Position numbers and translations under genes: made by a program. A DNA stretch of 63,963 nt, counting the filler, from Octopus bimaculoides (lineage: Eukaryota): the NCBI RefSeq assembly GCF_001194135.2. It is 6 parts of 5 records of this genome, joined end to end, with 100 filler letters (N's around TTAATTAATTAA, not from the genome) between each part and the next. Parts side by side here need not be neighbours in the genome. Positions count along the whole stretch, not along the records: positions 1 to 17,776 come from NC_068989.1; positions 17,877 to 32,891 come from NC_068996.1; positions 32,992 to 53,028 come from NC_068983.1; 3 more parts are not named here. One strand, given 5' to 3'. The notes beneath the pieces are model-generated. The model was given only the letters and a program-made list of their open reading frames with translations. It made no database searches and had not been told where the DNA came from. Below are positions 1-63,963 of the stretch, piece after piece. The first letter of the stretch is position 1; the number at the start of each line of letters is the position of its first letter.

Positions 1-59
1 TTGTCAAGCAATGCTAGGGGGACAAACACACACATATACATATATATATATACATATAT

Positions 60-222
60 ACGACGGGCTTCTTTCAGTTTCCGTCTACCAAATCCACTCA
101 CAAGGCTTTGGTCGGCCTGAGGCTATATTAGAAGACATTTGCCCATGATGCCACACATTGGGACTGAACCCGGAACCATGTGGTTGGTAAGCAAGCTACT
201 TACCACACAGCCACTCCTGCGC
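60..222 (-). mobile_element. tRNA-derived SINE, family A head
   Basis: Minus strand GGCGCAGGAGTGGCTGTGTGGTAAGTAGCTTGC...GGTTCAGTCCC has A-box-like and B-box-like motifs. Near-identical copy at 56209-56373. Confidence 0.85.
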
Positions 223-1025
223 CTATATATATATAAGTTCAAAAAAAGACAAAAAACAATAACAAAAAACAACAACGTGAGGATGTGATACGGATAGTGT
301 TATTAGACGCTCGAGAAAGGAAAGATATATATATATATATATANNNNNNNNNNNNNNNNNNNNNNNNNNNNNNNNNNNNNNNNNNNNNNNNNNNNNNNNN
401 NNNNNNNNNNNNNNNNNNNNNNNNNNNNNNNNNNNNNNNNNNNNNNNNNNNNNNNNNNNNNNNNNNNNNNNNNNNNNNNNNNNNNNNNNNNNNNNNNNNN
501 NNNNNNNNNNNNNNNNNNNNNNNNNNNNNNNNNNNNNNNNNNNNNNNNNNNNNNNNNNNNNNNNNNNNNNNNNNNNNNNNNNNNNNNNNNNNNNNNNNNN
601 NNNNNNNNNNNNNNNNNNNNNNNNNNNNNNNNNNNNNNNNNNNNNNNNNNNNNNNNNNNNNNNNNNNNNNNNNNNNNNNNNNNNNNNNNNNNNNNNNNNN
701 NNNNNNNNNNNNNNNNNNNNNNNNNNNNNNNNNNNNNNNNNNNNNNNNNNNNNNNNNNNNNNNNNNNNNNNNNNNNNNNNNNNNNNNNNNNNNNNNNNNN
801 NNNNNNNNNNNNNNNNNNNNNNNNNNNNNNNNNNNNNNNNNNNNNNNNNNNNNNNNNNNNNNNNNNNNNNNNNNNNNNNNNNNNNNNNNNNNNNNNNNNN
901 NNNNNNNNNNNNNNNNNNNNNNNNNNNNNNNNCTGTAACCTCACCAACTTATCTTGATCTTTCATAATGGCATGAAACAAAGACAAGACATTATGGATGC
1001 TGCTCCCCTCTTCATTCTTAGACTT

Positions 1026-1111
<86 letters not shown>

Positions 1112-2217
1112 ATGTTTATGTATGCATTATATAATTGAATAAATAAATAAAACCCGAAAAAGTCAACTTCATTAGGACACCCTTCGTTCTGTTTTATAGA
1201 AAGATGATTCGTATATCGATCAGATATTTGTATATTCTTATCAATCATTTTTGTCATTACCAATGTCATGCTATGGCTCCGCAAATTATATTCTATTATT
1301 GAGTTAGTCGCCACTGAGGATATATCACAGCAGACATATGTTTCATGAGGTTAACCTCAGAATTATCAAGAATAAATAGATTATATCGCCAACTTCAAAT
1401 ACATGAAACCAGTTGAAAGCTGAAGAATCAATTATATGAAACATTGTTCAAACAATGAAAGAAATAAGAGACCATGTTTGTCAAAAGGAACTTACACTGG
1501 TAAACACATCAACAGATAAACTGTTTTCCTTGTCGTTCTTATATTTGGCAAACGCTGCCCCCTATCTCGGAAATGATGCTATCATCAATGGAGAAAATTC
1601 CATGAATTTGAATTACACATTTAAAAAGCTGAGTCTGTGCCAGAAACAAGTATATAATAGAATATCGTGAAAGGAACTAATAAACAGCATTACATTCTCC
1701 TCATACAATAATACACTGGATGGATGCAGTCATGGCTGTACGGCTAGGAAATTTTCTTTATAGTCACAAGATCCTGAGTTCAATTCCACTGTGTGTTATC
1801 TTTGGCAAATTTTTTTAACCTTAATCCTAACCTTATCAAACACTGCTTAAATTGTTCTCCTATACTCACTAATAGTCAAACTCTTCCTCACTTGATATCC
1901 TTATTTAATTTTTTATTTCAGAATTGTCTCCCTTTCATTTCTCAACAAAAATTATCATTAACACTAATGATTTTTTTTCTTTTCATTGTGGATGGATTGG
2001 GATTTTGTTTCCATTCACTATGTTACGTATCATACTTCACTTGAGTACGCTATGAATATGTGCATGTAAGGATGCGTCTGTCTGAGTTTCTGTATGTGTG
2101 TGTGTGTGTGTGTATAAATATACTTGTACATATGTGTGTGTTTGTATATATTTATTTGCATGTATAGGTCTACTTTTACTTTTGTTAAGTACTTAAACCT
2201 GTGTATGGCAAGAAGTG

Positions 2218-2587
2218 AGCATCATCATCATCATCATTTAATGTCCGTTGTCCATGCTGGCATGGGTTGGGCGGCTTGACCAGGGCTGTACCAGTCTCCA
2301 GTCTGATTTGGCATGGTTTCTATGGCTTGATGCCATTTCTAACAACAACTACTCCAAGAGTATAATGGTTGCTTTTGGGTGCCACTGCCACAGGTGCCAT
2401 TGCCACAGGTGCCAATTGCATGACACCAATGTCTGTTATGACTATGATTTCATTTGGTTTGATGGGTCTTCCTTCTCAAGCACGGCTATTTTGCCAAAGG
2501 TTTCGATCATTCGTCATTGCCTCCATGGGGCCCAACGCTCTCAAAAGGTGCTTTTTACATTCTGCCTGCATGGGCCATAAGTCAGGT
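2218..2587 (-). mobile_element. RTE-type LINE 3' fragment with (TGA)n tail
   Basis: (CAT)n-TTTAATGTCCG...CCATGCTGGCATGGGTTGG is the reverse complement of the RTE 3' end at 7990-8035 and 16700-16742. The 2510-2560 segment matches the 3145-3200 fragment. The upper boundary (2560-2587) is uncertain. Confidence 0.75.
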
Positions 2588-2761
2588 GGGTCTCATTAGA
2601 TGGAATACAGGATCTATTTTGTTCATGGTACTCAAAAGATTTACATCCTGGAATTTGAAGGCAAGCACGGTCACACGCCTCTAAGCTGATTCCTTTAATC
2701 CGATCAAATGTATCATGGCCTGGTATGGCAGTTCTTTTTAATGCTAAAAGATCATCATCGG
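2559..2761 (-). CDS. Exon encoding a PAN/Apple domain, probably truncated by the RTE insertion
   Basis: Long polypyrimidine tract plus TTTCTAG acceptor (AG at 2763-2762). Translates to DDDLLALKRTAIPGHDTFDRIKGISLEACDRACLQIPGCKSFEYHEQNRSCIPSNETH, with the C-x3-C...C-x-SF-x-Y...C spacing typical of PAN domains. A possible donor GTAAAA lies at 2558; otherwise there is an in-frame stop shortly after. Confidence 0.65.
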
Positions 2762-3589
2762 CTAGAAAGAAAAGAAAGGGAAAAAAGAACAAGAAAGACA
2801 TTTTATATTCACACATGCATATTAAATATTATATAGCATCTGTCGCATAATTTGTTTTAAATGATGACAATGACGATGACGATGATGGTGATGATGACAA
2901 TAATGATGACAATGATGAATGTGAGCCTCCTTCTCATCATCATTATTGAACGTTCATTTTTCCATGCTGGCATGGGTTTGGCATACCTGCATTATAAACA
3001 AATAATTGATCTACAAAATGACAACTTAGAATTCATGTGAATGTAAAACATCTTCAGGTTAATTTGGAGACAGAATAAACACTTATGATGATTCAAAGTG
3101 AGAAACACAAAGGTTGTGGTCAATGAAGAGAGTAGAGGTGATACCATCCAGATTGCCTCTGTGAGGCCCAATGCTTGAAAGGTGCTTTCTATGTGCCACC
3201 AGCACAGGTGCCAGTTACGTGACTCTGGCATCTATATATATATAGAGACACATCTGTTGGTTGTGTTTCTGTATATGCATGTCCATATATGCATATGTAA
3301 GTATGTGTATGTGTGTGAGAGAGAGAGAGTGTGTGTGTGTGTATGTGTGTGTGTGTGTGTAGTGATGTACACTTGGTACTACACTGCATAAACAATACTG
3401 CAAGACCTACAGGAACTTACATACTAATGTGTTTATCTGAGGAAATACATGGTCTGATCGATAAGTATCTGGACTGTTGCCATAGTAATGAAGAGAAAGC
3501 ACACAGAGTGAAGCTGCTTGGCTCAGATCGACCTTGAACTCTGCTGTGTCTGTGCACTAAGTTTCAACATTCTAGCTCACTTCCGCTGT

Positions 3590-3725
3590 TTACAGCAATG
3601 CTTGGAAGTCACACGTGTAGCATGTGTTCATCACATTGACCACGAGAGAGGAAGTTGAGCATAGAATCTGCATCAAATTTTGCCAAGGGCTTGGCAATAC
3701 CTGCTCAGAGGCCTACGCAAAGTTT
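3590..3725 (+). mobile_element. mariner transposase N-terminal remnant
   Basis: EHRICIKFCQGLGNTCSEAYAK resembles the mariner N-terminal HTH start (EQRxCIKFCxxLGxT). Confidence 0.6.
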
Positions 3726-5081
3726 TCATCATTCTTGACACAATCAAGGAGATCTCGTGCAACCAAAACTCGAGGACCTTCATGTATTTATTGCAGGACA
3801 CTGATGAGGTAAAGCACATGGTAGTCTAATGTTTCTACTAATGTTACATGATCATTTTAACATTTTATTGAAACACATGTACGTCCTAGAAAGTACTGAA
3901 TACCACACCAGTATTTTGCTTGTTATTGTTATACGTATTTACACACACACACACACACACACCTCTACACATACATTGAGTTTGTTTAATTCCTTGGTTT
4001 GCGTTTTGTTATGCTAAATATTGCAGGAAAAGAATCTCCAGAGAAATTTCTTAGACAATTTCTATTAACAAAAGCAAACACAAAAGACTGGAATTCTTTT
4101 GAGATGATTTTTTTTTGCTTGGGGATTCACAATGTAGTGCAATGTGTTGTTGTCAAGAACAAGACATCAATTATGGATTTGAACGATGATTTGACACAAG
4201 GGGATTACCTTTGTATGATTTTTTTTTTTTTTTGTTCTAACCACAAAATTTTATGTTTAACATTTATAATAAATTTGACACAGTATTTTCTTGACCAGAG
4301 TGTATATATTTATATGCCATGTTGAAATCTATGCTGATTGGCATAAACATTCTGCTGACTTAGTAAACAATGTTGTTATGAGTCAAACAACACCTTTCGT
4401 TGTATGTGTTTAACCTTTTTTGTTAGAATATTTCCGTTGACATATTCAGCTTTTGTTTCAAATGATTTAAGCATAAAATGAGGAATTTGATAAAATAATT
4501 TTGTTCTTATTAAGTTGTGCTAGGATCAAATTGACTTGAAACTTTGATCGAAGGTTTTGAGGTCATTTTAACTCTTTAAGTGCTGAGCACATTCTCTATA
4601 TAATCCTCCCAGCCTTGTTATAAACTAGAAATTTGTATGAAATGTAGGTGGTCTAGTATAAAAATCATGAGCATATAGCCATTGCATGAATTTTGATAGA
4701 ATTTTCTGATACAATAATCATTTTTGTATATTGAGAAGTGTTGTCATATCATTGTCAACTGCTGAGGTTGGTTAAAGAAAGTTCAGTTGATTAAATTTTG
4801 GTGTGTTCACATATGTTGACAAGAAGTTGTACAATACTCATTAGAAAAAGACATTGAGATCCGACATCTTCCTCTCTTTCAGTCAAAGAGTTTCTAAAGT
4901 CCAGCAAATAATTACCATTTACTCTGTGAAATAAGTATTTTCTCACAAACCCAGCAACATGCAGAGACATTGTATTGAAAATATATCAGTGAATTTATAA
5001 TACCGTTCTATATTTAAGGGATGAGGGATTATGTACATTATTTACAATTGACGGATATTTGTCCTCATCTTGTTTGTTGTT

Positions 5082-5127
5082 AACACAATGTTTCGGCTGA
5101 TATACCCTCCAGCCTTCATCAGGTGTC
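5082..5127 (-). ncRNA. Minimal type I hammerhead ribozyme motif with one stem III mismatch
   Basis: GACAC-CUGAUGA-A-GGCUG-GAGGGUAUAU-CAGCC-GAAAC-AUU-GUGUU. Stem I is GACAC/GUGUU, stem II is GGCUG/CAGCC, and both core boxes are intact. AUU replaces GUU, giving a C-A mismatch in stem III. Confidence 0.7.
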
Positions 5128-5176
5128 TTGGGGAAATTTCTAACCCCAAGATTCCAAGTTCGATTCCAGGCAGTGA

Positions 5177-5218
<42 letters not shown>

Positions 5219-5276
5219 TAATAATAACATCGAAAAATACCTTAGGAATGAGAACCCAGGTTTGAAATTTCCCCAA

Positions 5277-5319
5277 GACACCTAATGAAGGTTGGAGGGT
5301 ATATCAGCCAAAATGTGTT
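5277..5319 (+). ncRNA. Degenerate hammerhead motif, second arm
   Basis: GACAC-CUAAUGA-A-GGUUG...CAGCC-AAAAU-GUGUU. Both core boxes are mutated, so it is presumed inactive. Confidence 0.55.
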
Positions 5320-5700
5320 AACAACAAACAAGATGAGGACAAATATCCATCAATTGTAAATAATGTAAACAATGTACAGTAAATTTATGTTGTTTTTTTT
5401 ACCTTTAATCCTTACCATTCATTAGCAAAAAAGCATTGATGCAGTATCAAGTCTATTTCTGCTCAGAATCAATAAATCCTGATGCGAGGAAGCAAGTAAA
5501 AGATAAAAGATTACTGGCTCTTGTGAGCCACATTAGCAATTTATTGGCTGTAGTAAACCTTCAGGTAGAGCTGCTGCATGGTACACAGTAACCACTCACT
5601 CAGCTTCTTGATTTGTCAAGCTTCACATGTGCCAAACATGTTTGTAGAAAATGAAGCAACAATCGTTCTGGAATAAATTGATGTATATAACCAAAATCTA

Positions 5701-5920
5701 TTAACTCTTTTGCTACCAGATTTCTGTTAAAGTATGCAGCTTTTGTTTTAATTAATTTTGAAAATAATAAAGAATTTAGCATAATGACTGAGTGATTATT
5801 CAGCTGGAGTTTGGAACATAAATGAACATGAAAATTTCATGGACAGTTTTAATGGAGGTCACTTTAAAACCGGAAGTTTGTATCATAGAACCAGAGGCAG
5901 TCTCAGACTGGTCGGTGACA
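5701..5920. mobile_element. piggyBac-like non-autonomous element, decayed
   Basis: Starts TTAACTCTTTTGCTACC (TTAA plus piggyBac-like terminus) with an AT-rich non-coding interior. The opposite terminus is eroded. Confidence 0.4.
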
Positions 5921-6264
5921 TTACTGTAATTAGTCACTTAAAAGTATTTCTAATAAATATTTTCAAAATGAATCGATAAATATAACTTATAGTAAACATT
6001 TTCAGAAAGACAATAATGAAGATGGTGGTGATTGGAACGAGCATCAGGTATGGTATTTGGGAATAAATGAAAGTGTGTGTGTGTGTGTGTGTGTGAAGTC
6101 ATGTTTCCAGAAAAATTCTTCGTTTCCCTTCTTCTCTCTTCTTCTATTGATTTATGCCCTAATTGTCGGTGCCAACTTTGTCGCATAGAATCACAGTAAT
6201 TCAACCTCAGGTGTTTGCAATCAGGATATGTGTCTCACAGCATACAAACAAAATCACGACCATC

Positions 6265-6665
6265 ATAGGTGCAGGTAGAGTTGTGGGGTTAAGGAGATTC
6301 CATAGCAACCCCCTCTTTTGGGGTTCATTCCCACCACATGGCACTTTCAGCTGGTCTTTTCTGCTATAACCTCAAGCTAACCAATGCCTTGTGAGTGAAT
6401 TTGGTAGATGAAAATTTTACCGAAGCATGTTGTATGTAGATATATATTTATACATGTGTATGTGTGTGGTTCTGGTGTTTGCCACTTGACAACAGGTGTT
6501 AGTTTGTTTTCATCCACCATAACTTAGCTGTTGGGTGAAGGAGATGAATGGAATAAGCAACAAGCAGACTTTGAAAGAAAACGGTTCTGGGGTTTGACCA
6601 AGTAAACTGTTGAAGGTGGTTCCGCAGCTGCAGTTCAGTGTCTGAAAAACAAGTGAAAGAGAAGA
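6265..6665 (+). mobile_element. Composite SINE A (tRNA head + TA/TG microsatellite + tail), diverged
   Basis: Head resembles 60-222; tail (CATAACTTAGCTGTT...GAATAAG...GGTGGTTCC...CTGAAAAACAAG) resembles 55960-56150 in reverse. Confidence 0.65.
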
Positions 6666-7173
6666 CGTGAAAAGAAAGCATTTCCTAAGAATTCTGTTGA
6701 TACGATTGATAACATTGTTTCAATGAGAGAACTATTGAAAAAGAGATTAGAGCTAGATATATGTCACAAGTTAATACTAATACATCAAAGTTAAGAGTAT
6801 TATCAATAAGTAACATGATATTGTGGACGAAGGAAGTTAAGAAACAATGACTTTACTCACTAAACTAACCAACTGAATTAATTTCATTCTATCATTTCTT
6901 CAATGATTTCCATTCAGGAAAGAATAACAAAAAAAAATCCAACTTTTTTCTTGAATCAATCCATTGTTTTCTCAACATTTATCAATTATTCAATATTTCT
7001 CCAGAACTTTAGGTTTTCTTTCTTTCAAGAAAGAAAAAAACTTAAAGCAGAAATTTACCCAAACCACAGTTTGATAAGTCCAAAATATCACAAAAGGGAC
7101 GAATTCAGTATAAATACTTGTTTGTTTTTTTTTTGTGTAAGTGTATGTGCATGAGTTTGTGTGCGTGCGTGTG

Positions 7174-7269
<96 letters not shown>

Positions 7270-7302
7270 TGTGCATATGTATATCCATATGTTTATATAC
7301 AC

Positions 7303-8035
7303 ATATGGAGAGCTCCTACTTTTGCTGGCAATCTCAGAGTGAAAGGCAAATTGTTTGATGCCTCTGTGTGAACAGCTATGCTACATGGCAGTGAAACGTG
7401 GGCTGCGACAGCCAAGAACATATGTAGGCGTAAAAGAAATGAAGCCAGTATGCTTTGCTGGCTGTGCATGTTTGACAGTGTGTAAGCATCTTGAGAAAAA
7501 AGTTGTACATAGGAGGCATCAGATGAGGTATGCAAGAGAGAGACAACTATGCTGGTATGGTCATGTGATGCATATGGACAAGGACAGCAGTGTAATAAGT
7601 GCCAGTCTCTAACCATAGCAGGAGCCTGAGGTAGACCCAGGAAGACATAAGACAAGGTGGTGAAGCATGGTCTTCAACCCTTGGGCCTCACAGAGGCAAT
7701 GACAAGTGACTGAGACCTTTGGTGATATGCAGTGCTTGAGAAGACCCGTCAAGTGAAATTGTAGTCATGGCTGATGTTCGTGTCGCGGAACTGGCACCCA
7801 TGCCAGTGCCACGTAAAGTGCACTTGTACCAGTGATGCATAAATGCACCGATGCCAGTGGCACATAAATAGCACCCAGTCCACACTCTGTAAAGTGGTTG
7901 GCATTAGGAAGGGCACCCAGTTGTAGAAACCATGTTACAACAGTCAATTTGGAGTCTGGACAGTTATGGAGCTGGTCAGCTCCTGTCAAACTGTCGAACC
8001 CATGCCAGCATGGTAAATGGACATTAACTGATCAT
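7303..8035 (+). mobile_element. RTE LINE 3' end (thumb/C-terminus and 3' UTR)
   Basis: Frameshifted LRVKGKLFDA...MLHGSETWA... and LCWYGHVMHMD motifs, typical of the RTE C-terminal region. Ends CCCATGCCAGCATGG...TTAACTGATCATGAT. Confidence 0.8.
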
Positions 8036-9872
8036 GATTATCATGATTATCATGATTATAATTATTCTATTTTATAAAAAAAAAAATTAAAAAAAACAAA
8101 AACAAATGTAAGAAATAATACAATTCATTGATTTGTAATTTTACTTTGTATTTCTATGCTTCAAAATCAGAAGTCCTTTTCCAGGAAATATTTGGAAAAG
8201 CTAAAAGTACAAACCATCAACCAGTATAATTTCTTATAACTGACACTGACTTAATAAGAAAAAATAATGGTAAAAACATTTATATACATCAGAAAATTCT
8301 TCATGCAACATATACCACTCTAATATATATATATATATATACATATATATGTATATAGAGACAAATATATGAGTGCCTATTTTACTAGATTCATAGTTGA
8401 CTATCTATATATAGATGGTGTGTGTGTGTGTGTGTGTGTGTGTATAGTTTTGTATATGTAAGTATGCATGATGGAAAACAAGAGAATCAATGTGAAATAT
8501 TGTTTAGCGAAGGAAGCATAAATATATGACTGAACTAATGCATGTGGAGAACATTTGGAACAAATTGCAGCAACCAGTGAAGTGACATGGTGGCATGGCA
8601 CAGCAAGGAAGATAGGGAAGCAAACATTGATTCCTCGTGAGGTGGTGGTGCATGGTAGTGGGAAAGAACAAGCCATTATAAAGTTAATCATGTGGCCTCT
8701 TGAGCTGCCTTGGAGAGCAAAATAATGTGTAAAAGTTATTTTGAAAAATCATTTGAAACCTTTTTTTGTCAGTTAAGTGTAGACTGGACTTGGAGATGAA
8801 ACAAACTAAATTTTTGAAGCCTGGCAAAGATACTTTGAGAAATAATGGTAATAAATCAAAGTAGGAAGCCAGCAAATGTCCATGGGATTCTCACCATCAA
8901 TTGGATGGTAAAAAAAAAAACAGAGATGCGTCAGTGTTCTGTATAGTTCACTTACACACTCACACGTGCACACACACACACACACACTGCACATGCATAT
9001 TCACTTGAGTATGTTTATGCGTGTGTGTGTGTGTATGCATGTATGTATGTACAAGCATATTCCCTCACATGCAGACATACATACATACACACACACATAC
9101 ATATATATGGGTGTGTGTGTGTATAATATCTATATCTATCTTTCTCTTCCCCCCGCTCTCTCTCTCTCACTGATATATTGCTTTTCACTTTAGAAAAAAC
9201 TGGATATTTCAGTGAAGCACAATCGTGTGTTGGTGTTTGTGTATATTTTGCTTATACAGTTAGTTGTATAGTAATCCACATGAACAGTGAAGATGCAGAG
9301 GGGGAGGAGGAGAAGAAGAAGGAGGAATAAAGGAAAAAAATAGCAGACACAATATAACACCAATGCCACAGTTCTGTTGTTTTTGTGATTGTTGTTGTTG
9401 TTGTAGGAAATCTGTCTCTACTTTCTATATTGTCTGTGTGTCCAATCAAGTCATTATATTGTTAGGAGCAGTGATGTCCTTTAGTTGTTTGATCAAACGA
9501 TCAGACACTTCAGTTTAATGCACATTATTATTATTATCATTACTACCACTACTACGACTACTACTACTACATAAACACAGACACCTCTTATACGTTCTAT
9601 AATGTTCTGTAATGAGTAACATTTGAAACCAAACAAAATAACAAACGAAAACACAAACACACACAAAAAGGAAAAACCAACTAAAGAGAATAACTGATTA
9701 TGTAGTTTTTTTTTTTATGAGGAATGGCTGGTTTCATTGTCCAGCTCTTTGGTGACTTGACTTAATCCATAATAACTTCAAATACTATCGGTAACCATCT
9801 TGGTGGGTTTTGAAGTCCCCCACCGATGCATTATGAGTGGGATTTCATTGGTAGAAATTGTGCTGAAACCAC

Positions 9873-9934
<62 letters not shown>

Positions 9935-9949
9935 ATGTGTGTGCGTGTG

Positions 9950-10320
9950 TTTACGTAGGCAGGCATGGTTGTGTGGAAAGAACTTCGCTCCCCCACTACA
10001 TGGTTCCAAGTTCAGTTCCAGTGTCTCAGGTTTCTTCTATTACAGCCATGGGGTAACCCAAGCCTTATGAGTGGATTTCGTAGAAGGAAATTGAAAGAAG
10101 CCCATCGTATATATATATATATTTGTGTGTGTGTGTTTGTGTTGATGTTCGTGTTGGTGTGTTTAGGTCCCAGTAACTTAGCAGGTCAACAAAAGGGACT
10201 GATGGAATAAGTATCAGGCTTAAAAAAATAAGTATTGGGGTTGATTTGTTTGGTTAGAGTTCTTCAAGGTGTTGCTCCAGTATGGCTACAGTCTAAGGAC
10301 TAAAACAAGTAAAAGATAAA
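9950..10320 (+). mobile_element. Composite SINE A
   Basis: tRNA-like head (B-box-like GTTCAGTTCC), GAAAGAAGCCCATCG, (TA)(TG)n, then tail GTAACTTAGC...GGAATAAGTA...GACTAAAACAAGTAAAAG. Confidence 0.75.
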
Positions 10321-11136
10321 AGATGTAGAATGAAAGGAATGAAGAAAGGAAAAAGACGCATGTGTGTGTGCGAATATATATGTAGAAAGAGAGAGAGATG
10401 GAAGCAGTTTTTATACTAAGAAGTAATGTTTATCTCCACCTGTACGTGGATGTTCTATAAGAATAGATGATGATGCTATTTTAACCCCAGGAGGATGCCA
10501 GGTTATTCAGTGCACTTTGAACTCTACATATTACAAGCAGGGAGAAAACTCGCTACTATCTTAGCTCAGAGACTACCATATCATGCGATTGTGATCTTAA
10601 TTGATCATCCTGTCTGCAAGGAGCCCAGCTTGCAATATATAGAAAAACAGTGTCACACAGTCACTGGTTTTGCAAGAAGCAAACGACTTCATTTAGAAAA
10701 TCTCTATTAAAGAGGGAAGCAGTATTTAAACTGAGAAATAATGTTTATCACAACCTAATCATGGCTGTTCTATAAGAACAAATTGATACTGTCATTTTGA
10801 TTCCAGGAGAACACTTCCTCCAGCTGCTTATTCAGTTATTGCCTAAGTAATTTGCATGATTTTCAACAGAAATGAGCTGTTGCAACAAGTTATGGAAATG
10901 TCCAAATTTGGGGAAAAAAATCCTCAAAATAAATCTTTTTTTATTCTATAATAACCCAAAAAATAAAGAAAGAAAGAAAAGCCAAAAATTGTATTAACTC
11001 TAAAGAAAAATTGTTTGATAGTTAACTGAATCACTATTTCAAAATATATTTTGTTGATATATTCACTGTAGCAGCTAGACAGCTAGGTTGATAATATAAT
11101 GCACCCACACTCACACACATACAAACACACACACAC

Positions 11137-11186
<50 letters not shown>

Positions 11187-13751
11187 ATATAGATATGTAG
11201 ATGTATAGATATATATGATGTTTTGAAAACATTTTTATTTCAAATATATTTACCTCGTCTGTCCAAGTCTTTTGTATTTGTCAACAAAGAGCATCAGAAA
11301 CATTCACATCACATGAATCACAAATAACAACATTTTTACCAAATAATAAAGCCTGCATGTAGAAATCGATATTACAATTTGTAAAATATATCTAATAATT
11401 CATTCATCACATTCTATAACAATGTGCCCTTCTGTCTGCAAGCTTCAGAACTACTGCTGCTGCTGTTTTTGTTGTTTTTGTTTTTGTTGGTTTTTGTTGT
11501 TTTTGATGACTTTTTTTATGTCATTGGAATAGCAACGGACAAGTGCAGGCATGTCAAACAAACAAAAACAGTTTCTGCAATCGATCTGATGATCAGAACG
11601 TATGTATAATTTCAATGCATGCACACACATACACAAACACACACACACGAATACACATAAATATATAAACATACAAATATGTATATGTATGTGTGTGTGT
11701 GTGTAGATATATGTAAATATGTGTGCGTATGTATGTGTTTATGTATATCAAGTAAATTGCTTTTACTAGATCTGCAGGTTCAATGTTTAGATTGACATTC
11801 CACTCCTATACTGATGTGACATTGGAATCATATTATTTCATGTGGAGGTAGGTTAGACTGTCAGGAATATGACTCCCATAATATTCGAATTATGACAGAA
11901 TCCAATTATTGGTATTTTGAATACATTTAATGATGCCCATCTTTCATGTGGTTACTTAATGAGTGGTTCCACAGTTATCCACTTTCTTCGGTTATTTTCT
12001 AACTTGGGATAATCAAGGCAAGTGGAGAACTGCGTAACAACATGTGCAACCACCTGAAACATGTATGTGTTATTCAATGGGTTTTTTTTTATGTAGAAAT
12101 AATTGGTTTTTGTTATTATTCAAACACACACACACACACACACACACACATTCATCTTGCAAGCATAGAATGACAGACAAAAGTGGTGTTGAGGGTAGTA
12201 CAAAAGGCCCAAACATAAACACTCAGGCATACTCATACAAACACATGTACCCATACACTGAGAGAGAGCTACACATTCACAAAACCTGTGTATAATATAT
12301 ATATATATATATATANNNNNNNNNNTGTGTGTGTGTGTGTATGTGTGTATACTTATTGAAGGACCCATGCTCTTTTATGGAACTCTGGGAATGTGGAAGG
12401 TATCCCCTTCTAAAGACCCAAGGTGACTCTTTCCAAAGCTACTCTCACGGTATTTAGTTTGAGTTGAGTTGGTTGTCAAACTGTTTCTGTGACTCTGAAG
12501 ATAGCCTGCAGGAGTCAGCAGTGTCAGTTGAAATTACTCTCGTCCTCATGTCACATGATTCTCTTCCAAGACACATTATTGCTCTGTTGAGCTTTCTGTT
12601 AGTCATAAATCCTTTTACTCTTAACTTCTTTCCTCAAATTCCTGCTTTCTGGAACTCACAACCATCGTCTTTGTTTCCTCTGCTCTGTGTTATTCAGTCC
12701 TTTCAAACATTCTGTCAATTGACAGTTTTTCAATCTATAGCCCCTTTCACTTCCTCGTTGGAGTCCCTTATGCTACAGTGGCCTGAAGCTTTGTTGAAGA
12801 CAAAATCATAACATGGCATGTTTTACAGACAAGGAAAATGGTAAAGTTAAGCTATTATGATCAAAGAATAACTATTCTAAGAACAGAGTATGCAAGACTT
12901 AATGATAAGGAGCCCCAGGATAAGTAGAAGTGAAGGTCAGTTGAAGAGAATAGGTGGAGAAAATATCAGATTAGTTAGTCGATAAATTAAAGAACTTATT
13001 AGTAATGGCAAACAAGACAATGTGTTTACAATTAGAGATCAACAGGGGTACCAGTTGATAAGATAGAAAGAAATTGATTGATGGAAAGTTGCAATATTGG
13101 CAAAACTAGTTTCAGAAAATGAAGAAAATGTCTTTCTCTGTGACCAATTCAGTGAGTTTTGGACATTGAAATGTGTGTGGATGGAAGGAGGTAGGTAGGA
13201 GATGAATAACACTTGAGGGGGTTAGGAAATTACAAAGTATCAAGTAAAAATGGGATTACACCTTCGATTGTGAAAACTGAAGGAATTTTAATGCTAATTG
13301 TATTCATGGGACCATTGTATGTGGAGAACAAGTAAAATTCTCACAAGATGGGAGAAACGTGCTATTTTAATTAGAAAATACCCAAGATGGGAGAAATGTC
13401 CAATTTCTGTGATCTTTATTACTTGTTTGAACTGATAAAACTCCTGAATCTATCAGGAAGATAGAAAGATCTTCACAACCTCACCTTCTGAATGGAGTGG
13501 TTGGTGCCACTTTCTTTTGGGATTGCTATCAGCATTATTAGCAGGACCTTAGATAAAACCTGTTCGAGATCCAAATACACAATAAGGCTGATGTTCACAG
13601 CTATGTTTCTAGAAAAAAAATTAAGGTTCAATTGCACTGTGCAGCATTTTGGAGGACAATTTTCTGCAATAGCCTCACATTGGTCAAAGCTTTAGGAGAG
13701 TAATTTAAGAGAAAACTGCCTGAAAGTTCATTGGAGGGATTAGTTTTGTTT

Positions 13752-13808
<57 letters not shown>

Positions 13809-14229
13809 TGAGAGTAACAGTATAACATGTCTGGTCTTTGAGTGCCTTTTGTAGGATCGATTGTGTTGCAAGCATTCTGACCAAGTCATTGGTATGTGGA
13901 TAACTTTCACCCTCCTCTCACTAGTCTGAAAGACCCTAAAAAAGGGTCATGGATGCTTCTCTTCCTTCTCTAACTGAATGTGATGGAGGATTAACCCATT
14001 TGTCACTACATTTCTGTTGGAATCCAAGGCCTTTGTTTCAGTTAATTTCAAAACTAATGAAGGATTAATGAAATAATTTTGTGAAGATTAAGCTGAAACA
14101 AACTAATATGAAATTTTGAAGGTTTTAATTTAGTTCCCTTTAAAACAAGAAGTCTTAATTATAGAGCCAGAAGACCTTTGTCAGCTACTCTCCAGCTATC
14201 TATTTAAAACTATATATGACAGTGGTATG

Positions 14230-14650
14230 TCCAGATTTGGAACTTGCATCACCAGTTTGGAACCCTTGTCTTGCTCAGCCTATCAGTCTCCTGGAAACAG
14301 TTCAGAAACGTGCAACGAAATGAATCCCTGCTGTCAGGCATCTTACCATACTCCAAATGTCTTGCTTCCCTGGGCATGGACACATTAAAGCTCCAACGTC
14401 TGGCAACTGACTTGGTAGACACCCACAAGATTATCCACCATCTTTCCAACAACAACCTTGGGCACCTTTTTGAATTCCATATGACAAACACTTGTGGACA
14501 TGCTTATAAAATCAAAAAACAAACACAGCACCTATCACTTTCGGAAACATTTTTTCACGCTCAGAATTGTGTTGAAGCATGGAATAAACTACCTGCAACA
14601 GTTGAGACACTACGTCCTTCAAAACTTCCATGCTTCCTGAAATCTGCCAA
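14230..14650 (+). mobile_element. CR1/L2-type LINE 3' end
   Basis: LASLGMDTLKLQRLATDLVDTHKII...TCGHAYKIK...FFxxR...EAWNKLP is the canonical CR1 C-terminal signature, here frameshifted. Confidence 0.8.
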
Positions 14651-15529
14651 CAGCACACCTGATGGTATCTTTTTTTCTTATTTGTAGTGCACCTGAGCAC
14701 TGTATGCAACAATTTCTTTCATATGATCTCAAAAGGGTTAAACAAGATAACATATGTAGTTTGTGCCAGCCTAATTCTTCAATCACTTGACATTTATTCT
14801 GTGCAGCTCTTAAGAATAACAAGTTAATGTTGTTCAACTGTAAACCATGTACTGAATAAATTACAGAATACTTCCAGAATTTTTAGGAAGCTAATAGTAT
14901 TCTCTGTGAGTAGTATTTTAAAAGCTGGCAGTGTTTTATATTCCATAAAAGACTCATTATTTATTTTTTATTCATTTTTTTCTCTCAGGCTGAAAAATAC
15001 ATACCACTCCTGTTTACTGTCAGTAAGAATATAGTCTTTATAAAATGCCTCTTCCAACATTCTGTACATTTGCCTACATTTACAGAGCAACTTATTCCAC
15101 ATTACTGATGGTAAAATGGTAAAATGGACATTAAAAAATACTATTAAAAAAGTCATGTAGAAAAAAATATGATATTATCATTTCATAAAACTTGAAGAAC
15201 AAGACAGTTTTATAGTTTATTTAGTTGGTTTCCATGTTTTTTCTTTATTATTTTTTTTATAGTTTGTTTAGTTGGTTTCTATTTTTACTTGATTATTCTT
15301 TTTTTTTTCTATCTTGACATGGGTTGGATAGTTCTAGAAATATCGAAATTTCTCTTAAAATTTTATCTTTTGAATAATTGCATTACTTCTGTAATTTATA
15401 TTTCCTCTTTTGCTACATGAAAATGTGAAGGTGGCTGAGAGGTTAGCAATTTCTCTGATATTTCTGGCACTGCATTGCACCCATGGTGAAATTACTGTGT
15501 ACATTTAGTTCTGAATACTTGTTTCAAAT

Positions 15530-15542
15530 TTTGGCACAAGAA

Positions 15543-15611
<69 letters not shown>

Positions 15612-15780
15612 TAGTAACTTACATCAACCCTTGTACATGACTGATACTTTATTTTATTAACGCCAAAAGGATGAAAGGCAAAACTGACTTCATCTGGATT
15701 TGAACTCAGAACAAAGCAGAAAGAAATGTTGTTAAGCAGTAATTCCAGTGTGTTAAAGATCCTGCAAGCTCTGACCACGT
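15530..15780 (-). mobile_element. tRNA-derived SINE, family B, with inserted (GA)n
   Basis: GGATGAAAGGCAAA...GATTTGAACTCAGAAC motif shared with copies at 32600-32745, 43400-43600, 45240-45430 and 53760-54080. Confidence 0.7.
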
Positions 15781-16614
15781 TTTTAGTACACCTCATGTTG
15801 AATATGTATCATTAAGTCCTCTCTTTCAATTGCTTTGGAACTTCAAACCCCTGATGGGTACCTCTGTCTCTGACAGAGTACCTCAGCCTCTGATGGAGTA
15901 CCTCTGTTCCTAGTACCCAGTCCCTGATTGAGTCATACAGTGTCATGGCATTATTAAACCTGGCAATGACAAACCCTCTACAGATTTCTTTCAGAAATTG
16001 AGACATAGAGAGAAGAACTGCTTCCAGGATTTTATTTATCAAATCCAAGATGAAAGGCAAGATTTGGACTTAAACAAAATGACCTGGAACAATCATTACA
16101 GGACAATTTGTCCAATGTTGAAAGAATTGAATCAATTCACTTTCTGGTGCCACCAAGTAGGAGAATCTCATTGAACCAAGCAGCAGCTCAGCTTGAAGAC
16201 TCGAACACAGGTTTCCTGGTTTGCCGTGCTGCGTTTAGTTACTCATATGAAAACAATCAGCTCCAATAGACCAACTTTTTGTTCAAGGTGACATTTCTAT
16301 CATTAAATTTTATCACAGAAACTGAAGATAAACACAAGCCATAAGGACTGAAGAGAACAATTAAGAGGGATAGACTAATGAATTGCTAAACGAACCCTGA
16401 TTATTCAATAACAGCCACAACCTCACTAATGTAACAAACGTTTCTCTCCTCTGACCATCTTCATTGAAGTGCTGCTGCTGCTATTACTTAGGTGTTGGTC
16501 ACAACAACGGTGATGGCAATAGTATTGTTATGGTAGTGATGATGATGGTGATTGTGATCCTCATCATCATCATTATCACCATCATTGGAATATAACCAAA
16601 GAAGCCAATCTGAT

Positions 16615-16742
16615 TTGTAGAAACTCTGCCAGATCAGATTGGAGCCTGGTGTAGCCATCTGGTTCACCAGTCCTCAGTCAAATCGTCCAACCCATGCTAG
16701 CATGGAAAGCAGACGTTAAACGATGATGATGATGATGATGAA
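16615..16742 (+). mobile_element. RTE 3'-terminal fragment with (GAT)n tail
   Basis: CCAACCCATGCTAGCATGGAAAGCAGACGTTAAACGATGATGATG. Confidence 0.75.
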
Positions 16743-17538
16743 GTCTTCTATTAATGTTCCTTCAGAGTAAACCTTTTTGTTTTGTTTTGTGATGGTCATT
16801 TTTATTTTCCACTGTCCTTCTGATGTTGCCAGTGGTGGACAAGTGTGGGAAATACTGTTGCATAACTAGGTTATGCTAAGAAGGTCATCCATTGCAACAA
16901 GGAGAGGTCAGTTAAGACAAGCACTTGCAATTACATATTTAATGCCAATCATTAGTCGCATATGAGACTAATGCTGCTAATTAAGATTAATGGAACTGAA
17001 TAAAGTAGAATAAGGAGAATTCGAAGATGATTTGAACAAAGACACCAAACAATGTTCAAACAATTATTTACAGAACAATTAGTCTTCTGCTAATTGAACT
17101 TTGAAGTTGAGTAAAATTTGTTATTTCAAAAATGATGATCGTGATAACGATAGCAGTTTTTGATTATCATAAGTTGGCAAAATCAACATTAAAAAGTTCA
17201 AAATGTTTTTTTAAAATTTACATTTATCTTTTATGATGCATTGATAAAATAAACTGAAAAATGCTGCTGTTGTAGTCACACCGGATGTAGTTTTTAAATC
17301 CAATGTTGAAACTTATCTTGTGAATCAAAATGTTTATTTACTAATGTACTGTGTATTCTTGACTAGCAAAGATTTCAATTTATTTTCTTAAAAACGATAA
17401 AAAAAAAGTTTTCATTAATAAAGTAAAAGGAAATGTTTCTAACTTTAACCAAGATAGACAAATATATCTATCTATCAGTCTATCTATCTATCCATCTATC
17501 TATCTATCTATCTACCTACCTGCCTGCCTATCTATCTA

Positions 17539-17570
<32 letters not shown>

Positions 17571-17615
17571 TCTATCTACCTGTCTGCCTATCTATCTATC
17601 TATCTGTCTGTCTGC

Positions 17616-17660
<45 letters not shown>

Positions 17661-17776
17661 CCTCCCCGCAGTCATATATAATCATCATCATCATTTAATG
17701 TCTGCTTTGCATTCTGATATATACACACATCTATATACATACATATATGGAAGTGTATATATATATATATATATAT

Positions 17777-17876
17777 NNNNNNNNNNNNNNNNNNNNNNNN
17801 NNNNNNNNNNNNNNNNNNNNTTAATTAATTAANNNNNNNNNNNNNNNNNNNNNNNNNNNNNNNNNNNNNNNNNNNN
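17777..17876. other. Assembly join marker 44N-TTAATTAATTAA-44N; also at 32936, 53073, 58971 and 62864
   Basis: An identical 12-mer with stops in all six frames sits in the middle of 100-bp N blocks five times. Confidence 0.95.
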
Positions 17877-18780
17877 GGGGTAGGGGTTGGGGGAATAGTG
17901 CGTATGAGTGAAGAGAGGAAGTGTGGGAGCATGGGCGGGAACAGGAGAACGGGCCGGTTGGGAGGTGGGGTTTGTGCGAGGTGTAGAGGTCGGACTGGAG
18001 TCGCCGGAAAGCTCGGGGAATGCCACGTTGGAGAGTCAAGGTGGAGGGGTGGTAGGTTAGGGAAAACACGAGACGGGCAACGGCGGGGCGGTTCGGAGAG
18101 AGGGAGAAGAGGCACGATCTACGGAACGTGCCCTGGCAAGGGCTGTGTGATTAGTGGTGCGGGGATATCCACGAAGGATGAAGTGGCAAGCCATGAGTTG
18201 AGATTGAGTCATGGTTGTCACTGCAGAGCCTGCTCAGACGGAGAAATTGGGAATAGGGGATGGAGAGCTTGGTGTGGGTAGGGTGAGAGGAGTAGAAATT
18301 AAGGTAGGAGTGTGAGTCGGTGTGTTGGTAGCGGATGGAGGTAGTGAGTGTGGAGTGGCGTATGTTGACAGAAATGTCGAGAAATGTGACGGAGAATTCG
18401 AGGGTTGGATGGAAGGATTGGACAAAAGAGAGGAAGGAGTCAGTTGTTCGTGGGAGAGTGAGGTCGAACCGATATAGTCTTCAATATAACGATCGTATTG
18501 TTCGGGAGTGGGACCAGTGAATCGTGAAAATATTTAGGCCTCAACGTAGCCAACGAACAGGTTCGCATAGTTGGGGCCCATGCACGTTTCCATGTCCATA
18601 CCCGAGACATGTTGGTAAAAATCCCCCGCAAACGAGAAGCAGTTGAGGAAGAGAACAAGTTCAGCCAAACGAAGAAGTGTGGAGGTATCAGGTTGGGGGT
18701 TGGGTCGAAGGTCCAGAAAGTGTTTACGTGCAAGAAGTCTTTCGTTGTGTGGAATCACCGTATATAGACTGGTTCGGGAG
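17877..18780 (-). mobile_element. Penelope-like element RT remnant
   Basis: Motifs SLYTVIPH, LLRLAELVLFLNCFSF, METCMGPNYANLFVGYVE, RYIED, HPTHTKLSIPYSQFLRLSRLCSD and LTYHP, typical of PLE RT. Frameshifted and truncated by a scaffold join. Confidence 0.85.
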
Positions 18781-19353
18781 TCCTAGAATTATGAAAAGTA
18801 TGGAATTACCACTTAGTCACAATTGTTCCATGGTCTGCTCTGACCCGGAATAGTAACACTTGTCAGTGATCCAGTTATGCGTTAACTAACATATGTATTG
18901 GCGTTCCATCTAAGAGTAGGGATACAGAAATACGTTTAGTTGCTGCCACGAAGTGCAATAAAACTCCCCTAGTTGTTATCCCAGGGTTCCTGTAGTTGTT
19001 ATCACAGCATCTTTCTAGAAGAAGGACACTCTGATAGAAAACCTGTTGTTTTACGTGATTATTGGTCTTGTCACTTTGGCCTGTTACTATAATCTATTGG
19101 TGTACAGACGTCTCTTTATGGTGACTTCATTTGACATTCTCTGTACTGAAAGTCTTGTGGCGATAAAAGAGTGGTGACGTGCGCAGACCTAACCAGTTGG
19201 AAGATTACAGTAAAATAGACCATTTGTCTGTCAACTGTGCTTCAAACTATGGAGATCTGCAACGGGACTGGATAGTCATCTAAGAGGTCATATATAGCAA
19301 GTCAGAAATGCCATTGACAACGATAAAGCACAAGATGATGGAGTAATCACTGC

Positions 19354-19387
<34 letters not shown>

Positions 19388-19651
19388 ATAACACCAACTT
19401 GAACTTCTAATTTGTTATCTCTTGAGGTCTCTGGTTGAGACTTGGAGTCAACTTGTACAAATACAAAACAAAAGTATATATATATGTATATGTGTGTGAG
19501 TGCGTGTGTGTATGTAATTATTGAATTTGTCTTTCATACTTTCGGGGTCAATTAATTAAGTACCAGTCACGTACTGGAGTCTATATGATCGATTTACTCC
19601 CTCCCCACAAATTTCAGGCCCTGTCCCTATAGTAGATATTATTATTATTAC

Positions 19652-19699
<48 letters not shown>

Positions 19700-19702
<3 letters not shown>

Positions 19703-20262
19703 TTATTGTCTTTGCACAGCTTCTAACGCTGGGGATGTACTACGGTACCAGCTGTTCGCTACCAGTGAACTAAGGTAAGACCCTTTATTTTTCGAGCACC
19801 ACCCGGAGTATTCGTGCGGTTCTAAGCAGTGCTGTTTTCTGTAAGTGGTCCACCCTTATTGCAGCTCCTATTTGTTCCATGTACTTCTCAAGATTTTTAC
19901 TCACTGTTCCCAGGGCTCCGACAGTTATTGGTACTTCTGCTACCTTTTTCATCGACCACAACTGCTTAACCTTCCAACCCAACCTGTCATATCTATCGAC
20001 TTTTCTTTCTTCCTTATCGCATACCTTGTTGTCAGTTGGGCATGCTATATCTATGATCCAGCATCGTTTGCTTTCTTTCTCAATTTACACTGCGTCTGGT
20101 TTCCTATTCTCAATCTCATGGTCGCACTGAATCATAAAATCCCATAGGATCTTTGCATTATCATTTTGGATGATGTCTTCGGGTTTATGTTCGTACCATA
20201 TTTTTGCTCTGTCAAGTCCATACTTGTTGCAAAGTGTCCAATGGACAATCCTTGCTATATTG
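19700..20262 (-). mobile_element. R4/Dong-like LINE 3' end (REL endonuclease C-terminus) with (AAT)n tail at 19640-19700
   Basis: VPITVGALGTVSKNLEKYMEQIG...LQKTALLRTARILRVVLEK. Highly similar to 25180-25570. Confidence 0.85.
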
Positions 20263-21320
20263 TCTAGACCGGAAAGAGAAGGGGGAGCTTAAAAGCGAAC
20301 AAAAATACAGGGCACTGATATTGAAAGTAGTAATGGAGGAATTGAAACAGCGCCTCGTTGCAAAGAAAGCAAAGAAGGTAAGACACGACCAAATAATGAA
20401 GGGATACTAGTAGAATAGTTTATTCAGAGTAGATCAGAAGAAATTCTACAAAAATAATAAACGGATAGTGTACAGATGAAAAGTTGTTACCAGATAACAT
20501 TGAAAGTCAAAGGTTTTGGAGTGATATCTTGAGCAAAGACAAGGAGCACAAGAAGGATGCTGAATGGTTGCAAGAACTGAAACAAACAGACAGAACTAGT
20601 CATTTCAGTTAGGGAAGTGAAGGAAATCAGCAAAAAATGGGCAACTGGAAGGCCCCGGGACAAGATGGAGTTCAAGGCTACTGGATCTAAAGATTTGATG
20701 AATGTCATGCACGAATAGTTGCACAACTCAACACCTTGTTAAATGCCGACCAAGTTACACCAGAGGGTTGACTAATGTGCAGGACAGTGCTATGCTTGAA
20801 AAACATCGAAAAAGGCAATACGGTTAACAATTACAGGCCGATATCCTGCTTGCCACTTATGTGGGAATTATTGATTGGAATAGTCACAGAGTCAATGTAC
20901 GCACATCTGGTAAAAAATGGAGTCCTGCCACATGAGCAGAAGGGTTGCAAGCGTAAGTGCAGAGGTATCAAGAATCATCTCCTGGTAGACAAAACTGTAC
21001 TTAGAGACTGCAAGAGGAGGAAAACTAACAGCCATGTCATGGATCGGTTATCGTAATGCGTACGATATGATGTATGAACCTATTTGGTATTGCATTCAAT
21101 GTTGAGCGATTGCTTGGAAAAGTATGGTGAAGTGGGGGACAGAACTGGCAGCATATGGAAAAAGTTTAGGGACAACAGAAATCAAGAGAGGCATCTTCCA
21201 AGGAGACTGCCTGTCTCCACTGATCTTTGTACTGTGCATGATACCACTAACACTGATTCTGAGGAAAGAAAAGGCTGAGTATTTATTCAAAAGCCGCCAA
21301 CAAAAAGTCAACCACTATAA
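20263..21320 (+). mobile_element. R4/Dong-like LINE N-terminal/RT portion, inverted relative to the adjacent 3' end
   Basis: EELKQRLVAK..., [19 protein letters not shown] and EIKRGIFQGDCLSPLIFVLCM...QQKVNH. Reverse-complement similar to 26490-27298. Confidence 0.85.
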
Positions 21321-22150
21321 TGGATTGACACTTGTAACTCTACTGTTACTTATTTGTATTTTATTCACCTATCTCCGAATCTGCCATTCGTAAATTATGT
21401 CTGCATAGCTCAAGAGTGAATTTCTTTACTCAGCTGGGTCTAATTGTCTACATATACTGCATGAATATCATTCGTTCAGAACTTCTGTACCAAGTTTGAT
21501 ATTTACATAATATTGTTGCGTATGTATATTATTCTGACCTAACGAATTTAAGTACCTAATTCAACTGAACCTTACTTTTATATATATATATANNNNNNNN
21601 NNNNNNNNNNNNNNNNNNNNNNNNNNNNNNNNNNNNNNNNNNNNNNNNNNNNNNNNNNNNNNNNNNNNNNNNNNNNNNNNNNNNNNNNNNNNNNNNNNNN
21701 NNNNNNNNNNNNNNNNNNNNNNNNNNNNNNNNNNNNNNNNNNNNNNNNNNNNNNNNNNNNNNNNNNNNNNNNNNNNNNNNNNNNNNNNNNNNNNNNNNNN
21801 NNNNNNNNNNNNNNNNNNNNNNNNNNNNNNNNNNNNNNNNNNNNNNNNNNNNNNNNNNNNNNNNNNNNNNNNNNNNNNNNNNNNNNNNNNNNNNNNNNNN
21901 NNNNNNNNNNNNNNNNNNNNNNNNNNNNNNNNNNNNNNNNNNNNNNNNNNNNNNNNNNNNNNNNNNNNNNNNNNNNNNNNNNNNNNNNNNNNNNNNNNNN
22001 NNNNNNNNNNNNNNNNNNNNNNNNNNNNNNNNNNNNNNNNNNNNNNNNNNNNNNNNNNNNNNNNNNNNNNNNNNNNNNNNNNNNNNNNNNNNNNNNNNNN
22101 NNNNNNNNNNNNNNNNNNNNNNNNNNNNNNNNNNNNNNNNNNNNNNNNNN

Positions 22151-22193
<43 letters not shown>

Positions 22194-22784
22194 TATATTT
22201 ATATATACGTATATGTATGTATAATGTGGATGCCTATTATATACACAAATACACACACGTACGTACGCACACAGACACACACACACACAGACACACACAC
22301 AAACATACACACACACACATGACAAAATAGAACATGGAGGTCTGGTACATCCTCAAAATTAATTTCCTTTTGCTATACAATGTCAACCAACCAAGCTGGT
22401 TGAAAGATCCTGAACAAAGCTACACAGAAAATTAGACCTGGTTGCATATGCAACTGCCCATACTCTGTGCGGTGGAAATACGTGTAGGTCGTCATAACCA
22501 TAAGAATATGCTGTATGACATTGTAACATAAATGGAAATATATTTTGAGGATGTACTTGTCTCCTTATTTTCTATCGTTATAATTATTGCTGATATAAAC
22601 TCAGATAATACTACCATCCAATGAAGCGAACCCGGAATTACCCATCGGGGGAATTTATAGCGTGAGTGACAACTCCTAGTAGTCATAGATGTTAAATATT
22701 AATTGATTCGGTTAGCCGTAACTTGGAACATTATTGAGAGTTACCACGGCCCGGAAAATATATATTTCTAAACTCACATTAATA

Positions 22785-22840
<56 letters not shown>

Positions 22841-23045
22841 GTAGGTAGGTAGGTAGGTAGGTAGGTATGTAGGTAGGTAGGTAGTGAATATGGAGGATTG
22901 TACTTAATGCAATCTAACACTTGAAAGACAAATAACTGAAATTTTGCGAAATTCCTTCGTAACGTCATACATCACTAGCTTAATGAAAATGAGGGTCAGG
23001 TATGTTATTTTTGTTGTTGTTGTTGTTGTCGTCGTCGTCGTCGTC

Positions 23046-23115
<70 letters not shown>

Positions 23116-23116
23116 C

Positions 23117-23290
23117 AGCAGGAGTGGCGGCATTTCGTCCGTCTTTACGTTCTGAGTTCAAATTCTGCTGTGATCAATTTTAGCTTTCATCCTCTCGAGG
23201 TCGATAAGATAAGTACTAGCTGGGTACTGGAATCGATATAATCGACAAGCCTCCACCTCACAAAATTTTCAGGCTACATGCCTATTCTTC
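23117..23290 (+). mobile_element. SINE family B
   Basis: GCGGCATTTCGTCCGTCTTTACGTTCTGAGTTCAAATTC...GTCGATAAGATAAGTAC...CAAAATTTTCAGGC. Confidence 0.75.
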
Positions 23291-23293
23291 TTC

Positions 23294-23331
<38 letters not shown>

Positions 23332-23372
23332 TAGCCCTTGTGGCCAATAAAACGAATTAATTATTATTATTA

Positions 23373-23425
<53 letters not shown>

Positions 23426-23529
23426 GTTCAGTAGTTTTATTTTTATAACGTGCTTTCACTTCACTACCGAGCGCAGCTCTGTGCGCCTTGGGTATGTGCT
23501 GTGGTTTGCTGTAGTGCTCTTATGGTTAC
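23426..23529 (-). mobile_element. Probable 3' terminus of a non-LTR element with (AAT)n tail
   Basis: Unique sequence running into (AAT)n at 23370-23425 on the minus strand, cut by a gap. The R4-like assignment rests on context. Confidence 0.45.
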
Positions 23530-24232
23530 NNNNNNNNNNNNNNNNNNNNNNNNNNNNNNNNNNNNNNNNNNNNNNNNNNNNNNNNNNNNNNNNNNNNNNN
23601 NNNNNNNNNNNNNNNNNNNNNNNNNNNNNNNNNNNNNNNNNNNNNNNNNNNNNNNNNNNNNNNNNNNNNNNNNNNNNNNNNNNNNNNNNNNNNNNNNNNN
23701 NNNNNNNNNNNNNNNNNNNNNNNNNNNNNNNNNNNNNNNNNNNNNNNNNNNNNNNNNNNNNNNNNNNNNNNNNNNNNNNNNNNNNNNNNNNNNNNNNNNN
23801 NNNNNNNNNNNNNNNNNNNNNNNNNNNNNNNNNNNNNNNNNNNNNNNNNNNNNNNNNNNNNNNNNNNNNNNNNNNNNNNNNNNNNNNNNNNNNNNNNNNN
23901 NNNNNNNNNNNNNNNNNNNNNNNNNNNNNNNNNNNNNNNNNNNNNNNNNNNNNNNNNNNNNNNNNNNNNNNNNNNNNNNNNNNNNNNNNNNNNNNNNNNN
24001 NNNNNNNNNNNNNNNNNNNNNNNNNNNNNNNNNNNNNNNNNNNNNNNNNNNNNNNNNNNNNNNNNNNNNNNNNNNNNNNNNNNNNNNNNNNNNNNNNNNN
24101 NNNNNNNNNNNNNNNNNNNNNNNNNNNNNNNNNNNNNNNNNNNNNNNNNNNNNNNNNNNNNNNNNNNNNNNNNNNNNNNNNNNNNNNNNNNNNNNNNATT
24201 GTTATTGTTATTATTATTATTATTATTATTAT

Positions 24233-24300
<68 letters not shown>

Positions 24301-24309
24301 TTATTATTG

Positions 24310-25140
24310 AGTGAGAGGGCAGTGCATGCCATCAAAGTGACACTGGGGTGAAATATATGAAGCCCAATATACCCATCATGACTACCCATCTGATGAAGAT
24401 ACACCAGGCACATGCATCACAACCATATGTGCGCGACATGGTGATCACATATCAAAATAAACAGCACATGACCTTGCAGTGTGGCCCAGTTAAACTTTTC
24501 TTCAGGGCGCCATAATTTCTCTACCTGTGTGTATTGGCATATCCCAGAGTATGGTTACTTTCTCATTTTCTGTGACCTTTACTTGCGTGTGCCCATACCA
24601 TCTTTTTTCTGTTGATATTCCATAGTGTTAGCATAGCTTCCAATATATATAAGGTTCCAACTCTGTCGTGTCTGTGAATATATTCCTGTGAATATATTCG
24701 AAGGTTGGATAACCAGAGACAGTATGATTTATTGTTTCTTGTCCATCACCACATATTCTGCAGTTACTTGTTATATTTCTCGTCATTATGTGTTTGTAGT
24801 GATTCCTAGAGGGAAGGCTTTGATCTTGTGCTGCAAATAAAAATCCTTCGGTCTCTGCTTTGAGTCCTGGGCTTTTCAGCCATTGTTGGGATTTTACTTT
24901 GTCTATTTCTTTTCTGTTTAGTTTAACCCAGTATTTGCTATGAAGTGGGGGGGGGGGGCTTTTCTTGCCATCTTTTATTATAACCCATTGCTGTTTTAGT
25001 TTTAGTTTGGATTTCAGTTGTTTTTCAGATTTTATTGTTTCTTCTTTTTCGTCATAGTTGTTAGGTACTATGATTTTTTTTTTGTATTTGTCAGCTTCCT
25101 TAAAGATTGAAAACAGTTTTTTGTTTTGTTCGTGTTTTGT
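24310..25140 (-). mobile_element. R4/Dong-like fragments: 3' UTR-type end (24310-24520) plus zinc-knuckle region of a second family
   Basis: KSQQWLKSPGLKAETEGFLFAAQDQSLPSRNH...CRICGDGQETINHTVSG (CCHC region). The end CACTTTGATGGCATGCACTGC..TCTCACTC(AAT)n is shared with 27327 and 39972. Confidence 0.75.
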
Positions 25141-25179
25141 GGTTATTTGTATTATTATTACTATTATTATTATCATTGT

Positions 25180-27298
25180 TGCCTTTGCACAGCTTCTAAC
25201 GCTGGAGATGTACTACAGTGTCAGCTGTTCACTACCAGTGAACTAAGGTAGCTCCTCTTATTTTTTGAGCACCTTCCGGAGTATTCCAGAGGTTCCAAGC
25301 AGTGCTGTCTTCTGCAAGTGCTCCACCCTTATTGCAGCCCCTATTGTCCCACGTACTTCTCGAGATTTTTGCTCACTGATCCTAGGGTTCCGACAATTAT
25401 TGTTATTACTGCTACCTTTTTCATCGACCACAACTGCTTAACTTCCCCAGTTAACCTGTCACATCTCTCAAACTTTCTTCCTTATCGCATAGTTTGTTGT
25501 CAATTTTTTGCCCTGTCAAGTCCATACTTGTTGCAAAGTGTCCAATGGACAAGCCTGGCTATATTGTTGTGGCGTCTCTTATATTCCTTCTGGGCTAGTG
25601 GCGTACATTGGCTGGTAATATGTCATACGGTTTCACCGTTTTGTCTACAGATTCTGCACTTATCACTTTTTGATGTGTTGTCTATTCTGTATTTTATGTA
25701 GTTTGTTCTTAGTACTTGCTCTTGGGCAGCACAGATTAGAGCCTCCGATTCCAGTTTTAAATCTCTTTTAATCATCCACAGACATTTTTCTTCTCTGCCT
25801 GTCTTATATTCAACATCCCTATGAAATTGACCATGCATTCTTTTCTTTACCCACCTATTTTCAGTTTCATTCATTTTCAATTTCTTGTATAGTGCTTTAT
25901 CTTTGCAATTATTCATCCTACACAAGCCTGACCTTCCTAATTCTAATAATAGCGGTTCTGTGGCATTTTTTACATATCATGCTATGTTGTTTTCTTCTAC
26001 TCTAATGCTGTGTTTGCATCCAATAAGTCCACTTCCCCCTCTTTTTCTTGGTACATACAGTCTGTCTGTGTCACTGTTTGGGTGGAGTGACCCATATCTA
26101 GTTAGCAACTTCCTTGTCTTTCTGTCTAAGCTGTTTAATTCGTCTACTATCCATGCGATTACCCCTGCTCCATTTCTAAGGAGTGAAACCGCCCAGGTGT
26201 TGATAGTTTCGATCTTATTCCATCCGTTTAATTTCGATTTAAGGATCGGTCTCAGTCTGCGCAAGTACTCCACCTTAAATTTTTCTGTCATTTCTTTCTC
26301 CATTAATTTATCCACTTCCAAAATCCCCAAGCACTTATTGCCCGTCTCTTCTATCTGCTTCATAACCTCCCCCGACGGTATCGTTAGTCCGTCCATACAT
26401 TTGATTTTGCCTCTCTTCAATACCAATACACCACACTTTCTCAGTTCGAACTCCATTCTGATATCAGCACTGAAGGTATACACCGTATCAAATGGTTGAC
26501 TTTTTGTTGGCAGCTTTTGAATAAATACCCAGCTTTTGCTTTCCTCAGAATTAGTGTCAGTGGCATCAAGCACAGTACAAAGATCAGTGAGGACAGGCAG
26601 TCTCCTTGGAAGATGCCCCTCCTAATTTCTACTGTCCCTAAACTTTTTCCGTATGCTGCCAATTCCGTCCTCCAATTCACCATCCTTTTTTCAAGCAATC
26701 ACTCAACATTCGATGCAATCTCAAACAGGTTCATGCACTCCATAATCCAAGAATGTGGGACACCTTACAATAGTCGATTCATGACATGGCTAAGTTACTT
26801 TTCCCCCTCTTGCAGTGTCTGAGTACAGTATTATCTATCAGGAGTTGATCCTTGGTACCTCTGCACTTACACTTGCAACCCTTCTGCTCATGCAGCAGGA
26901 CTTCAATTTTTCGCAGATGTTCGTACATTGACTCTTACGAGTATTCCAGTCAATAACTTCCACATAAGTGGCAAACAGGATATCGGCCTGTAGTTGTCTA
27001 CCGTATTGCCTTTTTCGATGTTTTCAGGCACAGCACTGTCCTACTGTCAACCACTCTGGTGTTGCTTGATCAGCATTTAACAAGGTTGCACAGCTATTCG
27101 TGCATGACATTCACCAAATCTTTTGATCCAGTTGCCTTGAACTCCATCTGGTACCGGGGCCTTCCAGTTGCTCATCTTTTTGCTGATTTCCTTCATTTCC
27201 CTAATCGAAATGACTAGTTCTGCCTGTTTTGGACAGACTACTGTTTGTTTCAGTTCTTGTAACCATTCAGCATCCTTCTTGTACTCCTTGTCTTTTCC
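25180..27298 (-). mobile_element. 5'-truncated, frameshifted R4/Dong-like LINE (RT + CCHC + REL)
   Basis: KMSNWKAPVPDGVQG, RRGIFQGDCLSSLIF, IRMEFELRKCGVL, KCLGILE, LYVPRKRGGSGL, ALICAAQEQVLRTNY, KCRICRQNGETV, and a C-terminal LQKTALLGTSGILRKVL-type motif. (AAT)n at both ends. Confidence 0.9.
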
Positions 27299-27326
27299 TT
27301 TATTATTATTATTATTATTATTATTG

Positions 27327-27600
27327 AGTGCGAGAGCAGTGCATGCCATCAAAGTGANNNNNNNNNNCTTCCAATCAATTAAGATCAGAAGCCATGAGAG
27401 CCACTGCCTGGCACTGCATCCGGGCCTTAGATAAACAGCGCATGACCTCGTAGGTGGGGCCCAGTTAGAATTTTCTTCTGTTCGAATGGCCCATCCCGTT
27501 CAAAAGGTCCCTGAATAAGGTTTGTTTAAGGATGTTGAGCAAAACACCCATGTTTCCAAAGGTGAATTATTCAAACCCCAACGAATTCCTCTCATTATTC
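27327..27600 (-). mobile_element. R4-like 3' UTR-type end with (AAT)n tail
   Basis: Same terminal motif as 24310 and 39972; flanked by (TAT)n on both sides. Confidence 0.6.
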
Positions 27601-27603
27601 CTC

Positions 27604-27651
<48 letters not shown>

Positions 27652-28587
27652 NNNNNNNNNNNNNNNNNNNNNNNNNNNNNNNNNNNNNNNNNNNNNNNNN
27701 NNNNNNNNNNNNNNNNNNNNNNNNNNNNNNNNNNNNNNNNNNNNNNNNNNNNNNNNNNNNNNNNNNNNNNNNNNNNNNNNNNNNNNNNNNNNNNNNNNNN
27801 NNNNNNNNNNNNNNNNNNNNNNNNNNNNNNNNNNNNNNNNNNNNNNNNNNNNNNNNNNNNNNNNNNNNNNNNNNNNNNNNNNNNNNNNNNNNNNNNNNNN
27901 NNNNNNNNNNNNNNNNNNNNNNNNNNNNNNNNNNNNNNNNNNNNNNNNNNNNNNNNNNNNNNNNNNNNNNNNNNNNNNNNNNNNNNNNNNNNNNNNNNNN
28001 NNNNNNNNNNNNNNNNNNNNNNNNNNNNNNNNNNNNNNNNNNNNNNNNNNNNNNNNNNNNNNNNNNNNNNNNNNNNNNNNNNNNNNNNNNNNNNNNNNNN
28101 NNNNNNNNNNNNNNNNNNNNNNNNNNNNNNNNNNNNNNNNNNNNNNNNNNNNNNNNNNNNNNNNNNNNNNNNNNNNNNNNNNNNNNNNNNNNNNNNNNNN
28201 NNNNNNNNNNNNNNNNNNNNNNNNNNNNNNNNNNNNNNNNNNNNNNNNNNNNNNNNNNNNNNNNNNNNNNNNNNNNNNNNNNNNNNNNNNNNNNNNNNNN
28301 NNNNNNNNNNNNNNNNNNNNNNNNNNNNNNNNNNNNNNNNNNNNNNNNNNNNNNNNNNNNNNNNNNNNNNNNNNNNNNNNNNNNNNNNNNNNNNNNNNNN
28401 NNNNNNNNNNNNNNNNNNNNNNNNNNNNNNNNNNNNNNNNNNNNNNNNNNNNNNNNNNNNNNNNNNNNNNNNNNNNNNNNNNNNNNNNNNNNNNNNNNNN
28501 NNNNNNNNNNNNNNNNNNNNNNNNNNNNNNNNNNNNNNNNNNNNNNNNNNNNNNNNNNNNNNNNNNNNNNNNNNNNNNNNNNNNNNN

Positions 28588-28710
28588 ATAATATGATTTA
28601 TTGTTTCTTGTCGATCTCCACATAGTCTACAGTTACTTGTTATATTTCTTTTCATTATGTGTTTTTGGTAATTTCTGGTGGGGAGGCTTTAGTCTTGTGC
28701 AGCAATTAAT
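28588..28710 (-). mobile_element. R4-like zinc-knuckle fragment
   Basis: MKRNITSNCRLCGDRQETINHI, the same family as 24700-24850. Confidence 0.7.
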
Positions 28711-28711
28711 T

Positions 28712-28731
28712 ATTATTATTAATTATTATTA

Positions 28732-28814
<83 letters not shown>

Positions 28815-28816
28815 CA

Positions 28817-28856
<40 letters not shown>

Positions 28857-28877
28857 CATTATTATTATTATCATCAT

Positions 28878-28911
<34 letters not shown>

Positions 28912-29015
28912 GTCATCGTCATCATCGTCGTCGACATCATTGTCGTCGTCGTTGTCGTCATCATCACCATCATCCTCAACAACAACAGCGACATCATCAT
29001 TATCATCATCCTCAT
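28712..29015. repeat. Compound trinucleotide microsatellite (TAT/CAT/CGT/TGT)
   Basis: Directly visible. Confidence 0.95.
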
Positions 29016-30790
29016 TAATATTGAACTTTTAATTTATTTGGCACCAATTTCAAGAGCAACAAATAACTTCGATTCCAAACATTCTTTTGGAATTACACTT
29101 TCCTTTAAATATTTCCACCGAAGAACGGAATTACGCATCCTATGTTCCAACTCATTATCTTAGGGTTATATCTGTTACTTCAGAATGTTCTTTAAATATT
29201 TCTTAGAGATCAGTTATGGTTAAATACATTACTAAATTTGTAAATCTTCGGGCACGTTTGTGAGGGAGAGGGAAATCTTGTTATTTGTGTTGCTGTCGTT
29301 TTGTTGTTGTTTGTGTTGTTTGCACCGTCGTTGTTGTTTGTGTTATTGTTGCTCTTGTTATTTTGTTGTTTAGTCTTAGTTCAACCCTACAGGAGAAAAC
29401 GATAATCAAAAAGGTTCAAATCGTCGTAACCTCGTTTCTTTCTATTTTTTTTGTCTATATTTATTTATTTCGCTCTATATTTATATATTTATTCATTTAT
29501 TTTGTATCATTGTCACATCATCCAATACATCCTTTTTTTTTTTAAANNNNNNNNNNGTCACATCATCCAATACATCCTTTTTTTTTTAAAGACGGTACGA
29601 TAGGATTTAAATTCGGTTGATATTCCTAGCACGTAGAGTGCCACGTAAAGATTGCCACTGCTGTTGTTATTGTCACTATTGTTGTTGTTGTTTTTGTTGC
29701 TGTTTTTGCTGCTGCTGCTGCTGTAGTTATTATCATTGTTGTCCTTAAGTCAGCACTCCTGCTTATCTTTAAATCGGTTAGCCTGAGATCAAATACGCAT
29801 CGCCCAGGCCACTCTGCCCTTTGTTCCCAGACATAGTTAATGGAGGACTATACTACCCAATGTCCTTTTTAAAAGACAACAAACGGGAAAATTTGAAAGA
29901 GTTTCTGACAGTTGTTTTTTTCTAGTAAACCAGGCGTCCACACTTGACGTGCTTTCTGATTGCTTCATGTGGATGATAGTAAATAAGTTTATCATGGAAC
30001 TGAGACGGTTAATGGTTTGTTTTTCTCAGAAAATACTTTATAGGAATAATGGCTTCATCGAGAAAGAGAGAGGGAGAGAGACAGACAGACAGACAGACAG
30101 AGATACAGAGGCAGAGACAGAGAGATACAGAGGCAGAGAGATACAGAGACAGACAGACAGACAGACAGAGATACAGAGGCAGAGACAGAGAGAGAGACAG
30201 ACAGACAGATAGACAGAGACAAAGAAAGAGAGAGAGCGAAAAGAAAAGAGAGAGAGAAAGTCCTGGGAATAAGGATTGCATGTAATTTTTTGTGAGTACA
30301 TGTATGTGTGTATGTGTGTATATACGTGTGCGCGTATGAGTGTGTGTTTGGTATTGTATTACATGTCTTTATAAACAAGATGAGGACAAACAAATAGCTA
30401 ACAGAAATAACAGAAACAAACAGGACAAGCAGACAAACCGACAGGCAGACAGTTAAACATGAAAATAGGCAAAGAGAAAGTAAATAAATTAGAGGTAAAA
30501 ATACAATATTCTGCAAACAATTTTAGAAAAATAATTACAACAATAAAATTAAATGTATTTGAAGAAGAAATTAAATGCTGAAACACAAAAAACTTTACAT
30601 TTCTTAACTTAAGACTAACCAAAAGTCATTCAAATAATTGTGTATATGTGAAGGGTAAAAGTGAGGAACAACGACAGAAGATCGGAGGAACAGGTGAAGA
30701 CCAGATGAATAACTAAGAAGATAAAAACAAAAAGATGCAATCGAGGGAAAGAAACGAACCCCCAAGGCTTCCTACTTGTTTGCGTATATC

Positions 30791-30871
<81 letters not shown>

Positions 30872-31114
30872 ATATATATATGTATATATGAGTGTCTATG
30901 AATATATGCACACCCGCTCGCTTACATTCTCACACACAGAATCACACGCACACATACGTGTGTTTCTGAGGAGTCGACAGTCGAAACACATTGGCCAATT
31001 TTTAAGGGAACACCGAAGAAAATAAAACCTCTCTGTTTTTAATGATGATCTATTTTTGAATTGCGAATTTTTTTCGGTTACATACATACATACATACATA
31101 CATACGTACATACA

Positions 31115-31147
<33 letters not shown>

Positions 31148-32112
31148 CTGTGCATATATATGTATATATGTTTGTATGGTTGAGTGGCATTCAAACATAT
31201 AATGATATAAATAATATATATATACATATATACATATGTATATGTACATACTTACATTTATACCTATATACATATGCATTTGTCGTGGGCAAAGGATGTC
31301 ACGGAACGTAAACAACAAAAATTACGAAAATATGGAATACGAAATACGAATACATGGAATATGAACATTTTTTGTAAATAACGAAGGACACAAATGGAAA
31401 ACAAGACACGCAACATAAAGAACAACCCTTCATCAGTTGTCGGCTGTTTTTCTAACCCCTATTTCGACCATTTCACGACAAGATACCCCTTCGATAAAAC
31501 AGTTGCTCCCGCAAAGCANNNNNNNNNNNNNNNNNNNNNNNNNNNNNNNNNNNNNNNNNNNNNNNNNNNNNNNNNNNNNNNNNNNNNNNNNNNNNNNNNN
31601 NNNNNNNNNNNNNNNNNNNNNNNNNNNNNNNNNNNNNNNNNNNNNNNNNNNNNNNNNNNNNNNNNNNNNNNNNNNNNNNNNNNNNNNNNNNNNNNNNNNN
31701 NNNNNNNNNNNNNNNNNNNNNNNNNNNNNNNNNNNNNNNNNNNNNNNNNNNNNNNNNNNNNNNNNNNNNNNNNNNNNNNNNNNNNNNNNNNNNNNNNNNN
31801 NNNNNNNNNNNNNNNNNNNNNNNNNNNNNNNNNNNNNNNNNNNNAAAAGTCTTTGAGAATAATAAAAAATGTTAAAAGACAGTCTGAGTATTAAAATGCA
31901 TATATACATTCTTTGATGATAAAATATATTTAAAGTATAAAGCTTTGTATGAACTTTGTAGTGTTACATACTGATTGTCACACATTCTCTGATATTAAGG
32001 TGAAATTGTTAAAAACAGTGTTAAAAACAGTGTATGAAAATACACATATGGAAAAATACATATACATATACATATTCTCATACATATTCTTTGACAATCG
32101 AATAAAATTGAG

Positions 32113-32152
<40 letters not shown>

Positions 32153-32329
32153 GTATATATATATCCGTATATCTATATTTTTATATGTATGCATGTATGT
32201 ATATAATCTTCAGTATTAGAAATAGAGCGGTTATATATTTTCTAACATTGTTCAGAAGTATATTATTGATTATGGTATAAAACTGATTTGAAAAATTAAC
32301 ATTGGTTTTGCACAGACTGTGGCACGTAG

Positions 32330-32745
32330 GTAATATTGATTTAAATTTTGGGACAAGGCCTGCAATTTCAAGATATTGAGTAAGTCGATCACATCAACTC
32401 AGGTGCTCAAGTGATACTCATTTTTTTGACCCCGAAAGGAAGAAAAACAAAGTCCGGTTCAGCGAAATTGGAATCTAAAGACAGATGAAATGCCACTAAA
32501 CATTTTGCTTGGTGTACTAACTATTCTGCCAGCTCCCCGCTTTACCCACATAGGACGTATTTGTTTCAAATTTCAGGTGTGGGAGCTAGTCGATTACATC
32601 GACCCCAATGTTCAACTGGTACTTTTTTTATCGACCTCCGAACGGATGAAAGACAAAGTTAACCTCGGCGGAATTTGAATGCAGAACGTGAAGACGGAAG
32701 AAATGCCAATAAGAATTTTGCCCGGCGTGCTAACTCGCCGCCGAA
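32330..32745 (-). mobile_element. Two SINE family B copies
   Basis: Two instances of ACAAGGCC/AAATTTCAGG...GTCGATTACATCGACCCC...GGATGAAAG...GAATTTGAA. Confidence 0.7.
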
Positions 32746-32827
32746 CCCATAAACAATATTGACACATAGGTAATATTTTCAAGTACGTTGCCCAAAACCA
32801 GTAATATATTTCTCGATAATAAATCAA

Positions 32828-32891
<64 letters not shown>

Positions 32892-34399
32892 NNNNNNNNN
32901 NNNNNNNNNNNNNNNNNNNNNNNNNNNNNNNNNNNTTAATTAATTAANNNNNNNNNNNNNNNNNNNNNNNNNNNNNNNNNNNNNNNNNNNNCACCGGGCA
33001 CAAAGCCAGTTTTTTATTTTTTTTTTCTGTGCTGGTGGCGCGGAGAGGGGAGGCTAGTATGCATGGGTGATTGCTGGTTTTCTATAAACAAAAAAAAAAA
33101 AGACATGTGCCTCAGAGGGAAACTTTCTAAATGCATTCCCATGGTCATTCATGACCGAAGGGGTCTATACGACCATATTCCAATTAACTTCGCCAATGAA
33201 ACAGACATGCACTGTAGATTAAAAAACGTATGATCTCGATTCTTTTTGTGGTTTTAATCACTTTATTTTATTTATCGCAATAATACATTTGGGAAAGGTG
33301 CCATTAATTGGTTGGGTCTGAAATAGCTACCAAGTATCACTCAAATAGCACGTGGTTGCCTTCAAAAAGAAGGGCGCGTTTGATATAGTGATCTCGCGCT
33401 CAGAATACTTGAGAAGGAAATACGAGGTGGCCACGGTGTAAATGCTTTCAGCCATAGATTTACGTGATCATCTCTAATCGGGATGGGGTTGGGGGACGGG
33501 ACAACAATAAAAAATTCAGCCTTGAAACTTGACGCTTTGACAAGTCCTAAGAAAGAGCTTTGGACAGAATCTCACGTGGTATTTACTTTGATCTCTAAGC
33601 TTGTTCAAATCTGACCAAGGCCTCCAAGGTATCTTTGGTTTGAAAACAGCATCCTTCTTCTCACTAGTCTCGATGGCCCTGAAAGAGGTCATGGGTGTTA
33701 GCCGTTCTTCCTAAACATGTCAGTGTTAACCTACTTTAAAAGAAATCCTATTTTCTATTTACATGGTAGTCTTCATGTCAAATGCTTTAGTTTGAGTACT
33801 CAAAATATCATTAAGATGTCTCATTCATTAAACAGAAGAAGTACCGATACTGTGTGAAAATGAATAAATCCACACTATGTGCTAAGGGGCAGTTGTCAGA
33901 GAATACATTCGAAGAAATACTAATTAAAGTCACTAAGGAGTTTTCAGGGAGATTTACAAGAAACGATACAAACGAATACAGATCACAGGTGTATCTTCTG
34001 TATTTACTCTTACTTGTAACATTGAATACCATAGCTTCTGGGTCATTTCCATGAAGAAGCAGCATTCATTAGCAAAACTGAAATGTGTAAATGGGTGAAT
34101 TAATATAGAGGTCATAAAAAGAACTGCTAAATGTTTATACGAACATCTAGATCATTGTTTCAACCATGAAGAAAAACAATGCCTTTGGGAAATATAAAAC
34201 ATTTATCAAAACAAAAATTCAGACAATAAACAAGTAAATAAAAGTCCTACGACTAGATATATATTATATGATGTAACTTCTAATTGTGTGTGAGTATATA
34301 TATATAAATATATATAACTATAAATATATATATAAATATATATATAAATATAAATGTATATATATAAATATATATATATATAAATATATGTGTGTGTGA

Positions 34400-34439
<40 letters not shown>

Positions 34440-34460
34440 ATGTGTGTGTGTGTGTGTGTG

Positions 34461-35310
34461 TAAAGGGTGATATTATTTAGTAAACAATAATATGGGAAGA
34501 CGATGGTTGATACACAGTAGGATGGAATGTCGGAGTCGTAATCAGTGTGTAAGGATCGGTTCTTCGTTGATAGCCATTATGTAAAGATGAAAGAACTGTG
34601 GTTGAAGTTGTAAAGAAAATATTTGTTTACCGTTACATCGAATATACCTTGCCTCGACGGGCAGGTGAATAAAATCCTAGAGCGTGCGAAGTAAAAAAAA
34701 TAATTAATTTCGGCCTGTGTGTTCGTATTGAAGTAGTAAACCATAGAGAGAGATGTGGTAATGTGTAGCGATGACCAAGTGAGTTAGTGAAAGTTGGAGG
34801 GTGTGGGAGGTTGGGTGTCATAGCTGCTGAGAGTAAATTTTCATTTCTCCATTTGACCATTGTCTTAGAGTAGCTACCTTGCTTTGGATCATGATTCTAG
34901 CGTTCTGCTCCCTAACTGATGGTAGCTGTCTCTCACTCGAGTTTATCATTCATTAACTATCTGATTGAGTTGTCACGAGCCGACTAACTCAGTTGTCATC
35001 AAGTCACTAACTGATTTTTGCTTGGGGTTCTTGCTTTTATAACTATCCAGAAGGATAGACATATCATTGAGAACAATAGATTTAGTTGGTGGTACTTGTT
35101 ATCTTAATTCTAACTTTTGGTGAAATAGAAGAGATTAGAAAGGTCAAAAGGTGGAGACATTATTTCGGCATAGCTGAGGCAATCTGGCAAATGTAAAACT
35201 GCTGTCACAGAAAAACTATTGTTCCACCGTGAGAAAAGTTCTGTTGAAGTGTTAATTTAAATTTGGCTATGGTGGATCGAATCCACTTCATGCCTGCAAG
35301 ATTCACTACA
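34461..35310 (-). mobile_element. Short, probably internally deleted member of a Tx1/L1-like family, flanked by microsatellites
   Basis: The 5' about 300 bp matches 48833-49130 and 59480-59778. The 5' end abuts (TATG)n and the 3' end CCCTTTA abuts (CA)n. Confidence 0.5.
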
Positions 35311-35340
35311 CATACATACATACATACATACATACATACA

Positions 35341-35371
<31 letters not shown>

Positions 35372-35437
35372 GTATAGATGTAAGTTTGTACATATACGTA
35401 TGTATGTATGCATATATATATTATTTATATTATTATA

Positions 35438-35505
<68 letters not shown>

Positions 35506-35799
35506 AATATATATACCCACATACATATACATACATACATAAAACTACATGCTCACACATTTACACAAACACGCACATGTATCCGCTTACATGCCGATAT
35601 ATGTAGTATTAAATGATTGAGATCTTTAAAGTAAGATTGGGGAGTTAAAATTAAAATGGAGGTAAAGGAAAGTTAAGTAAGGTTGTTAGGGATTACCTAA
35701 GGGGTGTTGTGGATATATGCTGTGTGGTTATTTAGGTTGCATTTAGATTTGTGGTAAAATTTGAAGGCATGTTAAAGGCGGTGTACTTATGGCCTCATT

Positions 35800-35945
35800 A
35801 TATTTATTTAGTAGTGTCGAGGAGTTTTGTTTTAATAATGTGCAATGCCTCTTTTAGACATAACTTACAGGCTAAGCGTTGACCTTGGTATAGAAGCCCT
35901 GAATCTATTATGAACCATGACAAAAATGTAAGGAATATTTCTATT
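35800..35945 (-). mobile_element. Probable PLE GIY-YIG endonuclease C-terminal remnant
   Basis: SWFIIDSGLLYQGQRLACKLCLKEALHIIK resembles the W-x-I-I...C-x-LCL-x-E-x-L-x-I motif of PLE endonucleases. Cut by a gap. Confidence 0.55.
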
Positions 35946-38399
35946 NNNNNNNNNNNNNNNNNNNNNNNNNNNNNNNNNNNNNNNNNNNNNNNNNNNNNNN
36001 NNNNNNNNNNNNNNNNNNNNNNNNNNNNNNNNNNNNNNNNNNNNNNNNNNNNNNNNNNNNNNNNNNNNNNNNNNNNNNNNNNNNNNNNNNNNNNNNNNNN
36101 NNNNNNNNNNNNNNNNNNNNNNNNNNNNNNNNNNNNNNNNNNNNNNNNNNNNNNNNNNNNNNNNNNNNNNNNNNNNNNNNNNNNNNNNNNNNNNNNNNNN
36201 NNNNNNNNNNNNNNNNNNNNNNNNNNNNNNNNNNNNNNNNNNNNNNNNNNNNNNNNNNNNNNNNNNNNNNNNNNNNNNNNNNNNNNNNNNNNNNNNNNNN
36301 NNNNNNNNNNNNNNNNNNNNNNNNNNNNNNNNNNNNNNNNNNNNNNNNNNNNNNNNNNNNNNNNNNNNNNNNNNNNNNNNNNNNNNNNNNNNNNNNNNNN
36401 NNNNNNNNNNNNNNNNNNNNNNNNNNNNNNNNNNNNNNNNNNNNNNNNNNNNNNNNNNNNNNNNNNNNNNNNNNNNNNNNNNNNNNNNNNNNNNNNNNNN
36501 NNNNNNNNNNNNNNNNNNNNNNNNNNNNNNNNNNNNNATATATATATATATATATATACATACACACACAACATGTGTGTGCATGTTAGGAAGGGAAGTG
36601 GGTATGTAGGTGGGAGGGGAGGGAGTTATATATTTACATTCATATCATGGTCTCGTATCCAACTGTTTACTAACAATCCTTGGTGTATGTAAAGCAGGCG
36701 TAGGACACAATATAGAAGGAATTGATAAATCATGTGATTTATGATGTCTTCTCGATATAGTGTGGTGTCAGTGACTCAGCAAAGGATTCTTGTTCCTGTC
36801 AGTAGGACGACATTAGCTTTGATCCCCTATTTGGAACGTGTAAAGAGCTGGACAATACATGGAGTATTACTTAATAACGGGTTAAGGAATTTTGCTGCTA
36901 CAACCAGCATTGTTGTCTCTTTAATCATGTTACCGTCTTCTTTACCTTTGATTCATAGGTATTACTTGAAGATCTGTTTGATGTGTTATGAAGAATGCTA
37001 TTTTTGTTGTTTAACCACAGTTAACGTGTGATTGTGTAAATCAAAAGCATTCCAACTGTGACCATCTCCTTAGAAACAAATTATCTAAGATTGTGTTACA
37101 CAATCTATCCTTCATTGTCATGAACCGTGGACTGTTGGTAGCAAGGGATTTGCCACCATTTGTCTCTATGTCTCGCAGGTCGGGCGACGTTATACAGAAG
37201 CTCCCTCACAGAGACGTAAGTGATGTTTGAAGAAGCTGGTATGATAGCAAAATGCATTTCTTCGAAGGACTCCAATAAAAAAGGGTGATGTAAAAGATAG
37301 CTTTTTCTGTTTTATGGATTTACTTTGATGCAGTAAACAATATTTCTTGGCAAGATGGAGTTGTTTACGAGCTATAACTGTGATTTCTTGTTGCTGCATT
37401 GCGTTCGTCATTCTATTTGTCCCCAGTAATCTCGCATTATGTAATGCAACTTTGGAACGTGTTGGGGTGCTATAACTAACCTTGACGTTGTTGTTATTAA
37501 AGAGTTAGTATGATTTGTAGCTGAGGGAGAAATATTTTGTCTTTTTTCTTTTTGTGTTGTTTTTCGTTTATTTCTTTTTTTGTTGTTCTTTTTTATCTTA
37601 TGAAGACGAACTGCTCTACCACAAAGCTCTTGACATTCATATTCAATGCTGAGATATACTACACTATATTCTTATCTGCACTGACTTTATTGTTTTCAGA
37701 TGAGTTACACATAGCGCCTTTGCATCTGTATATATAAGGGTGTATATGTATGTGTGCATGTGCGTGTGTGTGCACGTGTGCGTGTGTGTGAGCGTGTGAG
37801 TGTGTGTATGCGTGTGTGCAAGTGCGTGCTCAGTGTGCGTCAAAGCGTGTGCACTTGTGTATATGTGCATGCATATACACGTATGTATATATAAATATAT
37901 TTCGGCATGGATATATAACAGCATGACCGCAGCCACTTGGCTAAAACACATAAATAAATAAAAATATGTTTATATCTGTATGTATAAGTTAATATATACA
38001 TATAAATATATATATATACATATATATANNNNNNNNNNNNNNNNNNNNNNNNNNNNNNNNNNNNNNNNNNNNNNNNNNNNNNNNNNNNNNNNNNNNNNNN
38101 NNNNNNNNNNNNNNNNNNNNNNNNNNNNNNNNNNNNNATATATATATATATATATATACATGCATATGTATGTATGCATGTATATAATGTATGTGTGTAT
38201 GCGTGTATGCGCGTGTATGTGTGAGTGTAGAGTAGATGGTTATTATCAGTTACATGATGTACGCTACGCTATCATGTTGAACCTACTGTTCTGGTGTACA
38301 TATTAATCAAAAGTACACATACGAACTTTAGATTATGACGAGGTTATGTCATGATAGTGCAAGAACGAAATTATAATTTTTAAAAATCGGTTTCGGCTT

Positions 38400-38870
38400 T
38401 CTTTTATCTTTAATCTACTACTTGTTTCAGTCATTGGATTGTGGCCATGCTGGGACATCATCACGGAGAGTTTTAGTCGAACAAATCACCCCCCCCCCCT
38501 CCAGTATTTATGATTCATTTCTTTAAATTTGGTATTTATTCTATCGGTGTCTTTTGCTAAATGTTAAGTGACCGGAAATAAACCAGCACCGGTTGTCAGG
38601 TGGTGGTAGGGCCATACACAAAAACACTCACCCAGGCACATACGTATGTAGATACATATGTCCGTGTATATAAATATGTGTGTGTTTATGTCTGTGTGTG
38701 TGTGTCTACGACTCGCTTCTTTCAGTTTCACTATGCCAAATCCGTTCACATGGCTTTGATCTCTTCCAGGCTATAGTAGAAGACGCTGGCTCAGCGTGCC
38801 ACGCAGTGGGACTGAACTTGTGACCATGTGGTCTGGAAGCATACTTCTTACCACAGCTCACGCATCCACG
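38400..38870 (-). mobile_element. Composite SINE A
   Basis: Tail at 38400-38630, internal TG/TA repeat, tRNA-like head at 38720-38870. Confidence 0.7.
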
Positions 38871-38922
38871 ATTATACTTATACATACATATACACACACA
38901 CACACACATATATAACATATAT

Positions 38923-38995
<73 letters not shown>

Positions 38996-39843
38996 GTATA
39001 AGCATGTGCATATACTTGCACGTTTATGCACGTTCTGTAAAGTCTATACGTTGATTTGTTGAGCATTATAGACCAATAAAATCTCTGCGTATGCACGTAT
39101 ATGCGCAAGGAGATGCATGTGTGAGTGTGCTTGTAAGTTTACAAATATATGTACCTATATGTATGTATGCATGTATGTTTCAGTATTTTCGCATATGTAT
39201 GCATATGTTTCTACTCATCTGCGAGCGTAAAGTGTGCATGAATAAATACATGCTTATATGTATGCATATCTGCATACATGTACGGTATGCTACATGTGTG
39301 TTATGCATAAGTGTACATAAATGTGTGTTTGTGTGCGTATGTGTGTGTGTGTGTGTGTGTGTGTGTACATATACATATGTGTATGTATCCGTGTGTCTAC
39401 ATAATTATGAAACGCAGGACTCGTAATGTACCAAAATACTACCAAATTTCCCAAAAGCCCTTTAGGTAAAGAATTAAGCAAACCTCAATCTTACATTAGC
39501 TCTAAAACCAGGCCCATGTTATGAAGCAGCTGAATAAAATCAAACTCACCGTTAATTAAAGAGATACATGCAAATTCCATCGCAATTTCAACGAAATGAC
39601 ATGTTCTGCAATTCACTATGACGTCTTACATAGAACAAAGAGTCAAGATATAATGATTATATTCACATCACTCTCTCTTCCTCACTCATTGTCTCCCTTT
39701 CTCTCACACTTTCTCCTTTTCTCTCTCTTTCTCTCTATTTCTCTCAAACTCTCTGTCCCCTCTCTCCCAATTTTTCTTTATTTTTCGTCCTACTCTCTCA
39801 ATCTCACTCTCTCTCTCTCTCTCTCTGTGCATAAAAATATGCA

Positions 39844-39907
<64 letters not shown>

Positions 39908-39971
39908 TCGCCCTTGTGCCAAATAAGTGAAGTCATTATAGTTATGATGATGATTATTATTATTATTATTA

Positions 39972-40320
39972 TTGAGTGAGAGAGTACTGCATGCCATCAA
40001 AGTGACACTGGGGTAAAATATACGAAACACCAACGTTTCCACAGGTGAATTATCCAAACCCCAAAGAATTCCTCTCAACACATGGCTATGATGCTCCCCC
40101 ACTACTTCTGCTCATGATCAGAGATGCACATATCGTCAGCCACCAAGGGACATGCTCAACTGGTTAAGATCAAACAACTGACAAGCAAATCTGTGGTATT
40201 AAGCAGAATATTTACTGTAGCCCATCCTTTTATACGAAGACAAAGCAATGTACACGATAACACTTCCTACAGTTAAGATGAGAAGCTATGAAAGCCACTG
40301 TCTGATACTGCATCAGGGCA
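39972..40320 (-). mobile_element. R4-like 3' UTR-type end with (AAT)n tail
   Basis: GAGTGAGAGAGTACTGCATGCCATCAAAGTGACACTGGGG, shared with 24310 and 27327. Confidence 0.65.
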
Positions 40321-40380
40321 TTTATTATTATTGTTATCATTATTATTGTTATTATTATTATTGTTGTTGTTGTTATTCTG

Positions 40381-41015
40381 AATGACACTCGTATAGTTCT
40401 TAATAACCGGCTGTTCTTTACTTGAAAGCAGACAATAGCAAATCACCAAAGGTTTCAAGTAGTGCCTTCTCCTGTGACTCAAAGAGACAATACTCTCCTT
40501 AGAATGCGAGCTGTACCTAACAATGCCGTCTTCTGGATTACCTCGGGCCTGAAAGCAGCTCCAATATTCTTGGAAACTACTCCTAATGCTCTAATTACCA
40601 CCGGTATCACCACTACTTTCCTCATGCCCCATAACTTTCCTATACCGCAGTGGCTGGTATTTCTCAATCTTTTCTGTTTCCTTACATTTCGCCCTCGAAT
40701 CACCTGGTATTGCAACGTCTGTTATCTTTGCTTCTTTTTCATCGTTATGGATGAGCACGATATCTAGTCGTCTCGCCTCTATGACTTGGTTGCACTGCAT
40801 GCTAAAATACCAGAGTATTTTGTTATGTTCGTTTTCCATTGCTCCCTCTAGCTTGTGTTCATAACATTGTTCGGCTCTCTCGACGTTTGCTTTACCGAAC
40901 AACAGCCAGTGGATATATCTGGCCGCATTGTCGTGTCTCCTTTTGTATTCGCTTTGTGCGAGCTTACAGCACTAACAATATAATATGGCTTATACTTTCT
41001 CCCTTCTCAGAGCAC
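40381..41015 (-). mobile_element. R4/Dong-like LINE 3' end (REL domain)
   Basis: WYEHK-like region, KILWYFSMQCNQVIEARRLDIVLI...ITDVAIPGD...EKIEKYQ and IPVVIRALG...QKTALLGTARILRRVL. Tail (AAC/AAT)n at 40321-40380. Confidence 0.85.
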
Positions 41016-41334
41016 GTATATATATATATATATATATATNNNNNNNNNNNNNNNNNNNNNNNNNNNNNNNNNNNNNNNNNNNNNNNNNNNNNNNNNNNNN
41101 NNNNNNNNNNNNNNNNNNNNNNNNNNNNNNNNNNNNNNNNNNNNNNNNNNNNNNNNNNNNNNNNNNNNNNNNNNNNNNNNNNNNNNNNNNNNNNNNNNNN
41201 NNNNNNNNNNNNNNNNNNNNNNNNNNNNNNNNNNNNNNNNNNNNNNNNNNNNNNNNNNNNNNNNNNNNNNNNNNNNNNNNNNNNNNNNNNNNNNNNNNNN
41301 NNNNNNNNNNNNNNNNNNNNNNNNNNNNNNNNNN

Positions 41335-41381
<47 letters not shown>

Positions 41382-41417
41382 TATATATGCACGTTTATGA
41401 TATATATAATTCAAGAC

Positions 41418-41935
41418 AGGCTGTCCTTAGGAGCTTATCTCTGCTGATGATCTTGCTCTAATAGCTGGTATACCAGAACTAGAGATGAACTTTCAAGTGT
41501 GGAAGCAAGGTCTAGAATCGAAGGGCCTTAGAGACAATGTATCAAAAACCAAAGTCCCAGTAAGTAGGAAGGCGGATAAATCACTAACCCCTTAAGTAGA
41601 TGGCCCTGCTCGATCTGTAGAAAAGGCGTAAGTAGAAACTCCGTAAGATGTACCAGGTGTAAGCTATGGACACATAAGAGGTGCAGCAATATCAAAGGAA
41701 GGTTAACTGGGAAGATAGTTTTTGTGTGGCAAATGCACAGGGGAAATAAACACTGAAGATGTACAGAAAACATATTCCATCACATGCCAGGGGAAAAAAC
41801 TAAAAATAGTTGATGGCTTCCACTACCTAGCTGACCAGGTCTGTAGTGGGGGTGGATGCTCTGAGAGTGTTGCCACTAGATTAAGAATAGCCTGGACAAA
41901 GTTCCGAAAGCCCCTAACTCAGCTGGTAATAATTT
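41418..41935 (+). mobile_element. RTE LINE RT fragment containing a PHD-like Cys-rich insert
   Basis: ELISADDLALIA (YADD motif), GLESKGL...KTKV, WPCSICRKGVSRNSVRCTRCKLWTHKRCS...GKC, FHYLADQV...RIAWTKFR. Confidence 0.8.
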
Positions 41936-42199
41936 TCGGAACGAGAGAACAAGAAGCCATGATGGTCCCTTGAGTGACATTTATCCTCAATTGCTTATAC
42001 TACTGCTCCCAAAACTGGTCACCGCGCAGAGTAAAATTAACGATAGAACTGGAAACAATCCAGCGAAGCTACACGAAAAAGATCGTCTCAATGTGACCGG
42101 TCAGGTACTGAGAAAAGCTGAAAAAGTTAACACTCTACTTCTTAGGACGAAGGCGGGAACAATATGCAGTGAAAATCCCAGAAGGACGTTTACCAAACT

Positions 42200-42470
42200 T
42201 TGACATTAAAAGTTATATAGACACTAGAACGGGGCAACAAGATACAGGACCAGATACGCCAACAGCTTAAATTTCAAGGGCTCACAGCTCTTTAATATCC
42301 CCCCGAAATGCCTGAGAGATCTACATGGGGTGGATGCAGGAGTCCTCAAAACAAAAGTGAACCCCTCTCATGTCGAGTTGTCCGGATAAAACTAACTCAC
42401 AGCAGGAAACGCAAATGAAGGCAGCAGCGTCAAACCACATAATTCATCAAATGACACATATCAGAGGAAG
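42200..42470 (+). mobile_element. CR1/L2-type LINE 3' end, second family
   Basis: RYRTRYANSLNFKGSQLFNIP..CLRDLHGVDAG.. resembles the G(P)xLFNxLP C-terminal motif of this clade. Confidence 0.6.
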
Positions 42471-42916
42471 TTTTCAAATAATGTGTTTTTTTTTTAAACT
42501 AACGACGGTGCCCCAGTATGACCACACTTCACAAGTTGAAACAAGTAAAAGTGTTGTGTAGATAATCTTACGCTAAAAAACAACTATAAGGGAAGATATT
42601 TTACGTTCAGAAACAACCTGCGGACCACACGGCTTGTTGCCCATGATTGAATTCTACAACATTATTTAATGCACCTTTCCATTTTAAAAGAATAGAATGT
42701 AATTTGAGGGAAATTTGTCTACTATTTCTACAATGTCGACTGACCACGTTGACTCAAAATCCTGCTGTTTTGGTTTTCCATAAATCGTGGACATCTGGCA
42801 CACAGTGGTAAGCAGCAGATTAGATAGTTTACGGTATCTGAGTTTAATATCTTTGTTCTAAATTGAAATTCTCTTGAGCTTAACACAGTCATTCATCATC
42901 ACGGAAACAAAACTGA

Positions 42917-42954
<38 letters not shown>

Positions 42955-43399
42955 CGTGTGTATGTGCGTGCCTGTGTGTGTGTTTATATGTATATCTGCG
43001 TGTTTGTGTGTGTCTATGTATGCGTATAATATATAAACATCCATGTTTATAGATAAACAGCTGCACAGATGCATATAGTTATATGGACACATGTTCATAC
43101 TCTCTTACGTACATAAGCTCTTGCACACATACATACATACATACACATGTATCTACATGTATATGGTTCTATATATATATACATACATATGCACACGAAT
43201 GGAGATACACAAATATTAATATTTTTTATGCACAGTTAAATATAAAGACAAACATTAGAAGAAAAATCAGCCAATAGTCTTAAATAGAGTATCACTTTAT
43301 TTTTACATATACTTTCACAATATAGGTTAAGTCACATGTCTTGAAACCAATTGCCGACGTAAGATGAGGTATGGTTGTATATTGGTTTATATCATGGCT

Positions 43400-43600
43400 T
43401 CATATTTTGGCAGAAGGCTGACAGTTTTAGGGGAAGAGTCAAGTCGACTAAACCGACCCCACTGTTCAACTGGTTATTTTATAGATTCCGAAAGGATGAA
43501 TGGTAAAGCCAACCTCGGTGGAATTTGAACTCAGAACTTAAAGACGGACGAAATGCCGCTAAGTATCTTGTCCGGTGTGCTAACGACTCTGCCAACTTGC
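43400..43600 (-). mobile_element. SINE family B
   Basis: GGATGAATGGTAAAGCCAACCTCGGTGGAATTTGAACTCAGAAC...CCGGTGTGCTAACGACTCTGCCAAC. Confidence 0.75.
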
Positions 43601-43978
43601 TGCCTTGATAATCAATAATGTTAATAGGCCAATATGTTTTTTGTACGTACTTGATGTGTGTGTCATGCTTAAGAGAAAGGAACTGTTGAAAGAAATTTTG
43701 TTGCTTAAATAAAAATTTTTAGCTAGATCTCTTGTAATGTCTGGAAGAGATTTGAGACCACCAACCAATGTGTTGTATTACTACTACTCAATACCCATGC
43801 CTACTATTCAATCGAAGCATTGAATATCTTAATGCAAAAATTAAGATACTTAAATTTGACGCTTGTGTCGAGCAAGGGAGAGAGGAAGTGAGAAAAAAAG
43901 AGAAAGAGTGAGAGGGAGTGGCTGAATTCCTTTGAATTCCTTTCTACGATTGAACCCTCCTGGCTATTAAAGGCCTAA

Positions 43979-44022
<44 letters not shown>

Positions 44023-44502
44023 NNNNNNNNNNNNNNNNNNNNNNNNNACACACATTTGTTTTAGGTCTTCTACCCATTTGAGTTCGGCCACACACCAGAT
44101 AAGATGTTAAGTCTTATATGCCGAAATTTAAATTTTGAATTTGTTTTAATTATAAAATTACACCTCAGCTAAAGAACATCTTTTGGCTTTCGAATACGAC
44201 CTTTTCTTTCTCTTTCTATATTTTTGTTAAGTTACAATTTCTCTGTTTTTGGTCAAGATTTTTCTAGTTTCTTTTTTCTTGTATCAAGTAATGGAAGAAA
44301 GCATTAAAAAAAATTAAATTCATAGAGCCGAACAAAATCAAAAATATTAATTCTATTTTTGCCCTTTCCTTAATACTAACAAGAGCATAATATGAGAGAC
44401 ATTTGGCTGTTATTTCTAGCAAATTGAACAACCACACGGAATTGTTCGATTGGCTCATTTGTTGATATGTATAAGTAAGCAAAAACTAAAAGACATACAC
44501 AG

Positions 44503-44546
<44 letters not shown>

Positions 44547-44559
44547 GAATGTGTCTGTG

Positions 44560-44750
44560 TTTGTACCCCCACCACCATTGCTTGACAACTGATGTTCGTG
44601 AGTTTGCGTCCCTGTAACTTAGTTGTTCAGCAGAAGAGACTGATAGAAGAAGCACCAGGCTTAGAGGGAATAAGTTCAGGGGTCAATTTTTTCGACTACA
44701 GGGTGGTGCTCTAGCATGGCCACCGTCAAAGGACTGAAAGAAATAAAAGA
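44560..44750 (+). mobile_element. SINE A tail segment
   Basis: GTAACTTAGTTGTTCAGC...GGTGGTGCTCTAGCATGGCC...CTGAAAG. Confidence 0.7.
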
Positions 44751-44934
44751 ATACGAGAAAAATATTCCGTACCACTAAACCAAGAGGGTTCTCTGAATAT
44801 GTACGATGTATTTTAAGGCTAAATAGTAATTCTGTTTACGTTTGCGTAACTGAGATATTTTAGTTGGATTATATAGTTATCGGTTTTACACTTCTTTCTA
44901 TATTCTGTAACTGTCGCAAGTCCTGAAATTTGGC

Positions 44935-45430
44935 ACTAGTCCTGAAATAGGCACAAGTCCTGAAATTTGGGGTGGAGGCAGTCACGTCCCCGAAAGGATG
45001 AGAGGCAAAGTACATCTCGGCAGAATTTGAACTCAGAACGTAAAGACATACGAAATACAGATAAGTATTTCACCCGGCGTGCTAACGGTTCTGCCAGCAT
45101 GCCGCCTTTAACTGTCACAATATAGAAACATTTCTCATCGCACCAGCACACAATTTACAGATGCTTACATTTTTTATAATTTCCGTGAATTTTTCACGGG
45201 TCTAGCTAATAATAATAATAATAATAATTGTTTTTTCTATTACTGGCACAAGGCCTGAAATTTGGGGAATAGTCAATTACATTGACCCTAGTGTTTCACT
45301 GGTATTTAATTTATCGACCCCAAAAAGATGAAAGGCAAACTCGACCTTGCCGGAATTTGAACTCAGAATTTAAAACGAACAAATGCCGCTAAGCATCTTG
45401 CCCGGTATGCTAATGATTCTGCCAGCTCGC
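44935..45430 (-). mobile_element. Two SINE family B copies (44935-45100 and 45240-45430)
   Basis: Shared family B motifs; (AAT)n between the copies. Confidence 0.7.
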
Positions 45431-45983
45431 AGCCTTATATAGCGCCCAAGGTTCATTTTTAGGACCAAATAATCCATCATATTTCAGCAGCACCTGTATT
45501 TATCTGAGATATCTTTCGTTAGGCATCAAGACTGGAGTGTCTTTCAAATATTGTAATAAATTTTTTTTTATATATTTAGTATCAGATAAAGTTGTATAAA
45601 AAAAAGATTTTTGGTAATAAATTAAATAAAAAGATTTTTTGGCACTAATGGGTTAACATCTGATGTTCTTAATACAATATTCGTAACTTATCCAGGAACA
45701 TCCAGTGCTTTTGTTGTGGTATGAGTCGTTTTATTGTGAATCAGTAACTTTCAGAGTTTAGTTTTTAATCTGACAAAATGGCTGCTACTCAATAGTGTCA
45801 CTTGTGTGAGAAAGCTTTTTATACTGAACTTGAATACAGTCAAAGTTCAATGCCACAACTATGTGCTTCTTTCCTTGATAGACAGCCATTCTATTCCAAT
45901 GAGTGTCATATCCTGCAACATTCCAAAGACGAAATATTAGCGAAGAGATAGCTCTATTCAAACGCTTATTATCATGATTATAT

Positions 45984-46190
45984 ATACGAGGGAGTGCGTA
46001 AAAGTTCCCGGCTTTGAGGAAAAGAAATACAGGGCGATCAGTTAATTATGATTTTATTTGATATATGCTCCTCTCAAATTTACACACTTATTGAAGAGGT
46101 CCTTCAATTTATCTGAGAACTCGGAAGATTGGGGCTCCAGCCAGGCCTTTCGCGATACCATTAAATCCAGGAACATTTCAGCACCTCCTC
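45984..46190 (-). mobile_element. mariner 3' end with terminal inverted repeat
   Basis: TA-CGAGGGAGTGCGTAAAAGTTCC terminus; minus strand WLEPQS...DLFNKCVNLRGAYIK resembles the mariner C-terminus. Confidence 0.7.
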
Positions 46191-46196
46191 CTATAT

Positions 46197-46253
<57 letters not shown>

Positions 46254-47233
46254 NNNNNNNNNNNNNNNNNNNNNNNNNNNNNNNNNNNNNNNNNNNNNNN
46301 NNNNNNNNNNNNNNNNNNNNNNNNNNNNNNNNNNNNNNNNNNNNNNNNNNNNNNNNNNNNNNNNNNNNNNNNNNNNNNNNNNNNNNNNNNNNNNNNNNNN
46401 NNNNNNNNNNNNNNNNNNNNNNNNNNNNNNNNNNNNNNNNNNNNNNNNNNNNNNNNNNNNNNNNNNNNNNNNNNNNNNNNNNNNNNNNNNNNNNNNNNNN
46501 NNNNNNNNNNNNNNNNNNNNNNNNNNNNNNNNNNNNNNNNNNNNNNNNNNNNNNNNNNNNNNNNNNNNNNNNNNNNNNNNNNNNNNNNNNNNNNNNNNNN
46601 NNNNNNNNNNNNNNNNNNNNNNNNNNNNNNNNNNNNNNNNNNNNNNNNNNNNNNNNNNNNNNNNNNNNNNNNNNNNNNNNNNNNNTGTGTGTGTGTGTGT
46701 GTGTTTGCGTGTGTGAGCTAGTTTGTCTTTGTGTCTCTATTTGTTCACCACCATTGCCTGACAACTATTTTTGGTTTGTTTCTGTATACAAAACATAGCA
46801 ACCAGTTCGGCCATAGTACCCGATAAAACAAATACCAAACTTGAAAATGAAAAGATAAACTGAAGGTCGATGCCGTCGAGTTAAACCCGTCAAGGCAATG
46901 TCCCAGCATGACCGCTATCCAATGACTGAAAAAAGTAACAGTTACAAAATAAACACTAAAAACAGAAGACCCTTTATACTACTGCCAGATATTCTGTCGT
47001 AAATGTTATATTTAATAAGTGAGTTTGTGAAGCGATAATGATGAGTTGGTATATAACTTCTTTTGGCGGTTCTTTTTTGTGTTGAAAAATATTATAGAAA
47101 TAGTTTTGGCTACCAATTATAATTCATCAAGTCTTCATTATAATACTTGGAATCTAAAACTCTGGAATAGATCAGATTAAAGAATTTTTCCATATCTTCT
47201 ATTTCTTCATAGCTGTACAAACACACACACACG

Positions 47234-47295
<62 letters not shown>

Positions 47296-47781
47296 NNNNN
47301 NNNNNNNNNNNNNNNNNNNNNNNNNNNNNNNNNNNNNNNNNNNNNNNNNNNNNNNNNNNNNNNNNNNNNNNNNNNNNNNNNNNNNNNNNNNNNNNNNNNN
47401 NNNNNNNNNNNNNNNNNNNNNNNNNNNNNNNNNNNNNNNNNNNNNNNNNNNNNNNNNNNNNNNNNNNNNNNNNNNNNNNNNNNNNNNNNNNNNNNNNNNN
47501 NNNNNNNNNNNNNNNNNNNNNNNNNNNNNNNNNNNNNNNNNNNNNNNNNNNNNNNNNNNNNNNNNNNNNNNNNNNNNNNNNNNNNNNNNNNNNNNNNNNN
47601 NNNNNNNNNNNNNNNNNNNNNNNNNNNNNNNNNNNNNNNNNNNNNNNNNNNNNNNNNNNNNNNNNNNNNNNNNNNNNNNNNNNNNNNNNNNNNNNNNNNN
47701 NNNNNNNNNNNNNNNNNNNNNNNNNNNNNNNNNNNNNNNNNNNNNNNNNNNNNNNNNNNNNNNNNNNNNNNNNNNNNNNNN

Positions 47782-47831
<50 letters not shown>

Positions 47832-48448
47832 GTATATACAAACATATACATAGATATATATATACATATATATCTACATGTACATATATATATTCATATA
47901 CACGTGTGCGCACACACACATACACACATACACACACGCGAGCACGCATACATACACACACATACACACACGTACACACACACACACACACACACATACC
48001 ACCATCACCACCACCACTGGAACATACAGCGTGAAGCAATTTGATGCAAGAACACATCCGCATATAATCCCTTGTTTAGTCAGAAAACTCTCAGGGCAAC
48101 CATTGCGTAATGACGTATTAAATGTCAAGCCATCATGAAAATCCGATGTTATTAATTCATACGTGTTTATATACTTACTGCATACATTTACTGTTAACCT
48201 TGAACGTGATTATCTATTTAAAGATTATTGTTGTTCCATAGCCTTCTGTTGTATCTACGGTAGTGGAAATATTATCCATACTCTGCTTCGGTTTAATATG
48301 AAACTCCAGTGTAACTCCGGCAAAATTCCATCACAGTACCTTTTACTTACTACAGTCATTAGACTGCAGCCATGCTAGGGCACCACCTTGAGGAATTTTT
48401 AGCTGAATATATAGACCGCAGTATATATATACATACATACATGCATAC

Positions 48449-48492
<44 letters not shown>

Positions 48493-48515
48493 TGGGACAA
48501 TTATTCGGTAGCCAT

Positions 48516-48576
48516 GATAAAACTCCGAGTTTCGGATGCCGGGGCGGAAACCCACGCCGCCATCTCTTCAGTTATC
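48516..48576 (-). ncRNA. Type I hammerhead ribozyme motif with intact core
   Basis: GAUAA-CUGAAGA-GAUG-GCGGCGUGGGUUUCCGCCCCGG-CAUC-C-GAAAC-UCGGA-GUU-UUAUC. Stem I is GAUAA/UUAUC, stem III is ACUC/GAGU, and the predicted cleavage triplet is GUU. Confidence 0.75.
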
Positions 48577-48610
48577 TGGCCATCGAAGAATGCTATGAAA
48601 ATGATGGCCA

Positions 48611-48671
48611 GATAGCTGAAGAGATGGCGGCGTGGGTTTCCACCCCGGCATCCAAAACTCGGAGTTTTATC
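48611..48671 (+). ncRNA. Hammerhead motif, second arm, with G12A (GAAA to AAAA)
   Basis: GAUAG-CUGAAGA...CAUCC-AAAAC-UCGGA-GUU-UUAUC. G12 is catalytically essential, so it is presumed inactive. Confidence 0.65.
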
Positions 48672-48832
48672 ATGGCTGCCGAATAATTGTCACATATTAT
48701 TTACAGATAAATTCCTCTATTTACATAATATTGAGGTCTCTTTCTTTTGTTGTCTTACCTTTTCTATCAATATATATATGTATGTATGTATGTATGCATA
48801 TATGTATGTATGAATGTATGTATGTATGTATA

Positions 48833-49462
48833 TAGTGAACTTCATGCAGGCATAGCGTAGATTCGATCCTCGATCGCCAAATTTAAATTAACACTTCAAC
48901 AGTACTTTTCTCACGGTAAAACAATAGTTTTTCTGTGACAGCAGACAGCAGTTACATTTGCCAGATGCCTTCGCTATGCAAAATAATGTCTTGACCCTTC
49001 TAGCCTCTTCTAGACCAGAAAAAGATGGAATAGAGATAACAGACCGCCAACGAAATTCATTGTTCTCAACAATATGTCTATCCTTCTGGCTGATTTTGGA
49101 TAGTTATAAAAACAAGAACTCCGTAAGCCAAAGTCAGCAAGCAGAAGGATCGAAATAGCAAAAATCGAGGCTATTGAGGAATGTTTGAAGGAAATAAAGA
49201 GGTTGACCACGTTCATTACAGGAGGGAGAAAGTATGACACAGTGGAGGTGCGTTCCGCGACGGAGAATGAAGCGATTAAGCACTCCACAGAAGCCATAAG
49301 AACAGAGGAATGGGTGCTTTTGCCGACCTACTGTCGCAGGTGCGTTGCCAGGGTGAGAGTTGGCAAAGTGGCACAGAGATAAAAGAAACATGGCTGATGG
49401 CAGCCATAATGTTCAATATGGAAGAGGAGGCCAAGATTGTCAAGGTCACAAGAACCAAAAGG
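48833..49462 (+). mobile_element. 5' UTR and ORF1 start of a Tx1/L1-like LINE
   Basis: Frameshifted FITGGRKYDTVEVRSATENEAIKHSTEAIRTEEWVLLPTYCRRCVARVRVGKV...WLMAAI. The 5' segment is shared with three other loci and begins right after (TATG)n. The clade assignment is by resemblance only. Confidence 0.5.
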
Positions 49463-50943
49463 ATGTATGTATACATACACACACAAACACAGACAAACAA
49501 ACACACACACACACATACACGTATATATATAATACAAATAATATGTGATTATATGCATATATACGTACATGTATGTACATACCTACATCTACATGTATAT
49601 ATAGATGCATATCTGGGTACAGAACGTCACAAAAAACGTGGACAAAATGAAAAACAGAACATAAACAGAGCACAGAAAACTCACACGCCACATAGAGAAT
49701 ATTTCCTTCATCAGCTGCCACCATTCTAAAACTAAGCGTTTCGAAGAGTTAGGGCAGGACGGATTGTTAGAATGGCTCTTCCCACGGAAACAAATTAAAT
49801 TTGTAGTGCGGAGGAATGTGATGGTGAACAGAAAACAAGACAGGCAAACGAAACAGTGAAAATAAGCAAGAAGGGCTGTAAGGCCAGACGTGGAAAAAAT
49901 ATATATGTATACTGAACGCTGTGATTTGACGAACTGGAAGGAAGAGAGAAGAAAGTTCGTGCTAGCTCGGCAGTGGCCAAGATAAGAAAGAGGGCAGGAG
50001 CCGGACACATGTGACCAGCGAGGGGTAAAGAGAAAGAGTGGTGGAGAGAGAAAAAAGGGGGAGGAAGAAGAATATAGTTGAGCAACGAGAGACAGGAAGG
50101 GAGAGAGATATAGTAGTGAAGGGGAGAGGCGAAGAACAACAGAAGGAAGAACGAGAGGGGGAGAAAGATACAAAGATAGAGTCGCGTCATATATACATGT
50201 GTGTGTATGGGAGGTGTAAGTTTATTTCATGCATCTTCTAATTTAATTTCAAATCCAAATTTCTAATCCCGGTATTATGAAATTATTATCTCTCTTGTAC
50301 TAACTGTCAGCTAGGAGACACCACGTAATTTAAAAGGATTTTGTTAAATTGAATCAAATTTTATAGCTTTCTCACGGTCGCCATTTTCTGAAAACTGGTT
50401 TTTGAATATAGCAAGATTCACCATGGATTTGTTATAATATGTACTACCACTATATACTTCTAATTAAACAATTAAACACATCTCAGATTTCACTAAACCA
50501 AGATTCACGTCTTTAAATCTTGAAACTATAAAAGTGTCTGCTTTCATCTTGAATTTAATTAAATCAGCGTCATTTTCTCTAGATTCTTTGCCATATCGTA
50601 GCAATGCGTTAATAAACTTCTTAAACAGCTAATCATCTGAGGTAATAGGGGATATATCATATTAGATATTTGGGGACAATAAAGTGCATTTACACAATCT
50701 ACACATACGCAATATCTTATGAATGATAAAAGGGATTTATTGTATAAGAGAATACCCGTGTCGTCAAAAATACTGACAATTCAATTAATGATAGAAAATG
50801 ATAGAATATGGTGCATCAAAACAATAGGAGTAACTATTGATAAATGTCAGTAATCGTTTAATTATATGTAGTCAAAGAATTGAATCACTTGAGCAGATAT
50901 GGTTGCAAAGCCTCAGTTGAAAATATCATCGTTCACGTAATAA

Positions 50944-50988
<45 letters not shown>

Positions 50989-51439
50989 NNNNNNNNNNNN
51001 NNNNNNNNNNNNNNNNNNNNNNNNNNNNNNNNNNNNNNNNNNNNNNNNNNNNNNNNNNNNNNNNNNNNNNNNNNNNNNNNNNNNNNNNNNNNNNNNNNNN
51101 NNNNNNNNNNNNNNNNNNNNNNNNNNNNNNNNNNNNNNNNNNNNNNNNNNNNNATATATATATACATACACACGTATACATACGCACATATAAATTACAC
51201 TTTAACTGAAATAAGGTTTCCCCAAAATTAAACACATCTAATATAATAAATGCGAATGTCAGTGTGTCACACTTTTTCAACTTTAATAAATCCTTTTTAC
51301 TGGATGCACAAGGCCTCAAATTTTGGGGGAAGGGATTAAATCGAGTACATCGACCGCGGAATTCTGCCAGCTCGCCGCCTTAGAATAATCTTTTCTACTC
51401 TAGGCACCAGCCCGAAATTATTTTGGGGTGGGGAACCAG

Positions 51440-51820
51440 TCGATTAGACCTTGAAGAATATTTAGTCGAATGAATCGATCCCAGTACCTTTCCTTAAACC
51501 TGGTACTTATTCTATCGAACTCTCTTCCCGAACCGCTAAGTTACGTGGACGTAAACACACAACCCCCGTAAACACGGTAAGTAAACGCGGAGGTCTTTGT
51601 AAGTTACGGAGAGAAAGCTACTGTGGAAGTAGTATAATAATATTATTATGATATATATATATATATATACATATATACGACGAGCTTTAAGTTTCCGTTT
51701 ACCAAATCCACTCACAATGCTTTGGTCGGCCCGGGGCTATAGTGGTAGACATTAGCCCAAGGTGACACGCAGTGCGACTGAACCCGGAACCATGTGGTTG
51801 GGAAGCAGGCTTTCTAGATA
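51440..51820 (-). mobile_element. Composite SINE A
   Basis: Tail at 51440-51570, TA repeat, tRNA-like head at 51670-51820. Confidence 0.75.
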
Positions 51821-52391
51821 TACATATAAATACATANNNNNNNNNNNNNNNNNNNNNNNNNNNNNNNNNNNNNNNNNNNNNNNNNNNNNNNNNNNNNNNN
51901 NNNNNNNNNNNNNNNNNNNNNNNNNNNNNNNNNNNNNNNNNNNNNNNNNNNNNNNNNNNNNNNNNNNNNNNNNNNNNNNNNNNNNNNNNNNNNNNNNNNN
52001 NNNNNNNNNNNNNNNNNNNNNNNNNNNNNNNNNNNNNNNNNNNNNNNNNNNNNNNNNNNNNNNNNNNNNNNNNNNNNNNNNNNNNNNNNNNNNNNNNNNN
52101 NNNNNNNNNNNNNNNNNNNNNNNNNNNNNNNNNNNNNNNNNNNNNNNNNNNNNNNNNNNNNNNNNNNNNNNNNNNNNNNNNNNNNNNNNNNNNNNNNNNN
52201 NNNNNNNNNNNNNNNNNNNNNNNNNNNNNNNNNNNNNNNNNNNNNNNNNNNNNNNNNNNNNNNNNNNNNNNNNNNNNNNNNNNNNNNNNNNNNNNNNNNN
52301 NNNNNGTGTGTGTGTGCGCATGCGTGTGTGTGTGTGTGTGTGTTAGTGTGTTTGTGAGTTTGTGTGTGTGTGTGTATTAGATAGATAGATG

Positions 52392-52442
<51 letters not shown>

Positions 52443-53316
52443 CCCCGGGAGTAATTCAAACCGCTATATTTTTATTAGCAAGTAAGGAATGTCTTTTTAA
52501 AGTAACGTATTTATTTGCAATAGCTTCTAATTTGTATTTGGGAAACGTAAATGTTAGCCAGGAAAATGACATCTACTCTTGGTAATATATTCTTGACTTT
52601 TATTGATAAAATGCCATCCTCACACTGCAGAAATATCATCTTCTATTCGTAAGACAACGAACAGGGAATAAAATGGATTTAGATTGTAAAGTTTAATCCT
52701 GAATATAAATCTTCCAGCAACATATCATATCCTCAATCCCTAGATTTGCTAATGTGGTATTTGAAAAATTATTTTGAGACTCTCAGCATAGTTTCATTTC
52801 ATAATATCTAGAATATTGAAAGAACATAGGAACATTCTGAGATATTGATAAATAGAATTTGATAAGCATAAGCGACGGAGATATAAAGATATGAAGCAAC
52901 ACTGCGTCATAAAAATACATACGTACATGCATGCATGTCTCAATAAATAAACTGATCTCTATGTATATCTATCTATCTTTCTATCTAACTATCTATCTCT
53001 GCGTATATATATATATATATATATATATNNNNNNNNNNNNNNNNNNNNNNNNNNNNNNNNNNNNNNNNNNNNTTAATTAATTAANNNNNNNNNNNNNNNN
53101 NNNNNNNNNNNNNNNNNNNNNNNNNNNNTATATATATATACATATACACACATATATATATTTTTATTTTATTTCTACAACTAAAAATGACACACAAGTT
53201 TTATTTTCTTCTATGTTTAGTCGTAATTTAATCAGGAATAACCAAGCTACAAGAGTCGAGAGTGGAGAGTAGAGAAAAAAAAAAACCTTTAAAAACAAAA
53301 ACAAAAATACAATCCA

Positions 53317-53362
<46 letters not shown>

Positions 53363-53759
53363 GTAATGGAATCGATAAACATATATAGAATTAAAATAGT
53401 CAGTCGAATGTAGAGATTGGTGAATAAAGACAGGAATAAATAGAATATAGAGAATGAAGTTGGAATGAAAAAAAGAAAAAAATTGAAGAAAAGTCAGCAA
53501 CGCTTGACATTTTTCTAATTGTTTCGGCTAATATATTTTTATGCAACTTTTTTTAATGTTTCCTGGGCTATGTGGTGATGGTTGAGTTGATAGCATAACA
53601 GGCCTTCAAGCGCAAGGAATCGTAGTTCCTACTTTGTCCTAGGTACTCAATTATATCCGTCACTAACTTAACTATTTTGTCGTAACAGTATTTTTTTTTT
53701 AATGTTATAACCAATTTTGATTCAACGCGTGTACATATCAAAATAATTCATTTTAATAT

Positions 53760-54080
53760 ACACACGCGGCCTCAAAGTTTGTGGGAAGGAGATAGTCGAT
53801 TACATCGACCTTAGTACTCGGTTGGTACTTATTTTATTGACTGCGAAAGAATGAAAGCCAAAGTCAAACTCATTGGAATTTGAACTCAGAACGTGAAGTT
53901 GGGGAGGGAGCCAGTCAATTAGATCGACTTCAGTACGCAACTGGTACTCAATTTATCGACCCTGAAAGGAGGAAAGGCAAAAATCAACCTCGGCGGAATT
54001 TGAACTCAGAACGTAAAGACAAACGAATTACCGTTAAGCATTTCACCCGGCGTGTTAACGTTTTTGCCTGCTCACCACCT
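53760..54080 (-). mobile_element. Tandem dimer of SINE family B
   Basis: Two consecutive GTCGATT..ATCGAC...GAATTTGAACTCAGAACGT units. Confidence 0.75.
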
Positions 54081-54643
54081 TACCGCTATATATTTTTGTC
54101 TGACGTTAATAGCCGAATCCACCTAACGAGTTATATAATTCACGCTTGTAAACTGTCCAAGTTTTGATTCGTTGTCATAGCAGTCTTCAGTTAAATTCCT
54201 TAAATGGAAAATGCTACATACTTTGCACCAGCACCCTATGCAGCGAGATGTTTTTTCGCAACCTTTTAACGTTAGGAAACCCTAGAATATGTACCGTTCC
54301 CGTGGCTCCGTCTCAGTAGACTTTCCGATACAAATCAGTGTGAGATTAAATATACATTAGATAATCAACTTAGATATCAGGACAAATCCACTGAAGACAT
54401 CATGGTTGTGTAACTTGACTCTTAAACTACCATTATTGCTACTACATCTATAAATATTCTTCTTGTTTACATTCTGTTGGATGAAAAGTCATAAAATGGT
54501 GACCGTGTATCCAGCATTCTTAGAAAGAAAAGTAAAAGTTCTTTTGAAATCTTAATTTGTCCGATGTCCCAGATATACTATCAGGCCATTGAGAATGAAA
54601 TGTCCGATTTTGAACTGAAAGTTCTCAACTAAAGTCAATGCAG

Positions 54644-54960
54644 TTAATTAAGGTATGCACCTAAATTATCAACATAATTTTGCCATTTTATCGGTAGCTC
54701 ATTTATGCCGGCAGCGAAGAATTCTGGGGAGCAACAAGTGATGAAATTACGAAAGGCTGTTTTTGCATCTTTTTCAGTTTTGAAGTATTTTCCTTGCAAA
54801 AAGTTATCTAATGCCTGGAAAACATGATAGTCAGTTGGTGCAAGGTCTGGTGAATATGGTGGATGACAGAGTACTTCTAAGTTCAGTTCCTGATAGGAGT
54901 GTGTGTTTCAGCCTAAGCATGTTCTCGCCACTGTCCAATGGGCTTCTGTATGCCTGTTGT
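54644..54960 (-). mobile_element. mariner transposase C-terminal remnant
   Basis: LEVLCHPPYSPDLAPTDYHVFQALDNFLQGKYF...GINELPIKWQNYVDNLGAYLN*. YSPDLAPxD is diagnostic for mariner. Confidence 0.9.
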
Positions 54961-55032
54961 TCTTTTTAGCCCCGGGCCAAACCTAATTGAGTCTGCTTGT
55001 CTCTGCATTTTTCATTCTCTCTTTCTCTCTCG

Positions 55033-55089
<57 letters not shown>

Positions 55090-55298
55090 CATCTACTTAG
55101 TGCCCGTAAATATATGTATATTGTGTGTATAAATATATGTATGTATATGTATAAATATGTATGTATGCGTGTACATATGTGTGCGAGTGTATATTTGTGT
55201 GAATTTATATATATATATGTATATAAATGTGTGTGTGTTTGCATATGTACGTGTGCATGTGTGTACCTATACATATATATATATATATATATGTGTGT

Positions 55299-55329
<31 letters not shown>

Positions 55330-55959
55330 CTTGTGTGCGTATATATCTATGTACAAAAAAAAAACTGAAACGATACTCAAGGAATGGGCGCCCCATGGAT
55401 ATTACTAATCCCATCAACTGTTCAATTTGTAAGTGAATTTGTCTTTCTTATGCCAGTCTCGTTAGCCACTCAAAGCTGCACGAACCAAATTAATAATAAA
55501 TCATGAAACTTGAGAGAAAAATATATCCGCAATCATTTCATGTCTTTTTTCGTGTTGGCCTCAAGAAATACCTGTCAGTAAACACTGATTATTCACATGA
55601 TCTTGCATTGCATTTAACTGTGAAGAGACATTTTAAAATTGTTTTGGTAAAAGGTGACTATTCAGCCGTTGGTCTTCAAAGTCATCCGTGTTTGGGAGCT
55701 CATTAGCAAGCGATATTGAGCTGAGTTTCATGATACACACACACATTCACACAGACGCATGCACACTCGCAAATATATAGTTAATACATAAAGTATAGCC
55801 ATGCATTTTAAATTAGTTCTTCCTAAATTTTGTTCATTAGTTTCCGGTGAGCCATAGACGAAACAGAATATACTTTGTCGGGCTAACGATTATGGATTAA
55901 ATACTTTTATTCAGCGGCTTTTAAAAATCAGCTAGCAATTCTTTTTCTCTCTTTTTACT

Positions 55960-56373
55960 CTTTTCTCTTTTTACTCTTTTACTTGTTTCAGTCATTTGAC
56001 TGCGACCATGCTGGAGCACCGCCTTTAGTCGAGGAAATCGACCCCAGGACTTATTCTTTGTAAGCTAAGTACTTATTCTATCGGGTCTCTTTTGCTGAAC
56101 CGCTAAGTTACGGGGACGTAAACACACCAGCATCGGTTGTGAAACGATGTTTGGATGACACAGACACTGAAACATATATACAAGCATACATACATATATA
56201 TACATATATACGACGGGCTTCTTTCAGTTTCCGTCTACCAAATCCACTCACAAGGCTTTGGTCGGCCCGAAGCTACAGTAGAAGACACTTGCCCACGGTG
56301 CCACGCACTGGGACTGAACCCGGAACCATGTGGTTGATAAGCAAGCTACTTACCACACAGCCACTCCTGCGCC
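55960..56373 (-). mobile_element. Full-length composite SINE A, young copy
   Basis: A/B-box head at 56209-56373, internal (TA/CA) repeat, tail ending GCAGTCAAATGACTGAAACAAGTAAAAG. Confidence 0.85.
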
Positions 56374-57100
56374 TGAAGAAAGGGTCTTAACAGTGAAATG
56401 CCGAAATATTAGACAGTAGTACTAACCCTCCATTTGTTTTTATTAACCAGTAACATGCATCATTCTTCATAAGAATTTGGAAGCTTCGAGAACGTGAAAT
56501 AATTATTTTAAGCAACGGTGAATCTCGGAGCAAATACATACATATGAAGACACACACACACATGTATATATACTGTACCTCTCTGTCTCTCTCTATATAT
56601 GTGTTTGTGCTTGTGTGGGTGTATTATTATATAAGTGTTGCATAAGTATATGTAACACTATGTGTGTCTGTTATATAATCGAATTTCGTTGTGCCTGTAT
56701 ATATAATGTATAAACGTACGTATACACATATACACACACATAATAGTGTGTAAATACTGGGTTTTTAAAAAGCGTTTGGTAGAACATTTAGAAGGCTACA
56801 CGTCAGATATATTACACAGTACATAGATAAATGTAGTCTATAGATTAACGTCAGAGTAGGCTGTACAGTTAGGGTTTCTATAAGACAAATATTGAATCAC
56901 TGATAAGGCACAACTTGTCGATAGGTAGTCGGACCTATGATTTTACATGCTCACATAAAAGGACTAGGAAGAGTGGATCTTAAATATATCACATAAACAA
57001 AACATGGAATATGTGCCTGAATGCGCACATACACACATATGTTTATGAGTACTGCCTGTATATGTATATAAATATATAAATGTGTGTATATATATATCTA

Positions 57101-57155
<55 letters not shown>

Positions 57156-57346
57156 ATAAATGTAAGCATATATGCATGTATAAATAATTATATTTATAAA
57201 TAATTATAATGCATATTTACATATGCATATATGAATAAATGAATGCATATTATAACTGAATGTATATGTGTATACATGTATATATGTATATATATATGTA
57301 TATATGTGTATATAAATGTCTATATGTATGAAAATATATATATGTA

Positions 57347-57452
<106 letters not shown>

Positions 57453-58276
57453 GTAGTATATTGCCACTTATTGACATCTCCTCCAATTGACATTGCTTGT
57501 TTTCACCTTTTCGATATCAGTGAAGAATTTCACTGGAAAAGAAGATATAAGATTGCCAGGTTTTTGTCTCTCTCACCAAGGTCAGCAGCTATCGAACGCC
57601 GACGAAGGGAAATAACCCTGAAANNNNNNNNNNNNNNNNNNNNNNNNNNNNNNNNNNNNNNNNNNNNNNNNNNNNNNNNNNNNNNNNNNNNNNNNNNNNN
57701 NNNNNNNNNNNNNNNNNNNNNNNNNNNNNNNNNNNNNNNNNNNNNNNNNNNNNNNNNNNNNNNNNNNNNNNNNNNNNNNNNNNNNNNNNNNNNNNNNNNN
57801 NNNNNNNNNNNNNNNNNNNNNNNNNNNNNNNNNNNNNNNNNNNNNNNNNNNNNNNNNNNNNNNNNNNNNNNNNNNNNNNNNNNNNNNNNNNNNNNNNNNN
57901 NNNNNNNNNNNNNNNNNNNNNNNNNNNNNNNNNNNNNNNNNNNNNNNNNNNNNNNNNNNNNNNNNNNNNNNNNNNNNNNNNNNNNNNNNNNNNNNNNNNN
58001 NNNNNNNNNNNNNNNNNNNNNNNNNNNNNNNNNNNNNNNNNNNNNNNNNNNNNNNNNNNNNNNNNNNNNNNNNNNNNNNNNNNNNNNNNNNNNNNNNNNN
58101 NNNNNNNNNNNNNNNNNNNNNNNNNNNNNNNNNNNNNNNNNNNNNNNNNNNNNNNNNNNNNNNNNNNNNNNNNNNNNNNNNNNNNNNNNNNNNNNNNNNN
58201 NNNNNNNNNNNNNNNNNNNNNNNNNNNNNNNNNNNNNNNNNNNNNNNNNNNNNNNNNNNNNNNNNNNNNNNNNNNN

Positions 58277-58311
<35 letters not shown>

Positions 58312-58747
58312 ATACAACTATACACATCGCATTTACAAATATGTATGTCTGCATAAAGATGTGTATGTGCATTTGTGTGTGTGTGTGTGTGTGCGTGTGT
58401 GTGTGTCTGTGTGCGGGTGCGGGTGCGAGCGCGTTTGTGCTATTGGTAATTGTTGCTGATTCCACCGTAATCTGATACACAGCTCCGCGCGGCGATCAAT
58501 CATTTTTCAATATTTAAATCTCGTCTCTGATTTAACTTTAATAGAACAAACTTTTCTAATTACTCATTCTCATGTACTTGATATGTGGCTGTTCGTATGT
58601 GTGATTGCATTCATACGTACTTGCAGGACGAACATTCATATTTGCATACATACATACATACATACATATGTATATATAAGAAGACACATATACAAGGACA
58701 AACACACACATACACAGATATGTATATAGAATGTGTCTCTATATATA

Positions 58748-58784
<37 letters not shown>

Positions 58785-59026
58785 TTGTGCATGTGTGAGT
58801 GTATTAAATATGTGTTGCATGGGTATTTGTAACGCTGTGTGTCAGTTATATAATCGAGTTGCTTTCTGCTCCAATGTATGACACCCAAAATAATTAAATT
58901 TAGTTAAATACGTATATATATATATANNNNNNNNNNNNNNNNNNNNNNNNNNNNNNNNNNNNNNNNNNNNTTAATTAATTAANNNNNNNNNNNNNNNNNN
59001 NNNNNNNNNNNNNNNNNNNNNNNNNN

Positions 59027-59062
<36 letters not shown>

Positions 59063-59064
59063 GG

Positions 59065-59778
59065 GATCATGCAGGCATAGCGTGGCTTCGATCCTCTAAC
59101 GTGGCTTCGATCCTCTAACGTGGCTTCGATCCTCGATCGCCAAATTTCACTTAACAGTTCAACAGCATTTTTCTCACGGTAAAACAATAGAGTTATCTTT
59201 TCTTGTATGTTGTTGCTGGTTATGTTTGATCTACTGCTCGCCACCCAACTAGGAATTAGAGGAAGATAGAGTGAATATTAAATGTAGGAAGTTGATAAAA
59301 CGATACTGACATTTAAACAGCAGTGGTGTTGTGATAAGACCTTGTATCATAGTTGACATTCTCACTCGTAAGCCTTCTCTCAGCTGAATTATCTCACTAA
59401 CTGGATTCTGCCTGTGGTCGCCTCTACGTCATCTCCTTTTTGCCAACTAGATTCTCACTAACTTTCTTCGGCTTACGGAGTTCTTGTTTTTATAACTAGC
59501 CAAAACTAGCCAGAAGGATAGACATATTGTTGAGAACAATAGATTTCGTTGGGTGGGGGGGTCTATTTTCTCCATTCCAGCCCCTAGTGGCCTAGAAGAG
59601 GTTAGGAAGGTCAAGTGGCGAAGACATTATTCCGGCTTAGCGAAGGCAACTGGTAAATGTAACTGCTGTCACTCGCAGAAAAACTATTGTTTTACCGTGA
59701 GAAAAGTGTTGTTGAACTGTTAAGTGAAATTTGGCGATCGAGGATCGAATCCACGCTATGCCTGCACGATCCACTACA
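59065..59778. mobile_element. Tx1/L1-like 5' segment (59240-59778, minus) plus an inverted short copy of the same 5' end (59065-59185, plus)
   Basis: GCAGGCATAGCGTGG...TCGATCGCCAAATTTCACTTAACAGTTCAAC...CTCACGGTAAAACAATAG occurs in both orientations; flanked by (GT)n. Confidence 0.6.
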
Positions 59779-59789
59779 TACAACCGTGT

Positions 59790-59845
<56 letters not shown>

Positions 59846-59859
59846 CTTTGTATCTGTGT

Positions 59860-60060
59860 TTGTCTCCCAACCATCGTTTGACAACTGATGTTAGTGTGTT
59901 TACCTCCTCGTAACTTAGCGTGTCGGCAAAAGGACCCGATGGAATAAGTACTACGCTTACGAAGAATAAGTCCTGGGGTCGTTTTGTTCGACTAAAGGCG
60001 GTGCTCCAGCGTGGCCGCAGTCAGATGACTGAAACAAGTAAAAGAGTAAAAGAATAAAAT
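59860..60060 (+). mobile_element. SINE A tail
   Basis: GTAACTTAGCGTGTCGGCAAAAGG...GGCGGTGCTCCAGC...GATGACTGAAACAAGTAAAAG. Confidence 0.8.
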
Positions 60061-60109
60061 AATACAGTAGCTCTGTCATAAGCCCCAGAACTAATAAAAC
60101 CAGAACTTG

Positions 60110-60435
60110 ACTCAGTTCCCGTGGTGTATAACTGGTACTCCGTCGGTTACGATGTGGAGTGTTCCAGTTGATCCAATGTTCCAGCGAACTTAACGTACAA
60201 GTGGCTGAGCACTCCACAGACACACACACCGTTAACGGAGTTATCAGGGAGATTCAGAATGTGAGAATGTTGGCCCCTTGTGAATTACAGGTACAACTCA
60301 TTTTTGCCAGTTGAGTGGACTGGAGCAATGTGAAATAAAGTGTCTTGCTCAAGGACACAACTCGTCGCCGAGAATCGAACTCACTACCTTACAATCGTGA
60401 GTCGGATACCCTAACCAAATAGCCATGCACCTTCA
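60110..60435 (-). mobile_element. tRNA-derived SINE family C with a conserved central domain-like segment
   Basis: Minus strand TGGCTATTTGGTTAGG...GTTCGATTCTCGG...GTGTCCTTGAGCAAGACACTT resembles the post-tRNA segment of CORE/V/Nin-type SINEs. Confidence 0.6.
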
Positions 60436-60756
60436 CTCATGACATATAACTGGGGTAGCAACACCGTGCCCACCCTGAGAGAGACGCCGATCCATTCGCA
60501 CGGTTAAATTCCAGGCTATTGTTGGAAAACAAAGTGAAACGAAGCGTCTTGCTGAAGGGTACAACACAGCATTCGGCCTAGGAATCGACCTTCACCCGAC
60601 CCATTCGTCACATACCTTCACATAAACAATTAAACAAAGGGGCCAGTGCTTCTCATCCGGGGCCCATTCGACACTTTCGGGATCCGTATTAGATTTTGCG
60701 TTAAAATTTATGCGCAATAATTCTCCAATGCACAAAATGTTTTAGTAATATTTTAA

Positions 60757-61566
60757 CACATTGGCTTCCACACGTCCTGCCGGTGGATCGTAGTGGTATG
60801 TTAGCGAGTCCCACCCGACCCACCAGCGAGTCGTTTCTTAATTTCTTTCCTAAGGGCTTTCTGAGAGCTGGAATGCTCCGATTGCTTTGATTTGTGATTT
60901 TGCTACACACTAAGAGAACAATTTTTTACAGATTTCTTTTTTTTTTTTTCGTTTTTCGTCTGATTTCACCATGTAATGAGGTACAATAAAAGACTGAGTA
61001 TTGAGAAAATTTTATTTGCCATTGAAACAAAAATGGTTACGGAGATGTACTTGCATAGCATGTGACCCGATCTGAGATCGTGTGCTGAAACAAAAACAAT
61101 TGCAGCGGGGTCAGTGAACAGGTCGCGGTCTCAAAGCGACGAAAATATTTTGGCAAATTAAATTTAAATGTTGAAGTGAATCTAACGGGTTTTGTGTGTT
61201 TTTAAATGGCTTATAAACAACTTCCATAAAAATAGTTCTGTTTTGAAAAAATCGATAGATTTTTCCCATAGAAACAGAAGGGAATTAAAAATATCTTACT
61301 TGTCATGGAAACCAAAATAGTTGTTTTTGAAAAAATTTCGAGATCTTCCGCTAGAAAATACCCTGAATTTTTAATTGACAACGAGTAGGTCGTGTGGTAT
61401 CTAGGATGTGATATGAAGTAGACGACCCTGCGGTGGGACGTGGGTATCTATGTGACCCTTGCCTCACATGTGGTATAGTGTAAAAATATTACGCCGCTCA
61501 TGTCACAATTAATATCGTATTGGGACCCTGGCATAAAACGTAAAATGAGGCTCGGGAGCCAACGTG
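60757..61566. mobile_element. piggyBac-like non-autonomous transposon
   Basis: TTAA at 60753-60756 and 61567-61570; imperfect TIRs CACATTGGCTTCC / GGGAGCCAACGTG; no transposase ORF. Confidence 0.65.
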
Positions 61567-62089
61567 TTAAAAACAATTCCTCTTAATGATTAATTATAAA
61601 AACGTAATAGGATTTTTAAGCATCGAATATTCAGGAGAGTCTACCCGAGCAAAATAGGAATCAAGGGGGATCCATGGGGAGAGGGAATGGTTGAGAAACA
61701 TTGATCTTCATGGTCATTCGATCTTCTAGAAATAACAGTTAAATCTCCTAATTACATCCTACCATCTTTAAAAGAAAGAGCACATTAGATACTGCGGACG
61801 TGGATTTGCTATAAAAGAAGTGATAGTCTCGACGGAGACGTACTTGCTCACAGATTTTGTCTTGTGACGGCTGACTAGCAATTAGACAACATTATCAATA
61901 ATATACACAAACCCATTTCATTGAATATCGATCTGTGGCTTTTCGGAATATTTTTTAAGTGAAATAAATATCAAAGATTCTTTGTGCAACACAGAAACCG
62001 TAAGAGCGACTTAGAAAGACTACAAACTCTTCTCTTGATTGTGACTAAATCTATTGCAATACTTTCATATCTTCACCAGATATCTCCAG

Positions 62090-62320
62090 CTCACAAGGGT
62101 TTCGTTCCTAAGCCTGCGCCCTTCACTTGAGTGACGCAGTGAAGATTGAATTAATCTTCGATTACAGAAGACTTCTATGTATGGTCTCTAACCAACCACA
62201 GCCATCTTGAACTGGTTTCCGCTTCCAGTTCTATATCCTTGATAGCTTTCTTCGGTTGGTGAGAAATTATCAAGTCTGTCCTCTCGGGGCACTGTGAGTT
62301 CAGCCATGGCTACCCCATCG
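62090..62320 (-). mobile_element. HERO/NeSL-like non-LTR REL endonuclease remnant
   Basis: MAELTVPREDRL (ELTVPWE motif), then after a frameshift ISHQPKKA...ETSSRWLW. Confidence 0.55.
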
Positions 62321-62479
62321 ATAGCAGTAACATGTCTCGTCAGAATCATTTGAAATCATTTGTACATTTCATTAGTAACGAAGCGTAAAGCAAATACAAT
62401 AATTAAAACTAAACTGATGTTTCTAACTTGGCAACATCTTACCAATCAGTCCACATTTATTGTTGATATTTCCTGGAGA

Positions 62480-62795
62480 AAGACGGTGAACTGGCGCCAT
62501 CGTTAGCGCACTTAGCGGCATTTCGCCCGTTCTGAGTTCAAATGCCAAGCATTGAGCCCTGGGGCACAGGGAATCGACTACTCCATCCGCCCCACCTTAA
62601 ATCGCTGGCCTTTTGCCAAAACTTCAAACAAATGTTGATCGAAAAAATATTTAATATTTGAACTTCCAGCCGCACGGTTCCGGGTTCAGTCTCACTGCGT
62701 GGTACCTTGGGCAAGTTACTTCTACTATAGCCTCGGGCCGGACCAAAGCCTTGGGGATGGATTTGGTAGACGGAAACTGAAAGAAGCCCATCGTG
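62480..62795 (+). mobile_element. SINE B (62480-62630) followed by SINE A head (62660-62795)
   Basis: Family motifs as in the other copies; ends GAAAGAAGCCCATCG(TG)n. Confidence 0.7.
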
Positions 62796-62919
62796 TGTGT
62801 GTGTGTGTGTGTGTGTGTGNNNNNNNNNNNNNNNNNNNNNNNNNNNNNNNNNNNNNNNNNNNNTTAATTAATTAANNNNNNNNNNNNNNNNNNNNNNNNN
62901 NNNNNNNNNNNNNNNNNNN

Positions 62920-62970
<51 letters not shown>

Positions 62971-63439
62971 ACAAAACAAATATTTCTACGTTTATTTTTG
63001 TTTTCATATACTTGTATGTTTGACACATCTCAGTGTATGAAATCATATTTTTATGTCAATGAATTATTCACGTGTAAGACGGGGGCCGAAATATGATTGT
63101 TCTTACTGTTGTTGTCGCATGTAATGCAGTCACTGTTACTGATGATGTTGTAGATAGTGATATTGTTAATGTTGCTTCGTTGTTGTTGTTGTTTAGCCCA
63201 AGACAAGTCTGATGAAGCAGATCCGTAATAAAGATTCATTCTGACTTATTTTATTCATTTTCTCAGTTTAACTAGCATCTTATCCAATGAATGAATTTTT
63301 TTAGGCAGCAGGATAGGATTTCCAGTCGATTTGGCTGTCATATCTAGCAAAACAAGGGTCTATATAGAAGCTCTTGAGGTTGATATAAAAGAAGCTATGT
63401 AGTATATTATAGACATAAATATTATGGGAAGTTAAGGCG

Positions 63440-63640
63440 AAGAGCTGGCGGAATCGCTGGCACTCTGAGAAAATAATTAACTGCACTTCAGCCGTCTTTA
63501 TATTTCAAATTGCGCCAGGGTCGACTTTGCTTTTCATCTTTGGTCATCGATAAAATAAGTTCCAGTTGAACACTTGGGGTGAAGTAATCGACTTACCAAC
63601 TTTATAGTTCTTCCAACAGTTGCGCCTTTTGCAGATATAT
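63440..63640 (+). mobile_element. SINE family B
   Basis: GGCGAAGAGCTGGCGGAATCG...GTCGACTTTGCTTTTCATC...GTCGATAAAATAAGT. Confidence 0.7.
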
Positions 63641-63932
63641 GAAACTAATATTACTGGAAGTTAGCCATCAAAATGAATTGAGAGAATTTGCTTCAAAGTT
63701 AGATCAGAAATCAAAAAATAGTAATAGAGCAGTTTATTAAATATGATAAGGGGATCAATATAACTAATTCCAAATAATATATATGCAAGAAATATTTCAT
63801 GCGTATAGTTTAGTTACATGCATAAATATGCAATATATGCGAATCTAATATGCACTGTGTCACAGAATGACACAGTGCGTGTATATGTAGATCTGTTTGT
63901 GTATGAATGTACATATATGCTGTATGCATGTA

Positions 63933-63963
<31 letters not shown>

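Follow-up and report, generated by a model that had tools for sequence, protein, structure and literature searches.

Truncated insertions of Penelope-like elements (PLEs) are known to contain an inverted 5'-truncated copy, a 30-40-bp tail and a hammerhead ribozyme (HHR) in the pLTR (PMC8557442), and PLE insertions with head-to-head inverted pLTRs, a tail and a target-site duplication (TSD) of 8-10 bp have also been described (PMC3846280). Penelope-13_HM carries HHRs on both strands via an inverted copy (PMC8557442, File S2), and dual minimal HHRs (min-HHRs) lying 100-700 bp apart on opposite strands were attributed to truncated PLEs in 2014 (PMC4209133). Retrozymes require tandem hammerheads on the same strand (PMC7229834). 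The window analyzed here, a 63,963-nucleotide stretch of Octopus bimaculoides DNA joined from six parts of five records (GCF_001194135.2), holds two short hammerhead-bearing elements, A (4999-5376) and B (48484-~48769). With a probability of roughly 80%, we regard these as independent insertions, both truncated at the 5' end, of pLTRs, the 3' ends that bear the hammerheads, from two different Penelope-like families, each insertion being placed head-to-head with a shorter inverted copy that likely arose at integration. The outward-facing hammerhead pairs most likely represent this already described layout, the inverted pLTR, rather than a new RNA system.

A descriptor scan of the window finds two type I hammerheads with intact cores, both on the minus strand, with C3 at 5122 (element A) and 48571 (element B). 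No perfect core was seen in 30 of 30 block shuffles, and when up to one core mismatch is allowed the window holds four hammerheads against a shuffle mean of 0.3; a weak hammerhead-like match at 11261 (minus strand) falls within the shuffle rate and was rejected. Searched with the full window and with A and B, Rfam matched neither a hammerhead nor a tRNA and returned only hairpin and microsatellite artefacts. Each intact core has a decayed, inverted and outward-facing partner on the plus strand (C3 at 5282 in A and 48616 in B), which bears out the earlier note's description of pairs with the left copy on minus and the right copy on plus; its statement that the two elements have no evident common sequence outside the catalytic cores also holds (best blastn match 10 nt, E 0.13). 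Both elements consist of a longer arm and a shorter inverted arm, and only the shorter arm bears a 3' extension.

Element A is flanked by a 12-bp TSD, the left copy (4987-4998, plus) matching the right copy (5377-5388, plus) at 11 of 12 positions, a quality equalled by 7 of 2000 random segment pairs. The TSD sets the outer edge of a one-sided 35-bp 3' extension, or tail (4999-5033, minus), that lies on the inverted arm and is absent from the other. As delimited by the descriptor scan and an arm walk, the short inverted 5'-truncated arm (5034-5139, minus) begins 17 nt upstream of C3 and carries an intact, minimal type I hammerhead with stem I at 5127-5123/5086-5082, C3 at 5122, G12 at 5094 and a predicted cut at 5087/5086. 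The longer arm opens with a unique upstream part (5140-5264, plus) comprising a B-box-like decamer (5158-5167), an (AAT)n run (5181-5227) and a 37-nt linker, and continues into the direct arm (5265-5376, plus), in which arm alignment reveals a dead hammerhead with C3 at 5282, G5 changed to A at 5284, G12 changed to A at a CpG (5310) and 3 nt absent at the stem III/cut site. This right-hand copy is missed even when two core mismatches are permitted.

Element B lies between microsatellites, and its TSD is unreadable. The longer arm (48484-48604, minus), the outer end of which adjoins a (GATA)n run, carries the intact hammerhead (C3 48571, G12 48533, predicted cut 48521/48520) and includes an 18-nt "spacer" that is parent sequence. 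The short inverted arm (48603-48703, plus) begins 13 nt upstream of C3 (48616), has its predicted cut at 48666/48667 and shows G12 changed to A at a CpG (48654); B is a near-perfect 220-bp palindrome. A one-sided, tail-like 3' extension shared by the family (48704 to approximately 48769, plus) then leads into a TA-rich microsatellite. B had previously been ended at 48699, but family depth runs to at least 48745, beyond which the family shows loose ends resembling 48745-48769. The inverted arms of both elements begin 13-17 nt upstream of the core.

The common ribozyme design proposed in the earlier note survives only in part. A and B share a stem I of 5 bp and the NUU cleavage triplet, and both have an extra nucleotide beside stem II, although it sits on the 5' side of that stem in A and on its 3' side in B. 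The minimal palindromic stem III is present in B as a 4-bp palindrome around 1 nt but not in A, which has no real helix and whose intact arm reads ACAT at this site, one transition short of a palindrome. Similarly, the right copy has indeed lost G12 in each element (adenine at 5310 and 48654), but "right" denotes a different structural arm in A and B. The shared loss of G12 was rejected as a design feature because both changes are CpG transitions on structurally opposite arms, and CpG decay accounts for the coincidence. Moreover, the ribozyme types differ, A being minimal and B having a stem III of the Hydra-clade type. Like the metazoan PLE min-HHR (PMC4209133), A has a 5-bp helix I, a 6-bp helix II, an unpaired A between positions 9 and 10.1, and no helix III; dual opposite-strand motifs are common to that class and to both elements, although the intact arm of A is non-palindromic at 15.2-16.2 and B is not minimal. 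B resembles the Hydra-clade PLE hammerheads (PMC8557442, File S2) in its CUGAAGAG core, the U at the cut site and the TA-rich insertion site, and its stem III, ACTC-G-GAGT (4-bp palindromic with a 1-nt loop), is that of Hydra-2_aMil and Penelope-16_HM, whereas stems I and II fit no family listed there. In ribozyme likeness B appears akin to the Hydra clade, though clade assignment needs the protein. Three short motifs taken from the two elements are not matched in File S2, where a line break could mask one. Exact-motif scans of viral contigs gave 0 matches, a search of viral contigs for PLE loci was likewise negative, and exact-motif matches in metagenomes (3) and prokaryote genomes (0 + 2), confined to 21-25 nt, were dismissed as chance.

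In common with truncated insertions of EN+ PLEs (PMC8557442; PMC3846280), A and B have a head-to-head inverted shorter copy, a one-sided 3' extension, a hammerhead in the terminal repeat, and an AT-rich or microsatellite target. The TSD of near 10 bp in such insertions is matched by A, and their usual 30-40-bp tail compares with 35 bp in A and with a longer, one-sided extension of ~55-65 nt in B. A and B differ from these insertions in that truncation leaves no ORF. Scans of public collections for a parent ORF encoding RT and GIY-YIG domains yielded chance matches or nothing; this ORF was reached for neither element, so their assignment to PLEs is putative and follows from the layout and the kind of ribozyme. 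Integration by PLE enzymes, as the earlier note had suggested, nonetheless seems well supported, given that the tail, the target duplication, the head-to-head inversion and the PLE-type hammerheads agree. On the basis of published PLE biology, from which the mechanistic steps for A and B are inferred, a GIY-YIG endonuclease would nick AT-rich or microsatellite DNA, and RT would initiate at either of two closely spaced sites within the RNA's 3' region, so that a tail would result. Synthesis of the cDNA would halt early, giving the 5' truncation, and a second, inverted cDNA would be joined by fold-back priming or template switching. With one hammerhead per pLTR, addition of the inverted copy would, as a by-product, leave two hammerheads that face outward. 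The inserted copies would then decay, chiefly at CpG, with loss of G12.

For the PLE remnants elsewhere in the window, no link to A or B is apparent. The reverse transcriptase remnant proposed previously is confirmed as a decayed fragment with a frameshift and stops (17947-18806, minus), identified by tblastn, Pfam (on P0010 and P0012) and 44 homologues; in two frames it shares 60% and 42% identity with a full RT+GIY-YIG protein (E 4e-63), and it lies nearest to proteins having RT, a C-terminal GIY-YIG domain and a Neptune-type Zn linker. The suggested endonuclease remnant is probably the C-terminal part of a GIY-YIG endonuclease of Hydra type, interrupted by an assembly gap (35804-35944, minus). 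Support for this assignment is provided by a post-hoc motif match seen in 0 of 100 shuffles and by a resemblance, by eye, to the published Hydra alignment, but Pfam, Atlas and tblastn gave no match and phmmer only one unrelated repeat protein. Among other searches of the window, a PAN-domain exon had no match and a LINE fragment had at least 120.

An unlikely alternative is that family A, and perhaps B as well, is genuinely non-autonomous, a short RNA being moved in trans by a PLE enzyme; A would then combine a tRNA-derived Pol III head, the (AAT)n run and a PLE 3' end with its hammerhead, the inversion still arising at integration. PLE derivatives of such a kind are published (PMC8557442; bioRxiv 10.64898/2026.07.22.740005), B is very abundant, and the B-box-like decamer and (AAT)n run do lie upstream of the A hammerhead. 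The B-box pattern, however, occurs five times in the window with 1.9 expected, and the upstream part of A has no A box and no tRNA detectable by ARAGORN or Rfam; the decamer is all that is found of a Pol III head in this 5'-truncated copy. The upstream piece could also be what is left of an old SINE inside the parent 3' UTR, and B copies extend upstream into a longer parent. A SINE-like origin is conceivable for A only. We give little credence to the more elaborate idea that family A is a tRNA-headed SINE with a borrowed, hammerhead-bearing PLE 3' end (a Penelope-partnered SINE) and that host ADAR editing of fold-back hairpins silences the ribozymes, down to core A6; a narrow literature search found no description of a SINE carrying a PLE end.

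The near-perfect palindrome and high copy number of B (4128 and 4673 contigs matched in two DNA runs) might also suggest a fixed palindromic unit, MITE-like or a self-replicating hairpin, spreading as such. Contig and read evidence at the family level, which covers element B only and leaves out run X20 (share 0.07), largely refutes this proposal for B, and we consider it very improbable. At 48604, in 37 and 48 contigs and in 55 and 45 reads, the family departs into a common longer parent sequence, the upstream motif of which has no second occurrence within the window. Summed depth falls from 7252 and 3995 just before the junction to 778 and 923 in the junction bin, contig depth being a rough measure and the copy at 48484-~48769 showing divergence from the family within the spacer. 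The 48603-48604 junction is itself rare, and copies are joined at differing points, with at least seven different head-to-head junctions among the 15 joints listed (1-2 contigs each per run) and 37 further joints outside the listing, although this variety could partly reflect later deletions at palindrome centers. Family sequence extends beyond one arm only, neither fixed terminal inverted repeats nor a constant structure across copies is seen, and A lacks symmetry besides having a TSD of 12 bp. The palindrome seen here is not the standard unit of the B family.

Predicted hairpin folds reach z values of -25 and -23. A transcript that reads through A or B should, according to these predictions, collapse into a single hairpin of ~100 bp in which the ribozyme would be buried; both loci are likely catalytically silent. 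A-to-G changes in B-family RNA are typical of editing, accounting for 25/106 and 26/114 places in RNA vs 6/55 and 6/49 in DNA from different samples, and seven picked sites show 5-30% in RNA vs at most 0.53% in DNA, again from different samples. These editing-type changes include the catalytic-core A6, and fold-back transcripts are likely edited by ADAR. Position 48654 is G in the family at 52% and 44% of the depth summed over contigs and in 100/119 and 119/129 RNA reads. That most B-family copies might start at the edge of stem I would fit the ~tenfold drop in summed DNA depth across 48571-48597, but RNA reads drop only ~twofold and the copy diverges from its family there. No pile-up of RNA starts or ends was seen at the predicted cut sites in 2/2 RNA runs (506 and 566 reads), a weak test with ordinary RNA-seq. 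Although A and B resemble non-LTR retrozymes (PMC7229834; bioRxiv 10.64898/2026.07.22.740005) in being short, non-coding, likely PLE-mobilized and equipped with type I hammerheads, two of PLE type per element, and although PLE remnants occur within the window, the earlier note's single retrozyme-like system, in which both ribozymes process an RNA unit that is circularized and reinserted, is scarcely credible, since retrozymes are head-to-tail tandem repeats whose same-strand hammerheads release circular RNA (PMC7229834) whereas A and B are inverted pairs with hammerheads on opposite strands, so that no single RNA holds both in sense and the unit cannot be excised, and since the ribozyme types differ, one arm is dead in each element, and the predicted hairpin and the absence of an end pile-up also count against it.

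As a system, these elements are ordinary, in that the known layout of inverted pLTRs already yields pairs of outward-facing hammerheads. Family B nevertheless combines a very high copy number with a hammerhead of Hydra type that matches none of the families in the table compared, and the SINE with a PLE end, if true of family A, would add a partner class. The start of the inverted arms 13-17 nt upstream of the core may be a clue to the role of PLE hammerheads, and the editing-type changes at core A6 in B RNA suggest a concrete route by which the host could neutralize PLE ribozymes.

A descriptor scan of both strands of the window returned two type I hammerheads whose core is perfect, with C3 at 5122 (-) and 48571 (-), and 30 of 30 dinucleotide block shuffles contained none; when one core mismatch was allowed, four hammerheads were found against a shuffle mean of 0.3. 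An inverted plus-strand partner is present for each intact copy, bearing out the paired arrangement described in the earlier note, and the Rfam search matched no hammerhead family. The two elements carrying these pairs, A (4999-5376) and B (48484 to about 48769), do lack common sequence as had been claimed, their best match being only 10 nt (E 0.13). The single hammerhead design proposed for both is contradicted by stem II, the side of the extra nucleotide and stem III, all of which differ. The ribozyme of A, a minimal one, combines a stem I of 5 bp with a stem II of 6 bp, has an unpaired A on the 5' side of stem II and lacks helix III, whereas in that of B stem II is long and interrupted, with an extra C on its 3' side, and stem III is formed by a 4-bp palindrome enclosing 1 nt. 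These are two designs, not one.

A 12-bp sequence is duplicated on either side of element A (4987-4998 and 5377-5388); its two copies differ at one position, a match equalled in 7 of 2000 random segment pairs. The minus-strand arm of A begins 17 nt upstream of the core, and a 35-bp extension is found on this arm only. The longer, plus-strand arm, in which G5, G12 and the cut-site region are lost, reaches upstream to 5140, first through a linker and then through (AAT)n and a decamer resembling a B box; the decamer and the (AAT)n run, lying upstream of the hammerhead, would fit a SINE-like origin of A, which we nevertheless regard as improbable. The arms differ by four substitutions (two at CpG) and a 3-nt gap. 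At the inversion junction (5127-5149) the join is flanked by a 7-bp stem, CTTGGGG ... CCCCAAG, which may be a mark of fold-back priming. A PAN-domain coding piece 2.2 kb from A (2574-2759, minus strand; Pfam PAN_1, E 2e-7) is probably a host exon, and a search among longer proteins found no homologue of it.

Mapping of four public runs (from 24 listed) to 48490-48745 at 80% likeness placed 4128 and 4673 contigs from DNA and 506 and 566 reads from RNA on B; the family is therefore present in high copy in two organisms. At position 48604 a common parent sequence, rather than the inverted arm, follows in 37 and 48 contigs and in 55 and 45 reads, and summed depth in the junction bin falls to 778 and 923. 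As a result, the B "spacer" belongs to the parent, the longer of the two arms is the minus one, and the palindrome at this locus is not the family unit. A fixed palindrome as the unit also fails on the other junctions, which differ: among the 15 joints listed, at least seven are head-to-head at other places (1-2 contigs per run each), and part of this variation may reflect later deletions. The junction at this locus has a 2-nt overlap (48603-48604), and the inverted arms start at 5139 (A) and 48603 (B), 13-17 nt upstream of the hammerhead core. Past the plus arm, and there alone, family sequence continues at least as far as 48745 and probably to about 48769, other copies ending near 48710 in TA repeats; this one-sided extension is tail-like, though longer than the usual 30-40 bp.

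Loss of G12 had been read as a common feature of the right copies. By structure, however, the short tailed arm is the left one in A and the right one in B, so that the arm that lost G12 is the long one in A but the short one in B. Each loss is a G-to-A change at a CpG, and C>T plus G>A account for 29/55 and 28/49 of the variable places in B DNA. At the lost-G12 site, G accounts for 52% and 44% of the contig depth of the B family and is read in 100/119 and 119/129 RNA reads, frequencies affected by the preferential mapping of A-bearing copies to this locus. A shared design is unnecessary to explain the coincidence.

The PLE (Penelope-like element) reverse transcriptase reported in the window is present but decayed (17947-18806, minus strand), with 44 homologues and E 4e-63 to P0010; this protein and P0012 have RT and C-terminal GIY-YIG domains and, judged by eye, a Neptune-type Zn linker. 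For the proposed GIY-YIG remnant (35804-35944, minus strand), a by-eye likeness to the Hydra-clade endonuclease end holds and its motif occurs in none of 100 shuffles, although that motif was fitted with the sequence already known and database searches gave no match. The RT and endonuclease pieces seemingly derive from different clades, and each is at least 12 kb away from A and B.

The window itself is AT-rich DNA of animal type in which microsatellites and assembly gaps are numerous, as are decayed repeats (LINE, mariner-like and others), presumably of the kinds found in octopus assemblies. Decayed non-LTR retrotransposon pieces beside (AAT)n runs (19669-21393, 24628-27499 and 40273-40971), one with 453 homologues, are presumably R4/Dong-like, and an 87-aa frame (54644-54907, minus strand) we take, by motif, to resemble a mariner transposase C-terminus. 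An unclassified repeat of ~310 bp has four copies, 76-89% alike (48827-49137, 35004-35310, 59455-59782 and 59116-59190); three begin at a TA-rich microsatellite, one comes after the B tail, and another is found downstream of the endonuclease remnant. No hammerhead was found in this repeat.

A single long hairpin is the predicted fold of each element (z -25 and -23), and the sense hammerhead would lie buried within it. A>G places make up 25/106 and 26/114 of the variable places in B family RNA versus 6/55 and 6/49 in DNA, the samples being unmatched and strand bias unequal between the two runs. Seven sites picked among the 40 rows listed have G at 5-30% in RNA, against no more than 0.53% in pooled DNA, with A-to-G sites at 48510, 48619, 48620, 48669 and 48683-48686; core A6 (48619) is G in 7/40 and 10/38 RNA reads. 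This excess likely reflects A-to-I editing of double-stranded, fold-back repeat RNA, a process that PMC5625713 describes for palindromic repeats and a lizard Penelope. At no place on B, the predicted cut sites included, did RNA read starts or ends pile up, a weak test covering ~6% of each run; the same absence is noted for an active PLE in PMC11167929.

Retrozymes, as PMC7229834 and bioRxiv 10.64898/2026.07.22.740005 describe them, are tandem repeats on the same strand, whereas the hammerheads of A and B are inverted pairs on opposite strands, and the retrozyme-like system put forward earlier fails on this point; neither element fits a fixed palindrome. We instead put at roughly 0.8 the probability that A and B, which work like PLE ends that are truncated and joined to an inverted copy, are such ends. 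In PMC8557442, an inverted 5'-truncated copy, a 30-40-bp tail and hammerheads in the terminal repeats (pLTRs) are standard for PLEs, in one family an inverted copy places hammerheads on both strands, and two families in the Hydra-clade list share the stem III of B. PMC3846280 likewise describes head-to-head inverted pLTRs, a tail and target-site duplications of 8-10 bp, and proposes self-priming. The defining min-HHR features, as set out in PMC4209133, are present in A; the same paper takes dual motifs lying 100-700 bp from each other on opposite strands to be probable truncated PLEs, and reports that one motif by itself did not cleave. Many Penelope families are counted in one octopus in PMC13282606, whose repeat library may already include A and B.
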